The notes beneath the pieces were generated by a model, which was not told the DNA's origin, did not search any database, and saw only the letters and a list, made by a program, of their open reading frames with translations. Shown one piece after another: positions 1 through 64,000 of a stretch of DNA of 64,000 nt (positions are counted from its first letter, which is position 1; each line of letters begins with the position of its first letter). The translations under genes and the position numbers were made by a program. Source of the DNA: a candidate division FCPU426 bacterium (GTDB taxonomy: Bacteria; Oederibacteriota; JAAXVQ01; JAUVAV01); NCBI GenBank assembly GCA_040756875.1, contig JBFLYH010000001.1:736001-800000 (forward strand), read 5' to 3'.

Positions 1-702
1 CTTCCGGCCGGCGGCACATATACACTCACGCCTTCCAAATTTGGATATGAATTCGTCCCGGTTTCGCTCACTTATGCCAGCATCAACCAAAACTACGACA
101 ACCAAAACTATGTCGGAACCTCCCAATTGTCGCCCACCCCCACTCCGGTGCCGACTTATGCGCTCTGGGGATACCTGCGCGACTCCAATGGGCGGGGGAT
201 ACCAGACGCCACGGTCAATTTGGCCGGCACGCAAACCTCCCAATACACCACGGATGGGAACGGTTATTACGGGTTCAATGTCATTGCCGGCGATTATACG
301 CTGGCGCCTGCCTATCCTAACTGGGTTTTCGATCCAACCCAAAAGACCTATACCGGCTTGGCCGCGGATCAAAGCCAGCAAAACTTCGTGGGATACCATC
401 AAAATGCCGCTCCGGCCGCCAACGACGTCAGCATCAGCACCAGCCTGTTCAAACCCAATGAAGTCGCCTATACCACCATCCGTTTTGACACGTCGCGCGA
501 CGGCCGGGTATGCATCCGGCTTTACAGCATCGACGGCGTGCTGGTGCGGACGTTGCTGGATGAAGACCAGCCGGCCGGCCTCCACAGCGTCACCTGGAAC
601 GGCAACAACCAGCACGGCGCCCGGGTGGCCAGCGGCATTTATTTCGTGGACGTGAAAACGCCAAACTACAGAAAGATGAAAAAGATATGCGTCGTCAAAT
701 AG
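1..702 (+). CDS. 3' part of a secreted protein with carboxypeptidase-regulatory-like (CnaB/SdrD-type) beta-sandwich repeats and a C-terminal FlgD-Ig/T9SS-type sorting domain; truncated by the window start
   Basis: Frame 1 is open from base 1 (LPAGGTYTLTPSKFGYEF...) to the stop at 702. It contains repeats of the GxYTLxP..Y.F.P type, a PTPTP linker, and a C-terminus IRLYSIDGVLVRTL...WNGNNQHGARVASGIYFV...KKICVVK typical of FlgD-Ig/T9SS CTDs. Confidence 0.8.
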   Translation, partial: LPAGGTYTLTPSKFGYEFVPVSLTYASINQNYDNQNYVGTSQLSPTPTPVPTYALWGYLRDSNGRGIPDATVNLAGTQTSQYTTDGNGYYGFNVIAGDYTLAPAYPNWVFDPTQKTYTGLAADQSQQNFVGYHQNAAPAANDVSISTSLFKPNEVAYTTIRFDTSRDGRVCIRLYSIDGVLVRTLLDEDQPAGLHSVTWNGNNQHGARVASGIYFVDVKTPNYRKMKKICVVK

Positions 703-1583
703 GATTGATCGTCTGCCTGGTGCTGTTGACGCCGGCCGCCGGCTTCGCCGGCCTGACCAGCGGCGCACGCATCATGGAATATCCGGCCAATGCCCGGGCT
801 TTCGGCCTGGCTGAAGCGTTCTCAGCCCTGGCCGACGACGCTGCGGCCATCCATTACAACCCGGCCGGGCTGTATGCCGTCCCGAGCTACCAGGTGAACA
901 CCGCTTTCCAGAAAGGTTTATACGACACGTTCTATTCGCACCTGGGATTTGCCATGCCCTTGAACAATCAAGCCGGGCTGGGTGTGGCCGTGTCCTACCT
1001 GAACGGCGGAACCATGGACCTGACTTTCATCGACGGGACCGAGAGACAGGTGACGGCCCAGCAGGATTTTCTCTGGGCCCTGGCCTGCGGGTTGCAGGTA
1101 TCCGGAGAGAACACGGTCGGGTTGTCCGTAAAAATCCTCCAATCCACCCTGGCCGAGGAATACCGGGCGCTTGGGTTTGCCTGCGACGGCGGTCTGAAGT
1201 ACAAAGTCATGGATGATCTGACTTTTGCCCTGGTGATAAAGAATTTGGGGCCCAATCTGACCTATGATCAAGGCAGCGATCCATTGCCAACCTCGGTGAC
1301 CGCCGGATGCGGTTACCGCTACGTCCTGGCGCCCGAGCACCGCTTTCAGGCCGCTCTCGATCTGAAAAAACCCCTGGATTTGTCGTACCAGCTGCACGCG
1401 GGCGTGGAATACGAATTCGACCGTATGTTCTTTCTCCGCGCAGGTTATAAATACGGCCACGATTTGGACGGTTTCACCTTTGGCGCGGGCATGGAATGGG
1501 CTTTTTTCAGGCTTGATTACGCAGCCGGCCTGATGAGCGAACTGGGCATGAATCATTATATTTCGGTTCTGTTTACTTTTTGA
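687..1583 (+). CDS. PorV/PorQ (UPF0164)-family outer-membrane beta-barrel protein
   Basis: Signal peptide, ARAFGLAEAFSALADDAAAIHYNPAGL motif, alternating beta-strands and C-terminal Phe. Overlaps the upstream CTD-bearing gene. Confidence 0.8.
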   Translation: MRRQIGLIVCLVLLTPAAGFAGLTSGARIMEYPANARAFGLAEAFSALADDAAAIHYNPAGLYAVPSYQVNTAFQKGLYDTFYSHLGFAMPLNNQAGLGVAVSYLNGGTMDLTFIDGTERQVTAQQDFLWALACGLQVSGENTVGLSVKILQSTLAEEYRALGFACDGGLKYKVMDDLTFALVIKNLGPNLTYDQGSDPLPTSVTAGCGYRYVLAPEHRFQAALDLKKPLDLSYQLHAGVEYEFDRMFFLRAGYKYGHDLDGFTFGAGMEWAFFRLDYAAGLMSELGMNHYISVLFTF

Positions 1584-2705
1584 ATGCCAGCCGCCAACGC
1601 TGTTTGCTGCGATAGCCCCGGCCGGATGATTCTGGCCGCGTTTGGGATAGCGTCATTTTTGTTCGCGGGCTGCGGAGGGCAGGGGGAAGCCTGGAAGGTT
1701 CAAACCCTGGACCGCGAGGGCAATATCAACGGGCACACCTTGGCCCTGGCCCTGGATGCCAAAGACCGTCCGCATATCGCTTATTGCGACTGGAACACGT
1801 ACCGGCTGCAATACCTGCAATGGGATGGGAACGCCTGGCAGCGCGAGGAAGTCACACATTCAGGCAACGCGGGCACCTATGTTTCCCTGGCGTTGGACCC
1901 GGCCGGAAGACCGCGGGTGGCATATTTCGAATGGCAGCAAAAGGCCCTGTATTTCGGCAGCCGCGGGGAAGAAGGCTGGCAGCTTCAACGGGTGGATCAA
2001 TCGGCGTATGTCGGTCCGTACGTGGACCTGGCCCTGGATGCCGAAGGCCAGCCGCACTGCAGTTATTTCGACTGGACGAATTACGACCTGAAGTACGCCC
2101 GGCGGGACCGGCGGGGCTGGCAGATGGAAACCGTGGACCACGACGATCATGTGGGCATGTTTTCATCCTTGGTCCTGGATGAGGCGGGGCAGCCGATCAT
2201 CAGTTATCTGGATTGGACGCACCAAGCCCTGAAACTGGCTGTGAAAACCGCCGGGGAATGGCACGTTTCCTTCGTCGATCAGGAAGGGAAGGTGGGCATG
2301 TTCAGCTCCCTGGCGCGCGGCCGGGACGGCACCTTGAGCGTGGCCTATCAGGACATGGGCCGCCTGGATCTGAAATTCGCCCAGCAGCGGCCGGACGGCA
2401 GCTGGGCGACCGAAACGGTCGCCTCGCAGGGGGATGTGGGTCGGTATGCGTCGCTGGCCCTGGATTCGAAAGGGCAGCCCCATATTTCATATTTCGATTT
2501 CACGAAGAAGCAATTCAAATACTGCCGCCGCGAGGGGCAGCGCTGGGTGTTCGAACTGATCGACATGGACGGGGACGTGGGCGCTTATTCGGCCCTGGCT
2601 TTGGACTCCCGGGACGTTCCGCATGTCGTGTATTGCGAATACCAGCAGCATGACCTTAAATATGCTACACTTAATAGGAAGCCTGCAAACAAAGGTGGTG
2701 AGTAA
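1584..2705 (+). CDS. Lipoprotein with beta-propeller repeats (SLALD..G.PHISY.D type)
   Basis: Lipobox FLFAGC and about 7 repeats of G.y.SLALD..G.P.I.Y.D....L.Y. The start could be the downstream ATG (MILAAFG). Confidence 0.75.
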   Translation: MPAANAVCCDSPGRMILAAFGIASFLFAGCGGQGEAWKVQTLDREGNINGHTLALALDAKDRPHIAYCDWNTYRLQYLQWDGNAWQREEVTHSGNAGTYVSLALDPAGRPRVAYFEWQQKALYFGSRGEEGWQLQRVDQSAYVGPYVDLALDAEGQPHCSYFDWTNYDLKYARRDRRGWQMETVDHDDHVGMFSSLVLDEAGQPIISYLDWTHQALKLAVKTAGEWHVSFVDQEGKVGMFSSLARGRDGTLSVAYQDMGRLDLKFAQQRPDGSWATETVASQGDVGRYASLALDSKGQPHISYFDFTKKQFKYCRREGQRWVFELIDMDGDVGAYSALALDSRDVPHVVYCEYQQHDLKYATLNRKPANKGGE

Positions 2706-2706
2706 T

Positions 2707-3678
2707 ATGCGTTCGTTTCGAATGGTTCTTCTGGCTTTGCTTCCGCTGCTTTTAGCCGGACGCCTGGCGTTCGGCCATGCCTGCGATGATCCCTGGCGCC
2801 CTGACCCGACCAATGTCGGAGGCCCCACGGGCGGCGGCGGTGGCGTCGTGATCGCTCCGCCGCCTCCTCCGCCTGCCCCCGGCGAATTGCCGCCCTCGGT
2901 TCCGGGAAGCCCCAGCGATCCCACGAACCCCACGGCACCGCTGGATATCTCCCAATCGGGACTGGTCAACCAGTTGCCGGTCGACGCCGCAGCTTCGGCC
3001 GGCGGCGGCGAGGTCAGCCCCGACAGCATCGTGCTCATTCCTGAAACCAGCCAGCTGAAAATCGTCGGCAAGCAGGGCGAATTCAGGACCTACATCGTCA
3101 ACCGCTCCCCCCGCGATCTGTTTGCGGTCAAACTCGAAGCCATCAGCTCGGCGTTCGACATCGAAGTCGCTCCGGACATGCTCAAACGCCTGGTTTCAGG
3201 GGAGAAGGATTATTTCACGGTCAAATTGAAGCTCAAGGGACAGTTGAAATCCGGCAAGTTTCCCATGGATTTCAAAGTTTCGACCCGCGGCACCCTGATT
3301 TACGAGGGCAGCCTGGGCGGAGGCTCGGAGGAGAAAGAAGCCAAGAAAGACAATCTTGGCATCCGTCTGGCCGACGAACCGGTCAAAGTACCCGCCAAAG
3401 GCAGTTTCGTCGTCTATGTCAAGAACAACATCTACAATGAAGTCAACAGCGTTAAAGTCCAGGGCATGAGCAAATATTTCGAAATCAGCGCCGTTCCGGC
3501 CAGCGTCGCCAGGCTGGCGCCCGGCCGCGAAGCCAAATTCGAAGTCACCCTGGTCCGCAAAAAGGGCGTTAAAGCCGGAAATTACGACATCCGCCTGCAC
3601 GCCGTGACCAGCAGCCGCAATGTGAATATCTCGAAAATTATCACCGTGCAGTCGACTGAACAGGAGGCCAAGCGCTGA
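2707..3678 (+). CDS. Exported protein with a Pro/Gly-rich linker and two Ig-like (NEW3/CARDB-like) domains
   Basis: ATG at 2707 follows GGTGG and the upstream stop. Signal peptide ends AFG|HACDDPW, followed by a GGGGG/PPPPPP tract and two similar beta-rich halves (VAPDMLKRLVSGEK; VPASVARLAPGRE). Confidence 0.65.
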   Translation: MRSFRMVLLALLPLLLAGRLAFGHACDDPWRPDPTNVGGPTGGGGGVVIAPPPPPPAPGELPPSVPGSPSDPTNPTAPLDISQSGLVNQLPVDAAASAGGGEVSPDSIVLIPETSQLKIVGKQGEFRTYIVNRSPRDLFAVKLEAISSAFDIEVAPDMLKRLVSGEKDYFTVKLKLKGQLKSGKFPMDFKVSTRGTLIYEGSLGGGSEEKEAKKDNLGIRLADEPVKVPAKGSFVVYVKNNIYNEVNSVKVQGMSKYFEISAVPASVARLAPGREAKFEVTLVRKKGVKAGNYDIRLHAVTSSRNVNISKIITVQSTEQEAKR

Positions 3679-3923
3679 ACCGGTTTTGGCGGGCGGCGGC
3701 CGGGTGGTGCCTGGCACTGACAGCGTGGGCCGGGCAGGTCCGGGCTGAAGGCGACGGGATGATCACCATCGAAGTGGTGGAGAACCCCGGGTTTTTCGAA
3801 CAGTACGGAGATTGGCTGTACCTGGGCCTGATCGCGGCCGTGCTGACCGTCTTTTTCTGGCGCCGCCAGCATCAAGTCAGAGCCAAACAGTCCTCGGTCA
3901 ACCAAGGAATCCCCAAACCATGA
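3675..3923 (+). CDS. Small (82 aa) exported, membrane-anchored protein with a CTG start; absent from the ORF track
   Basis: AGGAGG at 3662-3667, CTG at 3675 overlapping the upstream TGA, and TGA at 3921-3923 overlapping the downstream ATG. Translation: MNRFWRAAAGWCLALTAWAGQVRA-EGDGMITIEVVENPGFFEQYGDWLYLGLIAAVLTVFFWRRQH... Confidence 0.7.
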   Translation: MNRFWRAAAGWCLALTAWAGQVRAEGDGMITIEVVENPGFFEQYGDWLYLGLIAAVLTVFFWRRQHQVRAKQSSVNQGIPKP

Positions 3924-4915
3924 GACGCCCCATTACCTTCATCAGGCGGAGCGTGCAAATCCTCTCCTTCGCCTTCCTCTTTTACGGCGCCACGCTGCTG
4001 GGCCTGGAGCCCAAACAGATCAAGTGGTACGCCCTCGAGGAAAACCAGACCCAGGCCCAGGAAATGCTGTACGCCAATCCCACCTGGACCCAGCCCTTTC
4101 AAACCTTCCTGCCCACGCGCAGCTGCCGCTTCGCGGGCACGACCGGCACCTTCCGCGGTTGCCTGATGTTTTTCCTCTCCGACCTCCTGACCTGGCGGCC
4201 GCCCTTGAAAGTGTTCCTGCCCAGCCTGGCGCTGGTGGTGGTGCTGGCCGTGGTTTTCGCGCGTTTTTGGTGCGGCTGGCTGTGTCCGCTGGGGTTTATG
4301 TCGGAGTTGCTGTACGAACTGCGCAAGCTGCTCGGCTGGGCTCGCCTCCGTTTTCCGCCCTGGCTGCGCAATGCCCTGAAAGGCGTGGGCTACGGCCTGA
4401 CGTTCGTGGTGCTTTCTTCCGCCTGGGTCATTTCCTGGTCGGCGGTCGCCTGGTCCATCAAAAAACCGCTGTACCTGGCCGTCTGCCAGATGTGCCCCTC
4501 CAAGCTCATCACCCCGCTTCTCACCGGTTTTCCGGTCATGATCAATTTGCAATTTCCCGGCGCGTCCACCGCCTTGCTGGTCACGCTTTTCGTTCTGCTG
4601 GTCAGCTTTACGCTGCTGTATTTTTCCGGCTTCATCCTCAAACGGGCCTGGTGCAAAATCTGCCCGTTGGGCGTATTGCTGTCGGGCTTCAACCAGGGCG
4701 CGTTTATCTCCAAGATGAAAGACGTGCGCCGCTGCACCCAGTGCGGGATCTGCGCCAACGCCTGCCCCATGGAAAGCACGCTGCTGTTCGAGGAGAAGCG
4801 CAATCCTTACGTCAATCACAGCCAGTGCATCCATTGCTACCGCTGCGTGGATCTGTGCCCGGAAACCAAATGCCTGACCGTCAAACTGATGGGGATCCCC
4901 CTATTCAAATCCTGA
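3920..4915 (+). CDS. NapH/MauN-family polytopic membrane ferredoxin (4Fe-4S binding protein)
   Basis: TM helices, CGWLCPLG, CQMCP and CKICPLG motifs, and two C-terminal CxxCxxCxxxCP motifs. Start placed at ATG 3920 (ATGA overlap). Confidence 0.85.
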   Translation: MRRPITFIRRSVQILSFAFLFYGATLLGLEPKQIKWYALEENQTQAQEMLYANPTWTQPFQTFLPTRSCRFAGTTGTFRGCLMFFLSDLLTWRPPLKVFLPSLALVVVLAVVFARFWCGWLCPLGFMSELLYELRKLLGWARLRFPPWLRNALKGVGYGLTFVVLSSAWVISWSAVAWSIKKPLYLAVCQMCPSKLITPLLTGFPVMINLQFPGASTALLVTLFVLLVSFTLLYFSGFILKRAWCKICPLGVLLSGFNQGAFISKMKDVRRCTQCGICANACPMESTLLFEEKRNPYVNHSQCIHCYRCVDLCPETKCLTVKLMGIPLFKS

Positions 4916-4924
4916 GGAGCCGTC

Positions 4925-6187
4925 ATGCAAACCGATTTCAACCAGCGCTACCGGCGCGAGCCGCTTAAACGTCCCGGGGACAAAAGCCTGGATAAAGTCC
5001 GGGCCGCCACCGCGGGCTTGACGGAACGGCTGCGCCAGGCGCCGGACCGCCTCGCCGGGCTGTCTTATTACGAGGACCTCATGGACGGCCACAAGCGCCT
5101 CCAGGAGCTCAAGATCCTGAAAAAGAAAGTCGTCGGGACGTTCTGCTATTTCGTCCCCGAGGAGATCATTCAAGCCGTGGGCGCGGTCCCGCTCAGGCTG
5201 TGCAGCGGTCATTCGGAAACCATCACCACCGCCGAGGAGCTCATGCCGCGCGACATCTGCCCCCTGGCCAAATCTTCCCTGGGATTTTTCGTGGCGGACG
5301 GCGGCTGGGCCAAGGCGTGCGACGTAGCGGTCTTGCCGACCTCCTGCGACGCCAAAACCAAGCTCGGCGAATATTTGAGCGATTACCTTCCCGTCTGGAT
5401 GCTGAATCTGCCCAAGATCAAGGACTATCAGGTTTATAAAAAGCAGTGGCTGGAGGAAATCAAGCGGCTGACGGGCAAGCTGGAAGCCCTGACCGGCGTC
5501 AAATTGACCGCCCACAACCTCAAATCCGCCGTCCGCCTGCACCAGCGCCGTTCCGAGGCCTACCGCAAGCTATACGAGATCAGGCTCAAGCATCCCGGCA
5601 TCATCGCCCACCAGGACCTGCTGATGCTGGTGCAATCGAGCTTCTATGATGACATTGAACGCTGGACGGCACGGACTGAAGCCCTGGTCCGTGACATGCA
5701 GGTGCAAACCAACCGCAAATCATTTCCGGCCAAAGGCAAGAAGCTGCTGGTCACTGGCGGGCCAATGATTTGGCCCAATTACAAGATCCTGAACATCGTG
5801 AGCGAACTGGGCAGTACCGTGGTGGCGGACGATATGTGCGTGGGTCATCAGTGGCTGTGGGACTATCCGGAACCCGACGAGTGGACCCTGGAGGGCATGC
5901 TCGAGGCCGTGGCCACCCGCCGCTTCTTTCCGACCGTTTGCCCGTGCTTTACAAACAGCTACGACCGCATCGATAAAATCCTGACCCTGGCCAAGGAAAC
6001 CGGCGCCGAAGGCGTGATCTACCACGATTTGCGCCTCTGCCAGTTGTTCGACATGGAAAAAGATTTGGTGAACAAAGTGCTCAAAGAGAATAAAATACCG
6101 GTCTTGACGCTGCATTCCGATTACGGGCAGGAAGACGTGGAACAATTGCGCACCCGCATCGAGGCCTTTTTGGAGATGATACTATGA
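4925..6187 (+). CDS. 2-hydroxyacyl-CoA dehydratase D family protein, double-cubane cluster protein (DCCP)-like
   Basis: GTFCYFVPEEII, LCSG, PRDICPL, TSCDAK, DDMCVG, CPCF, LRLCQ and C-terminal DY...QLRTRIEAFLEM. 420 aa; RBS GAGGAG. Confidence 0.85.
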   Translation: MQTDFNQRYRREPLKRPGDKSLDKVRAATAGLTERLRQAPDRLAGLSYYEDLMDGHKRLQELKILKKKVVGTFCYFVPEEIIQAVGAVPLRLCSGHSETITTAEELMPRDICPLAKSSLGFFVADGGWAKACDVAVLPTSCDAKTKLGEYLSDYLPVWMLNLPKIKDYQVYKKQWLEEIKRLTGKLEALTGVKLTAHNLKSAVRLHQRRSEAYRKLYEIRLKHPGIIAHQDLLMLVQSSFYDDIERWTARTEALVRDMQVQTNRKSFPAKGKKLLVTGGPMIWPNYKILNIVSELGSTVVADDMCVGHQWLWDYPEPDEWTLEGMLEAVATRRFFPTVCPCFTNSYDRIDKILTLAKETGAEGVIYHDLRLCQLFDMEKDLVNKVLKENKIPVLTLHSDYGQEDVEQLRTRIEAFLEMIL

Positions 6188-6972
6188 TCACCGTCGGCGT
6201 GGACATCGGTTCCGTAGGCACCAAATGCCTGGTGTTGGACGAGAATAAAATCCTTTCCACGGCGGTTCTGCCCACGGGCGCGCGCCCCAAGATCACGGCC
6301 CAGATGGCCGTCGCCCAGGCGCTGGCCGAAGCCAAACTCAAACCCACCGACGTCAGCCACACGGTTTCCACCGGCTACGGGCGCCGCGTGGTGGAGTTCG
6401 GGGAAAAAACCATCACCGAAATTTCCGCCGCCGCGCAGGGGATCACCCATCTCGGCAGCCCCCGCGGGAAGATCCGGACCATTATCGACCTGGGCGGCCA
6501 GGACATCAAGGTCATCTCCCTGGACGACGACGGACAGACCAAGGATTTTTCCATGAACGATAAATGCGCCGCCGGCACCGGCCGTTTTCTGGAAGTCATC
6601 GCCCGCGCCCTGGAAGTCAACCTCGAGCAACTCGGCCCGCTGGCCCTGAAATCCAAGAAAAACATCGCCATCAACGCCACCTGCACGGTGTTCGCCGAGA
6701 GCGAAGTGATCTCGCTGTTGGCGCACGAGGTCCAGAAAGAGGACATCATCGCCGGCATCGTCGACTCCATCGCCGAACGGATCGTGGCCATGGCGAAAAA
6801 AATGGGAATCCAGCCCCTGATCGCCTTTACCGGCGGCGGCGCGAAGAACGAAGGGCTGGTGCAATCGCTGCAGAAAAAGCTGGACACCGAACTTTTCATT
6901 CCCGAAATACCCCTGTTCATCAATGCGCTGGGATCGGCCGTAGTGGCCAAACGCCTTAAAAGCATGCGCTAA
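6184..6972 (+). CDS. ATP-dependent [4Fe-4S] activator (HgdC/BcrAD/BadFG, DCCP-R-like), copy 1
   Basis: GVDIGS, STGYGR, IDLGGQDIK, MNDKCAAGTGRFLE, TCTVFAESE and TGGGAKN motifs. Confidence 0.92.
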   Translation: MITVGVDIGSVGTKCLVLDENKILSTAVLPTGARPKITAQMAVAQALAEAKLKPTDVSHTVSTGYGRRVVEFGEKTITEISAAAQGITHLGSPRGKIRTIIDLGGQDIKVISLDDDGQTKDFSMNDKCAAGTGRFLEVIARALEVNLEQLGPLALKSKKNIAINATCTVFAESEVISLLAHEVQKEDIIAGIVDSIAERIVAMAKKMGIQPLIAFTGGGAKNEGLVQSLQKKLDTELFIPEIPLFINALGSAVVAKRLKSMR

Positions 6973-6991
6973 ACCGCCCGGAGTGCGAGAC

Positions 6992-7768
6992 ATGCTCACC
7001 GCGGGGATTGACATCGGCTCGGTCGCGACCAAAGCCGTCATCGTCAGGGACAGCTACATCCTCGCCTCTGAAGTCCAGCCTTCCGGCAGCAAACCCAAAG
7101 CCACGGCCGACCGGGTGCTGGACCAGGCCCTGGCCGTCGCGCGACTCGCCCGCAACCAGCTGCAGCACATTGTCTCCACGGGATACGGCCGCCGCAGCAT
7201 CGAGTTCGGGGAAAAATCCATCACTGAAATCTCAGCCTGCGCCCTGGGCGTCCAGTTCCTGAAATCGCCCCAGGGCCAGGTGCGCACGGCCGTGGACCTG
7301 GGCGGGCAGGACATCAAAGTCATCCGGCTGGACAGCCAGGGCGAGGTGGAGGATTTCATCATGAACGACAAGTGCGCCGCGGGCACGGGCCGGTTCCTGG
7401 AAGTGATCGCGCGGGCGCTGAACCTGCGGCTGGAGGAGCTGGGCACCTACGCGCAGCATTCCACCCGGGAGGTCGGCATCAACGCCACCTGCACGGTTTT
7501 CGCGGAGAGCGAGGTCATATCGCTGCTGGCGCAGGATGTGAAACGAGAGGATATCGTCGCCGGCGTACACCAGATGATCGCCGAGCGCATTTCAGCCATG
7601 GCCAAGAAAATCGGCCTGCATCCGGTGGTCGCGTTTACCGGCGGCGGCGCCAAGAACAAGGGCTTTTCCCAAACCCTGGAAAAAGAGCTGGGAACGGCCT
7701 TGCACATTCCTAAAATACCCCAATTCGTCAACGCCCTGGGCGCCGCGATCGCGGCCGCTCGCCTCTAA
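6992..7768 (+). CDS. ATP-dependent [4Fe-4S] activator (HgdC/BcrAD/BadFG, DCCP-R-like), copy 2
   Basis: Same motif set as copy 1. ATG 6992 lies 8 nt after GGAG. Confidence 0.92.
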   Translation: MLTAGIDIGSVATKAVIVRDSYILASEVQPSGSKPKATADRVLDQALAVARLARNQLQHIVSTGYGRRSIEFGEKSITEISACALGVQFLKSPQGQVRTAVDLGGQDIKVIRLDSQGEVEDFIMNDKCAAGTGRFLEVIARALNLRLEELGTYAQHSTREVGINATCTVFAESEVISLLAQDVKREDIVAGVHQMIAERISAMAKKIGLHPVVAFTGGGAKNKGFSQTLEKELGTALHIPKIPQFVNALGAAIAAARL

Positions 7769-7776
7769 TTGCGCGT

Positions 7777-9234
7777 TTAACTCCTGCCTCTCCAGCGCAG
7801 GAGCACAGGCAGCACCACTCCCAAAAAAACCAGCACCACCGCCGGCACGCTCAGCCACAGGCCGCGAAACGACCGGGGCCGGTCCCTGAACTGGCTGGGC
7901 TGTTTGAGCGGAAAAACGCCGATGATTCCTGAATGGGATCCGAGCACCAGCGCCGCGTCTGCGGCCGTGACCACGGCCGCGGGCGAACCGAGCGGGGTTT
8001 CGCCTTTGGGGGCTTTGTCCCACAGCGGTTCGCCGATGAAAAATGCGGTTTCAAGCTTGCCGGTACTGGCCTGGGCCACGTACAGCCGGTTGTCCAGGCA
8101 GGCGGCCGCCACCCGCGGCCCGTTTCCGGTCCGGAAAAAAACCGGCGCCGTGTACACCTCGCCGCCCAAGGCCAGGGACCAGAGCAGATGCCCGTCTTCG
8201 GCGTCATAAGCATACAGCCGGTAGTCGTGCGAGCCCACGAACACCGCGGTTTGACCCTCCCATGATCCCAGGCAGGCGGAATTGTCGATCCAATGGCCTG
8301 CCAGGCGCTGCCAAAGGCGCCGGCCGGTGAGGGCGTCCAAGCACGCCAGATTGCCGAATTTGGAGCCGATGTACAGGCGCGGTGCAGGGGCGGTTTGCAC
8401 GACCGGCGAACCGAAGACCTCCTGGGGCATTTGGTATTTCCAAACCAAGCGGGCCGGGCCGGGTTCGGCCTGCCAGCATTGCACGACGCCTTTGCGGCTG
8501 GACCAGGCCAGGTAGAAGCGACCCAGGGCCTCGAACCCGACTGCGGAATTCACGGCGCCGTTTCCGGCTGCGATGCGCCATAATTCATCGCCGCTGGCCT
8601 GATCCAGGCAGAGCAGCCAGGCGCGCTGCTGGTTGCGGGCCAGGGACTTGTCGTAGACGAACGCGGTGAGATAGAGGCGGCCGGCGTGAAGCACCGGAGC
8701 GGTCAAAAGCGCGTGGCCCAGCGTCGGGCTGGCGGGGAAGAGTTCGCGCGTCCAGACGGTTTCGCCGCTGGCGGCCTCCAGGGCGTACACGCTGCGGTCC
8801 GCGGAGGTGAAGAATACGACCGGGCGTCCCCGGACCTCTCCCACGGCCGGAGCTGCGGTTATTTCGCCGTTCGTGACCTTGAGCCAGGCCACGCGCCGGT
8901 CCTCCAGGTCCAAAGCGAGCAGGGTCTGGGTGTGGCCGCCGATAAAAGCCAGGGGGTGATCCGCCACGTCCGCCAGGGCCGGCGAAGCCCAAACCGCCAA
9001 TCCCGGCCGGTAGCGCATGGTGGTTTTGTAAAAATAATACCATTCCTTGAGCGGCTGGGCGGCGGGCGCATACAGCGTGGCCTGGCCTTCGGGACCGTTG
9101 CGTTCGGACACCCAATCAGACGCCCTGGCCTGACCTGCAGGCCACGCGCAGGCGGACAAGGCCAGCCAAAAGAACAGTCTGGCAGCGAGGACCCGCACTG
9201 TCTGCCCGCCTTTATCCGGTTTCATTGCGGGCAC
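7777..9234 (-). CDS. PQQ-binding-like (BamB-type) beta-propeller protein with signal peptide and C-terminal TM anchor
   Basis: Repeats YALEAASGETVW, LDQASGDELW, LDALTGRRLW and YDAEDGHLLW. The C-terminal hydrophobic helix is followed by RWRGRS. Confidence 0.8.
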   Translation of the reverse strand: MPAMKPDKGGQTVRVLAARLFFWLALSACAWPAGQARASDWVSERNGPEGQATLYAPAAQPLKEWYYFYKTTMRYRPGLAVWASPALADVADHPLAFIGGHTQTLLALDLEDRRVAWLKVTNGEITAAPAVGEVRGRPVVFFTSADRSVYALEAASGETVWTRELFPASPTLGHALLTAPVLHAGRLYLTAFVYDKSLARNQQRAWLLCLDQASGDELWRIAAGNGAVNSAVGFEALGRFYLAWSSRKGVVQCWQAEPGPARLVWKYQMPQEVFGSPVVQTAPAPRLYIGSKFGNLACLDALTGRRLWQRLAGHWIDNSACLGSWEGQTAVFVGSHDYRLYAYDAEDGHLLWSLALGGEVYTAPVFFRTGNGPRVAAACLDNRLYVAQASTGKLETAFFIGEPLWDKAPKGETPLGSPAAVVTAADAALVLGSHSGIIGVFPLKQPSQFRDRPRSFRGLWLSVPAVVLVFLGVVLPVLLRWRGRS

Positions 9235-10307
9235 GCTGGTCCTGCCTCAGAATCCTTCCGCCATTCTTCCTTCAGTTCCAGCGCGTTTTCAGGGCAAAGA
9301 TCGACGCAACGCAGGCACATGTGGCATTCCCTGGGGTTGACGACCCCGTTGCGGATGGCGCCAATGTCGCAGGCCAGGGTGCAGCGGCCGCAGCGCGTGC
9401 AGCGGCCGGCCGTGAACTCGATCCGGCGGGGGCTGTAGCGAGACGCCCAGCTTATGGCCAGCCGCCAGGGGCAAAGATAGCGGCACCAGATGCGCGGCAG
9501 GAGCAGGGCGGCCGCCACCACGATCACCGTGGCGAGAATCGAAGCCGGATCCACCACCTTGGCGAAGCCGAAATGCACGGGCGAGGTGATGCGCACGTGC
9601 ACCACGGCTGCGGCCACGACCAGAAAAAAGGACAGGTGCTTCAAGCGGCGCAAGGGCCCGTCCCAGGCGGCCAGCTTCCAGGACATCAGCAGGAGCAGCA
9701 CCACCACGATCAGGGACCAATACACCGTGGCGTCCTCGGCGAAAAATATCCGGGTGACGCTGAGCTGGTACAGCCACAGCAGGAAAAAAGCGGTCAGCAG
9801 CAGGGAGCCGATGAAAAAGACCCGGGAAAAGGGAAAACCTGCGGCTTGGCGCCGCTGGTGCCAGGACCGCGTCAGCAGGCCCAGGAATTCCTGCGAGGAC
9901 CCGGTGGGGCAGATCCAGCCGCAGAAAAAGGGCCCGAACAGGAGGCTGGTGACCAGGATCGTGACCGGCACCGAGGCGAAGTACAAGGCCAGGATATTTT
10001 CACGGCCGATCTCCCCGAAGCCCCGGAAAAAATTGGAAATCATGCCGAAGACGCCCATGCAGGTGTAGACCACGAATATGAAAATAAAAATGCCGAACAC
10101 CTGGGTAAGACGGCGCCAAACTTGACGGTGCCGCCGGGGCACCACCACCGGCAGCGCGGCAAGCAGGCCCAAGGCCAGCACGGTCAGCAGCTCGACGTAG
10201 CTGTCCTCCAGTCCGAGGAGGGCGCGTTCAAGCAGTTTCAGGTGGGCAATGGCCGTGCTTCCGGCCTCGGCCGCCCATCCGCCCAGGGCCTGCCACCATT
10301 CAGTCAT
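9222..10307 (-). CDS. NapH/MauN/NosR-like membrane ferredoxin (4Fe-4S binding protein)
   Basis: Many TM helices, FCGWICPTG, WCRYLCP, CTRCGRCTLAC and CHMCLRCVDLCP. Start MTEWW at 10307 overlaps the upstream stop, with GGAGG upstream. Confidence 0.85.
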   Translation of the reverse strand: MTEWWQALGGWAAEAGSTAIAHLKLLERALLGLEDSYVELLTVLALGLLAALPVVVPRRHRQVWRRLTQVFGIFIFIFVVYTCMGVFGMISNFFRGFGEIGRENILALYFASVPVTILVTSLLFGPFFCGWICPTGSSQEFLGLLTRSWHQRRQAAGFPFSRVFFIGSLLLTAFFLLWLYQLSVTRIFFAEDATVYWSLIVVVLLLLMSWKLAAWDGPLRRLKHLSFFLVVAAAVVHVRITSPVHFGFAKVVDPASILATVIVVAAALLLPRIWCRYLCPWRLAISWASRYSPRRIEFTAGRCTRCGRCTLACDIGAIRNGVVNPRECHMCLRCVDLCPENALELKEEWRKDSEAGPACPQ

Positions 10308-12840
10308 GCGTTCCTCCGGGCAGGAGATGCATGCGATCCGGCGGCCACCCGAGGTATGCGCGGGCTCCGGGGCGCAGGCGGACCAGCCAGGGCGCGGTGG
10401 CGTGTGCCGTGATTTCCGGCCCAGCGCTGAGGGCGACGACGATTTCCATAAACGCGCCGAAATCGCGCACACCCGTGACCCGGCCTGAAAAACGGCCAGG
10501 CCCGGGAAGGCGGTGCACTTCCACGTGCTCGGGCCGCACCATGGCCAGTGCTTCGCCCGCCGCTTTCCATCCCGGCCGCAAGGGCCAGTGCCCCCACGCG
10601 GTCCGGATGCGGCGACCTTTCACGTCCACGGGGAAAAAATTCCTGCCGCCCAGGAATTCGGCGGTGAACCGGTCCTGCGGCGCGCGGAAGATTTCAGCCA
10701 GCGGACCCACCTGGAGGATCCGGCCGGCGGACATCACCGCGCAGCGGCCGCCCAGGGCCCAGGCCTCCTGGCGGTCATGGGTCACGTGCAGGGTGGTGGT
10801 GCGCAATTCCGAGTGCATGTCCCGTAGGACGTCGCTGATTTCGCGGCGGCCCGGGGCGTCCAGCATGCCCAGGGGCTCGTCCAGCAGCAGCAGTTCGGGC
10901 TCCGTGATCAGGCTCCGGGCCAGGGCAACCTTGCGCTGTTCGCCGCCGGAAAGGTGCTGAATGCCGCGCCGCGCCAAAGGCTCCAGTCGGAACAATTCCA
11001 GGAAACGCGCCACGCGGCGGTCGCGTTCACCGCGCTCCACGCGCCGCATGCGCAAACCGAACGCCAGGTTCTGCGCCACGGTCAGGTGGGGAAACAAGTC
11101 ATTGCCCTGAACCATGTAACCCAGGGGCCGCCGGTTGGGAGGCAGGGCACTTACATCGCGTCCGGCCAGCCGGACCGTGCGAGGCGGCAGGCGGTGGAAT
11201 CCGGCCAGGGCGTTGAGCAGGGAACTCTTGCCGCTGCCGGTCGGCCCCAGGAGCACCATGTATTCGTTCGGCCGCACTTCCAGGGAAAGCGGCCCGAGTT
11301 GGAAGGCGCCGAGCCGCAGGCAAAGGTTTTGCATCTGCAAACTGGCGCTGCCAAGGCCGGACCGCCCGGCGGCTTTTGACCGCCGGGCCGACGCCGACGC
11401 TCGTGTTCGGGCCGCGCTGTTTCCAGGCGCGCTCTGCCGGGAAGCAGGCAGGGAATGCGGGTGGTCCTGAGGCACGGGATTCAGCATCCGGCTGGTCCAT
11501 TGCAGGAGGAAAAACATGCCGAGCGAAAAGAGGAGCAGCACGGAGACCAGGGGCGCGGTCTCAGCCAGCCCGGAGCTGAGAAACCGTGAATACACAGCCA
11601 CGGGCGCGGTCTCCGGTGAAGCGGCGATGAAAAACACCGCGCCGAACTCCCCGGCGGCGCGAGCCCAGGCCATGACCGCCCCCAGAAAAAGGCCGCGGCC
11701 CGCCAAAGGCAGGGTGACGCGCAGGAAAGCCAGCCAGGAATTTGCACCCAAGGTGCGGGCCGTTCCTTCGTACCGGGAGGGAACCGCTTCGTAGGCAGCC
11801 AGGGCGCTGCGGAAGAAAAACGGCAGTGCCACGAAAACCTGGGCGAGGATGATGCCCAGCATCGTGCCGTCAAAGCGAAGGCCGAAAGCGTCGAACAGCC
11901 ATCCACCCAGGATCTGCTGCTTGCCGAAAACGGACAGCAGCGCGATCCCGGCCACGGACTGGGGAATGACGATGGGAATGTCGATGACGGACAACAGCGC
12001 CGGTTTGCCCCAAAAATCGGTCCGGGCCACGGCGTAGGCCAGCGGAAGCACGATCACGCCCAGGAGGAGGGTGGCGACCGTGGCGGTAAACAGCGTAACG
12101 CCGATGGCGTCCACGATCTCGCGGTCGCGCAGCACGAGCAGCAAGTTGTGCGGGCTTTGGCCGAAAATCAGGGTCGCGACCGGGAACAGCACGCCGAACA
12201 GCAGCAAAAGGCCCACACCCAGGAAAAGCCAGGTCATGCGGGAATGCAGATCCATGCGGGTCGTGAAGAGGATTTTCAGGATTAAAAGCGAAATGACCGC
12301 GGTCTCCCAGGCGAAGGGCTGCGCCAGGGTAAAGGCCAGGATGATGGCCCACAGGCAGGCCACCAGCCGCAAGTGCCTGGCCGTGCCGGCCAAACCCAGG
12401 AGCGCGATCAAAAACAGCGGCTCCGCGTTTTCCAAAACGCGGAAAAAAAGCACGAACATCGCCAGATAGCTGGCGATGTAAACAAACACTTGTGGCCAGG
12501 CGCGGGCTGACCAGAGTTTCAGCACCACGTAAACGGTCAACAGGCTGCTCAAGAGCAGCACGGCGCTGGCAGCGGCCGTGGGCGACAGGGCATGCCCGAC
12601 CAGTCCGTGCCCGGCAATGATCAGCATAAAGCCCAAGCCTGAAGCCGGCTCAGCCTGGCCCCAGGCCAGCCAGGCGGCCAGCAGGACGTTGACTCCCAGC
12701 AGGGCCAGGGAAAAAGAGAAGCCGCCTGGAAGCCAGCCGGACCCGGTCAAAGCGGCCTGCGTTCCCGCATGCACAGCCAGGACCGCAGCCGGGAGCCAAA
12801 ACCTGCGCAGGCGGTCCGCGGTCAAAACTCGCCTCCCCAT
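10300..12840 (-). CDS. Fused ABC transporter: extra N-terminal TM domain + ModB/WtpB-type permease + ModC/WtpC-type ATPase with TOBE-like end
   Basis: Permease motifs DIPIVIPQSVAG, EAA-like YEGTARTLGA and WARAAGEFGA; Walker A GPTGSGKS, LSGGE, LLLLDEP and HVTHD. Confidence 0.85.
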   Translation of the reverse strand: MGRRVLTADRLRRFWLPAAVLAVHAGTQAALTGSGWLPGGFSFSLALLGVNVLLAAWLAWGQAEPASGLGFMLIIAGHGLVGHALSPTAAASAVLLLSSLLTVYVVLKLWSARAWPQVFVYIASYLAMFVLFFRVLENAEPLFLIALLGLAGTARHLRLVACLWAIILAFTLAQPFAWETAVISLLILKILFTTRMDLHSRMTWLFLGVGLLLLFGVLFPVATLIFGQSPHNLLLVLRDREIVDAIGVTLFTATVATLLLGVIVLPLAYAVARTDFWGKPALLSVIDIPIVIPQSVAGIALLSVFGKQQILGGWLFDAFGLRFDGTMLGIILAQVFVALPFFFRSALAAYEAVPSRYEGTARTLGANSWLAFLRVTLPLAGRGLFLGAVMAWARAAGEFGAVFFIAASPETAPVAVYSRFLSSGLAETAPLVSVLLLFSLGMFFLLQWTSRMLNPVPQDHPHSLPASRQSAPGNSAARTRASASARRSKAAGRSGLGSASLQMQNLCLRLGAFQLGPLSLEVRPNEYMVLLGPTGSGKSSLLNALAGFHRLPPRTVRLAGRDVSALPPNRRPLGYMVQGNDLFPHLTVAQNLAFGLRMRRVERGERDRRVARFLELFRLEPLARRGIQHLSGGEQRKVALARSLITEPELLLLDEPLGMLDAPGRREISDVLRDMHSELRTTTLHVTHDRQEAWALGGRCAVMSAGRILQVGPLAEIFRAPQDRFTAEFLGGRNFFPVDVKGRRIRTAWGHWPLRPGWKAAGEALAMVRPEHVEVHRLPGPGRFSGRVTGVRDFGAFMEIVVALSAGPEITAHATAPWLVRLRPGARAYLGWPPDRMHLLPGGTHD

Positions 12841-13745
12841 TCTGTCCAGGGAGCGGCAATTTGGTGATCTTCTTGTGGCCCGTAGAACCGGGGGGCGATC
12901 ACGGTGAAGCCCATTTCCGAAAAGGCCTCCAGATGTTCCTTGAAAATATAGCGGAGGGCCGTGGCCGCCAAGGCGGGATGGGGCGCCTGAACCGGAATGG
13001 CTGCCCCGCAGGTGATCAGGCGGCCGCGCACCGTGCGGATGGTTTTGCGGCCGCCGCTCCAGGCGGTGAAATTCACTTCAGCCCGGTCATAAGCCTGTCC
13101 CGGGCTCCCCAGGTTGACCTCCGGCGGCAGGCGCAAATAACGGATTTCGTGCGCCTGGCAGGTGGTGCGGTATAAAAACGCGTACTCCGCATCCCCGCTT
13201 TTCAGCCAGGCGGCCAGTTGTTCGGCGTGCTCGGCCAAACGCATGTCGCGGGATTTCAGGCGGTCGAAGAATCCGGGGTGCCCCTGCAACTCCCACAAGC
13301 GCCACAGCAGAAGCGTACGGTAGCCCACGGGCCCCAGATCCTCATTCACGCGGGCCAGGACGATGTCCGGCAAGGCGACCACCGACGCCCAATCGCGCTC
13401 CGCTTCATCCACGCGCCGGGCGCGAATGCCGAGGCCGAGCACCATCTCATCGTGCGCAAACTCCACGCGCCAGCGCACCTGGGACGCAGCCAGGGATTTA
13501 TACAATTCAGCGTCAGCCAGGAGCAGGAGGTCGCATTCCCGGCCCAGGTCCGTGACCATGCGGCACAAGGTCTGGCTGCCCGCCACCTCGGTGCTCAGGG
13601 AGGCGCCCAGGGTGTGCTCCATGTCCGGCGCCAGCTTGCGGATGGCCGGCGCCACTTGCGGCGCCTGAAAGACCACCAGCCGGGGCAGGGGCGGAGTGCA
13701 GGCCATCAGGAATCCGGCCAGTGACAGGCAGAGGATGCGGCGCAT
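12822..13745 (-). CDS. WtpA/ModA-like oxyanion-binding lipoprotein
   Basis: Lipobox FLMAC, then GSQTLCRMVTDLG, DLLLLAD, GYRTLL and EYAFLYRT resembling the WtpA family. Start placed at ATG 13745 (TGATG overlap). Confidence 0.75.
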   Translation of the reverse strand: MRRILCLSLAGFLMACTPPLPRLVVFQAPQVAPAIRKLAPDMEHTLGASLSTEVAGSQTLCRMVTDLGRECDLLLLADAELYKSLAASQVRWRVEFAHDEMVLGLGIRARRVDEAERDWASVVALPDIVLARVNEDLGPVGYRTLLLWRLWELQGHPGFFDRLKSRDMRLAEHAEQLAAWLKSGDAEYAFLYRTTCQAHEIRYLRLPPEVNLGSPGQAYDRAEVNFTAWSGGRKTIRTVRGRLITCGAAIPVQAPHPALAATALRYIFKEHLEAFSEMGFTVIAPRFYGPQEDHQIAAPWTEWGGEF

Positions 13746-14365
13746 CAGGGTCGCTCCTTTGGCTGCGTCCGGAGGAACAGCCACCCCAGCAGCACGGCCG
13801 TCACCAGGGGAAAAAGATACCACCACTGATACCAGGCGCGGCGGACATCCACTTCCACGAGCATGGCCGTGGGCATCGCGCCCTTGGAGACCGGCTGCAC
13901 CCGGAAGGAGAGGCAGGCGCGGAGAGCAGGGTCATCCAAGTGGAACGCCGGCACCTCCGTGTTTTCCGACAGCGGTTCATACTCCTCGCTCCAAACCAGG
14001 TCGAAGGTTTGGCCAGCGGTCGCGGTTTCCGGGACCTGGAACGCCAGGGTCAGCCCTGTTATTTTGTCGCCGCTCCAGCGCAGGCTTGCGCGCTCAACGG
14101 CGAGCGGAAGGGTGCGGCCTTGACGGTCATAGAGGGCCATATGATTGAGGGTTGGAAGGCGCAAGCCGGCGTTTTCCAGGCGGCCAATGACCAGCCGTTC
14201 CCCGGCAGCTGGCTGCAGGGAGGCGGGAACCGGGGCGCGGTCAGCGGTGATCACGGAGTCAGGGGCGTGATCGGTTATGACCAATCTGAAGCCTTGCAGG
14301 GCCAGCGCGGGGCTGCCGGCAAGATAAAAGCCTACTAGTGGCAGAAGGGGGAAAAACCAGCGCAT
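13745..14365 (-). CDS. Hypothetical exported protein with C-terminal membrane anchor
   Basis: Signal peptide ending SPALA and a C-terminal WYQWWYLFPLVTAVLLGWLFLR. Translationally coupled to the binding-protein gene. Confidence 0.7.
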   Translation of the reverse strand: MRWFFPLLPLVGFYLAGSPALALQGFRLVITDHAPDSVITADRAPVPASLQPAAGERLVIGRLENAGLRLPTLNHMALYDRQGRTLPLAVERASLRWSGDKITGLTLAFQVPETATAGQTFDLVWSEEYEPLSENTEVPAFHLDDPALRACLSFRVQPVSKGAMPTAMLVEVDVRRAWYQWWYLFPLVTAVLLGWLFLRTQPKERP

Positions 14366-14464
14366 CAGAAGTATCCGTATCCAATTGGGATTATATTTAA
14401 ACTAGCACAGATGCAGAAGGCAAGCCAGCGAATTCCCGGTTCCGGCAGGCAAGGCAGAAACGGG

Positions 14465-14493
14465 TTGTCCGATTTTTCCATCCTTGCTAAAAT
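14465..14493 (+). promoter_or_regulatory. Putative sigma70 promoter for the 14521-20200 operon
   Basis: TTGTCC-N17-TAAAAT with an extended -10 TG, in the divergent intergenic region. Confidence 0.45.
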
Positions 14494-14520
14494 TGTCGCA
14501 TCTTGCGCGGGGGGACGGCT

Positions 14521-15027
14521 ATGCGGCAGCAGGGCAAATCACGCACCGCAAAGGCGGTTTTGACCATGCTGGCGTTATCCACCCTCTTTTTCGCCGTTCC
14601 GGCCCAGCCTGAAACAGGCGACCCCGCCTTCGCCCTGGGGTTGAACTGGCCGGGACTGAGCGCCCGCTATTTTTTCACCCGCCAATGGGCCTGCGAGTTG
14701 TCTCTTCAGGCCGAAACCGGAGTCTTTCTCTTCGGACCCCGCCTGCTGTTTTATGTCTATGATTACTCCACCCTGCGTTTCTACGGCGGCCTGGAGGCGG
14801 ACAGCGTTTTTTTCCAGGAGGAGCACAGCCGGGGCAGCGGCTGGGCAGGCGAGCTCTTCGCCGGCGTCGAATGGTTCCCCTGGCAGCGGGTGTCCGTGCA
14901 AGCAGACATCGGCCCTGCCTGGATCAAGCTCACGGACGCGGACACCGGCCTGTTCATCGAAGACGCGCAGGAATGGGTGGCGCGCCTGGGCGTCAATTTG
15001 TACTTCTTCCGGAGTCCCGCGCCATGA
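14521..15027 (+). CDS. Small outer-membrane beta-barrel protein
   Basis: Signal peptide, amphipathic beta-strands (LGLNWPGLSARY, FAGVEWF) and C-terminal LGVNLYF. Confidence 0.7.
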   Translation: MRQQGKSRTAKAVLTMLALSTLFFAVPAQPETGDPAFALGLNWPGLSARYFFTRQWACELSLQAETGVFLFGPRLLFYVYDYSTLRFYGGLEADSVFFQEEHSRGSGWAGELFAGVEWFPWQRVSVQADIGPAWIKLTDADTGLFIEDAQEWVARLGVNLYFFRSPAP

Positions 15028-16487
15028 ACGTCCTCCGCCTGCTCTTCTGCGTCTCCATGCTGTTCCTGCTCTCGGCCCCGCCTGTCCGGGCCGGCCTGCA
15101 CTTCGGGATGACCGGAGCGGTAAAGCAAAAAGCCCGGGCCCTGGACCAGCAGGTGGACGCGCAACGCCATCCCGCCCCCGTGGTCCACAACGGCACGCTG
15201 CTGGTTCAAAACGGCGAAACCCTGGAGATCAAGGACTGCACTTACATCCAGAAAGGCGACATCGTCATCAGCGGCAACGCCGTCCTCAAGCTGACGGATT
15301 GCACTTTCATCCACGCGGCTGACCGCCATTTTCAATACCATCTTCTGCTGGAGGACACCGCCCAGCTGATCGCGACCCGTTCCCGGCTCGAAGCCAACGA
15401 GTTTTTCCTGTGGTGGCGCCTGCTGGACCAAAGCCGGTCTGTTTTCGACCAGGCGGCGTTCCAGGCGAAAGGCATCCGTCTCTGGATGCTGGACCAGGCC
15501 CAGGCCACCTTGACCAACTCCAGCCAAGTGTCCTTGTATGAAACCGGCGACCAGACCGCGACCGCCCCAGGCACCGCGTTCGTCAGGCACGAATTGAAAA
15601 GAACCGTCGCGAATGTCCCGACCGTGGTTTCGCCGGCGTGGGAAAGCACGATCATCTATTTGGATTATCCCGTCAATACGCCGTGCCCAGAAGACGCCAT
15701 CGAAATCTCCGCGGACGGCAGCCGCCTGTATTTTCTGTTCGGGACCGGCTTGACGAGCCAGATGACCCCCCTGGAAATGCTTTCGCGGCCCAACGGCACC
15801 TATGTGGTCCAGCGCCTGGCGGCCCCGGACCAATTCGGCCGGCCGGCCTTTTACGACCTGGGGCAGGGCGCTGCCTCGGGGCTTTCCCTGGACGGCGAAT
15901 GCTCCTTTACCCCGGACGGAACCAAGGTGTATTTCCATTCCAACCGGCCTGAAAACCTCGGGTACAACCATACCCCCTATGTAGAAGACGCCCAGGATAT
16001 TTACGTGGCTGACCTCAGCAACGGTGTCCCCGGTCCGGGGACCAATCTCGGTCCCACGGTCAATTCCATCTATTTGGACGGCGAACATTCGCTGACCCCG
16101 GACGGGCAGTACCTCTATTTCGCCTCGACCCGTCCCGGAGGCCTGGGTGGTTCCGATATCTACCTCAGCCAGACTGTCAGCGGAGTTTGGTCCGCGCCGG
16201 TCAGCGCCGGCAATACGGTCAACACCGCTTCCAACGACCTGCAGCCTTGTTTCTCGTCGGACGGCAACACCATGTACCTGACCACCGTGCGCGGCGGAAT
16301 TCCGGGCATCTATTCCTTCGACCGCAGCGGATCCGACTGGGTCAATCCCCAAGTGGTCATCCAGGGCGTCGGCGTGGGCGAGCCCTCTCTGACCGCGGAC
16401 GGCCAGTACCTCTACTTTGTCCACGTGTATATCGACGACCAGGACAGTGTCTTCGAGGCCGACGTGTGCTGCCTGCGCAGGAAATAG
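15024..16487 (+). CDS. Exported protein with an N-terminal beta-helix-like region and C-terminal PD40 (TolB-like) propeller repeats
   Basis: ATGA overlap at 15024. Repeats ISADGSRLYF, FTPDGTKVYFHSNR, LTPDGQYLYFASTRPGGLGGSDIY and LTADGQYLYF. Confidence 0.8.
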   Translation: MNVLRLLFCVSMLFLLSAPPVRAGLHFGMTGAVKQKARALDQQVDAQRHPAPVVHNGTLLVQNGETLEIKDCTYIQKGDIVISGNAVLKLTDCTFIHAADRHFQYHLLLEDTAQLIATRSRLEANEFFLWWRLLDQSRSVFDQAAFQAKGIRLWMLDQAQATLTNSSQVSLYETGDQTATAPGTAFVRHELKRTVANVPTVVSPAWESTIIYLDYPVNTPCPEDAIEISADGSRLYFLFGTGLTSQMTPLEMLSRPNGTYVVQRLAAPDQFGRPAFYDLGQGAASGLSLDGECSFTPDGTKVYFHSNRPENLGYNHTPYVEDAQDIYVADLSNGVPGPGTNLGPTVNSIYLDGEHSLTPDGQYLYFASTRPGGLGGSDIYLSQTVSGVWSAPVSAGNTVNTASNDLQPCFSSDGNTMYLTTVRGGIPGIYSFDRSGSDWVNPQVVIQGVGVGEPSLTADGQYLYFVHVYIDDQDSVFEADVCCLRRK

Positions 16488-16558
16488 TTTGAGCGGTTTT
16501 CCTGTCGCCGGGGTCCAAGCGTCATCCCTTAAAAACGGCATTTTCCAGGAGGAGCGCA

Positions 16559-19500
16559 ATGAAAAGATGGTGTTTCCGTTGGTGCCTGTCTGTGTGGGTG
16601 ACTTTCATCGGAGGAGGAATGGCCATGGCCGCAGCGCCGGCAGATGTTAAAGACACCGCTCTATTCCAGATCAATCCAGTCCAGCATAAAATCATCGCCC
16701 CCAAGCAGGACCTGGCCAAGTATCTCACGGTCAATTATCTTTCCCTGACCACGGACCAGCCGATTTATTGGCCCAACGAAGAAGTTTTCGCCAAGGCAAT
16801 GCTTCCCACCCGGCCGAACACGAAAGTCCGTTTGAAGCTGCAAAAGAAAGATTCCACCTCCCGCGATCTCGGCGTCTTCACCCTCGATCCGGCGGGCCTG
16901 GCAGTGGAAAAAATCCTGAGCGGCAAGGAAAAGAAACTGGAACCGGGCGAATACCGCCTGGAACTGAAAGCCGAGGACGGAACCCTGGAGACCTTCGCCA
17001 CGTTTACGGTGGTGGAAGGCGCGCTGGGCGCGCTGTCGTTTGCACACGAATTCAAGCAGGTGACCGAAGCCGGGGAATTGCGCAAAGCCAAAGGCGCCTG
17101 GTTCCTCGGCAATGCCGCGGGCGCGGGGAAGCGCTGGGGCAACGGGCTCAACGTGAAAAACGAGGTGCGGGTGATGAACCAGCCGTATCAAGGCCGCGCC
17201 CAAATCAAGAGCCGCTGTTATCTCGCGGGCTGCAACGGCGTCGAAGCCGGGCCCGCCCAGGAGGTTACGATCGAAAACGGCCTGTTGGAAGCCGTGCTGG
17301 ATGTCAGCAGCCATTCCGGCCCGTTTGAAATCGAGGTCATCACGCCCCAAGGCAGTCTGCGCTATCTGTTCGGCAAATCCGGTCATGTGGAGCGCCAGAA
17401 CATCCCCTTGGGCGCGGGATTTTCGCGCCGGTTTTTCGCCACCCTGGCCCCGTACGAAGGCACCGCTCCGGTCTATGGGCGCGACATCTACATTTTCGAG
17501 GAAAAATCCCAAAAACAAAACGAACCATGGGAATGGACCACGCCCGTGGCCGATCAAACGGAAGCCATCACGCTCAAGGTGCGCGAACCCCTGCGTCACG
17601 CCCGTCTGTTCGTTCTCCCTGTAAAAGGACAGGCAGAACCCCGCGAAATCCCGGTGCCGGACGAGCTGGAACCCGGACGCACGCTGACCGTTAAAATTTC
17701 CGCTCCCTACAGCCTGATTGCCATCGGCGGGTTCGCCAAGAAAGACGGCGCCTTCAAGGAAGGCTGGGGCATTGCTTACGTGGAATCCGATCTGGAGCTT
17801 AAAGTGTCCTTGCCCAAATCAGGCGCGCCCCTGAAACCCGTTACGATCTCGCTGCACACCCAGGAACGGGGAACCGGCAAGCCGGTTTCGGTTTACGGCG
17901 TGCTCGAGGTCTTCGACAACCGCGTGGCTTCCAAGAGCGGGCGTGAACCCCTCATCTCGGCTGTGGGCGATTCGTTCCGGGCTTTGTCCGATTACCTTTC
18001 CTCCTGGCGCGATTGGACGGGCATCCAGGCCGAAGAGGCACAGGACGCAGAAATGGCTGTCATGCCCTCCCAGGCGCCAGCCGCTCCCATGGGCAAGCGC
18101 GCTATGTTCATGGGTGCGGTATCCAAAGCGCGCAAGGCCCCCGCGCAAATGGCGGCGACGTCCGAACCTTCCGAAACTGCCGTTTCGCCCGAAGCCGCGG
18201 AGCAGGAACTGATTCGCGAAGGCGAAAGGAAAGTGGTTTACTGCGCCGTGGTGCGCACTGACAGCCAGGGCCAGGCCGAAATTTCAGCGACCCTTCCGCC
18301 GCAAACCGGCCGCTGTTCGGTCCGTTTCACCGCCGTACGGAACTACGACTGCCTGGACCAGCTTGAAAGCGTGGATGTAGGCAAGAAAACGTTCATCGAA
18401 TCCGCGATCCTCCCCCTGTTGCTACCGGGTTCAGAGATCCAGGCCCGGGCCCAAGTCAACAACGGGGAGTCCGGCCTGGTCATTGTCAAGGCCTATGGCG
18501 CCGGCTTGAAAAAACCCGTGACGTTCAAAATCAAACCCGGCCTGGAAGACGTAACGATCCCGTTGCAGGGCGGCCAGCCCGGCGTGCTGCACTTGGAAGT
18601 GCGCGGGACGGACAATCGTTTGCTGGATCAGCGTGAAATCCAGTTGCGCGATCTTTCCGCCTATCCGCTGACTTTCTCCGACCTTTCGCTTTCCGACGGC
18701 CAGCCGATGGCAGTGCCTTCGGGGCGCCGGATCGAACTTTACGCCACTCCCGGCCAGGCGTTGTCCGGCCTGGTGGCGAACATCCAGACCACCATGCATT
18801 CCTGGTTCGGACACAGCGAAGCCCTGAGCGCCCGGGCGGCCATTGACGCGGTGTTGCTGCGGGCCATGGCGGAAAAACTCCTGGCCGAGGAGGGATTGCG
18901 GGACGCGCTGGCAGCGGACCTGGTCAAGACGGTCAAGGACCTGGACGAAGCGTTTTACGACCCTGCCACCCGCCTCTTCCGCCCCTATCCCGGCGTGCCG
19001 GCCAACCCGGTCTGGAGCGCGTGGGTGCTGCGCAACTTCGCCACAGCCAGGGACAACCTGTCCGGTTCAGCCGCCTTGTCCGGCGAACTCGGGCCCACCC
19101 TCAAACTGCTCCAGTCGCGCGTCAAGGAACTTACCGCCGAGCTGGGCCGGCAGGGCTTCTCCCTGGATGAGCGCATCCAGCAGAATGCCTCGGGCCAGGA
19201 TGTCATTCCCGTTGAAATCGACGGCCAGGTCGTTTACCGCGCCCTGACCGACCGGGCGGTGGTCGATTGGTTCGTCAAGCGCATGGTGCCGGCCCTGGAT
19301 CTGCCCGGCCAGCCGTCTCCCCGCGAACTCAACGCCAAGTTCGTTCAGGCTTACGACACCTACCGTTTCCTGCGGGCTTTCGAACGCACAGGCAGTCTGT
19401 ATTATCTGCTGTTGAACGCCAAAGCCCTTTACGCCCAAAACGACCCGCATTTCACCCAGGTCTTCAACCAAATCGCCAAGGGCCTGATCTCCACCCAGGA

Positions 19501-20200
19501 CCCGGGCTTGATTCAGGGGCCGGCCTTGCTGGGCGGGGTGTATTCCGCCCCGCAAACGCTGGTGCGGTTTCTGGAATTGATGGTGCAGATGGCCGCTGAC
19601 CACAAACTTTCATCCTCGCCTGAAATCAAAATCAAAGCCGGCCACGGCAGGACTGAAACCCTGACCCTGGCCGGGGAAGCCAAAGTCATTGAACCCCAGG
19701 ACGCTCCCGTGGAGATCCAAGCGCCGGCTTACGTGGCCCTCCGCCAGGACCAGCAGCGGGAAATCCTGTTCTCGGACTATCAGCAAGCCTCCGGGCATTT
19801 TTTCACCGCCGCCTGGTCGAACACCCAGTGGACCATGGGCCAGCAGGGCGAGTTGGTGGTCAAACTGAACCCGGATCAGGACCCGACCGAGTATTACGCG
19901 CTGATCGCGCTGCCCTCGGTCTTGTCGTTGCGGCAGACCGAGGACCTGCTTTCGGACTACAAAGGACAACTCTTGTACGGTCAAAAGGCGGCAGGGTCGG
20001 AAAAAATCCAGCTGGTGGCCGTGCCGTTCCGCGGTTCGCGCACATTGCGCCTGTTCGTGGAAGCCTCCCAGGCAGGCCGCAGCCCGGGGTACGTACTGGT
20101 GCGCCACGTCTCCAATCCCGCCCTCATCACCACCCTGCAATTGGAATCCGTGACCGTGGGGGACACCCCTCCGCCCGCCGGAACCCTGATCAGCCGCTGA
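16559..20200 (+). CDS. Alpha-2-macroglobulin-like (MG2 domain) exported protein without the canonical thioester motif
   Basis: MG2 motif TTDQPIYWPNEEV, PGEYRLE, an Ala/Met/Glu-rich bait-like linker followed by IRE...VRTDSQGQAEISATLP, a helical TED-like region, and WFGHSEA where CxEQ is expected. Confidence 0.7.
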   Translation: MKRWCFRWCLSVWVTFIGGGMAMAAAPADVKDTALFQINPVQHKIIAPKQDLAKYLTVNYLSLTTDQPIYWPNEEVFAKAMLPTRPNTKVRLKLQKKDSTSRDLGVFTLDPAGLAVEKILSGKEKKLEPGEYRLELKAEDGTLETFATFTVVEGALGALSFAHEFKQVTEAGELRKAKGAWFLGNAAGAGKRWGNGLNVKNEVRVMNQPYQGRAQIKSRCYLAGCNGVEAGPAQEVTIENGLLEAVLDVSSHSGPFEIEVITPQGSLRYLFGKSGHVERQNIPLGAGFSRRFFATLAPYEGTAPVYGRDIYIFEEKSQKQNEPWEWTTPVADQTEAITLKVREPLRHARLFVLPVKGQAEPREIPVPDELEPGRTLTVKISAPYSLIAIGGFAKKDGAFKEGWGIAYVESDLELKVSLPKSGAPLKPVTISLHTQERGTGKPVSVYGVLEVFDNRVASKSGREPLISAVGDSFRALSDYLSSWRDWTGIQAEEAQDAEMAVMPSQAPAAPMGKRAMFMGAVSKARKAPAQMAATSEPSETAVSPEAAEQELIREGERKVVYCAVVRTDSQGQAEISATLPPQTGRCSVRFTAVRNYDCLDQLESVDVGKKTFIESAILPLLLPGSEIQARAQVNNGESGLVIVKAYGAGLKKPVTFKIKPGLEDVTIPLQGGQPGVLHLEVRGTDNRLLDQREIQLRDLSAYPLTFSDLSLSDGQPMAVPSGRRIELYATPGQALSGLVANIQTTMHSWFGHSEALSARAAIDAVLLRAMAEKLLAEEGLRDALAADLVKTVKDLDEAFYDPATRLFRPYPGVPANPVWSAWVLRNFATARDNLSGSAALSGELGPTLKLLQSRVKELTAELGRQGFSLDERIQQNASGQDVIPVEIDGQVVYRALTDRAVVDWFVKRMVPALDLPGQPSPRELNAKFVQAYDTYRFLRAFERTGSLYYLLLNAKALYAQNDPHFTQVFNQIAKGLISTQDPGLIQGPALLGGVYSAPQTLVRFLELMVQMAADHKLSSSPEIKIKAGHGRTETLTLAGEAKVIEPQDAPVEIQAPAYVALRQDQQREILFSDYQQASGHFFTAAWSNTQWTMGQQGELVVKLNPDQDPTEYYALIALPSVLSLRQTEDLLSDYKGQLLYGQKAAGSEKIQLVAVPFRGSRTLRLFVEASQAGRSPGYVLVRHVSNPALITTLQLESVTVGDTPPPAGTLISR

Positions 20201-20220
20201 GACGGTTCGAGCTCTTCAAA

Positions 20221-20250
20221 CCGGAGGCCTTCGGGCCTCCGGTTTTTTTT
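20221..20250 (+). terminator. Rho-independent terminator
   Basis: CCGGAGGCC-TTCG-GGCCTCCGG followed by T8 (cUUCGg tetraloop). Confidence 0.92.
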
Positions 20251-20269
20251 ATATCGGGATTAAAAATGA

Positions 20270-20298
20270 TTGCATCGACCAGGTCAAGGTGATATAAG
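20270..20298 (+). promoter_or_regulatory. Putative sigma70 promoter of pckG
   Basis: TTGCAT-N17-TATAAG with extended TG; AGGAGG RBS before ATG 20329. Confidence 0.6.
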
Positions 20299-20328
20299 TT
20301 TCTAATTTTAACTTGGCAGGAGGTTTAC

Positions 20329-22107
20329 ATGAAAATCCAGCACAAACAACTGGCGGCCTGGGTCAAGCGCATGGCGGACATGTGCCAGCCCGATAAAATC
20401 GTCTGGATCACGGGCACCGCGGAGGAAAAACGGAGCCTGGAGGACCAGGCCGCGGCCACCGGCGAAATCCTCCGCCTGAACCAGAGCAAACTGCCGGGAT
20501 GCCTCTACCACCGCACCGCGCCCAATGACGTGGCGCGCACTGAACATCTGACCTTCATCTGCACGCCGACCAAGGCCCAGGCCGGGCCCAACAACAACTG
20601 GATGTCCCCGGAAAAAGCCTATGCCAAGGCCCGGACGATTTTCCGCGGCGCCATGCGCGGACGCACCATGTACGTCATCCCGTTTTCCATGGGGCCGGTC
20701 GGGTCGGAATTCAGCAAGACCGGCGTGGAGCTGACGGACAGCATTTACGTGGTTTTGAACATGCGCATCATGACCACGGTCGGCTTGCCGGTCCTGAAGC
20801 ACCTGGGCGACAAGGGCGAGTTCACCCGCTGCCTGCACAGCAAGGCCGACCTGGACGAGAACCGCCGCCTGATCCTGCATTTCCCCCAGGACAACACCAT
20901 TTGGAGCGTGGGGTCCGGGTACGGCGGCAACGTGCTGCTGGGCAAGAAATGCCTCTCCCTGCGCATCGCCAGCTATATCGGCCGCCAGGAGGGCTGGCTG
21001 GCCGAGCACATGCTGATCATGGGCGTGGAGAAACCCAACGGGCACATCATGTACATTGCCGGCGCGTTTCCCAGCGCCTGCGGCAAAACCAACCTGGCCA
21101 TGCTGGTTCCGCCCGAAGCCTTGAAGCAGAAGGGGTATAAAATCTGGACCGTGGGCGACGATATCGCCTGGATGCGCATTGACACCGACGGGTCGCTGTG
21201 GGCCATCAATCCCGAAACCGGCTTCTTCGGTGTGGCGCCGGGCACCAATTCCAAAACCAACCCGAACGCCATCAAGACCATCCAGAAAAATACCATCTTC
21301 ACCAACGTCGTCCTCGCGAAAGACAACACAGTCTGGTGGGAAGGCGGCGACGGGGAACCGCCGGCCGAGGGCATTGACTGGCGCGGCCGTCCCTGGAATC
21401 CGGGCCTCAAGGACGAAACGGGCAAAACGGTCCTGGGCGCGCATCCCAACAGCCGCTTCACCGCGCCCATCAGCCAGTGTCCTTCGGCTTCGTTCCGCCT
21501 CCAGCAGCACCACGGCGTGCCGATCTCCGCGATCATTTTCGGCGGGCGCCGCGCGCTTTTGGCCCCCCTGGTCTATGAATCCTTCAATTGGCAGCACGGC
21601 GTGTTCGTGGGCGCCACCATGGCGTCCGAGCGCACGGCGGCCCAATACGGAAAACAGGGGGAAGTGCGGCGCGATCCCATGGCCATGCTTCCGTTCTGCG
21701 GATATAACATGGGCGACTATTTCCAGCACTGGCTGAAAATGGGCAAGAAAATGACCAACGCACCCAAAATCTTCAATGTAAACTGGTTCCGGCAGGACGA
21801 CCAGGGCAAGTTCCTGTGGCCGGGATACGGCGAAAACCTGCGCGTCCTGGAATGGATTCTGGACCGGTGCGAAAACACCGCCGAAGCTTCCAAGACCCCG
21901 ATCGGCTACATCCCCACCCTGCGCAGCCTGGACCGCACTGGGTTGGACCTGAGCGACGAAAATATGCAGAGCCTGCTGTCCGTGGATCCGGAAGCCTGGA
22001 AGCAGGAATTGGACGACATTGAGAAGCACTTCGCCATGTTCGGAAAACGCCTGCCCAAGGAAATGCGGGCTGAATTGCTGGCGGCCCGCAAGCGTTTCGA
22101 AGGCTGA
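20329..22107 (+). CDS. pckG: Phosphoenolpyruvate carboxykinase (GTP)
   Basis: DVARTE, GSGYGGNVLLGKKC, WLAEHMLI, FPSACGKTNLAM, VGDDIAWM, HPNSRF and RRDPMAMLPFCGYN. Confidence 0.97.
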   Translation: MKIQHKQLAAWVKRMADMCQPDKIVWITGTAEEKRSLEDQAAATGEILRLNQSKLPGCLYHRTAPNDVARTEHLTFICTPTKAQAGPNNNWMSPEKAYAKARTIFRGAMRGRTMYVIPFSMGPVGSEFSKTGVELTDSIYVVLNMRIMTTVGLPVLKHLGDKGEFTRCLHSKADLDENRRLILHFPQDNTIWSVGSGYGGNVLLGKKCLSLRIASYIGRQEGWLAEHMLIMGVEKPNGHIMYIAGAFPSACGKTNLAMLVPPEALKQKGYKIWTVGDDIAWMRIDTDGSLWAINPETGFFGVAPGTNSKTNPNAIKTIQKNTIFTNVVLAKDNTVWWEGGDGEPPAEGIDWRGRPWNPGLKDETGKTVLGAHPNSRFTAPISQCPSASFRLQQHHGVPISAIIFGGRRALLAPLVYESFNWQHGVFVGATMASERTAAQYGKQGEVRRDPMAMLPFCGYNMGDYFQHWLKMGKKMTNAPKIFNVNWFRQDDQGKFLWPGYGENLRVLEWILDRCENTAEASKTPIGYIPTLRSLDRTGLDLSDENMQSLLSVDPEAWKQELDDIEKHFAMFGKRLPKEMRAELLAARKRFEG

Positions 22108-22148
22108 CCAACAGGCTGCCCGCACAGCGACCTGGCCGGATTTTCCTT

Positions 22149-22180
22149 GAGGGGCATAGAAAGTTATGCCCCTCTTTTAT
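22149..22180 (+). terminator. Rho-independent terminator after pckG
   Basis: GAGGGGCATA-GAAAGT-TATGCCCCTC followed by TTTTATTT. Confidence 0.8.
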
Positions 22181-22200
22181 TTTAATGTCGTTTGGTGATT

Positions 22201-23046
22201 ATGATGAATAATTTCAATATTATCAATAAAAACCAACTATCGCCTGATGTATGGCGTTACACCCTGTCCGCTCCGGACATTGCCCGCAAACGCCGCGCCG
22301 GCCATTTCATCATTCTCAGGCCCCTGGCTGACAGCGAACGCATCCCATTGACCATTGTGTCCTCTGACCAAGACCAGGGGACCATCGACATTATTTTTCA
22401 AGTCGTGGGCGCCACAACGAGGGATTTGGCCGGTCTGCGGGCAGGCGAGCCGGTCAAAGACTTGATCGGCCCTCTCGGTCATCCCACGGAGATCGCCAAA
22501 CACGGCACCGTGGCCATGGTGGGAGGCGGGGTGGGCATTGCACCGCTGCTGCCCATTGCCCAGGCTTTCCGCGCGGCCGGCAACCGCTTGGTCACCATCC
22601 TCGGCGCACGCGCCCGCAGCCTGCTGATCCTCGAGCAGGAGCTCGCCTCCATCAGCGACAAAGTGCTCCTGACCACGGACGACGGTTCTGCCGGGCAAAA
22701 AGGCCTGGTGACCGCCGCCTTGGAGCCTTTGCTCGTTGCCCGCGAAATCGATTTCGTCATGGCCGTAGGCCCCGTGCCCATGATGAAAGCCGTGGCCGAT
22801 CTGACCCGGGGCTTCGGCGTCAAGACCATGGTCAGCCTCAACCCGCTGATGCTGGACGGCACGGGCATGTGCGGGGTATGCCGGTGCCAGGTGGCGGGGA
22901 AAACCCGTTTCGCCTGCGTGGAAGGCCCTGAGTTTGACGCCCACCAAGTGGATTTCGACAGCCTGCGGCGCCGCCTGACCATGTTCAGGGAAGAAGAGAA
23001 GGCGCGCCGCGAAGCCAAACCCAGCGGAGGGTCCCATGCCGCTTGA
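22201..23046 (+). CDS. nfnA: Electron-bifurcating transhydrogenase small subunit (NfnA/SudB; FAD, 2Fe-2S)
   Basis: ERIPLTI, GPLGHP, GGGVGIAP and SLNPLMLDGTGMCGVCRC...ACVEGPEFDAH. Confidence 0.9.
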   Translation: MMNNFNIINKNQLSPDVWRYTLSAPDIARKRRAGHFIILRPLADSERIPLTIVSSDQDQGTIDIIFQVVGATTRDLAGLRAGEPVKDLIGPLGHPTEIAKHGTVAMVGGGVGIAPLLPIAQAFRAAGNRLVTILGARARSLLILEQELASISDKVLLTTDDGSAGQKGLVTAALEPLLVAREIDFVMAVGPVPMMKAVADLTRGFGVKTMVSLNPLMLDGTGMCGVCRCQVAGKTRFACVEGPEFDAHQVDFDSLRRRLTMFREEEKARREAKPSGGSHAA

Positions 23047-24436
23047 CCTCAACCGCGTCCATATGCCCGAGCAGGACCCCGCGCAGCGCCGCCGCAATTT
23101 CTCGGAAGTCAATTTGGGGCTCGACGCCGAAGCCGCCCGGCGCGAGGCAGCGCGCTGCCTGTATTGCAAGCGCCCCACCTGCGTGGACGGCTGCCCGGTG
23201 CACATCAATATCCCGCATTTCCTTGCGGCCTTGCGCGACGGTGATCCGGATGCTTCGGCCCGCCGCATCCGCCAGGACAACAGCCTGCCGGCGATTTGCG
23301 GCCGCGTCTGCCCGCAGGAAACCCAGTGCGAACTGGCCTGCGTGCTGAACAAGAAAGGCGCGCCCATCGCCATCGGGGCCCTGGAGCGCTTTGTCGGCGA
23401 CCATGCCCTGCGGCAAAACCTCGCCGCGGAACGCCCGGCCGCCGAACGGACGGAGAAAATCGCCATCGTGGGCAGCGGCCCCTCGGGCCTGACCTGCGCC
23501 GGCGAACTCCGCAAACTCGGCTATCAGGTCACGGTTTTCGAGGCGTTGCACGCGCTCGGCGGGGTGCTGACCTACGGCATCCCCGAGTTCCGCCTCTCGA
23601 AAGCGAAAGTCGTACAGCCGGAGATCGAAACCCTTCGCGACCTGGGCGTAGTCTTTGCGACCAATGCCGTGGTTGGCCGTCTGGCCACCATCGAGGAACT
23701 GCTGAACGCCCAGGGATTTGCAGCCGTCTATATCGCCACGGGCGCCGGCTATCCGCAATTCATGGGCGTCCCGGGCGAGGATCTCAACTACGTCTACTCG
23801 GCCAACGAATTCCTGACCCGCATCAACCTGATGGAAGCCTACCGATGGAACGCAGCAGCCACGCCGGTGCGGGTGGGCCGCCGGGTAGGCGTGGTCGGCG
23901 GCGGCAACACCGCCTTGGATGCCGCGCGCTCGGCTCTGCGTTTGCCGGGCGTGGAGGAAGTGCATTTGATCTATCGGCGTTCCGAACAGGAAATGCCCGC
24001 CCGGACCGAGGAAGTGAAGCACGCCCGCGAAGAGGGGATCATCTTCCGGCTGCTCACGGCACCCGTGGCTTTTACAGGCAATGAGCGGGGCGACCTGGCT
24101 GCCGCACGCTGCGTGGAGATGGCGCTCGCTGAACCGGACGCGTCCGGCCGCAGGCGGCCGGTCCCCAAACCCGGCAGTGAGTACCTTCTGGAACTGGATT
24201 CGGCCGTGATCGCCATCGGCACCCAGGCCAATCCCATCATCGCCCAAACCACACCCGGTTTGGCGTTGACTTCCAAAGGCTATTTGCAGGTGGATGAGCA
24301 GGGCCGGACCGCCATGCCGCGGGTTTATGCTGGCGGCGACATTGTCAGCGGTTCTGCCACGGTTATTCTGGCCATGGGTGCCGGCCGGACCGCGGCTCAT
24401 GCCATGCATTTCGATCTCACCGGTCAAAAACTTTAA
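23036..24436 (+). CDS. nfnB: Electron-bifurcating transhydrogenase large subunit (NfnB/SudA, GltD-like)
   Basis: RCLYCKRPTCVDGCPV, CGRVCPQETQCE, GSGPSG, GGGNTALD, YRRS and GGDIVSGSATVILAMG. Overlaps nfnA. Confidence 0.9.
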   Translation: MPLDLNRVHMPEQDPAQRRRNFSEVNLGLDAEAARREAARCLYCKRPTCVDGCPVHINIPHFLAALRDGDPDASARRIRQDNSLPAICGRVCPQETQCELACVLNKKGAPIAIGALERFVGDHALRQNLAAERPAAERTEKIAIVGSGPSGLTCAGELRKLGYQVTVFEALHALGGVLTYGIPEFRLSKAKVVQPEIETLRDLGVVFATNAVVGRLATIEELLNAQGFAAVYIATGAGYPQFMGVPGEDLNYVYSANEFLTRINLMEAYRWNAAATPVRVGRRVGVVGGGNTALDAARSALRLPGVEEVHLIYRRSEQEMPARTEEVKHAREEGIIFRLLTAPVAFTGNERGDLAAARCVEMALAEPDASGRRRPVPKPGSEYLLELDSAVIAIGTQANPIIAQTTPGLALTSKGYLQVDEQGRTAMPRVYAGGDIVSGSATVILAMGAGRTAAHAMHFDLTGQKL

Positions 24437-24667
24437 ACCCGCCATTGGTTCGTGCAATAAAATCAAATTCATTTGCGAAAGATTCTTCCCATTTGTGCAA
24501 AGAGCGTTTATCCTTTTATGTACGCGCTTTTTTACCGCGCCTGCAGAAATGCCTTTATAGAAAACCCGTATTTTTCCCGCTTTAAATTATATTAAAAACA
24601 ACCTGTTCCGATTTGAAACGCCGCATATATTAAATTTGAAAATAAAAGGTTTTTCTAATTGCCGGGG

Positions 24668-24696
24668 TTGTTTTTGATTTTTTGTTATGATATATT
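24668..24696 (+). promoter_or_regulatory. Putative promoter of the giant gene
   Basis: TTGTTT-N17-TATATT with extended TG in an AT-rich 296-bp intergenic region; GGAG RBS before ATG 24733. Confidence 0.45.
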
Positions 24697-24732
24697 TTCA
24701 TTAAATCATTTATACGGAGCCCTGAATTCGCG

Positions 24733-27700
24733 ATGGCGAGCATCCCTGGCTTGTTTTCCATTTGGAGAAAACATCACCTCGTTTTTAGTCAGCGTATCCT
24801 CGCCTTGCTGGTCTCAATAACTTTCATCCTTCCGCATGTCACCTGGGCTTTCGAGTCCAATACCTTCGCCACTCCCGGGCAATTCCGCTTCCAAAACCAG
24901 CTGCTGGAAATCCCCAAACAACTGGCTTCGATCTCAGATTCATTCCAGGGACAGGGAGACCGTCTGGTCATCCACATCCAGGACTTGCACTGCAATTACG
25001 AGGTGCAAAACCACATTGCCGGGCTTCTGGAAAGCCTGCAGAGCCAGGTGCCCCTGCGGCTGATCGGAATCGAAGGCGCCAGTCTGCCGGTCAACGTGAC
25101 CAAGCTGTCCACTTTTCCCAGGCAAAAAATCAAGGAACAGGTGGGGGATTATTTCCTCCACCAGGGACAGATGTCGGGCGCCGAATACTACGCCGCCGTC
25201 AAAGGCCGCGAAAGCAAATTGCTGGGAATGGAAAACGCCGACCGCTACGCCAGCAGCAGGGAATGCGTCTCGCGTTTCCTGTCCGACGAGACCGGCGGGT
25301 ATCTCATGGATTTGCACGAGGCGCTGGAGGAGACCAAGCCCCGCGTGTATTCGCCCCGCCTCCTCAAGTTTGACGCGGAAAGCTCCGCTTACCGCCAAGG
25401 CCGCCTCCCGCTCCAATCCTACGCCGTGCACCTGGCCGAACAGGCCCGCCAGCAAACGCTCCCCCTCGACGCCTATCCGCAGCTGCAACGCTATGTGGCC
25501 CTGCGGCAGAACATTTTCCCCGAAGACGTGGATCCTGACCAGTTGTTCACGGACATCGAGCGCCTGGAAGCCGTCCTGCGCGCGCCGCTGGTTACGACCG
25601 CCGGGGAAAAAGAGCTGCTAGAGCTGTTGCGCCGCCAGGAGTTGCTGGAGAAACTGCTCAACGTTTCCGCCTCGCCCGCCGAGCTGGCCGAGTTCCGCGC
25701 CCATCCCGAAAAACTGCGGATCGCGAACTTCACGGCGTTTCTCGGCCGTTATCCGGTCGGCGAGGACCTGGATCCCGATTTGTCCCTGCTCGACCGGCAA
25801 TTGCGCGAAGTCGAGCAGTTCTACCGTTCGGCGGATTTGCGCAGCGGTGATTTCGTGGCCAACCTGCTCCGGCAAATGGAACGCCAGAATGTCCGGACCG
25901 CCGTGCTGGCCACCGGTGGATATCACACTCCGGAGATCCTGGCCGGCCTGCGCCAGGCCGGCGTCAGTTACGTGTCGGTAAAACCCAGGCTGCTGCATCC
26001 TGACCGCGTCAATCCGTATTTCTCCCTGCTGCGCAACCATGCCACGCCCCTGGAAAAACTACTGGCCCAGAATCAGGAAAAAATCGCCCTGGCCCCGCTG
26101 CTGGCCCAGTGGCAGGACGCAGACCAGATCGTATCCGAAAACCAGTTGCCGAGGGAAACGCGCATCACGTATCAAATTGTCGATATGATGTTGAAGCTGG
26201 CCTTGCTGTCCGACCTGGCGCAATCCGGAATCCGCGAACCCGCGGAACTCTCGCGGGCCTTTGACGCCGAGGTGGGGAAGTATCCCGCCAATAATCCGGG
26301 CATCCGGCCGGATTTTGCCACCCTGCAGTTCCACGGTGACGCCCTGCTGGTGGGATTGGCCGGCCAGCCTTTCCTGGCCGCGCTCTATCCCAGGTCGGCG
26401 GCCGGACGTATGCCGGGCAAAGCCGTCTACGCCACCACTTTGAACGGCCGCGGCTTGGGCTTTTACAGCGCCGGAGACGCGGCGGTCGTGGCCAAGGCAT
26501 TGCAGCGCGTCGGCCAGCCCCGTTGGCGCCGCTGGTCATCGTTCCTGGCGGACCTGGGCGGCCGGAGCCTCCGTTTGGCCCGCACTGCGCTGCGGCAGGC
26601 GCCGCTCTGGGTTCGCAGCCGTTTGACCGCCGAACAAATTCAATCGACGCTGTCCAGCCCGGTGGTCTGGGCGGCGGTCGCCGTTCTGGCGGGCCTGCAC
26701 CAGGTTTGGACCGGAGCCATGGATTTTACCACGGCCCTGGGAATCGGCATGATCAGCGGAACGTACGGCCCCAGGGCTCCCAATGTCCTCTTTTTCGAAA
26801 AAGGCATGGCCGCCGCGCCTGAATATCTGGAGTCCCGCCTGGGCGGGAAAGGCCGTGGGCTCTACCTCATGGCGCGCCTGGGTCTGCCCGTGCCGCCTGG
26901 GTTCATCATCCAGTCCGAGGTGTCCAAACAGGTCAATCATCTCGGACGGATCCCCCGCAGCCTGATGAAGGAAATCAACGATAACCTCGAACACCTTGAA
27001 ATTGCGAGCCACCGCGAATTTGGGAACCCCAAGGCCCCGCTGCTCCTGTCCGTGCGTTCGGGCGCCGAGCAATCCATGCCCGGCATGATGATCACCCTGA
27101 CCAACGTGGGCTTGAACGACCAGACGGTCGAGGGCCTGGCCGCCATGAGGAACGATGAACTGTTCGCCTGGGAATTGTACGCGGCGTTCATCGAAAATTA
27201 TGCTTTCCACGTGCATCGCGTGCCCCGCGACATTTTCCAGGCCCTGCGGGTCCAGGCTATGGTCCAGGCGAACAAACCCTCCCTTTCACCCGAACAGCTG
27301 CGCTCGTTGGTGGGGGAATTCAAGGCGGCCTTCCATAAACAAACAGGGTTCGCGTTCCCGCAGAACGTCCGCGAACAACTGCGGAACGCCACCCGCGCGG
27401 TCATGGCCTCCTGGGACGCGCCGGAGGTGCTGGCTTTCCGCCAGCGCAACCAGATCCCGAACACCGGCACGGGCGTGACCATTCAGCAGATGGTGTTCGG
27501 CAATCTCCGGGAAAATTCCGGGGCGGGTGTAGCGTACTCCCGCAACCCCTACAACGGCGAACCCGGGGTGTTCGGAGAATTCAGCTGGGCCGAACCCGGC
27601 GAGGCCATTGTGTCAGGCCGCATCACGGCCGGCAGCCTGGAAGACCTGGCCGCGCGCCTGCCGCAAGCGCACGGACTGATGCAGCGCTACGCCGAGGCGC

Positions 27701-30700
27701 TGGAAAAATATTTCGGCGAAATCCAGGACATCGAGTTCGTGGTTGAAAACGGCGAGCTCTACCTGCTGCAGACCCGGAGCGCCCGCAATTTCGTCTATCC
27801 CACGGCCCGCATCCGCAGCCTGGTGGACATGATCCGAGAAGGGCTCAAGGACGAGGAAACGGTCGTCCACCAGATCAGCCTGAAAGAACTGCACTGGCTC
27901 GAGGACTTTTTAAAAGCGCCGCGCATCAAACCCGGCGCCAAAGGCCTGGTGACCATCGGCAAGCCGGCCGCGCCGGGCATTGCCACGGGGCACATCGCCT
28001 TCTCCCATGCCAAAGCCCGGGAACTGATGGCCGAGGGCAAACCCGTCATCCTGGTCCTGGACCATTCGGACAAGGAAGACGAAAAGTTGCTGATGGAAAA
28101 GAACGTTGTCGGTGTCGTGGAACGGGTGGGCAGCATCCTGTCCCACGCGTCGGCCCTGCTGCGGCAGGAGCGGAGCATGAAACCCTGCGTGGTCGGGCTT
28201 CAGAACCTGCAGCTGAACACCCGCGACGCCCAGCCTCATATACTTATCGGCAGGGAACGGCAGTGGGTCGGCGAAGGCATGATGATAACCGTGGACGGCA
28301 ACACCGGCCAGATTTACCTCGGCAATGATATTGCCCTGGAGGACTCCGAAGTCGCCCAGGTTCTCAATGGCAACGACCGGTTGCGTAGTTCGGCCGGGTG
28401 GAAATTGTACGAGCAGATCCAAACCTGGCTCGACCGGCACGCGAAACTCGTGCACGAGGAAGAGGAATCACTAAGCCCCCTGATCGACAAATGGCTGAAA
28501 GACCCCCAAGGCACCCTGATCACGCCGGAAGTCTCGGCCCTGCTGGAAACGATCCGCGATTCCCATCCCAACCTGGTGCGGGCGAAGAAACACGGCATCC
28601 TGGTGGCGACCATCCGCTGCCTGCTGGCCAAGGACACCTTGCCCTCCGAGAAATTCGACAGCGAAGTCGACCTGTTCCAATTCATCGGCTTCTACGCCGA
28701 TGTTCTGGGATCCCTGCCGACCGCCGAGGGCGGCGAAGTGTTCATGCTGCTGAACGAGATCGATCCGGAGACCGCGCGACGCGTGCTCTACAACGCCTTT
28801 GGCATGCATCCCTACTTCATTGAAGCTTTTCAGGCCTTGAGTGCGAACCGGCCCGAAGCATTCATCCAATTGCTGGACAACTTGGTGATCCCGGTCGGGG
28901 AACTCTCCCCCGAGGAATTGACCGTTTTTCAGCGGAAGCTCGTGTATCTGTTCACCCGTTTTTTGGACCAGATGCCCGAAGAACAGTTGCAGCCGTTTTT
29001 ACCCAGGCTGCGCGGGGAAACCCTGGCCCACCTGGCCGCAGAATGGCTGGTGCGCGGTCCGGAGAAGCTCAAAGACAAGACCCGCCTCTTCAGGCAAACC
29101 CTGGCCGCCGTGGCCGCTGACCATCCCGAACGCATCCGGGATTTTTGGGCGCAGGTACGCCGGACCGATTCGCTGCGCAAAACCGACTGGTTCATGGGCA
29201 ATTTGGGCCGCATCGGCATCGTCCCCGAAGCGCCGCAGCCCGAAGGGGAAGGGCTGATCAGTTTCTCCCTGACCAGATTCGTAGCCGGTCTGGCGGGCAT
29301 GTTGATCGTGACCGCGCTCCTCGGCTTCGCGGCGCCTGACAACGCTCTGGCGTGGGTATTGCCGTTGCTTTTCGGGTCAGGCGGCCTTGCGGTATGGTTT
29401 GGTCCGCGCTTGTATTATTTGGCGAGACTGGCCGCGCCCCTGGCCGGACGTCCGCAGCTGTCGGACGGCAACATCAACCAGCAGCTGCAAGCCCTGTTGG
29501 CGGACATCGAGCGCCGCGGTGGCTTGCCCGCAGGCTACCGCAGGCCCATGCTGGCGCCCTTGCCCGCGCAGCCGTGGTGGCGCAGCCTCTGGTCCGGTTT
29601 CCGCATCGCTTCCGGCGCCGATGGCACGGTCCGCCTGCACCCCAGGTTTTTAAACCTGTCCCCGGCCGCTCAGCGCGCGATGTTGACGCATGAAATATAT
29701 GAAGCGCACGGATCAAAACACTGGCGCGCCACCTGGGCGGAATATGTTTCGGTCTTACGCGCGGCCCCCCGCAACAACCCCGGCCATAATCCCGTCAACA
29801 ATCCCGGAACGCCCCGCGCCAGCCTGCTGCAGTCCATGCGCGGGCACTTGGAGACCGTTTATCTGGATCCGTTCCTCGCCATCGGCCATCTGGGCGATGA
29901 CGTGATCGAACTGAAAAACCTCCAACACCCGGATCAATCGTTCTGGCTGAAATTGCGGGACGACACCAACATCAGCGAAGGACTGTTGCATTACAGCATC
30001 TATGCCCAGCATCCCTCTTTCTTCGGGCAGCCGGTGGTCCTGGGCTTCGGGATGTCCGTGGCCCAGGACAATGAAATCAATCTGCTGACTTTCAACACCG
30101 AGCAGCCGGAGGGCGTGCTAGCGGCCGGCAGCGGGGCCACGATCATGAATTTCCTGCGGCAGGAAGCCCTGCGCCTGAACCGGCACTTCCTTTTCAGCGA
30201 CATGGGCAATGCCCGGGTCAGGACCCTGGTCCGCCGTTTTACCCGCAATGTCAGCATTCCCGGCTGGTCCGTAGAAGGGCAGGACCCGCAGGCCCGGCTG
30301 CCCTGGTCGTGGGACGACTGGCGAGGGCGTTTCCTGTACGCGGATCCCCAAACCACCGGAGAGGTCATAGCCGGACAGCTTGCGGATTGGGATCTGCTTG
30401 CCGACCGTGCGGAACAATTGCTCAACCGCCTGATCCCCGATCAACGCCGTTCCGAAATTCGCGCCGCCATGTGGCAGCAGGCTGCGGCGGAATGGAGCAG
30501 GACGCAGCAGCCGCGCCAGGCGGGTTTGGCGGCCTTGCGGGCCGTATTGGACGCCGGACTGCCCCTGGCTGACCGCGCGCCGGCCGCGCTCAATGTATGG
30601 TTGGAACGGGAATTGCGCGATCTCAGGGAGGTCGTATTCCCTGCGGATCTCGACCGCCTGACAACCGCTCTGGCCCTTCCTGGTGCTTCCCCCGCAATTG

Positions 30701-33700
30701 CGCTTTCGCCCCGGGAGAAACTTTTCGCCAACTTATCTGCAACGCTCAATCCCGGTCAGGATCCGGCGCGCGATCGCATCCTGCGCGAAATGTACGGTGA
30801 TCTGCTGGCGGCCCGGCCCACTTGGCTGCAGCCGTCCAATCAGCCCATGCTGCAAGCCGCCCTGGAATTGCTGCTGGTTGCCGATCCCGCCCTTGCTGAA
30901 GCTCCTGCCCAGGGAAAGGACGAAGCTTTCGTCCAGGCCTTGGGCAAGGTCTTGGAAGCCCTCGCACCGGCCCAAGCTGGACAGGTTTTGCAGTTACTGC
31001 TGGAGGAATACCGCGCGGCATGGAATCAGATTATGTCTTATCCCTTGGGGAATCACAAAGCCTTCATCCGCGTTTTAACCCAGCTTGGATTCCGCAATCC
31101 TTCGGCATTGTCCCATATGCTCGACAGCCTGCCGTTTGATTTTTCCAAAGCCTCGGCTGCGGAACTTCGCCGGAATTTCGAAGCCACCAACTTCGCTTTC
31201 GCCCGGGCCGTAACCTATTTGCCGGCGGAACAACAGCATTCCATCCTGACATCGCTTCAAGGCCGGGCGCTATACACCTTGTACGCACAATGGCTGGTTG
31301 CCTTGTCCAATCAGGGAATTTACGACCGCATTTTCGGCGGCGTGGCCGAACCCGGGCTCTTACGCGGCATGCTGCAGGAAACTTTACGCAGCCACCCAGA
31401 TCAGGCCCAATTCTGGAAAAGGGTGGATGAAGCCGGCAGCCTTGACCAGTCCGGATTCTATCAAACCGTAGCCGGCGTGAAGAGTTTTAGCGAATTATTG
31501 CGGAAGCAAGGGTTCCACCTGCCCCGGGACCTGCTGCCGGCCGAAGAACTCGCCCGTTACGCCCGCCTGGTGCGCGAGGAATTCAAACGTTCGCCCGAAC
31601 CCACTGCCCTCTGTTTCACGCACGCCGCCCGCCTGGTCGCTTACTTCAAGGCCCAGGGCCGGAATGCCTACGTCTTCAAAAAACAGTTCCCAGGAGTGGA
31701 GGACGAGCATTACTACGTTTACGTGGAAGGTTATCTGGTGGACGTCTTTCCGGACGATCTCATCTCCAAATTCAACACCCCTGAGGTCAACCAAATTCGC
31801 AGTTTGATCCGGGACGACGTGATCGTCGTGCGTGCCCTTTCACCCGAGGTACGCCCTTATACCGGAACGCCGTTCCCCGAGCAACTGAACGACGAAGCAA
31901 TCGCGCGCTCCAACCTGTTCATTGCTTTGGAATTCGAGTTGCCGACCGTGGCCTCGGCCGAGGATGTCGAGTGGGAGCGTTCGGACCGTCAAGCCATCCA
32001 GGTTTCACCCCTGCGCCTGGCAGTGGCGGTCGCGACCATCGCGGTCCTGGGGGTGTTTTCTTTCCTGCTTTCGCCGGATTCCGTCCTGTCCACGCTCTCG
32101 ATTTGGGGCGCCGGCGCCGGCGTGTTGACTCTGGCCGGCGTATACGCGCCGCGGCTCTATTACGGGTGGCGTCTGGCCAGGCCGCGCGCGCCGGTTCTGG
32201 ATCCCCGGTACCTCGACACCCAGCTGACGCGCCTGGTGGCCGATCTGGAAAAGAACGGCGGTTTGCCCGACGGCTATCAGCGCCCGCGTTTTAAAGTCCT
32301 GCCGCGCCAGGCCATCCGGACTTCCTTTTGGAAAGGGCTTCGCGTCGGCTACGGTTCCTCCGGCGTGGTTTATTTGCACCCGAACTTCCTCTCGCTCCCG
32401 ATCCCGGCCCAGCGGGCCGTCTTGCTCCATGAAATTTACGAAGCGCATCAGCGCGGCCACGTCCTGGCCACGCTCCTGGAGCTGGCCAGCTACCTCCGTT
32501 CGGCCGTGGTCTACTTGCGTCCCGCGGCCCGGCGGTTCAGGCGGATCGAGCGGATCGGCTTCACGGCCAAGGCCGACCCCCTGGCCCGGCGGCGCCAGAT
32601 CGAGCGCCTGCTTCACGAAATCGACCGGGAATTGCAGCAACCCGGCAGCGGCCGTCTGCCGCAAATGGCCGTGATCTCTGACCTGCATGCGGACGCCAAG
32701 CGTTTCTCCGAACTGCTGGGCGACGCGCTGCGCCAGATCGCGGGCTTTCAGGGATCGTTGAATCCCGACCGTTCCATCGAACAGCAAATGAACGAACAGG
32801 GGTTGTCGCTTAAAGACATGCCCGGCATGATCGTGGTCAACGGCGACTTGCTGGACCGCGGCGAGGACGGTCTGCGCTGTTTTAACCTGGTCCAGGAACT
32901 GCGGCGCGTGGCGCCCGACCGGGTGGTGTACATCGTCGGCAACCATGATTTGTGGGCCGCCGGAAACCTCCTGGGCATTCATCTGCCCTGGTATCGCGGC
33001 TATGAATTTCACGGCGACGTGGAAGCCGAACGCCTGGTGGCCCAACAGCGCCGCAAAAACCCCGGGCAAGTGAACGACTTCGACTGGTGGACCGCCCGCC
33101 TGGCCGAATACAACGCCGACCAGGCGGCCTGGCAAAAAGACGAATTCGGTCAAAGGATGAAATCCGCGCGCGCTTCCTTCATGGATTTGTATAAGCGGGT
33201 GGGGCAGGGGTGGTCCGAAGCCCAGAAAGACACCTGGGAGGAATTCACGGGCAACTTCGCCCGCATCCAGGTGAAAGACCCGGCGGTCGGCCTCAACGCC
33301 ATCGGCCGCACCTCCGTGGCCTGGTGGCAGCGCATTCACTCGGAACTCATGGACCATCGCCGAGCCCGCGAAGGCGTGGCCGACGCGGAGGAGCTCCAGG
33401 CATGGGACGAAGCCATCGTCCTGGCCGCGCAAATCACCGCCGCTTATGAAGAACGCATGGCCGCGGCCCTGGCCGAAGGGAAATGGTGGGTCAGGGTCCT
33501 GCAGGGCATCAACACCCAGGCCTACGCGTCCATGGAATGGTGGTGCCAGGATTGGTCCAGCCATAAAGGCTGGGGCGAGGCACTGATCGCGGAACTCAAC
33601 CAGCGGCAACTGTACGTGGACGGAAAAAAAGTCACGCAAGCCAATTACACCCGGAGCCGCATCATCCAGGACATGGGGCAGTTCTTCCTGGAAAACTTCA

Positions 33701-36700
33701 ACCTCCACGTTTTCGACGCCTACGGCAACTTGGTCACGCACGGGATGCTGCCCGTGGATCCGGACGGCCAGATCCGCCTGGCGTTCAAGGGCAAAACCTA
33801 TACCGGCCGCGAGGTGTTCGCCGGGCTGGCCGCCATGTCCGAGGCGGTCAAAAAGTCGCGGGGAGACCGCCGGAAGATGCTCGAAACCTTCCGCCTGGTC
33901 AACGACTGGTACTCGGACAAAACCACGCGCATCAAACCCATGCACGTCCTCGCTTATCTGCGCGACATCGGCCAGCATGTGTTCCAGGCCTCCCTGCGCG
34001 TCTACAACTGGTTCACCGGCCACAACACCCTGGCCACCCTGGGCATGTCCTTCAGGCACCGGGACGGCGATTATTCCATGTTCTTCATCGACAAGGGCAT
34101 GTCGCCCAGGTTCGGAGGCGAAGGCTCCTACGCCCTAGTGGGCAACGGGATCCGATTCCGCGGGTTCGTGGCGGACCGCAGCCGCGCGGTGGTGGATTCC
34201 CCGCTGACCGTCACCCAGCAGGCGTTGATCGAAAATCCCGGCATGCCGCGCGAGGAATACCTGCGGCTGATGCACCGCGCCCTCAGCGAGGAATTGGCGC
34301 TGCTACCCGCAGGCCCCCTGGCCGAGGCGCGTAAACCGGCGCGTGAAATCACGACCGAAGCCATGCTGCACAACCGCCTGCTGGACCAGGTTTTTGCCCG
34401 CGGTTCGATCGGAGACAACGAACGCGACCGCCAAGTCCTGGCCGCCTTCCTGGTGCCCGACCATCCGTTCAAAGCCGAAGCCTTTGAACGCCTGGGCCGC
34501 CTGGACGACGAGGAAGTCCTGGCCCGCGTGGACGACCTGCTCGCCCGCGACCAGGGCGATTCGCCCAACGTCAGTTTCGGTCAGCACGCCTTCAGCCCCT
34601 TCCTGCAGCGCCACTTGAAACTGCGGGAACTGGCCCTGCATCCCACCAGCGGCCAACGTGACTTGCGCCAGATTCTGTTCAGCTCCATGACCATCGCCTA
34701 CACCCCGTCCGTGATGAACCTCATGAGCGAGAAGGGGAGGGAGGTCCTGGTTAAAACCAGCATCGAAGCCAACTACCTGCTCCTGCGCGCCCTGGCGATC
34801 CTGGCCCGCGATCCCGAACGCCTGCAGCTGACCGCCGCCCAGGTCCGCGAACTGAGCCAATACCTGCAAAGCCCGGACGTGATACGCGAGCTGGAATCCT
34901 TCCGCGAAGACCAGGCCCTGACCGGCCTGACCGCTCCCACGACCGTGACCAGCCTGCTGGCCCTCAGCCAGCTTTATCTTCCGGCCGATACGCCCGAAAA
35001 ACGCGCCAGTCTCGGCCGGCTGGTGGCCTTGATCGACCAGCTAAGGGCCGAGAGCCCGCTCTGGGCCGAGATGCTGCAGGATCCCACGCTTTCCGCGGCC
35101 GCCCAAGTCGAACGGATCCGCCGCCTGAACGCCTCGGCGGAACAGGCGGTTCTGCCTGCGCGGGCCGAACTGCGCCTGTCTTTCTGGCGTCTGCTCGCGG
35201 GTGCGGCCGTGGCCGTGGGCGTCGGCATCAGCCTGTCGCTGACCCTTTCGCCGGACGTGGTTGTGCGCACGGTTTCACTCTGGGGCGCCGCCTCAGGCCT
35301 GGCCGTGATGGCGTTTTTCGCGCCGCGTTTGTATTACGTTTGGCGCCTGGTGCGGCCCAGGGCGCCGGCCCTGGATCCGGACCAGGCCAAAAAACAGCTG
35401 GCCGAACTGATCGCGGACCTGGCCCGCCGCAGCGGATTGCCCGAAGGATATACGCCCGAAATCACGATCCTGCCCGCTCAAACCCTGGGTTCCATCTTCC
35501 GCCGGGGATTTATGATAGCCAAAGCCGAAAAAGGCCGGCTAAGCCTGCACGCCAACTTTTTATCCCTGCCCTGGCCCATCCAGCAGGCCGTGGTTTTGCA
35601 CGAACTGGTCGAAGCCAGCGGCCAGGGCCACTGGCGCGCCACCTGGGCGGAGTTCCGCTCCTATTTGCGCTCGCGGCCGTTCAGGCCCAGCTATCCGCAA
35701 AACATCTTCGCGAACGATTTCACGGTGCATGAACGCCAGGAAAGCGGCGCGACCTGGAACCGGTACCGGGTAACGTACAAGGACACCGATTACTTCTTCC
35801 AGGTGAGAAACGACCTGGACGCCCGCGACAGCCAGCATTTCCGGTTGGAGCGGCTGGCGCCGGACGCCCTTACCCAGCACGCCCTGGACGTGGTCCTCAA
35901 CGGCCTGAACCTGCAGCGCTTCCGCCTGCTCCGTTTCCGCCACCGTTTGGTGGCGCCGCGCGTCGAGGCCTTTGTCATGAACGAGAACGGCGTGGTGGTC
36001 GGGTACCTCACGCCGTACTGGCCGGGCGAACGCCTGTCCGACCTGGTGCGCGCCAAAAGCTTGAGCCCGGCGCAATTGGGACAGGTGCTGCGCCAGCTTC
36101 ATGGCCAGTTGGAAATGATGCACGCGAACCGCCTGATGCACGGCGACCCGCATTTCGACAACGTCCTGGTCAGACTGCCGTCGCCGTGGGTGCCGCGTTT
36201 CCTGGCCCGGCGCTTCCCGCGGCTCTTCCCGGTGGTCGCTCATTTTGTGAATTTCAAACCCAGCGAGGAATTCAACCCCACGGCGGACCTGTTCAAATTC
36301 CGCCTGCTGGTGGACCGCGCCAGCCGGGAAACCCTGGACGGCCGGGCTGCGGAATTTATTCCGGACCTGGTCCCGCGGCCCGAAGTGTCGCCGCTGGCCG
36401 GCCGGCTCGCGGACGCCCAAATCACGGCCGCGCTCAGGCGGGAAGGGGACCGGGTGACCGTGCTGGTGGTCAACCACCGCACCGGCGCCACGGTTTACCA
36501 GCGCCAATTCGCGCTGGCGCCCGAAGACCCGGTCGGCACGATTCGCGACGAGTTGACATACGTTCTTCGGCAACTGGGCGCCCGCATCGACACCGCCGGC
36601 ATTACCGGCTGGCCGGAAGCGGAATTCAACGACCTGCACGCCATACTGTGGAACGATCTGGACATCAAGGCCTTCTCGCCGGAAACCTCGCCGCCGGGGT

Positions 36701-39700
36701 TTTTCACGGACCGGGCCGACCCGCGGGCCGTGGCCGATGCCGCCCGCCGCCTGTTTTACGAAACCGCGGAAGTGGTCCGCGTGGAGCAGGACGGTCTGGT
36801 GCACGTCAATCGCCTGGGGAACCTTTCCGATTTCGAAACCGTGTTGGGGCCCGAACGGCTGGCGCGCCACCTCGCCCTGGCGGACATGGCTCGCGCCGAA
36901 GATCTGCGGATGGTTTTCATCAACTCCACGCCCAAGGGCGGCGGCGTGGCGATTATGCGGCACGGCATCCAGCGCTGGGCCGAACTCCTGCGCCTGCCTC
37001 TGCGCTGGCTGGTCATGAGTCCTGATGAGACAGGAACCATTTTCGATGTCACCAAATTGAAATTCCACAATGTCCTGCAGCTGGCGCAGGACAACCCCCT
37101 GACCGCCGAAGACACCCGGCGCCTGGACGCCTGGACCCAAGACCAGGCCCGCCGCTTCCAGCAACACCTGGCCTGGGGCAACGTCTTTGTCATCGATGAT
37201 CCTCAGCCCGCCGGACTGATCCGCCTGATCAAGCAGTCCAATCCGCAGGCCAAAATCATTTGGCGCTGCCATATCGAATTCAATGTCGAGGAAATCAACC
37301 GTCCCGGCACCACGGCCCACGAGACCTGGAAATACCTCGCCGATAAAATCGGACCGTCTGACCTCTTCCTGTTCCATGAAAAAGCCTTTGTCCCGGCCGG
37401 GTTCGAATCAGGCCACATGGTGCTGCAGATGTATCCGGCCATGGTCCCGCTGGACGGCATGAACAAACCCCTGCGCCCGATCCAGATGGATTATTACCTT
37501 AGGCTGTTCAATGAAATCATGGGCGAACAAGGCCAGACGCCGTTGGATCCCGACCGCCCGATCCTGACGCAAATCGCCCGTTTCGATCCCTCCAAGGGCA
37601 TTCCGGACGTTTTGGAATCCTTCCGCCTGTTGCGCCGCCGCCTGGCCCCGTTCCGGTTCCTGGCCGAATGGTCCATTCCGGTGTTTCACTTCCTGGCCGG
37701 TTGGGACATTCCCCTGGCCGGCCGGCTGGAGCGTCGCCTGGTGGATTTGGCCCGTTACCTTAAGCCGCAGTTGGTGATTCTTGGCAACGGCGCCAACGAC
37801 GACCCGGAAGCCATGCCCCTGTATAACCTGGCGCAGTCGATTAAAACCCAGCCTGAATATGCCCGCATCGCGGATGACATTAAAGTCGTGCTGGCGCCGC
37901 ACAACGACCAGTTGCTCAATGCCGTCCTGCGCTGGAGCCGGGTGGCTTTCCAGCTCTCGCACCGCGAAGGGTTCGAATTCAAGGTAACCGAAGCCCTGCA
38001 GAAGGGCGTGCCTGTGATCGCCTACCGGGCGGGCGGTATTCCGGCGCAGATCGAGGACGACCGCACCGGCTTCCTGCTTGAAGTGGGTGATGTGCGCGGC
38101 GTAGCCCGCCGCTTGCTCTGGCTGATGTTGAACCCGTTTTCTTACCGGCGCATGAGCCGGGCCGCCGCGGAAGAGACTCGCACGAATTACATCATTCAGG
38201 ACAACGCCGCCAACCTGATCAGCCTGGGCCTGCTCCTGCGCTCAAACCGCCTGACGCCCGAAACCCTGGCCCAGGCCTCGGCCGGCCGGGATGAACACCA
38301 GGTCACCGCCGACCTGCGCGAGCAGGTGATGGACGAGGCGGAAACGCGTTTCGGGGCCGGCGCCCGGGAAGCGCAACGCGGCCCGAATTGGCCTGCCGGC
38401 CTGATGCCCAAGTTCAGGGCAAAAGTCATCGATGAGTACGGGCGTTTCCACCCCGGAGCAGCGGCTCGGGCGATCCTACAGGAAAACATCTGGCTGCTGC
38501 CATGGGTGGTCCTGACCGGCGTCGCCACCGTGGCGGCAATGGCAGTAGCCGGGCAGGGAAGCGCGCTCGCGCCTCTCCTGCGCATCCTCATCCCTTCGCT
38601 CAGCGGCCTTTTCTACGCCGCCACCTTCACCCGCAGCCACGGTCCGACCGTGGTGGCTTTCGATCCCGACGAAATGCGCTATGTAGAGATTCCCAGGACC
38701 TGGAAGCATACCCTGCAACTGTTCGGCCTGGGTTTGGGCATGGCTGCCCTGACCCTCGGCGGATTGGCCCTGGGCAGCCTGGGCCTGCTCGGGCTGGGCG
38801 CGGTCAGCAGCCTGGCCATCGGTGTATTGACGGGCTTCGCGGCCGCTTATGCGCTCCACTTTGCCTGGAATTTTTCCTTTGCCCGCCGCCTGCCGGGTCT
38901 GGCCACGGGCTCGGCCCAACCCGTGCCCAAGCTGCCGCCATTGGAGAGCGTGGTCGAACTGACCGTGGAAAGCCGCCTCTCGCACGAATTGATCAACCGT
39001 ATCCGTGCCAACCTTAGTGATACAGCCCATCCCGAGCGGGCCCGGCTGGATCAGGAACTGTCCGCGTTGGGTGACAATCCCGAACTGGCGCTGCAATTGC
39101 TGGCCATGTCCGGCTCCATCGGTGGCATCGGCCCGCTGCTGACCGACCGGATCGAGGATTTGGGCAAGCAGGCGGGGTTCCGCAAGGTCGTGGGCATCCG
39201 GCCGCTCTACCAGCAGGTCTGGCGCCAGCAAGTCACGCCCAGCCAAAACGGCGGCCCCGAACAATTTTCTCTCTCCAAGGTCGAAGTCGGCGACATGCTG
39301 CGTTCGGCCCTGGAACGCACCCAGGTTCCGGGAACCGACCAGGACCTGACCCTCGAAGTTCCCATGTATGACGGCCGGGTGCGCAAGGTCGCGGTCTGGC
39401 AGGAAACGGATCCGAAGACCGGTACGGTCATGTACTACCTCGACGATTACGCGGCCGGCGAGGCCGAGCCCAATGTCTTTGACGTGGTGTATTCGGGATA
39501 TGCGGATAAAAACGCTTCGGCCCGCTTCCTCGGGGATTTCGAAGCCAAGAAACGCATCTCCATGGAGCAGAGCTACCTGCTCGGCCGCGCCTATTTGGCG
39601 CTTCTGGAAACCCTGCAGATTCAGCCTGACGCGGTGATCCTGTCCGAAATGAGCGCCGGTACCTTCGCCATTCCTCAAGTCGTCACGGACAAGTACCAGC

Positions 39701-42700
39701 ATAGCCCGGCCACGGCCCGCGCGCGTTTTATCTTCAACGACCATACGCCCCTGGAATACGCCCACGTGGTGGAACACAAGGATTTCCTGGCCAAATACCC
39801 CCTGGCGCACGAGGTGGTGGATCTGCTTACGGACGCCCAGGGGCAGGTGCACATCACCAGCCTGATCGCCACCCTGGCGGAGAGCGTGTACGGCGTGGCC
39901 CGCCTGCACTGGCAAACCATGCGCAACATGCCGGCTTACCAGCGCGTGCGCGACAAGCTGCGCTACATCACCAACGGCGTCAACCTGGATTTCTGGCAGT
40001 GGGGCGGTTTCCGGAATTGGGAAAAACTGAGCGACGAGGATTTATTAAAGGAAAAAGACCGGGCGCGTTCCGCCATGCTCAACCTGCTGGCCGACCGGCT
40101 GGGCCGGGACGACGCCTGGAAAACCCAAATGGCGGGGAAGCGTATTTTCAACTGGACCCGCCGGGTCGTGCGTTACAAGCAGCTGTACCGCCTGCTGGAG
40201 ATGGTTCGCGATCCGGAGCTGCGCCGGCAATTCCTGGAAAGCGACGCCGTGATCCTGTTCGGCGGCCGGGTGCACCAGGACGATACGCCCAGCCAGCAGC
40301 TGGTGCAGGAGTTCCTGAATGAAATCCACGCCCATCCCGAACTCCGCGACCGCCTGATTTTTTACCCCAATTTCAACACCCTGGACATGCAAACCATCGC
40401 CGCGGGCGTGGACGGCACCATCATGGGCGCCAACGAAGGCCGCGAAGCCTCGGCCACGGGCTTCATGAAGGTCCTGGCCAGCGGCGGCATTGTCATCGGC
40501 TCTCCGGACGGCGCGGTCCCCGAGAATTGCGTTTTTCTGGGCGAAGCCCAGCAGTACGCCAACCAGGTGCCCGCCGAAGGCATGCAGTTCTCCGCTGATC
40601 CGGCGGGGGCCAATGCCGTCTTGCTGCCTTACGACACCATTGACCATGAAGACGGCGGGCGCCGCAGTTTCTCGCCCCAGGCCCTGGTTTCAGCCCTGGC
40701 CCTGGCCAGCAGGACGCTGGCCGACCCTCAGGCCCGCGTTGGCATGATGCGCCGCGCTCTGGCCGAATCTCCGCGCCTCAGCACCAAGCGCGTGGTCCGC
40801 GAAATGACGTCCCTGTTGCGGGAGCTCGAGCAGATCTCGGATTCCCGCCAGCAGGCCCTGGCTTCCGGCCGTTCCGAGGGGGCCGTCATCCTTCCAACCC
40901 TGTCGTATGACCGTCTGAAAAAATTCTTGAATTTTCCCGTCGGAAATTTTGTCTGGAAGACAGAAGAAAGCAAGCTGGTTCCCGTCAGCCGCCCTGCGGG
41001 CGTACCCGAGGGAACACTGCGCGCCTTGTGGCATGAATTCAACTCCCTGCGTTCCCTGGGCGCCCTGGACGAACCGGTGCTGCTTTTCAACGCCATGGGC
41101 AATCCTGAATACAATGCCCAGCCCGGCCAGTCCGGTGGGTATCTCCTGGGTTATTTACGCAAAGCCTGCTCTGAAAACGAGCACTTCAAATTCCTGCCCA
41201 AAGCCAGCCAAGACGAAGTCCTGGGCACCCTGGACCGTCTGAACGAACGTGTCAAGCAAGCCCGCGAGCAGGGCGACCGCAACGCCATCATTGAGGCCCA
41301 CTATGAAGCCATGGGCCTGGTGCAGGAATGGATTCAGGCGGAAGTGCCATTCTTGCATTTCGAATGGCTCCGGGACGGCATCAGGCATTACTATCTCAAT
41401 CCCATCACCAGCATGGGCGGTTTTTTCTTCCGGTTGCTGAAAATGCAGCCGGAATATTTCGCCACCCGCATTCCCGGCACCGATCAGACCAGGGGCGAGT
41501 ATATAACCGGCATCCTCCGCAGCCAGGAAAAGTGGATTAACGAATCTCTCGAAACTCTGATCTGGAGGAATGCCGCCGTTTATGCCGACGATCCCGCGCA
41601 GCTGGACCAGGCCGTGCAACGAATCCTGCAGGAAACGTTCGAGATCATGGGCCAGTCGACGTCCACCTTGGCAGGCCTGGTCGCGGAAATGCCCAAAGCC
41701 GAATGGAACACCCAGACCCTGAATACCCTCGCGGTCATCCAAAACGAAATGCAGCGCATCCAGACGCAAAATAATTATCTGCGGGACGTAACGCGCGTTC
41801 ATTTCGGCCCCGCCCTGCCCACCAGCGCTTTTTGGGCGGTGAGGCGCGCGCTGCAGCGTTTGGGCGACCGCGCGGCGGCCATCACAGTTGACCGGCAGGT
41901 CGAGCGTTTGCCCCTGCTCGTGGATCCGGACCGGTTCTCAGCCTCCCTGGAGCATTTATTGGCCCTGGCCCTTGAAAACAATGCCGGAAAAATCAAATTA
42001 AGCCTGGGGCAGGAAAACCACCATTTAGTCATCACCATCGAAGACAACGGTAGCCTGTACACCGCCGAGGCATTGCAGCAGGCCACGCACATACCCTTTC
42101 TTGCCACATCCCTTGTGCCGCGCAACAGCGGTCTGGAGTATTTGGAAGCGCGCCAAATGGCCGAAATGTACGGAGGCGAGCTGCAACTGTCGCAGCACGA
42201 TAAGACGTTCGTTTTCAGATTGACGCTGCCGCTGTTCACCGAAGCCGGGCAAATTGTCGAAGTGCCGGATACGCAGTTATGGAGCGCCTGGGTCCATCTG
42301 ACCACGAGCTTGGCCGGCGCCCAGAGCGAGGCGGAAATACAAAGCAGTCTCATGCAGGCCCTGGACGACTTTTTCGGCTTCCGCCGCGCCAATTTTTACC
42401 GCCTGAACCGGGCCCCGGAAGGCGACTGGCGGTACGTCAGCACCGGTCGTTACGGTCTGCTCGGCTTTTCGACCGCCTTGAACGAGCAGCCCTTTGAACG
42501 GCCGGACGAAAAATACCATCTCCTGCGCCGTTATGAACAATCCCGGCTCGAAGCCGACCAGGTGCAGGTCATCGGCAACCGGGTGGACGATCCACGCGCC
42601 AATCCCCGGCACATCCTCAAGGACATCTTCAAATACAAACTGTTCGACGCCACGATCCAGTGGCAATACCGTTTCTTCGGCTGGTTGAACAACGATTTCA

Positions 42701-45700
42701 TCGCCTCTCTCGTCGGCCAGCGGATCTCCCGCTGGATCCTGCGTTTTACCTCCACGGCCTGGATTCAAGACGTCAACCGCTCCGTCACGCTCCTGTTCGC
42801 GCCTCCGGGCGAATCCGCAACCAGCATGCTCTTTATCCTGCCGTCGCGCACCATCACGGCCGAAGAAGAGCAACTCCTGGGCCGCATCACCCGTTTGGCC
42901 GGACAGGCCTACCAGCGCCTGGGCCGTCAGCGCCTGTTGACCCAGAATTGGACGTCCCTGGCCGAACGTCAGCCCGCCCAGGACGAATTGAACGCCCTGC
43001 TGGAGCAGGGAAGGGTTCTTTTCCAGCAATACCGCAAGCAAATTCAGGGAGTGCTCAAACCGCTGGCCAAAGCCGGGGAAGAGCAGAAAGAAGTGGCCGC
43101 TCAACTTTCCACCTTCTCCGCCGAAACCGAAGAATTATTGGCCCGGTTTTTCAGCCGGGCGGATGTTTCGCCGCGGGTTCCGGTTCCCGAAACCCCCCTG
43201 GATACTACGGATCCAGAGGCCTTTCTGGAGGATTTCACCCTACGCATAAATAAAGCGCAAACCGCGGATGAAATCGCCGGCCTTTCGCGCCTGGCCATCG
43301 AGTTGCTCGACACCCTGGCTTGGCCGCAGGCCCAGCGCGATCACCTGATCGCAGTTTGTAACCAGTTGGTGCGCGCGTCCACGGAAAACCTCAGCAATCT
43401 GGAATTGTTGGCCTTGGAACAGCCCCTGGCCGCCCAATTGGACAAACTCGCGGCATTGCCGGCCGACACGCTGCCGCCCTTGCTGAAACGACGTTTGGCG
43501 CAGACGCGGGACACGCTCCAAAATTTCCACCAACGTTTGCGTCTCTTGCAAGGGCTCAATCCCGCCGTTTTCACGGCCTTCGACTACGTCAAACGCCTTT
43601 TTGCCGCCCGGAACGCCCCTGACGTCCTGGAAAGTCTGTTCGAGAGCGTGCTTAACAATACTCCCTTTGCGGGCCTGAATATCTATTCCGTGCGGCCGGA
43701 TGAACGCGGCGCCCTCTGGTACCGAAGCCTGCGGCGCAGCGGCATGTTCGGCCGTTCGGCTGCTCGCAATTGGCTCGCACTCTCCCCGCGCAGCGAAAAA
43801 ACCAGGGCTTTGTCCCTGGCCGAACAGGGTCCGATCGAAGAACGGGACTCCAGCGGCTCCCTCATTTACGAGCAAGGCCGCGGCCCGCAGGGTTTCGACT
43901 ATCTGTACATCGCCCAGCGGCACGAAGCGCCGTTCGTGGACCAACGCGAATTGCTGCGCGACGTCGTCCGTCACTCGGCTTTGCCGGCGCCAAGCTGGCT
44001 GCGCGCCTTTGGCGAGAACGTGGCCCTGGCGCTGCATCACGGCGTAGCGCGGTTCTTTGTACGCATGATCGTTTTTATCCGTCCCGCGGCGGTCAGGCGG
44101 GTGGACGAAATCTTGTACCTGCCCGTGCTGGACGCCCAGGAAAAACCGCAGGGATTGATGCTGCTCAACAATTGGCGCAATCGCCAGCCGTTATTCGCCG
44201 ATGACGCCCAGCGCGCCCAGTTCCTGCAAAGCCTCGCGCTGCTGCGTTTTCTGACCACCAGCCATCTGACCGCCCTGGACCACCAGCAATCCCTGCTGAC
44301 CTCGGTCGAGGAACTCCGTCTGGTGACGAGCGAGCTCAACGGAACCTTCCGCAGCGCGTTGTTCGGACGTTTATCCGGTTTGCAGCGGCTGTTGTCAGAA
44401 GGTGATTTTCTCCTCCAATTGCTGCCTCAGGCCAAAACCGCCGGATTGATTTCCAGTCGCCAGGCCAGAGTCACCCGGCGCTGGCTGAACCTGCTGCCCA
44501 AACTCCCCGGCCAGCTCGAACAGCTCCTCTCCAGAGTGGTGGAAATAAACGCCGTTGCGCGCGCTCAAACAGAGGCCGCCGGCGCCGAAGCCGAAGCCAG
44601 TCTGAACAAGCTGGAATCACGCACGGATTTGGAGCCGGATCGTCCTTTCGAAGGCGACGAGCAAACGGTATTGTCCGAATTCAACCAGCGGATGGCTTCG
44701 GCCCAATCCTCGGCCGAACTCGAACAGATCGCCATCGACTCCTTGCGCCAGGCGGGCAATAACCTCCTGCTGCGCGGCCTCATGCTGGTCCAATTGCGTC
44801 TGGCCTGGGAGCGCATCCTGCGACTGCAAGCGCTCCGCGCGGAACAGCAGGCGCTCCAAGAAGCGCTGCGCGCTCTCAGCGAAACATTCTCCAGCCTATT
44901 CGGGCAACTGGAAGAGGGCTATGCGGTTCTCGGCCAGCTTGGCCGGCTGGAAACGGACCGAGAAAAAATCCAGGCGGCCAGGCAGCAGCTGAGCGAATTG
45001 GCCGCGCTTTATCCGAACGTGCAGTTGTTCACCGCCAGCCTGAACCGGGTCCTGGCGACCCGGGCGCGGCTGCTGACCGAAACCGACGACCGCCTCCTGC
45101 CGGTCACGCTTCCCGGCAACCAATACTTGCTTCTCTCCGATGCGTTGACCTCCCGTCAGCCGGAACAGGAACTGCAACGCATTATTCGCTACGGATTATT
45201 CGGCCAGCTCCCCGAATACCGGCACCTCGAACTGGCGCAGGAACGCCGGGATTCCTGGCCCCGGTTTGCACTGGGGCTGACCGACACCCTGGGGCAGCTT
45301 CGGTCCGGTTTTTGGAAACACGCACGGCGTTTGCGGAGAGCATCGCCGTTCGGCGCATCGCTCCGGCTGGCGCAACTCCGGTCGTGGTCGGGCCTGATCC
45401 GCCAGGCTCAGCTCGACGGCCATGAACACCTGTTGGATTTCCTCGTTCTGCTCCTGCCCGAACCCGGAGTGGCCGTAACCCTGCCCGCTGCCCGGCAGCA
45501 GCTTTCTGCGCTGCTGGCGCGGGGCCTGGCGGAAAGGTACGCCCGCGAATCCGGCCGGCCCCTCAACCCGGATCTGGCGGTCAAAATCCTCCAGACCTAT
45601 CCCCGGATCGTATCGCACCTCCAGGGCGATCTAAGTTCCGGAGCCTTGCAGCGGATGCTCGAGCCTTTCCAGGCGGACGAACTCACCCTTCTGGCCCTGA

Positions 45701-48700
45701 TCACGCTCCTGGCCTTGAAAAACAGCGGTCTCGAAGGCGCCCTGACGCGCGAACGGGCCGCATTCCTCCTGGGACACCTGGGCAATTTGGAAGGCTATGT
45801 TCGCTGGCTGCGTACGGAGTTGGCATCGCCGCCTGACCAGCTGGCGGATCGGCGTCTGCATGCCTGGGCGTATCAGCCTGAATCGGGTCTGACTCCCGAA
45901 GAGAGCGGCGCCAAGCTCGACCGGATGCAGCAGGGCCTTCACCAGCGCATCCCCGAAGCCGAACGTCCTGATTTCGACCGCTGGCTGGCACAGGCGGACT
46001 TCAGCCGCGCGGCCTCCAATTTCATCCATCTCTCGGCTGACAACGCGGCCAAGTTGCTGGTCCTGCTCTGGCGGGTGCAGCAACTCGCGCCCACCGACCA
46101 AACCATTCTCGAGGCCGAAGGCCAAACCGGCCTGCTGGAGGCGGCCCTGCAAAACTTCGACGAAAAGGCCTGGGAGGCGCATTATCCGCGCCTTATTCAG
46201 GACTTGCAGGAAAAACAGAACGGGGAACTCAATCATCTCAAGTGGCAGATCAGCACCGAGGCGCCCAATGTGAGTCAATTGAGCGTGAACGTCGTGGGTC
46301 TGACGACCGGTCTCCGGCCTGCGCCAACCGAACCCCTGCGCAAACCCTCCCGCTTCGGCAAACGCGGCCGCAACTTGCTCTTCCTGATTTTGGCACTGAC
46401 CGCTGCAGCCGCCTGGCTGACCTTCTCGCCCGAGGCGAGTTGGGAAATCGCCGGCAAAGTCCCGGCCTGGGACTCGCTGGATCAAACCGCCCGCGCCGCC
46501 ATCGCGCCTTTCTTCGGCGGCCTGCTCCTGTCACCGGAAAACGCGGAACGCCTGCGACGTCTTTCCGGGAGAACGGCCCAGTCGCTGCAGAGGATCTGGA
46601 ACCAAATCCGCGGTTTGCGGTATACGCCCCTGGACTCCCTGCGTTTCGACCGGCGTCTGGAATCCGGCTCCATGTCGAACGTCTATCGCGTCGAATACCA
46701 AGGCCGGAAATGGGCGTTCATCCAAAACAAGCTTCTGGATGAGCGGGACCCCAATCGGCCGCAAGCCGGATATACAGCCGAGGCTTTGCGCGACCTGCAA
46801 TCCGGCATCGAGGACACTGTTAAAAATTATCGCCTCTACCAGGGCTTGAACTATCGCGGCCATGCCATCGCGCCGGAAATCGGGCCGCTGGTTATGGACC
46901 GCAATGGCATCGTGGTGGGGTACCTGAGCGAGGAAATACCCGGGAAGGATTTGGGGACCCTGGTTCGTTTCGGCGCCATCACCCCGGAACAGCTCGAAGC
47001 CGTTCTGGTGCAGTTGCGTGGTCAGCTGGACGTGCTGCACAAGCGCGGTTTGGTGCACGGCGACACGCGCCCTGAAAACGTACTCGTGGCCTTCACTCCC
47101 GAAGGCGAGCCCATCGCCCGCTTTATTGATTTCGATCCGGCACGCGGTCGCTGGACCGTCAAGGACGACCTTACGCTTTTTGAGGAACGGCTGGTCACTT
47201 TGACCCGCTTTGAACTGCAGCCTCAAAACGTCGCCCACATCCGGGAGCTGGTGGCGGATGAATTCGAACGGCAGCAATGGCTCGCGGACCGCGAAACAGC
47301 CTATCAGGAACTGCGGAAAGTCCGCCTGACCTGGCACCGGCTGATGGATCAACTGACCGACACGATCAACCAGGACGAACTGCAAAACCTGATGTGGGAC
47401 TTTCTCGGGCAATTCGATGCCTTGCCCAAGGAAAGCCGCTTGTGGACCCGATCCGACGTGGCACTGGCGAGGCAACGCTTGGCCGAATCTTTCCCGGCGT
47501 TTTTCGGGGAACTGAATCGCCTGCTGGACGAACCCCTGCGCACCTATCAGAACGACCTCCAGTCGGCCGTGACGAACCTTTTATCCACCTGGCTCACCTT
47601 GACCGGGCCGGAATTCGACGCCAAAGCCAGGGATATTGTGGCTCAAAAAGTCAAGCAACTGGCCGATTCATCCCAACTGCCGGCCACCATGCAGGTTTTC
47701 CGGCTGGTGCCGGCCTCCAATGCACCACGATCCATTTTAGGAACACTCTTCGTTAATGAAACGGGCATTATCCGCCTCGACCTCATCCCGGCACTGCTGA
47801 CCAGTTTGGCCAACTGGATACTGCGGCGGCCGAACGCCGAATGGACATGGCGCGTGCCGGACAGCGGCCAGGAAACGCCTTACAGTCGCATTTCGGCGTT
47901 TCGATTGAGCATTCTCGACCAAATGCGGCCCTTCTTGCGCACTTTGGGCCGGGTCAAACGCGCCTTCTACCCAGCCAGCGCCGGCGATGCCTCCACCCTC
48001 CTCCTGGTTGCGGATCCGGACCGGATGCTCCTGGTGGATAAGCTGCCGTTCGGAACCCCGGAGGATTTCGCACGGGTCGAATCCATGCGCGAAGCCTATT
48101 GGGCGGATAAAACGGGCGAAGGGAAGGAAGGCTGGTCGAAGACCAAACCCCTGGAAAATATAGGCGTCTTAATCGGGCCCCTGGTCTGGGACCTGCAAAT
48201 GATCGGCGCCCAGAACATCCGCGTCACGCGTTTCTCGCCCACGGAACACCGCATCCGTTTTGTCTGGGGCCGCACCCCCGAGGAAGCGCGGCCGCGTGAA
48301 ATCCTCTTCATCAGCAACTGCGATTTGGAATATCCTGAAAATTATCCACCTTCCTTGATCAGGTGGTTAAAAGCGAACTACGATTTCTACCTGCAAAAAA
48401 GCGGCGAAAAGCTTCATCGCCTGGACGCCATGGATTATCACCTCCGGTTCCTCAAGGATACCGGCCTGCTTTTATCCGACCTTCTGAACAGGGAAGTCAT
48501 GATCGACGAAAGTTATAAATCCGTACCCTGGCCTTTCAATCTGGAAGGATTTGGCATCGGTTATGGGGAACATAATTTCCTGCGCCAAAAGAACCCGCGT
48601 TACATCATTCGTTTGACCAACCAGGTCAGGACGAACGAGGCCGGTTTCACCACGCCGGAGACGGCTGCCGCGCTCTCCGCCCTGGTCGGGCTGGGCCTGC

Positions 48701-51114
48701 TGCTGTCTGCCGGTCTGGGGTTGGTCTTCGGCGGTTTGAGCCTGGCAGCCGGGGCCGCTGGTTTGGCCTTGGGCGGTCTACTGACAATAGGTCCCGCGTT
48801 GATTTATTACTTAAATGCCCGTCGGCCGGAAGCTAGTCCCACGGGCCGCCAGCAACCCTCTGCCGCGGAAACCGGCATTTCCGATGTGGAACAGGCCCTC
48901 CAGTTGGATCAAACCATCTTGCCCAGGGACCCCAACGAGCCTTTCCGTCAATCCGAGTCCAGGACGGTCCGCGCGCTCCAAGCCTGGTTTGGGGATGTGC
49001 TTTTCGCCGGCGACCTCCAGACCGTCGGACGACCCGGAATCCGGAGGCCGTTCGAAGGCGCCCAAGCTGTTTTTGCTTCAGCCTGGACCATGGCACACGC
49101 CCTGGTCATGCTGATCGCCAGCACGCGGCCCGGCCAGCAGTTGGTCTTCGACCCGCAAAACCCGGACTTGTTGGATATGGCCCGCAAACAGTCTCTCCCG
49201 GATGCCGAAACCGCGGCCGCATTTGCCCGCAAGTATGCCGTGCAAGTGACGCCCCTGCACATCAGGCCTGTATCCAGCCTCAAGACCGCAGGCTGGGCGC
49301 GATTCCGGCTGTTCCTGAACCTCAATTCCGCCTACCAGGAAGACGGGGCGAACCTTCAACCCACCTTGTATCTGCCTGATAACATGCTGCTGGAATTGCA
49401 AAAGGGCATTCCCACCACGACGGGTTTGCGGGGATTGGGGCAGCGCTGGCTTTGGTATGGAAACCGCTTCCTCCTTGGTCTTCTGGCCCGATATCAATCC
49501 TCTGCCTATTTTTCAGATCTCCGCCAGGGGCTGGCCTGGAGCCAAAACCAAATGGCCGCCAATCAGGATTTCACCGAAGCCCGGGCCTTGGCCTTGGATC
49601 ATCTGGGCGGCCAAGAACGGGCCGTTGATTATTACTCCCGCCGGCCGGCCGCGAAGACAGCCCTGAGTCCTTATGATGTCATTAAAATATCGGTCAGGTT
49701 GATGCAAACCGGCGCCAGGCTCCTCGGAGAACCAGCTGTCACACCCTGGCAGGTTGTGGAGAACCGCTTGGACGCATCCCTTCGCGAAGGTGCTGAACCA
49801 GGCATTGAGACTCTTATGAAACTCCTTTCGACCGCCCCGGCCTTGGATTCCGCCGAAACCGCCGTTTTAAGGACCCTGACCGAAGAAAGCGCCGGTTTGC
49901 AGGGCAATTTGCAGCCTTGGGTCCTCAGGGATATCGCTGCCTCCCTGATCGACGGACAAGCCCGGTCATTAGCCGACAGCGGGGCATTGCCAACGCCCTC
50001 GGCTTTGAAACCGGATGAAGAGGTTTATCTGCTGAGTTTGCCCCAGACTTATGCCCGAATGATTGCAGAACTGGACCGTCTGGCCAAGCTTGCCGCGGCC
50101 AAAGCCGGCGCCCAGCCGGCCTTGCAGCCCTGGTTGGAAAGGGTGGACCAGTTCCGCGAGGCGCTTGTAATGGCTTCGACCTTGCGTCCCGGACAACTGC
50201 AGGTCCTTGCTCCTGATTTGGCCGCATCCCTACTTGGCGAAACCCTGGCTTTGGCCGGTGAAGAGGGAACTGCGATGGTGGATTTGGGACAGGACATCGA
50301 TTCCCGTCGCGTAGGCGTTACAACCGGCGAAGTCATTGCCAGGGAAGTTGCTCAGGGCGTGCAAATGCCCAGCAGGGAAGTCTACCAAATCAGCGGGCCT
50401 TCCCTGGAAACGATCGCCTCAAGTCTTTCCCAGTCCCAGCTTCCTACCCGGGGATTGTTCGCACAAGCTTATGAAGGTTCTGTCCACGTGACGATTGCGC
50501 GGCCTGAGGTCAGGTTTCAAACCTTAAGCCGGATGATTATTTCGATATCCCGCCTGCTTCCGGTCTCCGCGCAAAGAACTCTCCATCGTTTAATAATACG
50601 CTTTAATCCCAGGGGTTATCTAGACATTATACTAAACGGCGTCATGGTCGCGCCTTGGTCAATCTTGTTGCAGAATCACTCCAGCCCCCTGGGACAAGCC
50701 TATTTGCGCTGGGCCCAGCAGCAGACCCCGTCTTCAGAAAGCCAATTGCTTAGGGCCATGATCAGAGTGTTAAAATATCAAAAAATCGAAATCGAAAATA
50801 CCCAGGGCATATTGGCAGACTCCCAAGTGTCTGGCATGCGCGCTGACCATCAGGCTTCTTTAATCGCTTTCTTCGAAACCGCCCGCAGAATTTCCGCCTT
50901 GTCTCCAGTGCGCATTGGCCGCTGGGATTCGCTGCCCAGCGGCGTACATCGCGCAGACATCCTCATGCCCGGCTTGTTATCCCAACCAGGCAATATGGGT
51001 ACCTGGGGCGCTCTTATGGATGTCATGCGCGGTTTCGAAGCCATACGCATCGAAAATGACGTTTTCAAACACCGCAGACGTCAGCTGTTCCGCACTTCGG
51101 CACAAGCAGCGTAA
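24733..51114 (+). CDS. Giant (8793 aa) multi-pass, multi-enzyme protein
   Basis: Single uninterrupted 26.4-kb ORF with a signal/TM N-terminus and several recognisable enzyme domains (listed separately). Confidence 0.92.
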   Translation: MASIPGLFSIWRKHHLVFSQRILALLVSITFILPHVTWAFESNTFATPGQFRFQNQLLEIPKQLASISDSFQGQGDRLVIHIQDLHCNYEVQNHIAGLLESLQSQVPLRLIGIEGASLPVNVTKLSTFPRQKIKEQVGDYFLHQGQMSGAEYYAAVKGRESKLLGMENADRYASSRECVSRFLSDETGGYLMDLHEALEETKPRVYSPRLLKFDAESSAYRQGRLPLQSYAVHLAEQARQQTLPLDAYPQLQRYVALRQNIFPEDVDPDQLFTDIERLEAVLRAPLVTTAGEKELLELLRRQELLEKLLNVSASPAELAEFRAHPEKLRIANFTAFLGRYPVGEDLDPDLSLLDRQLREVEQFYRSADLRSGDFVANLLRQMERQNVRTAVLATGGYHTPEILAGLRQAGVSYVSVKPRLLHPDRVNPYFSLLRNHATPLEKLLAQNQEKIALAPLLAQWQDADQIVSENQLPRETRITYQIVDMMLKLALLSDLAQSGIREPAELSRAFDAEVGKYPANNPGIRPDFATLQFHGDALLVGLAGQPFLAALYPRSAAGRMPGKAVYATTLNGRGLGFYSAGDAAVVAKALQRVGQPRWRRWSSFLADLGGRSLRLARTALRQAPLWVRSRLTAEQIQSTLSSPVVWAAVAVLAGLHQVWTGAMDFTTALGIGMISGTYGPRAPNVLFFEKGMAAAPEYLESRLGGKGRGLYLMARLGLPVPPGFIIQSEVSKQVNHLGRIPRSLMKEINDNLEHLEIASHREFGNPKAPLLLSVRSGAEQSMPGMMITLTNVGLNDQTVEGLAAMRNDELFAWELYAAFIENYAFHVHRVPRDIFQALRVQAMVQANKPSLSPEQLRSLVGEFKAAFHKQTGFAFPQNVREQLRNATRAVMASWDAPEVLAFRQRNQIPNTGTGVTIQQMVFGNLRENSGAGVAYSRNPYNGEPGVFGEFSWAEPGEAIVSGRITAGSLEDLAARLPQAHGLMQRYAEALEKYFGEIQDIEFVVENGELYLLQTRSARNFVYPTARIRSLVDMIREGLKDEETVVHQISLKELHWLEDFLKAPRIKPGAKGLVTIGKPAAPGIATGHIAFSHAKARELMAEGKPVILVLDHSDKEDEKLLMEKNVVGVVERVGSILSHASALLRQERSMKPCVVGLQNLQLNTRDAQPHILIGRERQWVGEGMMITVDGNTGQIYLGNDIALEDSEVAQVLNGNDRLRSSAGWKLYEQIQTWLDRHAKLVHEEEESLSPLIDKWLKDPQGTLITPEVSALLETIRDSHPNLVRAKKHGILVATIRCLLAKDTLPSEKFDSEVDLFQFIGFYADVLGSLPTAEGGEVFMLLNEIDPETARRVLYNAFGMHPYFIEAFQALSANRPEAFIQLLDNLVIPVGELSPEELTVFQRKLVYLFTRFLDQMPEEQLQPFLPRLRGETLAHLAAEWLVRGPEKLKDKTRLFRQTLAAVAADHPERIRDFWAQVRRTDSLRKTDWFMGNLGRIGIVPEAPQPEGEGLISFSLTRFVAGLAGMLIVTALLGFAAPDNALAWVLPLLFGSGGLAVWFGPRLYYLARLAAPLAGRPQLSDGNINQQLQALLADIERRGGLPAGYRRPMLAPLPAQPWWRSLWSGFRIASGADGTVRLHPRFLNLSPAAQRAMLTHEIYEAHGSKHWRATWAEYVSVLRAAPRNNPGHNPVNNPGTPRASLLQSMRGHLETVYLDPFLAIGHLGDDVIELKNLQHPDQSFWLKLRDDTNISEGLLHYSIYAQHPSFFGQPVVLGFGMSVAQDNEINLLTFNTEQPEGVLAAGSGATIMNFLRQEALRLNRHFLFSDMGNARVRTLVRRFTRNVSIPGWSVEGQDPQARLPWSWDDWRGRFLYADPQTTGEVIAGQLADWDLLADRAEQLLNRLIPDQRRSEIRAAMWQQAAAEWSRTQQPRQAGLAALRAVLDAGLPLADRAPAALNVWLERELRDLREVVFPADLDRLTTALALPGASPAIALSPREKLFANLSATLNPGQDPARDRILREMYGDLLAARPTWLQPSNQPMLQAALELLLVADPALAEAPAQGKDEAFVQALGKVLEALAPAQAGQVLQLLLEEYRAAWNQIMSYPLGNHKAFIRVLTQLGFRNPSALSHMLDSLPFDFSKASAAELRRNFEATNFAFARAVTYLPAEQQHSILTSLQGRALYTLYAQWLVALSNQGIYDRIFGGVAEPGLLRGMLQETLRSHPDQAQFWKRVDEAGSLDQSGFYQTVAGVKSFSELLRKQGFHLPRDLLPAEELARYARLVREEFKRSPEPTALCFTHAARLVAYFKAQGRNAYVFKKQFPGVEDEHYYVYVEGYLVDVFPDDLISKFNTPEVNQIRSLIRDDVIVVRALSPEVRPYTGTPFPEQLNDEAIARSNLFIALEFELPTVASAEDVEWERSDRQAIQVSPLRLAVAVATIAVLGVFSFLLSPDSVLSTLSIWGAGAGVLTLAGVYAPRLYYGWRLARPRAPVLDPRYLDTQLTRLVADLEKNGGLPDGYQRPRFKVLPRQAIRTSFWKGLRVGYGSSGVVYLHPNFLSLPIPAQRAVLLHEIYEAHQRGHVLATLLELASYLRSAVVYLRPAARRFRRIERIGFTAKADPLARRRQIERLLHEIDRELQQPGSGRLPQMAVISDLHADAKRFSELLGDALRQIAGFQGSLNPDRSIEQQMNEQGLSLKDMPGMIVVNGDLLDRGEDGLRCFNLVQELRRVAPDRVVYIVGNHDLWAAGNLLGIHLPWYRGYEFHGDVEAERLVAQQRRKNPGQVNDFDWWTARLAEYNADQAAWQKDEFGQRMKSARASFMDLYKRVGQGWSEAQKDTWEEFTGNFARIQVKDPAVGLNAIGRTSVAWWQRIHSELMDHRRAREGVADAEELQAWDEAIVLAAQITAAYEERMAAALAEGKWWVRVLQGINTQAYASMEWWCQDWSSHKGWGEALIAELNQRQLYVDGKKVTQANYTRSRIIQDMGQFFLENFNLHVFDAYGNLVTHGMLPVDPDGQIRLAFKGKTYTGREVFAGLAAMSEAVKKSRGDRRKMLETFRLVNDWYSDKTTRIKPMHVLAYLRDIGQHVFQASLRVYNWFTGHNTLATLGMSFRHRDGDYSMFFIDKGMSPRFGGEGSYALVGNGIRFRGFVADRSRAVVDSPLTVTQQALIENPGMPREEYLRLMHRALSEELALLPAGPLAEARKPAREITTEAMLHNRLLDQVFARGSIGDNERDRQVLAAFLVPDHPFKAEAFERLGRLDDEEVLARVDDLLARDQGDSPNVSFGQHAFSPFLQRHLKLRELALHPTSGQRDLRQILFSSMTIAYTPSVMNLMSEKGREVLVKTSIEANYLLLRALAILARDPERLQLTAAQVRELSQYLQSPDVIRELESFREDQALTGLTAPTTVTSLLALSQLYLPADTPEKRASLGRLVALIDQLRAESPLWAEMLQDPTLSAAAQVERIRRLNASAEQAVLPARAELRLSFWRLLAGAAVAVGVGISLSLTLSPDVVVRTVSLWGAASGLAVMAFFAPRLYYVWRLVRPRAPALDPDQAKKQLAELIADLARRSGLPEGYTPEITILPAQTLGSIFRRGFMIAKAEKGRLSLHANFLSLPWPIQQAVVLHELVEASGQGHWRATWAEFRSYLRSRPFRPSYPQNIFANDFTVHERQESGATWNRYRVTYKDTDYFFQVRNDLDARDSQHFRLERLAPDALTQHALDVVLNGLNLQRFRLLRFRHRLVAPRVEAFVMNENGVVVGYLTPYWPGERLSDLVRAKSLSPAQLGQVLRQLHGQLEMMHANRLMHGDPHFDNVLVRLPSPWVPRFLARRFPRLFPVVAHFVNFKPSEEFNPTADLFKFRLLVDRASRETLDGRAAEFIPDLVPRPEVSPLAGRLADAQITAALRREGDRVTVLVVNHRTGATVYQRQFALAPEDPVGTIRDELTYVLRQLGARIDTAGITGWPEAEFNDLHAILWNDLDIKAFSPETSPPGFFTDRADPRAVADAARRLFYETAEVVRVEQDGLVHVNRLGNLSDFETVLGPERLARHLALADMARAEDLRMVFINSTPKGGGVAIMRHGIQRWAELLRLPLRWLVMSPDETGTIFDVTKLKFHNVLQLAQDNPLTAEDTRRLDAWTQDQARRFQQHLAWGNVFVIDDPQPAGLIRLIKQSNPQAKIIWRCHIEFNVEEINRPGTTAHETWKYLADKIGPSDLFLFHEKAFVPAGFESGHMVLQMYPAMVPLDGMNKPLRPIQMDYYLRLFNEIMGEQGQTPLDPDRPILTQIARFDPSKGIPDVLESFRLLRRRLAPFRFLAEWSIPVFHFLAGWDIPLAGRLERRLVDLARYLKPQLVILGNGANDDPEAMPLYNLAQSIKTQPEYARIADDIKVVLAPHNDQLLNAVLRWSRVAFQLSHREGFEFKVTEALQKGVPVIAYRAGGIPAQIEDDRTGFLLEVGDVRGVARRLLWLMLNPFSYRRMSRAAAEETRTNYIIQDNAANLISLGLLLRSNRLTPETLAQASAGRDEHQVTADLREQVMDEAETRFGAGAREAQRGPNWPAGLMPKFRAKVIDEYGRFHPGAAARAILQENIWLLPWVVLTGVATVAAMAVAGQGSALAPLLRILIPSLSGLFYAATFTRSHGPTVVAFDPDEMRYVEIPRTWKHTLQLFGLGLGMAALTLGGLALGSLGLLGLGAVSSLAIGVLTGFAAAYALHFAWNFSFARRLPGLATGSAQPVPKLPPLESVVELTVESRLSHELINRIRANLSDTAHPERARLDQELSALGDNPELALQLLAMSGSIGGIGPLLTDRIEDLGKQAGFRKVVGIRPLYQQVWRQQVTPSQNGGPEQFSLSKVEVGDMLRSALERTQVPGTDQDLTLEVPMYDGRVRKVAVWQETDPKTGTVMYYLDDYAAGEAEPNVFDVVYSGYADKNASARFLGDFEAKKRISMEQSYLLGRAYLALLETLQIQPDAVILSEMSAGTFAIPQVVTDKYQHSPATARARFIFNDHTPLEYAHVVEHKDFLAKYPLAHEVVDLLTDAQGQVHITSLIATLAESVYGVARLHWQTMRNMPAYQRVRDKLRYITNGVNLDFWQWGGFRNWEKLSDEDLLKEKDRARSAMLNLLADRLGRDDAWKTQMAGKRIFNWTRRVVRYKQLYRLLEMVRDPELRRQFLESDAVILFGGRVHQDDTPSQQLVQEFLNEIHAHPELRDRLIFYPNFNTLDMQTIAAGVDGTIMGANEGREASATGFMKVLASGGIVIGSPDGAVPENCVFLGEAQQYANQVPAEGMQFSADPAGANAVLLPYDTIDHEDGGRRSFSPQALVSALALASRTLADPQARVGMMRRALAESPRLSTKRVVREMTSLLRELEQISDSRQQALASGRSEGAVILPTLSYDRLKKFLNFPVGNFVWKTEESKLVPVSRPAGVPEGTLRALWHEFNSLRSLGALDEPVLLFNAMGNPEYNAQPGQSGGYLLGYLRKACSENEHFKFLPKASQDEVLGTLDRLNERVKQAREQGDRNAIIEAHYEAMGLVQEWIQAEVPFLHFEWLRDGIRHYYLNPITSMGGFFFRLLKMQPEYFATRIPGTDQTRGEYITGILRSQEKWINESLETLIWRNAAVYADDPAQLDQAVQRILQETFEIMGQSTSTLAGLVAEMPKAEWNTQTLNTLAVIQNEMQRIQTQNNYLRDVTRVHFGPALPTSAFWAVRRALQRLGDRAAAITVDRQVERLPLLVDPDRFSASLEHLLALALENNAGKIKLSLGQENHHLVITIEDNGSLYTAEALQQATHIPFLATSLVPRNSGLEYLEARQMAEMYGGELQLSQHDKTFVFRLTLPLFTEAGQIVEVPDTQLWSAWVHLTTSLAGAQSEAEIQSSLMQALDDFFGFRRANFYRLNRAPEGDWRYVSTGRYGLLGFSTALNEQPFERPDEKYHLLRRYEQSRLEADQVQVIGNRVDDPRANPRHILKDIFKYKLFDATIQWQYRFFGWLNNDFIASLVGQRISRWILRFTSTAWIQDVNRSVTLLFAPPGESATSMLFILPSRTITAEEEQLLGRITRLAGQAYQRLGRQRLLTQNWTSLAERQPAQDELNALLEQGRVLFQQYRKQIQGVLKPLAKAGEEQKEVAAQLSTFSAETEELLARFFSRADVSPRVPVPETPLDTTDPEAFLEDFTLRINKAQTADEIAGLSRLAIELLDTLAWPQAQRDHLIAVCNQLVRASTENLSNLELLALEQPLAAQLDKLAALPADTLPPLLKRRLAQTRDTLQNFHQRLRLLQGLNPAVFTAFDYVKRLFAARNAPDVLESLFESVLNNTPFAGLNIYSVRPDERGALWYRSLRRSGMFGRSAARNWLALSPRSEKTRALSLAEQGPIEERDSSGSLIYEQGRGPQGFDYLYIAQRHEAPFVDQRELLRDVVRHSALPAPSWLRAFGENVALALHHGVARFFVRMIVFIRPAAVRRVDEILYLPVLDAQEKPQGLMLLNNWRNRQPLFADDAQRAQFLQSLALLRFLTTSHLTALDHQQSLLTSVEELRLVTSELNGTFRSALFGRLSGLQRLLSEGDFLLQLLPQAKTAGLISSRQARVTRRWLNLLPKLPGQLEQLLSRVVEINAVARAQTEAAGAEAEASLNKLESRTDLEPDRPFEGDEQTVLSEFNQRMASAQSSAELEQIAIDSLRQAGNNLLLRGLMLVQLRLAWERILRLQALRAEQQALQEALRALSETFSSLFGQLEEGYAVLGQLGRLETDREKIQAARQQLSELAALYPNVQLFTASLNRVLATRARLLTETDDRLLPVTLPGNQYLLLSDALTSRQPEQELQRIIRYGLFGQLPEYRHLELAQERRDSWPRFALGLTDTLGQLRSGFWKHARRLRRASPFGASLRLAQLRSWSGLIRQAQLDGHEHLLDFLVLLLPEPGVAVTLPAARQQLSALLARGLAERYARESGRPLNPDLAVKILQTYPRIVSHLQGDLSSGALQRMLEPFQADELTLLALITLLALKNSGLEGALTRERAAFLLGHLGNLEGYVRWLRTELASPPDQLADRRLHAWAYQPESGLTPEESGAKLDRMQQGLHQRIPEAERPDFDRWLAQADFSRAASNFIHLSADNAAKLLVLLWRVQQLAPTDQTILEAEGQTGLLEAALQNFDEKAWEAHYPRLIQDLQEKQNGELNHLKWQISTEAPNVSQLSVNVVGLTTGLRPAPTEPLRKPSRFGKRGRNLLFLILALTAAAAWLTFSPEASWEIAGKVPAWDSLDQTARAAIAPFFGGLLLSPENAERLRRLSGRTAQSLQRIWNQIRGLRYTPLDSLRFDRRLESGSMSNVYRVEYQGRKWAFIQNKLLDERDPNRPQAGYTAEALRDLQSGIEDTVKNYRLYQGLNYRGHAIAPEIGPLVMDRNGIVVGYLSEEIPGKDLGTLVRFGAITPEQLEAVLVQLRGQLDVLHKRGLVHGDTRPENVLVAFTPEGEPIARFIDFDPARGRWTVKDDLTLFEERLVTLTRFELQPQNVAHIRELVADEFERQQWLADRETAYQELRKVRLTWHRLMDQLTDTINQDELQNLMWDFLGQFDALPKESRLWTRSDVALARQRLAESFPAFFGELNRLLDEPLRTYQNDLQSAVTNLLSTWLTLTGPEFDAKARDIVAQKVKQLADSSQLPATMQVFRLVPASNAPRSILGTLFVNETGIIRLDLIPALLTSLANWILRRPNAEWTWRVPDSGQETPYSRISAFRLSILDQMRPFLRTLGRVKRAFYPASAGDASTLLLVADPDRMLLVDKLPFGTPEDFARVESMREAYWADKTGEGKEGWSKTKPLENIGVLIGPLVWDLQMIGAQNIRVTRFSPTEHRIRFVWGRTPEEARPREILFISNCDLEYPENYPPSLIRWLKANYDFYLQKSGEKLHRLDAMDYHLRFLKDTGLLLSDLLNREVMIDESYKSVPWPFNLEGFGIGYGEHNFLRQKNPRYIIRLTNQVRTNEAGFTTPETAAALSALVGLGLLLSAGLGLVFGGLSLAAGAAGLALGGLLTIGPALIYYLNARRPEASPTGRQQPSAAETGISDVEQALQLDQTILPRDPNEPFRQSESRTVRALQAWFGDVLFAGDLQTVGRPGIRRPFEGAQAVFASAWTMAHALVMLIASTRPGQQLVFDPQNPDLLDMARKQSLPDAETAAAFARKYAVQVTPLHIRPVSSLKTAGWARFRLFLNLNSAYQEDGANLQPTLYLPDNMLLELQKGIPTTTGLRGLGQRWLWYGNRFLLGLLARYQSSAYFSDLRQGLAWSQNQMAANQDFTEARALALDHLGGQERAVDYYSRRPAAKTALSPYDVIKISVRLMQTGARLLGEPAVTPWQVVENRLDASLREGAEPGIETLMKLLSTAPALDSAETAVLRTLTEESAGLQGNLQPWVLRDIAASLIDGQARSLADSGALPTPSALKPDEEVYLLSLPQTYARMIAELDRLAKLAAAKAGAQPALQPWLERVDQFREALVMASTLRPGQLQVLAPDLAASLLGETLALAGEEGTAMVDLGQDIDSRRVGVTTGEVIAREVAQGVQMPSREVYQISGPSLETIASSLSQSQLPTRGLFAQAYEGSVHVTIARPEVRFQTLSRMIISISRLLPVSAQRTLHRLIIRFNPRGYLDIILNGVMVAPWSILLQNHSSPLGQAYLRWAQQQTPSSESQLLRAMIRVLKYQKIEIENTQGILADSQVSGMRADHQASLIAFFETARRISALSPVRIGRWDSLPSGVHRADILMPGLLSQPGNMGTWGALMDVMRGFEAIRIENDVFKHRRRQLFRTSAQAA
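26830..28330 (+). other. Domain of the giant protein: PPDK-type ATP-grasp + phosphohistidine swivel domain, no C-terminal PEP-binding barrel
   Basis: LGGKG, LPVPPGF, LLSVRSGA..SMPGMM, VTIQQMVFGN, GEAIVSG, QDIEF, LLQTR, SHASA and ITVDGNTGQIY. Confidence 0.88.
29254..29760 (+). repeat. Giant-protein internal repeat copy 1 (TM hairpin + GGLP.GY.RP + LHP.FL.L + HEIYEAH)
   Basis: Clear amino-acid similarity to 31996-32500 and 35170-35670. Confidence 0.85.
31996..32500 (+). repeat. Giant-protein internal repeat copy 2
   Basis: APRLYYGWRLARPRAP...GGLPDGYQRP...LHPNFLSL...LLHEIYEAHQRGHVLAT. Confidence 0.85.
32660..34300 (+). other. Domain of the giant protein: calcineurin-like metallophosphoesterase resembling class III fructose-1,6-bisphosphatase
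   Basis: ISDLH, GDLLDRG, GNHD, GNLVTHGMLPVDPDG, TGHNT and IDKGMS. Confidence 0.75.
35170..35670 (+). repeat. Giant-protein internal repeat copy 3
   Basis: APRLYYVWRLVRPRAP...GLPEGYTP...LHANFLSL...VLHELVEASGQGHWRATWAE. Confidence 0.85.
35716..36330 (+). other. Domain of the giant protein: protein-kinase-like fold, copy 1 (possible pseudokinase)
   Basis: HGDPHFDNVLV catalytic loop; the DFG-equivalent position reads VNF. Confidence 0.65.
36430..38240 (+). other. Domain of the giant protein: GT4 trehalose phosphorylase/TreT-like
   Basis: NSTPKGGGVAIMRH, IDDPQ, IWRCHI, QIARFDPSKGIPDV, GANDDPE and QLSHREGFEFKVTEAL...GGIPAQI. Confidence 0.88.
39090..40830 (+). other. Domain of the giant protein: GT35 alpha-glucan (glycogen/maltodextrin) phosphorylase-like
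   Basis: GGIGPL, FNDHTP, ITNGVN, RRVVRYKQ, EASATGFMK (PLP-Lys motif) and SPDGA. Confidence 0.8.
41810..42240 (+). other. Domain of the giant protein: degenerate histidine-kinase HATPase_c
   Basis: ITIEDNG, SGLEYLEARQMAEMYGGEL and FRLTLP; the N-box is degenerate. Confidence 0.6.
46620..47200 (+). other. Domain of the giant protein: protein-kinase-like fold, copy 2
   Basis: ESGSMSNVYRV, HGDTRPENVLV and FIDFD. Confidence 0.75.
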
Positions 51115-51128
51115 TATTCATCTCCTTC

Positions 51129-51157
51129 TAGACTTCACTTTTTAATCATGGTATGAT
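51129..51157 (+). promoter_or_regulatory. Putative sigma70 promoter
   Basis: TAGACT-N17-TATGAT with extended TG; AAGGAGG RBS before ATG 51194. Confidence 0.5.
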
Positions 51158-51193
51158 CCCGCATATCTTCAAATCGATTTCAAGGAGGACTTT

Positions 51194-51838
51194 ATGCGTA
51201 AATGGCTGGCCGGGATGGCTGTCATTGGTTTGGTCTTCGATCTTTCGCTGGTTTTTGCCCAGGAGGGCAACATCCATGAAGCAGCTGTGCTTATCAGCGA
51301 TGATCAGTTGATTCCTGGTGAAATTTACGTTCCAAAAGGGAAGGATCTTCGATTAAATGTCCTGAATATCCGTAAAAATCAAGGTCAGTTCAACGTCCCC
51401 GGCATCAAGGAAACCTTTATTTTAAAACCCGGAAAGGTACAAATCGTCGACATTCCCGAAACACTGCTTACCGATGGCGCCAAATGTGAATTTAGCTGTA
51501 AAAAGACCCATTTTAGCGCTTCCAGCACCATCGTTAGGGATATCCCCGCAGATAAACCATTGGAAATTGCTGTTATCGGCATATGGAAGAATTTCCTGCC
51601 CGGAGTGATCGAGATACCGGCGGATGTACCCATGGTTTTACGTCTATACGCCCAGGCCAAATCTCCTCATTCGGATTTCGAAATATACGGCACTGACGTC
51701 AAATTGCCGTTTTCACTGAAAAAAATCACGTCTGTCGAACTGCCCGAAGGACTCAAGCCGGGAACATATCCTATTTCTCGTCCTAAATTCCCAAATCAGA
51801 ATCATGGAATTAAAAGTAAATTTGTAGTATCTGAATAA
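51194..51838 (+). CDS. Exported protein with two cupredoxin-like repeats
   Basis: Signal peptide and two similar segments, LIPGEIYVPKGKDLRL and FLPGVIEIPADVPMVLRL...PGTYP. Confidence 0.6.
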   Translation: MRKWLAGMAVIGLVFDLSLVFAQEGNIHEAAVLISDDQLIPGEIYVPKGKDLRLNVLNIRKNQGQFNVPGIKETFILKPGKVQIVDIPETLLTDGAKCEFSCKKTHFSASSTIVRDIPADKPLEIAVIGIWKNFLPGVIEIPADVPMVLRLYAQAKSPHSDFEIYGTDVKLPFSLKKITSVELPEGLKPGTYPISRPKFPNQNHGIKSKFVVSE

Positions 51839-51862
51839 ACAAAAACAAGATCGGCGGAATAA

Positions 51863-51900
51863 TTAAAAATGGGAGCGCTTCCGGGCGTTCCCATTTTTAA
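51863..51900. terminator. Bidirectional intrinsic terminator between convergent genes
   Basis: TTAAAAATGGGAGCGC-TTCCGG-GCGTTCCCATTTTTAA. Confidence 0.8.
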
Positions 51901-51910
51901 TATGAGTTTA

Positions 51911-51938
51911 AGTTAACATAATATATATTATGCGACTT
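51911..51938 (-). other. dif: dif site (XerC/XerD chromosome dimer resolution site)
   Basis: The minus strand reads AAGTCGCATAA-TATATA-TTATGTTAACT, matching the 11-6-11 layout of E. coli dif (GGTGCGCATAA-TGTATA-TTATGTTAAAT). It is intergenic and lies at a convergence point. Confidence 0.88.
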
Positions 51939-51974
51939 TATAATTTTATTTTTATGCTTATTTTTACAGCATTT

Positions 51975-53162
51975 TTAGGATATGTAATTTGCGTTGATTT
52001 TGATGTATTCCAGTGAATAGTCACACGTCCACACCCTTTTGGATGCAGGGCCGGCATTGAGATTGACTTGAATGCTTATTTCTTTCTGCTTTAAAGTGGC
52101 TTCAGCTCTCCGGCAGATTTCTTCATTTTGCGGTTCGCCTTTAACGACCACTGGTATCGCATTAATGGCAACATCGAGGGTCTCAGGATCCGCTCCAATC
52201 ATCGTTTTGCCGACAGCCATGACAATTCTGCCCCAATTCAACTGTTCCCCGAAAAATGCCGTCTTCACCAAAGGCGAATTGGCTATCGAAAAAGCCGCTT
52301 GGTGGGCGGCCTCCGAGGTCTTGGCGCCCAGGACTTCCACCGTCAGGCGCTTGGTCGCGCCTTCGGCATCCGCGATCAACTCCAAGGCCAATATCTGCAT
52401 TAATTCCTGCAGTTTTTTCGTAAAAGACTGATAACGCTCATCTTCATCCGAAATAATCGCATTTCCGGCCCGTCCATTGGCCAGGATAAATACCGTGTCA
52501 TTCGTGCTGGTATCGCTGTCAACAGTGATGCTGTTTAAAGTTTCCTGGGCTGCGCTGGCCAAAGACCTGCGGAGCAATGTTTGTTTGATTTTAACATCCG
52601 TAATTATGAAGCAAAGCATGGTTGCCAGATTGGGCTGAATCATTCCGGCACCTTTTATGCACCCGGCCAAATGGACCGTTTTTCCATCCAAAATAAAGTC
52701 CACAACCGCAATTTTGGGCTTGGTGTCAGTGGTTAATATAGAGTGCACGAAATTTAGTGCACTTTCCGGTTTTTCGTCCAATTGCAATTCATCAATCGCC
52801 TTTGACATGGCACCCATTTCCAACCGTTGGCCGATCACTCCGGTCGAAGCGATGTAGCATTCTTCCGCCGGGACTTCCAGCTTGCGTGCCATGGCTTTTA
52901 GGCAGGCATCCGCGTCGGCATATCCGCCACGGCCGGTAAAAGCATTGGCACAGCCGCTATTGACTAAAATACCGCGCTTTCTCGTGCTCAGCTGATCCTG
53001 CCGTTGGGATACGATGACTGGCGCCGCCTTGAAATCATTCTGGGTATAAAGCGCCGCTCCCGCAGTATCAGGCTCTTCAGAAAATAACATTCCGACCCGG
53101 CCTTTAACCCCTGACAGGGGCACACCGGCAAATCGAAAACCCGGAACGGATGACATGTCCAT
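51975..53162 (-). CDS. argJ: Bifunctional ornithine acetyltransferase/N-acetylglutamate synthase
   Basis: NSGCANAFTG, STGVIG, TTDT, KGAGMIQPNLATML, DTSTND, EGATK and NSPLVKTA. Confidence 0.96.
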   Translation of the reverse strand: MDMSSVPGFRFAGVPLSGVKGRVGMLFSEEPDTAGAALYTQNDFKAAPVIVSQRQDQLSTRKRGILVNSGCANAFTGRGGYADADACLKAMARKLEVPAEECYIASTGVIGQRLEMGAMSKAIDELQLDEKPESALNFVHSILTTDTKPKIAVVDFILDGKTVHLAGCIKGAGMIQPNLATMLCFIITDVKIKQTLLRRSLASAAQETLNSITVDSDTSTNDTVFILANGRAGNAIISDEDERYQSFTKKLQELMQILALELIADAEGATKRLTVEVLGAKTSEAAHQAAFSIANSPLVKTAFFGEQLNWGRIVMAVGKTMIGADPETLDVAINAIPVVVKGEPQNEEICRRAEATLKQKEISIQVNLNAGPASKRVWTCDYSLEYIKINANYIS

Positions 53163-53186
53163 GACCGCACCTCTTCCCTTCCACCT

Positions 53187-55118
53187 TTACAGTTCAGCCG
53201 ACTTGCTCTCGTCCTTTTCCTTGATATTCTTAATGATGTCCGCAACGGGAATGGCACCGCGGTTTTCTCCAGTGCGGATCCGCACAGCGGCGGCGTTCTG
53301 TTCGACTTCCCTGTCTCCCACCACCAGCATATAGGGGATTTTTTCCAACTGGGCATCGCGGATTTTTCCGTTGATTTTTTCACTGCGAAGGTCCGCATCC
53401 GCGCGGACTCCGGCTGTCCGGAGTTGCTTCAGAACCTCCTGGGCAAACGTCTGATGCCGGTCGGCAATGGTCAAAACCCTCGCTTGAACCGGAGCCAGCC
53501 AGACCGGGAAAGCGCCGGCATAATGCTCCAATAAAACGCCGAAGAACCGTTCCAGTGATCCCATCAGAGCGCGGTGGATCATGATCGGCCGGTGTTCTTT
53601 GCCATCTTCGCCGATATAATTCATATCAAATCGTTCAGGTTCATTGAAATCCACTTGAACCGTCGAACATTGCCAGGTCCGGCCCAGGCTATCTTTGATT
53701 TTAATGTCGATTTTCGGCCCATAAAAAGCGCCGCCGCCCTCGTCCACGCCATAGGACATGCCGGAAAGGTCCAACGCCTTCCTGAGGGCCGCCGTGGCTT
53801 CCGCCCACCCTTGTTCCGTGCCCACCGATCCCTGCTTGGGCATGGTGGCCAAATATACTTCGTATTCCGTGAATCCGAAGGTTTTCAGCACGAAGAGAAT
53901 GAAGCGAATGACTTCCTGAACTTCGCTTTCCAACTGCTCCCGGGTGCAAAAAATATGGGCGTCATCCTGCGTGAAACCCCGCACGCGGAACAGGCCGTGC
54001 AGCACGCCGGATTTTTCGTAGCGGTAAACCGTGCCCAATTCAGCCCAGCGCATCGGCAATTGGCGGTAACTCCGCACGTCTGTTTTGTAAATCTTGATGT
54101 GAAAAGGACAGTTCATAGGCTTGATGTAATAATCGTTTTCATCGATCGCCATCGGCGAATACATGGACTCGCGGTAGAAGCCCAGATGCCCCGAGGTTTC
54201 CCACAAGTGCGCTTTGCCGATGTGCGGCGTGAATAAAAGGTCGTATCCGTTGGCCAGGTGTTCGTTTCGCCAAAAATCCTCCATTACTTTTCTGATCAAG
54301 GCCCCTTTGGGATGCCAATAAACCAGGCCTGCGCCGGCATCTTCGTGCAGGGAGAAAAGATCCAGCTCCTTGCCCAGCCGCCGGTGGTCGCGGCGTTTGG
54401 CCTCTTCCAACCGTTTAAGATAATCCTCGAGCGCCGCCGGCTGGTCGAAACTGGTGCCGTAAATCCGCTGCAGCATTTTGTTCCGTTCGTCGCCTCGCCA
54501 ATATGCCCCTGCCACCGACAGCAATTTGAACGCCCGCATGAATCCCGAATGTGGCACATGCGGCCCCCGGCACAAATCCAGAAAATTTCCCAAGGTGTAC
54601 AGGGAGACTTCGCCCTCGGCGATGGCGTCCAACAACTCCAGCTTGTAGGTCTCCCCCGTTTCGGTGAAAATCCGCCGGGCTTCCTCCTTGCTGACTACCT
54701 GTCGTGTAAACGGCAATTTTTGCGAGGCCAGGTCCCGCATTTTCGCTTCAATCGCCTGCAGGTCATCCGGGGTAAACGGCTGTTCGCGGTCGAAATCGTA
54801 ATAGAACCCATCCTCGATGGACGGCCCGATGGTGACTTTGGTTTGAGGATATAGTTCCTTGACGGCGGCGGCCATGAGATGGGCCGTGGAATGGCGCAGG
54901 ATTTCCAAGCCTTCCGGCGCACTCGCCGTCAGGGGCTGGAAAATGTGCTCCCCAGCGGGAACGGCGCGGTGCAGATCCAGCGCCATGCCACCTACTTTGA
55001 CGGCCAAGGCGTTTGACGCCGTTTTGGCGTTTAAAGTCTTCAACACCTGGCCCCAGGTCGTACCCTCCGGCACCTCCGTCGGGATACCGTCAGGCAAAGC
55101 CACGCGATAGGCATTCAT
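53187..55118 (-). CDS. thrS: Threonine--tRNA ligase
   Basis: TGS domain, RHSTAHLMA, DLCRGPH, RDHRRLG, KPMNCP, RVRGFTQDDAH and HRALMGSLERF. Start MNAY at 55118 (ATGA overlap with pssA). Confidence 0.97.
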   Translation of the reverse strand: MNAYRVALPDGIPTEVPEGTTWGQVLKTLNAKTASNALAVKVGGMALDLHRAVPAGEHIFQPLTASAPEGLEILRHSTAHLMAAAVKELYPQTKVTIGPSIEDGFYYDFDREQPFTPDDLQAIEAKMRDLASQKLPFTRQVVSKEEARRIFTETGETYKLELLDAIAEGEVSLYTLGNFLDLCRGPHVPHSGFMRAFKLLSVAGAYWRGDERNKMLQRIYGTSFDQPAALEDYLKRLEEAKRRDHRRLGKELDLFSLHEDAGAGLVYWHPKGALIRKVMEDFWRNEHLANGYDLLFTPHIGKAHLWETSGHLGFYRESMYSPMAIDENDYYIKPMNCPFHIKIYKTDVRSYRQLPMRWAELGTVYRYEKSGVLHGLFRVRGFTQDDAHIFCTREQLESEVQEVIRFILFVLKTFGFTEYEVYLATMPKQGSVGTEQGWAEATAALRKALDLSGMSYGVDEGGGAFYGPKIDIKIKDSLGRTWQCSTVQVDFNEPERFDMNYIGEDGKEHRPIMIHRALMGSLERFFGVLLEHYAGAFPVWLAPVQARVLTIADRHQTFAQEVLKQLRTAGVRADADLRSEKINGKIRDAQLEKIPYMLVVGDREVEQNAAAVRIRTGENRGAIPVADIIKNIKEKDESKSAEL

Positions 55119-55951
55119 GAATGGGTTACGCTCCTTGTTATACGATCCTGCCCGGGCTTGGTTTGCAGACCCAAAATCCGGTGCAGAAAATACTGGTACA
55201 TGCCCATGAACAAATACAAGCACAGCACCAGGAGTAAAACCTGCCCCACGGGGAAAATCAGCGAAAGAACCGTGAAAAACAGTATAACGCCGCATAAAAC
55301 CAGCAAATTGCGCCGGTTAATGTGCTTGAAAGCCGGAAAAGGAATGCGGCTGACCATCAAGAAAGCCAAAATGACCATCAGCAAAGCCGTGCCGGTTCCA
55401 AAAACCGCCGGTGGCAGGTTGGAAAACGTCCGGCCGAGAAACCGTGGCGCACCCTCGTAAGCCGGTTCGGCCGTCACCAACGTCAGGGTGCTCATCAAGG
55501 CTGAAGCGGCGGGGATGGGCAAGCCGGTGAAGTAAGGCCAGGCCGGCAGCGGCGAGCTCTCACAATTGAACCTCGCCAGCCTGAAGCCTCCCGCAGTTAA
55601 ATAGGCCAGACAGGCAGCAGCCCGTCCTGTTTCGGGAATGGCATTCAGAAGAGCGGTATAGGACAGCACCGCCGGCCCGATGCCAAAAGAAATGAAATCG
55701 GACAGCGAGTCAATCTTCACTCCAAATTCGCTGACCGTGTTGGTCCAGCGCGCCACCTTGCCGTCGATGAAATCAAAGACCATGGCTGCCAGCAGCAGCC
55801 AGGCTGACAAAGCGTATTCTGCGGCTTCGCGGACTCCGCTGGCGTAGGTTTCCAGCGCCAGGAGAATGGACAACAGCCCGCAAAACAGATTAAAAGCCGT
55901 CAACAAGTTCGGCAGCCAATATGTATGCGGCGCAGGATTCGCCTTAGCCAT
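55115..55951 (-). CDS. pssA: CDP-diacylglycerol--serine O-phosphatidyltransferase
   Basis: LPNLLT, DFIDGKVAR...FG..DSLSDFISFG (CDP-alcohol phosphotransferase motif), RLARFN and FTGLPIP. Confidence 0.92.
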   Translation of the reverse strand: MAKANPAPHTYWLPNLLTAFNLFCGLLSILLALETYASGVREAAEYALSAWLLLAAMVFDFIDGKVARWTNTVSEFGVKIDSLSDFISFGIGPAVLSYTALLNAIPETGRAAACLAYLTAGGFRLARFNCESSPLPAWPYFTGLPIPAASALMSTLTLVTAEPAYEGAPRFLGRTFSNLPPAVFGTGTALLMVILAFLMVSRIPFPAFKHINRRNLLVLCGVILFFTVLSLIFPVGQVLLLVLCLYLFMGMYQYFLHRILGLQTKPGQDRITRSVTHS

Positions 55952-56615
55952 TTGCAGCCCATTTCCCAAGCACGGTTTCTCCGGCCCGAACCCGGTCCCC
56001 TACCCTGACCTGGATCGAAGCCGACAATGGCAGATAGAGATCGACTTCCGATCCCATCGTAATCATGCCCAAGCGAACGCCGCGTGGATAAACCCGGCCG
56101 GATTGCAGCCAGCACCTCGTCCGTCTCGCCACCAAGCCGGCGATTTGCACAAGCGCATATTTCCCGAATTCGCCTTCAAAAGCGTACCAACACTGCTCAT
56201 TTTCCCGGGCGGCGCGTTCCGACCAGGCCGGCAGCCAGCGTCCTGACTGCTGACGCGTCCACAGCAATTTTCCGGAACCCGGCGTTCGTTGCACGTGGAC
56301 ATTGCCCAGATGCATAAAAACGGCAATACGCTGGGCCGGCCCGCCCATATGACGGAGTTCATTACAGGTTTCGACTGCTACCACCCGTCCGTCAGCCGCC
56401 GACAAAATGAGGTCAGGCGCGGCGGTCGAGCGGCGTTCAGGATCCCTGTAAAAAACCGCTGCGATGATTCCCATGGACAATGACAAAACCCCGAAGCACC
56501 ATACGGCCGGTTGCCAGGCCGGCGGAACCCATCGGCCGACAGCGATGCCGCCGACCGTGACCAAGACGAGGATCGCCAACCATTTGCGACCTTCGGGCGC
56601 GAAAGGCCACCTCAT
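55944..56615 (-). CDS. psd: Phosphatidylserine decarboxylase proenzyme (short type)
   Basis: FYRDPER, SAADGRV, NVHVQRTP, QIAGLVARR and the MGSEVD self-cleavage site. Adjacent to pssA. Confidence 0.92.
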   Translation of the reverse strand: MRWPFAPEGRKWLAILVLVTVGGIAVGRWVPPAWQPAVWCFGVLSLSMGIIAAVFYRDPERRSTAAPDLILSAADGRVVAVETCNELRHMGGPAQRIAVFMHLGNVHVQRTPGSGKLLWTRQQSGRWLPAWSERAARENEQCWYAFEGEFGKYALVQIAGLVARRTRCWLQSGRVYPRGVRLGMITMGSEVDLYLPLSASIQVRVGDRVRAGETVLGKWAANG

Positions 56616-57292
56616 GCCCGGGCGGCTTCCCAGATCTGCCGGATGCGCTGCAGGGCGTCCTGGTTTTGCACGGGATCTTCACCGGTCTCCCAAACCCATC
56701 CGCACCAGTTTTCCTCTTCCACCCGTAAAGTCGGTCCGGAAACGGTGACCGGCGGACGTGAAAAAACGCCGTTGAATCCCTCGACAATCTCCCGGCAATC
56801 GCGGGCGGTTAAGAGCAAATAGAGAGTGGGTTGAAACCTTATCAACCGGAAAGCGACCAATTCGTTCCCCACCAGAAAATCCCCGACTACGGCTTGGTGT
56901 CGGAAAGCCCAGTTGGCCGCTTCCAAACTGTATTCGAAAGCCGGAAGCCCAAGTTCGTCCAGACGCTTTTCAATCTCCTCCGCCGTATTCCAAGGAAGGC
57001 CGTCTATCAATCGCCTCAGTGCCGATGGTTCGTCGATTCGGAAAATATTGGTGGATTGCGCCTCTTCCTCGCGGTTTTGCTGCAGCCAATCACGAACTAA
57101 AGCGACAAATGCGTTCCGTTCGTCCGGCTTTATCCCACGAGCCATTGGCATGATTTCCGAAAGAGTGTTCCACAACTGGTTTTCAGACGGCGTAGGAAGG
57201 ACCGGCTCCATGCAGGCATCTCTTTCCCCCGCAACGCCCATGGCAGCGGCCTGGCTGAAGTCTAAGGCCGTAAAGACGTTGCGGAATTTCAT
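56612..57292 (-). CDS. Hypothetical protein
   Basis: 226-aa ORF whose stop overlaps the psd start. The start codon is uncertain. Confidence 0.6.
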   Translation of the reverse strand: MKFRNVFTALDFSQAAAMGVAGERDACMEPVLPTPSENQLWNTLSEIMPMARGIKPDERNAFVALVRDWLQQNREEEAQSTNIFRIDEPSALRRLIDGLPWNTAEEIEKRLDELGLPAFEYSLEAANWAFRHQAVVGDFLVGNELVAFRLIRFQPTLYLLLTARDCREIVEGFNGVFSRPPVTVSGPTLRVEEENWCGWVWETGEDPVQNQDALQRIRQIWEAARA

Positions 57293-57441
57293 CCCCAGAC
57301 GGGAATTTCCCCGCGGTCAACCGTGACGAACGGGCGGATACCGCGAGGTTGTTTCATAGTGCCCCGGCTTTCGGCCGCGGGGGTCCACTCTATCGGTTTT
57401 GCGACGGCCATACGAATTCGCGGGATGATCCGGGGCGGGAG

Positions 57442-58203
57442 TCAGCCGCCGATGCGGCTGCGCAGTTTCTCCATTAAGGCATCCGGTATATCGAAATTAG
57501 CATGTACTTTCTGCACATCGTCATGATCTTCCAGGGATTCTACCAGCGCCAGAAGCTGCTCCGCGGTCTTTTCATCCTCGACCGCAACGACATTTTTCGG
57601 CACCAGGGTCACTTCCGCCGACTCCGGTTCAAGCTTGGCTTTGACCGCCTGATAGACGGTTTCGAATTCACGCGGCCCCGTGGATACGGTGAAGGAATTT
57701 TCTTCACCGGTCACATCATCGGCGCCCGCTTCCAAAGCAATGGCGATCAATTCATCTTCCTGAATTGATTGACGCGGCACTACGATTTGCCCTTTTTTCT
57801 CGAACATCCAGGCTACGCTGCCCGGCTCGCCCATATTGCCGTTGCGTTTCGAAAAAAGTGCGCGGATGTCCGAAGCGGAACGGTTTTTATTATCTGTCGT
57901 TACTTCAACCATGATGGCTACACCGCCCGGCCCGTACCCTTCATAGACAATATCCTCCAACGTGTCGGTTACCAGTTCCCCAGTTCCCTTCATAACGGCT
58001 TTTTTTATGTTGTCCTGGGGCATGTTGACGGCGCGGGCCGCCAGAATAGCGCTACGCAAACGCGGATTCATATCGGGATTGCCGCCGCCGATTTTGGCTG
58101 CCTGGATGATTTCGCGGGTCACTTTGGTGAACATCTTCCCGCGTTTGGCGTCAACCGCCGCCTTGGCCCTTTTTATCGTGGCCCATTTCGAATGACCGGA
58201 CAT
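57442..58203 (-). CDS. yebC: YebC/PmpR family protein
   Basis: MSGHSKWATIKRAK, YEGYGPGG, TDNKNRS and LEDHDDVQKV. Confidence 0.96.
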   Translation of the reverse strand: MSGHSKWATIKRAKAAVDAKRGKMFTKVTREIIQAAKIGGGNPDMNPRLRSAILAARAVNMPQDNIKKAVMKGTGELVTDTLEDIVYEGYGPGGVAIMVEVTTDNKNRSASDIRALFSKRNGNMGEPGSVAWMFEKKGQIVVPRQSIQEDELIAIALEAGADDVTGEENSFTVSTGPREFETVYQAVKAKLEPESAEVTLVPKNVVAVEDEKTAEQLLALVESLEDHDDVQKVHANFDIPDALMEKLRSRIGG

Positions 58204-58330
58204 ATCAGGATGCCTCCCAGCCGAAAAAGATAGTGGAATTATACCTTTTTTCACTGGCTTGTAAAGCGAAAAGCCCCCATGCGTGCAAGCCTTTCAGCAT
58301 AAAAAATCTTCATTCGCAGAGCTTTTTTTC

Positions 58331-58360
58331 TTGACATTATATTATAATATTATATATTAT
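58331..58360 (+). promoter_or_regulatory. Promoter/operator region of the RHH gene
   Basis: Perfect TTGACA followed by an AT-rich tract with TATATT/TATTAT -10 candidates and the palindrome ATATTATAATAT. Confidence 0.55.
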
Positions 58361-58387
58361 CTTATATGATATTAATTGGAGGCGGAT

Positions 58388-58570
58388 ATGATCGTCAATT
58401 TCTATTTACCGGATAGCGATGCCAAATTGCTGGAGTTGGTCAAATCCGTTTCAGGTCAAAAGAGACGTAGCGTCAGTTATGTCGTGCGTGAAGCGCTTGA
58501 GTACTATCTGCTCCATACCCAGCGCAGTCAGGTGGCCCAACGCCATCTAAAAAACAAAAAGGAGGTTTGA
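58388..58570 (+). CDS. Ribbon-helix-helix (CopG-like) DNA-binding protein
   Basis: GGAGG RBS; MIVNFYLPDSDAKLLELVKS...RSVSYVVREALEYYL. Confidence 0.75.
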   Translation: MIVNFYLPDSDAKLLELVKSVSGQKRRSVSYVVREALEYYLLHTQRSQVAQRHLKNKKEV

Positions 58571-58575
58571 ACAGC

Positions 58576-58947
58576 ATGACCCGTCATCAACGTTCTGATG
58601 AGCGTATCTCCGTGGATTTGCCGATCACCTTCACCTATGAAAATGAGAACCTTCAGCACAAGATTTCATCTCGGGGAAGAATACAAGATATCAGCTTAAA
58701 CGGGATGAAAGTGGAGCTTCCCTTATCTGCAGAATTGATTGAAAACCACGCATTGGACTTCGCAGTCGAACTTCCCAACCCTTTTATGCAGATCAAGGGA
58801 CATGGAAAAATCCAATGGAAAAAGTGGGACGCCGAGCGTAATTGCACGACCTGCGGGTTAAAACTGGAACCCATGACATTGAAGCAGCTATCCGAATTGG
58901 ATATCATTATTAGCGAAGTAACGGCGGATAGCTTAAAAAAGTCCTAG
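58576..58947 (+). CDS. PilZ domain protein
   Basis: QRSDER (RxxxR) and DISLNG (DxSxxG). Confidence 0.85.
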   Translation: MTRHQRSDERISVDLPITFTYENENLQHKISSRGRIQDISLNGMKVELPLSAELIENHALDFAVELPNPFMQIKGHGKIQWKKWDAERNCTTCGLKLEPMTLKQLSELDIIISEVTADSLKKS

Positions 58948-59004
58948 CTTTATTAGCGCACCTTGCCCGTTAAACACTAAATGGGCTAATGACTTTTTAG
59001 CTGA

Positions 59005-59442
59005 TCAAACGGGGATTTCTTCGTCCATTTCGTATTCTACAAGGAAATGTTTGAGAAGTTTTCGGCGCTGGCGTTCAATGTCAATGAACGCCAAACCAAT
59101 TTTGTATTGGGTCTCTCCTACTCTGCGGCACCATACTACTCGACACAGTATGGTGATCGGCAGGCATTCCGTTTCACAATATTCCCGTGGTTGCTCCGCA
59201 GGCGGATGTGCGTACTGAAACTGCGGAAGATAAAGAATAACTGTCAACAATTGATCGGGCACATACTCATTTCGGCTATGTATGGCCATTCCGCCCGCTC
59301 CGACATCCAGAGCCAAACTTTTAACGGGTTTCGGCAATTCCCCGGATTTCAAGGGAGCCATTCGCAGCCTGAGTTTGAAGCGATGGCGGGGATATTTGCG
59401 ATTCTCTACCTCGACATCACCGCGATCGGTTTGCACTGCCAT
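59005..59442 (-). CDS. PilZ domain protein
   Basis: NRKYPR, DVGAGG, CRVVW and IGLAFIDI. Confidence 0.82.
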   Translation of the reverse strand: MAVQTDRGDVEVENRKYPRHRFKLRLRMAPLKSGELPKPVKSLALDVGAGGMAIHSRNEYVPDQLLTVILYLPQFQYAHPPAEQPREYCETECLPITILCRVVWCRRVGETQYKIGLAFIDIERQRRKLLKHFLVEYEMDEEIPV

Positions 59443-59522
59443 TGGTTGCGTTTTCCTCCCTTACTTATTGCGCTTTTCTATCTTTTCTAAGTTTATCCGA
59501 TATTTCACGGATTGCCAGTATA

Positions 59523-60131
59523 TTATCCTGCCGTTGGTTCTGCCGGATAGGTTGCCACAACTAATTCCTCCGTTTCCTTTAGCCACTTTTCCCTTTCTTC
59601 GAACGTGCTGGTTATCACTACTCCAAACATGCGACGGGTGACCTGCTTTATTCCGCAATATTCAAGGATGCATTTCTTCCAGATTGCTTCCAAGGGGTCA
59701 CCCATATTTGAGATTTCACGCTCTCGGGGAGTATCGGAAGTGTTTAAAATCAGGGCCTTTTCAATCCCCAACAATCCCTCTGGAATTCCCTCCCCTTGAT
59801 CACCTGGTAAAAAACGGTAGGCCACGCCTGATCTAAATACTCTGTCCACCCAGCCTTTAAGAATGGCAGGAGGTTGCCCCCACCAATTGGGATGAATAAT
59901 AACCAAGCCTTGAGCGTTCTGTAGATCACAGCAATGATTTTCAATCACTGAATCAACCGGATTTCGTCCGGCTATTTCACTGCCGGACATGACGCAGGGG
60001 AATTGTTCAGCGTACAGATCATGCAGTAAAATGGAATGCCCCAATTTTTTCAAGGTCTCCATTACACGCCGGGCGATCGCATGATTCAAGCTTTTAGGTT
60101 CAGGGTGTGCCAATATCAGTAGTATCCGCAT
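59523..60131 (-). CDS. NAD(P)H-dependent oxidoreductase, flavodoxin-like fold (KefF/MdaB family)
   Basis: ILAHPEPKSLN, DLYAEQF and HPNWWGQPPAILKGWVDRV. Confidence 0.9.
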   Translation of the reverse strand: MRILLILAHPEPKSLNHAIARRVMETLKKLGHSILLHDLYAEQFPCVMSGSEIAGRNPVDSVIENHCCDLQNAQGLVIIHPNWWGQPPAILKGWVDRVFRSGVAYRFLPGDQGEGIPEGLLGIEKALILNTSDTPREREISNMGDPLEAIWKKCILEYCGIKQVTRRMFGVVITSTFEEREKWLKETEELVVATYPAEPTAG

Positions 60132-60163
60132 TATTTCTCCACCATCATGGTTTTCTAATCAAA

Positions 60164-60562
60164 TTATGCCGAGGCCAGGGAGGGAAACATCTTGGCTTCA
60201 ACGGCCGATAATAATTCATTTGGACGAAACGGCCGCGGAAGGAGCGTGTCGATCATTTCCGGCAGATCCTGTGGAATGTTTTCCATGAAGGGTTTGCAAA
60301 TTTGAGTGCCAATGAGAATGATCGGCAGTTCTTGCTTTGACCAACGCCGTCGTATTTGGCGAAGCCAATCAAGCTCAATCTCGGATTTGGCGGAAGCACA
60401 TGCAGCCACCAAAAGTTCCGGGCGGAATTGTTCAATCAAGCGCAGGGCGTCTTCCCTTTCATGAACGCGCATGGCTTTACATTTGAATTCCGACTCCAAT
60501 ACCATCGCCAGACCGTCGGCCACTTCTTGATTTTGATCAAAAACCAGTATTTTCTTCATCAT
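60164..60562 (-). CDS. Single-domain atypical response regulator (pseudo-receiver)
   Basis: KKILVFD...PELLVAA...LPIILI...PRPF. The phosphoacceptor Asp and the conserved Lys appear to be replaced. Confidence 0.75.
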   Translation of the reverse strand: MMKKILVFDQNQEVADGLAMVLESEFKCKAMRVHEREDALRLIEQFRPELLVAACASAKSEIELDWLRQIRRRWSKQELPIILIGTQICKPFMENIPQDLPEMIDTLLPRPFRPNELLSAVEAKMFPSLASA

Positions 60563-60771
60563 TCGGGAATTCCGTCAGATTGTCTACTCCACCTTTTTAA
60601 TCTCTTTTAATGCAAAAGGCAATCTTTTTTACGGGATTTCTCCCCATTCACAAAGCTTTTCCGATTTTTCGGTTTGAAGATTTATTGTATTTTTTCAAGG
60701 CTAAAAGCCTAAGGGAGGGGTTATATTAAGTCGTTACTAAAAGCATCTATTCCTCTGAGGGCGGAGCTTTA

Positions 60772-63066
60772 ATGCTTTTTTCCAATCCGTACGGCATCCC
60801 AGTGCTACTTTCAGGTCTTCTCGTCCTGGGAGTGGCTATTTATAGTCTGCGTTCAACCAACCGAATTAATAAAGCCTTTGGATTTATCGGCATTTCACTC
60901 TCTTTGTATCTGTTGGGAATGCTTCCGTACTATTATCCACTTTATCTATCCTGGACTCCTCTTTTCAAGATACCTTTTCTGGGGTCGATTTCCCTGCCAT
61001 TGGCCTTTTTCTATTTCACTCTCGTGTTTCTGGGAGAACTTCCCCGCCTGCGTATACTACTTTATTGCGCTATTTGTATAGATGCGTTCGTTATTCTGTC
61101 TGCAGAATTCAATTTGGGATTCTGCCGCGACAATAAGACTTTCTTTTTCGGCGAGTATATGCAGTTCGCTGGTATGGGTTATTTCTTCACGGCTTTTTTT
61201 ATAGCCCTCTATTTTTTATCCTTAGCATTACTTTATCGAGCATATCGCCAGGCCACCTGGCAAACCCACCGGCGCAGACTTCTTTTTATCCTATTAGGGT
61301 TCAGTTTAATCATTTTAGGTTCCGTTGACTTTGTGCCAACTTTCGGATTGGAAATATACCCCTTCGGCTGGTTGATCGCCGCGGTGGCCATGGGCTTTTT
61401 AGCGTATGCACTTTTTGTTTTTCGAGTTGCCGAAGTTGAAGCGACGGTCATTAAAATCGGGACCTGGATAATGGCATTGCTAGCCGTTACGATCCCTTAC
61501 ATCGCACTCGTATGGCTTTATTTGAAAATGTATAATTCTTTTTCATTTAGTTCACTTTTTTGGCATTTATGCGGCAGCTTCATTCTGATGGCCTCGCTAT
61601 TGCCTATTATCCGCCGTTGGCTTCGCGCGAGGCAAACGGCATATGTCATGGTGTTGGAAAGGGTTTTAAAAGAAATCGCCTCCCTTCAAAACCCTTTAAA
61701 ATTAGTCCAGTCCATTCGTACAACTCTGGAATCAACGTTGGCTGTCGAATCGGTGACTATTATTATCCGCGAGAACATTCGCAATCAGTACTACGCCTAT
61801 CTGGCTGACGGCAGCCGTCATGAAGCGCCCCCGATTTTAATACCCTTTCTTCCCTATTTATCCACCCACCCCCGCACATTGCTGCGCTACGATGTTACGC
61901 TGGATCCGAATTATGCCGCTATACGCCCGTTGGCATTGCCCGCCTTCGAAGCACTCCACGCCCAATTGTTCCTGCCCCTGGTCAAGGGAGACATGCTGAT
62001 GGGACTCATCAGCTTCGGCGAAAAGAAAAACCAAGGAATCCTCCAAGCCAGCGAACTGGAATTTCTTGCCCGCTTGCAACCACTGGCTGCCATCGCTTTA
62101 AACAATGCGTATTTTTACAATCACATCCAGCAGTTAAATCAAGCCCTACTCGAAACCAATCAATCACTTAACGCGAGGGTAAAAGCCAGAACACAGGAAT
62201 TGGAAATTGCCCTGGACGAAACCAAGCGTTTAAACGAAGAACAGAGCCGTTTTTTCGAACTGGCGTCCCATAATTTGGGCACTCCCTTTACTGCCGTAAA
62301 AGTCGCTTTTATGATTCTTAAGAAACAATTCCCGGATTTGGAAACCGACCTTTATGACATCATTTATAAAAACCTTCTGCGCCTGGAATTGTTGATTCAA
62401 AACATTCTCCTGATTTCGCTGGCGGAAAACAACCGCCTGCAACTTGATATCGTGCCCATTCCCATCGAAAAAACCGTTTTGGATACCTTCGCGAAGGTGC
62501 GGGCCCTCTATCCCGAGATGGACGTTGATTTCGAGTTCAACGGCGACCCGGAGCTGGTTTTTATCAACGGTGATTATATGCGGATACGTACAGTTCTGTT
62601 CAATCTGCTTTCCAACGCAATGAAATACTCGGAATCTCCGGCCAGCATACAAATCCAGGTCCGTAAACTTGTCCGCCCCTCGCCGGAATATGATTCGGGC
62701 ATTGGCGGGCATTCATTTCCTCGCCATTTTGCCGAAATTATCATCGCTGATCACGGCGAAGGCATCGGCGCCGAGGAATTGAAATACATTTTCCAAAAAT
62801 TCAATCAAACTAACAACCGCAAACAATACACCGGGCACGGCCTGGGTTTGCATTTGGCAAAAAAAATCATTGAGTATCACGGCGGAAGAATGCGGGTCAC
62901 AAGCACTCCCGGCAAAGGTTCAACCTTCGCTTTCTGTCTACCGTTACACCCCGAAAACTACGAACCTCCGGAATCGTTGGAAACCCGTGAAATCATTTCG
63001 AATCTTCCGCTCGCCATCATGCGCGAGTTGCATTCCGAGTTGGATCAAAACAAAGGGAACCCCTGA
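60772..63066 (+). CDS. Membrane sensor histidine kinase (N-terminal multi-TM, GAF, HisKA, HATPase)
   Basis: About 9 TM helices, a GAF-like region, ASHNLGTP H-box, NLLSNAMKY, DHGEGI and GHGLGL. Confidence 0.9.
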   Translation: MLFSNPYGIPVLLSGLLVLGVAIYSLRSTNRINKAFGFIGISLSLYLLGMLPYYYPLYLSWTPLFKIPFLGSISLPLAFFYFTLVFLGELPRLRILLYCAICIDAFVILSAEFNLGFCRDNKTFFFGEYMQFAGMGYFFTAFFIALYFLSLALLYRAYRQATWQTHRRRLLFILLGFSLIILGSVDFVPTFGLEIYPFGWLIAAVAMGFLAYALFVFRVAEVEATVIKIGTWIMALLAVTIPYIALVWLYLKMYNSFSFSSLFWHLCGSFILMASLLPIIRRWLRARQTAYVMVLERVLKEIASLQNPLKLVQSIRTTLESTLAVESVTIIIRENIRNQYYAYLADGSRHEAPPILIPFLPYLSTHPRTLLRYDVTLDPNYAAIRPLALPAFEALHAQLFLPLVKGDMLMGLISFGEKKNQGILQASELEFLARLQPLAAIALNNAYFYNHIQQLNQALLETNQSLNARVKARTQELEIALDETKRLNEEQSRFFELASHNLGTPFTAVKVAFMILKKQFPDLETDLYDIIYKNLLRLELLIQNILLISLAENNRLQLDIVPIPIEKTVLDTFAKVRALYPEMDVDFEFNGDPELVFINGDYMRIRTVLFNLLSNAMKYSESPASIQIQVRKLVRPSPEYDSGIGGHSFPRHFAEIIIADHGEGIGAEELKYIFQKFNQTNNRKQYTGHGLGLHLAKKIIEYHGGRMRVTSTPGKGSTFAFCLPLHPENYEPPESLETREIISNLPLAIMRELHSELDQNKGNP

Positions 63067-63123
63067 CGCCTTCCTCTTCGTTCCGCCCTCCCGCGCCCAA
63101 ACCTCCCCGACGAACGTTAACCC

Positions 63124-63152
63124 TTTACAAGCTCGCCTCGCGTGTTTATAAT
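63124..63152 (+). promoter_or_regulatory. Putative sigma70 promoter of glnS
   Basis: TTTACA-N17-TATAAT. Confidence 0.65.
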
Positions 63153-63181
63153 ACGCCGATTAAATTTCCCACGGAGCCCAA

Positions 63182-64000
63182 ATGCCTCTTACTACAAACC
63201 CTGACAAGCCCCTCGATTTTATACGCAAAAGGATTATCGAGGACGTTAAAAGCGGGAAAAACAGCGGGCGGGTAGAAACGCGCTTCCCTCCCGAACCCAA
63301 CGGCTACTTGCATATCGGGCACGCCAAATCCATCAATCTCAATTTCGGTGTCGCCCGCGAGTTCGGCGGCGTTTGCCATCTGCGTTTCGATGATACCAAC
63401 CCCGAGAAGGAAGAGATTGAATATATCGAATCCATCAAGCGGGATGTGCAGTGGCTCGGCTTCGACTGGGGGCCCCATCTTTATCACGCGGCGGATTATT
63501 TCGAGCAGTTTTACGCTTTCGCTATCGAACTCGTACGCAAAGGGCTTGCGTACGTGGACCATCTGACCCCCGATGAAATCCGAGTCTACCGGGGTACGTT
63601 GACCGAACCCGGGAAAAACAGTCCCCACCGCAACCGTTCGGCGGAAGAAAACTTGGACCTGCTCGAACGCATGCGCAAGGGCGAGTTTCCCGACGAAACC
63701 TGCGTATTGCGCGCTAAAATCGACATGGCTCATCCGAACATTACCATGCGTGACCCGACGCTCTATCGAATCAAACATATCTCGCATCACCGAACGGGTG
63801 ACGCCTGGTGCATTTACCCCATGTACGACTTCGCCCACTGCCTCTCGGACGCCATCGAAAACATTACCCACTCCCTGTGCACCCTCGAATTTGAGGATCG
63901 CCGGCCGCTATACGACTGGGTTTTGGACCATGTCACAGCTCCCTGCCATCCCCAGCAAATCGAATTCGCCCGCTTGGAACTGACTTACACCGTACTCAGT
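63182..64000 (+). CDS. glnS: Glutamine--tRNA ligase, 5' part (runs off the window; not in the ORF track)
   Basis: Manual translation from ATG 63182: [15 protein letters not shown]...[19 protein letters not shown]...[11 protein letters not shown]...MRDP..YRI...IYPMYDFAH...THSLCTLEF. Confidence 0.95.

Follow-up and report, generated by a model that had tools for sequence, protein, structure and literature searches.

An 8793-residue frame with predicted membrane anchors and sugar-enzyme cassettes, from a lineage-specific family of giant bacterial proteins

What might a bacterium do with a single chain of 8793 residues, and on which side of its membrane would that chain work? The question is raised by a gene of a candidate division FCPU426 bacterium, located in the 64,000-nucleotide stretch of DNA that was analysed here as a whole and is called the window. 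The original prediction read its product as an effector polyprotein delivered into a host or prey cell, with a membrane-bound metabolon of the cell's own gluconeogenesis as a fallback. The reading favoured here, at a probability of roughly 0.55, is closer to the fallback: a single very long inner-membrane protein that would act as a tethered multi-enzyme for glycogen and trehalose turnover in the cell that makes it. The frame is as follows.

24733..51114, + strand: giant open reading frame (ORF), 8793 aa plus stop, with ATG at 24733 and stop at 51114

The whole frame was read and holds no internal stop, which bears out the single ORF that had been proposed. A same-genus genome carries a collinear ortholog of 8787 aa (62.3% identity over residues 20-8793), and a genome of another genus has an 8763-aa frame at the matching pckG-nfnA-nfnB / argJ-thrS locus. 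The arrangement of pckG-nfnA-nfnB, the giant gene and argJ-thrS is kept in all three genomes, and an AT-rich spacer of 296 bp sets nfnB and the giant gene apart. The locus is a stable, vertically inherited housekeeping one. No secretion genes were found adjoining the giant gene in this neighbourhood. In comparison with the same-genus ortholog, dN/dS is 0.25, and pN is lower than pS in 22 of 22 windows along the gene (pN/pS 0.16–0.69). The lowest values (0.16–0.25), and hence the strongest purifying selection, are found at the sugar enzymes.

The source genome is a metagenome assembly of 3.2 Mb with a marker-gene completeness of 100%, and it also encodes PPDK, GlgP and a TreT-like enzyme as ordinary copies; for this reason, host dependence is not apparent. 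The possibility of a chimera, which the original prediction wished to see checked, was addressed with the Logan contigs of run X1, made by an independent assembler. They show 0 differences over positions 26000–45999, and their single break is a 32-mer that is also held by a 12450-aa paralog. An assembly chimera or a decaying pseudogene might be suspected in a metagenome whose paralogs have a 32-mer in common, but this explanation is close to refuted by the full-length collinear orthologs of two other genomes, by purifying selection in every window, by the base-for-base agreement of the independent contigs and by paralogs that are just 26–61% identical in protein, a divergence too great for assembler merging. 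This is a real and conserved gene that evolves under purifying selection.

A family with a common head and tail

The ORF is a member of a lineage-specific family of giant proteins built as head, cargo and tail: a signal-like helix, a head domain, variable enzyme cargo between hydrophobic hairpin anchors and a C-terminal domain. Its terminal features are the following.

24775..24852, + strand: signal-like N-terminal hydrophobic helix, residues 15-40 (basic n-region, 12-residue h-region, Pro at -6, putative cut between TWA and FE)
24853..26517, + strand: family head, TIKI / erythromycin-esterase / ChaN-like, residues ~41-595 (from the AF2 model, fold searches and invariant columns)
26638..26763, + strand: post-head hydrophobic segment, residues 636-677 (one clear transmembrane (TM) helix, 638-660, plus a short Gly-rich stretch)
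48874..51111, + strand: family C-terminal domain, residues 8048-8793 (common to paralogs; a basic patch, then ...SAQAA-COOH)

The N-terminus resembles a classical cleavable signal peptide. P34, A39 and F40 are invariant in nine of nine paralogs, and the helix has 1–4 K/R before it and 0–2 after it; cleavage is suggested by this sequence pattern. The domain behind it, first noticed as VIHIQDLHC...GIEGA, is real and a hallmark of the family. It has neither a Pfam match nor a PDB profile match, and its assignment is tentative. The AF2 model (pLDDT 80, pTM 0.73) was compared by VIA with ChaN 2g5g (Z 8.5, 201 residues aligned, rmsd 6.5), EreC 6xcq and 2qgm (Z 7.9 each), HopBA1 5t09 (Z 7.7), PMT 2ebf (Z 6.2) and RRSP 5w6l (Z 6.0); these scores stand against a stated noise level of Z 7–8, and unrelated Rossmann-like folds also reach 7–7.9 with the head. 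Foldseek gave EreC 6xcs (E 7.7e-3, probability 0.97), and the top rows of both searches are members of the TIKI / erythromycin esterase / ChaN superfamily.

The parallel beta-sheet core with flanking helices in the head model may be the fold of the TIKI, TraB-PrgY, erythromycin esterase and ChaN proteins. As in these proteins, an acid-x-His ends one strand, a Glu 28 residues on ends the next and a second His comes after Gly-Gly. TraB/PrgY-type proteins likewise couple a TIKI-type domain to TM helices. The residues concerned, D84-x-H86, E114 and H398, are invariant among nine of nine paralogs and lie just after model strands 78-84, 110-113 and 389-395; C87 and G395-G396, which precede x-H398, are invariant as well. 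The His-to-Glu spacing of 28 is that of Bcr135 (H85/E113) and RRSP (H3902/E3930), and a 2His/2-acid motif is described as essential in the TIKI-family endopeptidase RRSP (PMC6254334). The head thus has a motif of the 2His-2Glu type, but its first acid is Asp, not Glu. It also differs from the superfamily in having no sequence-level match, in a helical insertion of ~270 residues between the motifs and in being fused to thousands of cargo residues.

The head is common to nine other ORFs of the source genome (11 matches genome-wide) and occurs in every one of the 14 other genomes searched from the order, with 7–38 matches each and in frames of up to 13678 aa. None of the 16 genomes searched from other families of the phylum gave a match. 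In loci titled Omnitrophota or Planctomycetia, a head homolog stands alone as a protein of 526–575 aa in all ten cases checked. The original prediction had cited giant multidomain genes of Omnitrophota/Elusimicrobiota-like bacteria; the relatives' records carry the names Ca. Firestonebacteria and Ca. Goldiibacteriota, and the lineage is Firestonebacteria/Goldbacteria-like, not Omnitrophota. As had been anticipated, paralogs join the same head to different cargo, namely cytidylate kinases, or GNAT, methyltransferase and HAD domains. A 5061-aa relative keeps the head, dikinase, TreT, HATPase and tail and does not have the phosphatase, kinase-like and GT35 cassettes. In this comparison, whole cassettes, each set between repeated anchor modules, come and go as units. 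That the gene belongs to a paralogous family is new here; the family is large and little known.

The C-terminal domain is rare: among 1.84 billion representatives, 23 matches were obtained at E<=1e-3, and in 18 of them the alignment ends at most 10 residues from the C-terminus of the match itself. Its AF2 model (pLDDT 73.8) has no fold match. The ...AA end of the ORF is ssrA-like.

The enzyme cassettes

The cargo holds the following regions, in order along the chain.

26794..28353, + strand: dikinase cassette, residues 688-1207 (PPDK ATP-grasp plus phosphohistidine swivel, His1138 in SHAS)
28561..29193, + strand: helical repeat copy a, residues 1277-1487 (internal repeat)
29830..30612, + strand: conserved region, residues 1700-1960 (residues 1801-1900 82% identical to the ortholog)
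30811..31461, + strand: helical repeat copy b, residues 2027-2243 (internal repeat)
31540..31932, + strand: Cys-His-Asp module, residues 2270-2400 (C2294, H2326 and D2337 conserved in the ortholog)
32650..34602, + strand: metallophosphoesterase cassette, residues ~2640-3290 (DxH 2650-2652, GDxxDRG 2704, GNHD 2736)
35734..36264, + strand: kinase-like module 1, residues 3668-3844 (HGDPHFDN loop; VNFK, with no DFG-equivalent Asp)
36820..38226, + strand: TreT-like GT4 glycosyltransferase cassette, residues 4030-4498 (TreT_GT1, Glycos_transf_1)
38935..41436, + strand: GT35-like alpha-glucan phosphorylase cassette, residues 4735-5568 (PLP-lysine motif EASATGFMK, K5246)
41923..42234, + strand: HATPase_c (GHKL ATPase) domain, residues 5731-5834 (30.6 bits, cut-off 26.4)
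42280..46332, + strand: region of ~1350 aa, residues 5850-7200 (54–75% identical to the ortholog)
46654..47142, + strand: kinase-like module 2, residues 7308-7470 (HGDTRPEN ... IDFD, DFG-equivalent Asp present)

Profile and motif matches place the cassettes in their named families, and every catalytic motif that was checked is intact except for the DFG-equivalent Asp of kinase-like module 1. The dikinase matches PPDK structures at E 8e-84. PPDK_N reaches 110 bits, with the ATP-grasp domain aligned to PPDK residues 8-~380, and PEP-utilizers reaches 27.5 bits, with His1138 aligned to the His of TSHAA and kept in the ortholog. TIGR01828 scores 387.9 bits over profile positions 14-516 of 865, under a cut-off of 843. 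ATP-grasp and a mobile phosphohistidine domain with its catalytic His in place are shared with the His-swivel dikinases. Unlike in PPDK, however, the alignment (PPDK residues 8-517 of 874) stops where the PEP/pyruvate TIM barrel would begin, and PEP-utilizers_C has no match anywhere in the ORF at E<=1. The PPDK-type dikinase first proposed is therefore kept as a dikinase, while PPDK itself (EC 2.7.9.1) was rejected. As the PEP/pyruvate domain is absent, the phosphate must be handed to some other acceptor. Other His-swivel dikinases include PEP synthase, glucan, water dikinase and rifampin phosphotransferase; a carbohydrate-binding module that would mark a glucan, water dikinase was not detected in the ORF.

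The metallophosphoesterase is recognised by Metallophos (32.2 bits, cut-off 21.5, residues 2646-2758). Its DxH, GDxxDRG and GNHD motifs are all conserved in the ortholog, to which the cassette is 72–82% identical. The narrower assignment to a class III FBPase was not upheld: FBPase_2 gave 13.5 bits (E 0.022, cut-off 27, profile 377-443 of 639), and no NCBIfam FBPase matches the ORF. A homologous cassette of ~680 aa is found in six other long proteins, one of which, in an Omnitrophota MAG, is fused to triose-phosphate isomerase.

The GT4 cassette scores over the cut-off with both TreT_GT1 (101.3 bits) and Glycos_transf_1 (61.6 bits), is 80–86% identical to the ortholog and scores 164 bits with NF041139 against a cut-off of 775. 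The original prediction took it for a trehalose phosphorylase. Its structure matches include both the synthase TreT 2x6q (E 2.4e-40) and the "trehalose phosphorylase/synthase" 6zj4 (E 8.7e-31), so the direction of the reaction stays ambiguous by sequence. The glucan phosphorylase that had been named appears, by its motifs, to be a divergent GT35 enzyme with the PLP lysine kept. Pfam Phosphorylase gives 40.8 bits (cut-off 27) over profile positions 483-581 of 713 only, TIGR02094 gives 70.5 bits under a cut-off of 191.7, and the sequence match is confined to the C-terminal half, with no N-terminal half picked up. EASATGFMK, FGGR and PDGA align to the E-A-S-G-T-x-x-M-K, GG(K/R) and DGA motifs of 4l22 and 4bqe and are identical in the ortholog. 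The cassette is 83–92% identical to the ortholog and 51–61% identical to the copy in the 12450-aa paralog.

The two kinase folds first reported correspond to two modules that repeat each other (35% identity, E 9e-23), each with an HGDxxxxN loop conserved in the ortholog, but as candidates for the protein kinase-like / APH / Kdo kinase superfamily they score under the cut-offs: Pkinase 21.8 and 15 bits (cut-off 31.7; E 1.4e-4 and 0.016) and APH 21.2 bits (cut-off 23.2; E 2.8e-4). Of the predicted HATPase/GAF-like regions, the HATPase part is sound and the GAF-like part is unconfirmed: residues 5850-7200, where it lies, gave nothing better than E 0.019 in the family search. A histidine kinase was considered for the HATPase_c region and rejected, with no HisKA/DHp domain present (no HisKA-type match in the ORF at E<=1).

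Some 40% of the chain has no assigned family. The helical repeat copies are 26% identical to each other (E 3.9e-13), with no family match for copy a, and the conserved region at residues 1700-1960 has no Pfam and no Atlas match. In the Cys-His-Asp module, which had also been predicted, the three residues stand, and the fold is a candidate: possibly transglutaminase/papain-like, with an Atlas lead to a Transglut_core3 cluster (rank 30, score 0.91).

Membrane anchors and the place of action

The TM clusters that had been foreseen amount to 16 hydrophobic clusters in the ORF. The following lie in the cargo part.

29257..29769, + strand: hairpin anchor module 1, residues 1509-1679 (two TM helices, PRLYY motif, ~110-aa domain)
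31996..32505, + strand: hairpin anchor module 2, residues 2422-2591 (repeat module)
35191..35679, + strand: hairpin anchor module 3, residues 3487-3649 (repeat module)
38485..38865, + strand: cluster of about four TM helices, residues 4585-4711 (hydropathy)
46369..46431, + strand: TM helix, residues 7213-7233 (5 K/R before, 1 after; possible partner: a second, weakly hydrophobic stretch)
48655..48813, + strand: last hydrophobic hairpin, residues 7975-8027 (hydropathy)

The topology was read from hydropathy and charge counts, which are crude. Counted over eight hairpin modules, K/R number 3 in the loops, 29 in the 20 residues after the second TM helix and 15 in the stretch before the first. A matching pattern is found in the 45–60-residue hydrophobic clusters of seven of seven full-length family proteins examined. 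According to the positive-inside rule, this bias has both flanks inside and would place the cargo in the cytoplasm of the producer. The segment after the head, kept and stronger in the ortholog (638-677, score 1.78–1.89), is a point against: behind an N-terminus that resembles a cleavable signal peptide, a hairpin here would leave the cargo outside. Between head and cargo, a 6158-aa paralog has 0 hydrophobic segments, the ORF and a 10037-aa paralog have 1 each and others have 2–4, so the predicted placement of head and cargo on opposite sides of the membrane is tentative.

In the favoured reading, the signal-like helix would direct the head, as a TIKI/erythromycin-esterase-like hydrolase, to the periplasm, and one TM helix would return the chain to the cell interior. 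The remaining ~8100 residues would be cytoplasmic and fastened to the membrane at several points by hydrophobic helical hairpins whose outer loops are very short. In view of the charge bias, such hairpins could insert from inside with no large domain translocated. The cassettes between the anchors would form a storage-carbohydrate set of dikinase, large metallophosphoesterase, TreT-type trehalose glycosyltransferase and PLP-type alpha-glucan phosphorylase, together with the GHKL ATPase and two kinase-like modules of the small-molecule type. The His-swivel dikinase, with PPDK's pyruvate/PEP domain lost, would phosphorylate some other acceptor. Topology and activities are predicted from sequence, and the pathway is suggested by domain co-occurrence. 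The metabolon fallback agrees with much of this, although its proposed link to pckG and nfnAB comes down to synteny in three genomes.

It is unlikely, if less so than the readings that follow, that the chain is a polyprotein precursor cut within the producer into separate hairpin-anchored enzymes, with the giant gene as a co-expression device. The cutter would be its own TIKI-like head, the Cys-His-Asp module or a cell protease. The first two are protease-like candidates, and the unit-wise gain and loss of cassettes flanked by anchor modules would fit as well; West-Roberts et al. suggest something similar for the N-terminal C39/S8 peptidases of Omnitrophota giants. The ORF shows no cleavage-site motif, however, and HEIYEAH in the anchor module, considered as a zincin, was rejected because the motif is not invariant. 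A periplasmic head would be out of reach of cytoplasmic junctions, and TIKI/Ere domains are as often esterases as proteases.

The delivered effector, with MARTX-like conserved arms around variable cargo that would mobilise glycogen and trehalose in prey or host, has a somewhat smaller chance and is disfavoured. It draws on the signal-peptide-like N-terminus, on the conserved head and tail, on the toxin and effector domains (HopBA1, PMT, RRSP) among the head's fold neighbours and on the expansion to 7–38 copies per genome. A target cytosol would supply the cofactors of the enzymes, and related Omnitrophota giant proteins have been interpreted as predation tools. The charge bias nevertheless fits insertion into the producer's membrane with the cargo inside, and 16 hydrophobic clusters (up to 36 in one paralog) would be caught by that membrane. 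Domain searches of the ORF gave no match for secretion, pore formation or translocation, and the neighbourhood adds no secretion genes. The cargo enzymes require ATP, NDP-sugar or Pi, and paralog cargo is of the housekeeping type (cytidylate kinase, GNAT, methyltransferase, HAD). A complete genome with its own PPDK, TreT-like enzyme and GlgP does not look like that of a host-dependent cell, and the locus of the gene is a stable one.

Slightly less probable again is a signalling or regulatory scaffold that carries no metabolic flux. Its periplasmic head would act as a sensor, phosphate would pass along the GHKL ATPase, the kinase-like modules and the dikinase, and the sugar enzymes would serve either as outputs under regulation or as binding modules that have degenerated. 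The chain does combine HATPase_c and a phosphohistidine domain with two kinase-like modules, kinase-like module 1 has no DFG-equivalent Asp, and Nielsen & Lui place a signal-transduction module among the two largest domain communities of giant proteins. Against this, the ORF gave no match to HisKA, to a receiver or to any other output domain, and it is the sugar enzymes, with catalytic motifs intact, that are under the strongest purifying selection.

The tethered multi-enzyme can also be extended to a joint reading, about as improbable as the scaffold. It combines an order-wide, previously undescribed head-cargo-tail system with a one-polypeptide machine for reversible glucan phosphorylation. 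Each cell would have 7–38 giant inner-membrane proteins, each with an active periplasmic TIKI-type hydrolase, interchangeable cytoplasmic cassettes on YidC-type hairpins and an ssrA-like ...AA degron at the end. The PPDK-derived dikinase would phosphorylate storage glucan like plant glucan, water dikinase, the large metallophosphoesterase would strip the phosphate, and the GT35 phosphorylase and TreT module would yield glucose-1-phosphate and trehalose. If this is true, head and AA tail would tie the activity or turnover of the machine to events beyond the membrane and to ClpXP-type proteolysis.

Comparison with known systems

In the breakdown of transitory starch in plants, glucan, water dikinase, phosphoglucan phosphatase and plastidial phosphorylase are separate proteins. 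The likeness, which is an analogy only, lies in the combination of a His-swivel dikinase, a phosphatase and a GT35 phosphorylase, whose action on a shared glucan is putative in the ORF. The plant phosphatase is of the dual-specificity type, whereas that of the ORF is a metallophosphoesterase.

MARTX toxins are marked by glycine-rich repeats, an autoprocessing domain of the cysteine protease type and type I secretion, and no such feature was found here. They resemble the ORF in their conserved terminal regions around variable enzyme cassettes. They also contain a TIKI-family domain (PMC6254334). In MARTX, however, this domain (RRSP) is cargo, whereas in the ORF a TIKI-like domain is the conserved head, and the MARTX cargo is toxic while that of the ORF is metabolic.

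Among giant proteins, the Archaeovorin type is described with a divergent SecA DEAD domain, a set of GH, peptidase and NUDIX domains and more than 30 kaa (West-Roberts et al. 2023). The ORF was rejected as a member: it has no SecA_DEAD, GH, NUDIX, C39 or S8 match and is 8793 aa long. Closer to it are the membrane-anchored "multi-enzyme metabolic cluster" giants with a sugar-metabolism module described from Omnitrophota in a preprint (Nielsen & Lui 2026), 46% of which are predicted to be membrane-anchored and cytoplasmic; a figure legend in this preprint literature gives PPDK_N and HATPase_c among the recurrent giant-protein domains. With the Omnitrophota giants as described in these two sources, the ORF shares a very long single frame, many distinct cytoplasmic-type enzyme domains along the chain with none dominant, TM helices spread at about one cluster per several hundred residues, the combination of sugar metabolism, HATPase_c and PPDK_N, and many such genes per genome. 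It differs in its length (8.8 kaa, under the thresholds of 10 kaa and 30 kaa), in its Firestonebacteria/Goldiibacteriota-titled lineage and in its own TIKI/Ere-like head, repeated hairpins, rare C-terminal domain and ...AA terminus. Eight Pfam families score over the cut-off in the ORF, with six distinct domain types that include the dikinase, metallophosphoesterase, GT4, GT35 and HATPase. Under the 10-kaa threshold and outside the phylum, distinct Pfam families thus tile a membrane-anchored chain, as in the "multi-enzyme metabolic cluster" giants.

A single giant gene and its surroundings

The giant gene occupies 8793 codons on the forward strand of the window, opening with the ATG at 24733 and reading without interruption up to its stop at 51114. 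The original prediction of a single 8793-aa ORF was borne out by full-length orthologs, by selection along the whole frame and by matching contigs. The same-genus genome (G001, the same as G002) encodes an 8787-aa ORF with 62.3% identity to residues 20–8793 in a single BLASTP segment with 191 gap columns, and pckG, nfnA and nfnB precede it as they precede the giant ORF. In another genus of the family (G004), an 8763-aa frame is likewise flanked by pckG-nfnA-nfnB and argJ-thrS. The codon comparison with the ortholog gave a dN/dS of 0.25, and pN was lower than pS in 22 of 22 windows of about 400 codons (pN/pS 0.16–0.69). The lowest ratios were found in the GT35 (0.16), TreT (0.21) and phosphoesterase (0.25) cassettes, and the highest (0.65–0.69) at the end of the dikinase and in the helical region behind it. 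The G+C content of 0.57–0.65 along the gene resembles that of the remaining contig.

Logan contigs, made by a different assembler, matched positions 26000–40467 and 40440–45999 with 0 differences; they come from one public run, a groundwater metagenome with no RNA run among the holders, which may be the source and is therefore not independent as to the presence of the sequence. No single Logan contig crosses 40438–40469, the sole break in these contigs, because the exact 32-base word at this site is also present in the GT35 cassette of a 12450-aa paralog (G000 C2:69160). At the protein level the paralogs share just 26–61% identity, too little for an assembler to have confused them. The giant gene is real, and both a chimera and a pseudogene are all but ruled out.

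The genome itself, in which the window is C1:736001-800000, comprises 3.22 Mb in 7 contigs (100% complete, 0.09% contaminated). Of its stop-to-stop frames, 41 reach 1500 aa or more, and 13 of these reach 4300 aa or more. The giant gene is preceded by an AT-rich spacer of 296 bp. Rfam and tRNA scans of the window gave 0 matches each, and promoters and terminators predicted at either end of the ORF were no more numerous than in shuffled sequences. The G+C content drops from about 0.60 to 0.45–0.49 right after the gene (50001–52000) and again at 58001–62000, which may mean foreign or intergenic-rich DNA. Upstream of pckG lies a 1213-aa ORF (16559–20200) that has no Pfam family at E ≤ 0.001.

Domain order and enzyme cassettes

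The order of domains along the protein (residue numbers; gene on the forward strand) is as follows.

15–40: signal-like helix
41–~595: head domain
636–677: hydrophobic segment
688–1207: dikinase
1277–1487: helical region, repeated at 2027–2243
1509–1679, 2422–2591 and 3487–3649: three copies of the hairpin module
1700–1960: conserved segment with no assigned fold
2270–2400: Cys-His-Asp module
~2640–3290: metallophosphoesterase
3668–3844: kinase-like module 1
4030–4498: TreT-like GT4 cassette
4585–4711: four-helix hydrophobic cluster
4735–5568: GT35-like cassette
5731–5834: HATPase_c
5850–7200: about 1350 residues with no family match
7213–7233: TM helix
7308–7470: kinase-like module 2, a repeat of module 1
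7975–8027: last hairpin
8048–8793: tail domain

The predicted PPDK-type dikinase stood only in part. It aligns to residues 8–517 of the 874 of PPDK, which comprise the ATP-grasp and phosphohistidine swivel domains, and its catalytic His is in place (His1138 within 'SHAS'). The match ends exactly at the start of PPDK's PEP/pyruvate barrel, and PEP-utilizers_C found no match anywhere along the giant ORF, so the cassette is not a PPDK; judged by its domains, it is a His-swivel dikinase with an acceptor other than that of PPDK. The 'FBPase-III-like phosphoesterase' needs a similar correction: the DxH, GDxxDRG and GNHD motifs of a metallophosphoesterase are present, but the match to class III FBPase (13.5 bits) is under the cut-off. 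The phosphoesterase cassette of about 680 residues recurs in six other long proteins at 36–47% identity. One protein from an Omnitrophota MAG (P0031, 1566 aa, annotated as triose-phosphate isomerase) contains it at 36% identity; the cassette thus travels among long proteins of different phyla, adjoining sugar-phosphate enzymes, and the isomerase fusion hints at sugar-phosphate chemistry.

The two glycosyltransferase-type cassettes were recognized. The GT4 trehalose cassette passes both Pfam cut-offs and is matched by TreT structures (E 2.4e-40) as well as by 'trehalose phosphorylase/synthase' (E 8.7e-31). The GT35 cassette is divergent, and sequence comparison detects its C-terminal half only; the motifs FGG(R), EASATGFMK, with the PLP lysine, and DGA are kept and are identical in the ortholog. 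It is present in 5 of 15 genomes of the order, solely within giant frames. An HGDxxxxN loop, as is usual in APH/Kdo-type kinases, is present in both kinase-like modules, whose family scores are under the cut-offs; the metal-binding Asp is kept in module 2 and absent from module 1, and the region 3650–4030 found no shorter protein at E ≤ 0.001. Elsewhere the genome encodes ordinary counterparts, namely a PPDK with a 923-aa frame, a TreT-like gene and GlgP, so the cassettes of the giant ORF are extra, diverged copies.

The hairpin module consists of two TM helices, 'PRLYY' and a domain of about 110 residues. Eight copies were aligned, with 39–53% identity to the first, and the best match of their profile in the PDB was at chance level (E 0.78). 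A zincin protease was considered for the 'HEIYEAH' of this module and rejected, as the His and the first Glu vary among the eight copies. Atlas searches gave no usable match for residues 1700–1960 and a lead only for the Cys-His-Asp module.

A family with its own head and tail

The first ~600 residues are common to nine other ORFs of the genome, at 26–41% identity in the alignment of the head across paralogs and 30–47% by fragment BLAST. Lengths of 12551, 12450, 10037, 6158, 2613, 2248, 1271 and 1136 aa are given for head-bearing ORFs, the last being cut by a contig end. The expected relatives with the same N-terminal domain and other cargo were found among them: the 6158-aa paralog carries two cytidylate kinase domains, the 10037-aa paralog GNAT, methyltransferase and HAD domains, and the 2613-aa paralog almost nothing between head and tail. 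In a 5061-aa metagenome relative, the phosphoesterase, kinase-like and GT35 cassettes are missing, and the head and tail are retained together with the dikinase, the hairpin module, TreT and the HATPase region; whole cassettes are thus gained and lost as blocks. Two tandem same-strand pairs, each gene with its own head, were observed in the genome (12450-aa then 2613-aa gene, C2:52442-97805; 6158-aa then 2248-aa gene, C3:389904-415210). The short contigs C4 and C6 are nearly all giant frame (6812 and 4323 aa) running off the contig; an identical peptide closes both of them there, which suggests that a single family gene was assembled twice, in variant or duplicated form.

The head profile has 11 matches in the genome and 7–38 per genome in 14 of 14 other genomes of the order searched, with frames of up to 13678 aa, and 0 matches in 16 genomes from other families of the phylum. 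Of 135 pattern matches in the species-representative collection, 118 could be confirmed, in records titled Ca. Firestonebacteria, Ca. Goldiibacteriota or 'uncultured bacterium'. More distant relatives (25–31% identity) occur in records titled Omnitrophota, Planctomycetia and Elusimicrobia. In the Omnitrophota- and Planctomycetia-titled loci, the homolog is a stand-alone ORF of 526–575 aa in all 10 checked; the distant locus L083 ('uncultured bacterium') has a frame of more than 3900 aa. Such stand-alone forms are found among loci L076–L089 (e.g., L081 9845-11548, L084 9848-11455). In the Omnitrophota loci L081 and L084, an 835-aa or 1444-aa ORF starts 3 bases behind the homolog; neither of these was assigned to a Pfam family or resembles the giant ORF.

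The head model, built on nine paralogs, is a confident one, with a pLDDT of 80 and a pTM of 0.73. A fold search aligning every representative chain (VIA) placed ChaN (Z 8.5), EreC (7.9), the Ere-like 2qgm (7.9) and HopBA1 (7.7) in its top rows and PMT and RRSP lower (~6), values that lie at the tool's stated noise level and that unrelated Rossmann-like folds also reach, as does the uroporphyrin-III methyltransferase 1v9a (7.9, equal to EreC and 2qgm). Foldseek ranked EreC and Bcr135 first (E 7.7e-3, probability 0.97). All of these except the methyltransferase, according to the list in PMC6254334, are TIKI superfamily members. Because of the noise-level Z values, the fold-based assignment is moderate; it is strengthened by the motif and its spacing. 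D84-x-H86, E114 and H398 are invariant in 9 of 9 paralogs and stand just behind model strands 78–84, 110–113 and 389–395. The essential residues reported in PMC6254334 are H85/E113 in Bcr135 and H3902/E3930 in RRSP, and the His-to-Glu spacing is 28 in all three proteins. The head is thus probably an active hydrolase of the TIKI superfamily, an esterase or peptidase, as judged from motif and model. Its profile had 0 matches among PDB sequences, and Pfam gave chance-level rows only.

The last ~750 residues are common to the 2613-aa, the 12450-aa and two contig-truncated paralogs. This tail is rare: 1.84 billion cluster representatives yielded 23 matches at E ≤ 1e-3, 18 of which align to within 10 residues of the matched protein's C-terminus. 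No credible fold match was found for it (best Z 6.5 with VIA and best E 0.053 with Foldseek; 0 matches of its profile in the PDB). The protein ends in ...RRQLFRTSAQAA, and family C-termini generally show a basic patch followed by ...[S/Q/G]AA-COOH (window 51076–51111; own genome; loci L015–L086). Of the 111 own-genome frames with 1000 aa or more, eight terminate in Ala-Ala, and every one of these is a long frame belonging to the giant-protein group; the head is present in seven, and the eighth, of 6963 aa, yielded no match to it. The same ending is found in 50 of 2565 frames of 300–999 aa, in 19 of 26 long head-bearing ORFs of other genomes (at least 1000 aa, end visible) and in 0 of 10 stand-alone head forms. 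ClpX-type and Tsp-type proteases read an Ala-Ala C-terminus on ssrA-tagged proteins, and the organism's own tmRNA tag is AEPEFALAA. By analogy, the Ala-Ala end may be an ssrA-like degron or recognition tail, which is a lead on turnover. About 20 other frames with 1000 aa or more (the longest 3185 aa), unrelated to these, have a KKVA[LI]I[RK]-COOH-like end, suggesting another large-protein family that shares a C-terminal signal.

Topology, proposed role and known giant proteins

The topology was derived from hydropathy and the positive-inside rule. In the eight aligned hairpin modules, the inter-helix loops contain 3 Lys or Arg in total and usually an Asp or Glu; there are 29 Lys or Arg in the 20 residues after the second helix and 15 before the first. 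The 45–60-residue hydrophobic clusters of seven full-length family proteins show the same charge pattern. Both hairpin flanks, and thus the cassettes between hairpins, are therefore predicted to be cytoplasmic. In small hairpin proteins, such short-looped hairpins can enter the membrane with no need to move large domains across it, and by analogy we infer the same for the giant ORF. The N-terminal helix resembles a Sec signal peptide (basic residues ahead, a 12-residue core, Pro at −6, small residues at −3/−1, then an invariant Phe), which places the head, by prediction, outside. The conserved hydrophobic segment 638–660 behind the head, stronger in the ortholog, would return the chain to the inside of the cell. 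This model is weakest where head and cargo join, because the number of hydrophobic segments there varies among paralogs (0, 1 or 2–4), so the outside placement of the head is tentative. An all-outside topology is less probable.

The favored reading, at a probability of roughly 0.55, is that the protein is tethered to the membrane, faces the cytoplasm and combines several enzymes that serve the storage-carbohydrate metabolism of its own cell. The GT35 and TreT cassettes, both well conserved, would carry out glucan phosphorolysis and trehalose formation or cleavage, and the dikinase, kinase-like modules and phosphoesterase would form a phosphate-handling trio that acts on the same substrates or on each other. 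The chain also contains a GHKL ATPase. That the gene keeps its place after pckG and nfnAB in three genomes is weak evidence for a role in central carbon metabolism, since the genomes are close kin and the 296-bp spacer intervenes. Considerably less probable is a chain processed into separate anchored enzymes, with which the repeated hairpins would also be compatible. A delivered effector is somewhat less probable still: an all-outside topology would suit it, and the predicted cytoplasmic side of the cassettes argues against it. A signalling scaffold is slightly more doubtful again. An artefact is hardly conceivable in view of the orthologs, the purifying selection in every window and the matching contigs from another assembler.

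Giant bacterial genes are known mostly as domain lists from Omnitrophota, interpreted as predation weapons. If the cargo of the family described here faces the producer's cytoplasm, this branch at least consists of membrane-tethered enzyme strings and not weapons, which, if true, would change the interpretation of the whole giant-protein class. The three-genome orthologs let boundaries, selection and cassette gain or loss be read directly. The hallmarks are testable: a TIKI-type head with an intact catalytic motif, repeated hairpin anchors with a charge bias that points the cargo inward and a rare tail with an ssrA-like end. At 8.8 kaa and with excisable cassettes, ordinary expression and assay work is feasible. 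A concrete lead to bacterial glucan phosphorylation comes from the shortened dikinase, which shares its chain with a glucan phosphorylase, a trehalose transferase and a phosphatase.

The accessible parts of PMC12057145 and PMC7031533 contain no description of this head–cargo–tail family, and it is undescribed in the literature searched, as far as that was accessible; the supplementary domain catalogues of the preprints may contain relatives. In the available text of West-Roberts et al., PPDK_N and HATPase_c are among the recurrent domains of Omnitrophota giants, and the predicted 'extracellular' placement of such enzymes is judged unlikely. The corresponding parts of Nielsen & Lui describe a 'multi-enzyme metabolic cluster' class with a sugar-metabolism module, and 46% of long proteins are TM-only there and are read as membrane-anchored with the bulk cytoplasmic. 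On the basis of these portions, the Omnitrophota giants are the closest described proteins, and the giant ORF is of that kind. It differs from them in that it falls below the size thresholds of both preprints, belongs to a different lineage and lacks the SecA, C39 and S8 domains listed there, while its family has a head, hairpin module, tail and terminus of its own. The locus is thus a smaller, cleaner and well-conserved giant-gene case outside Omnitrophota.
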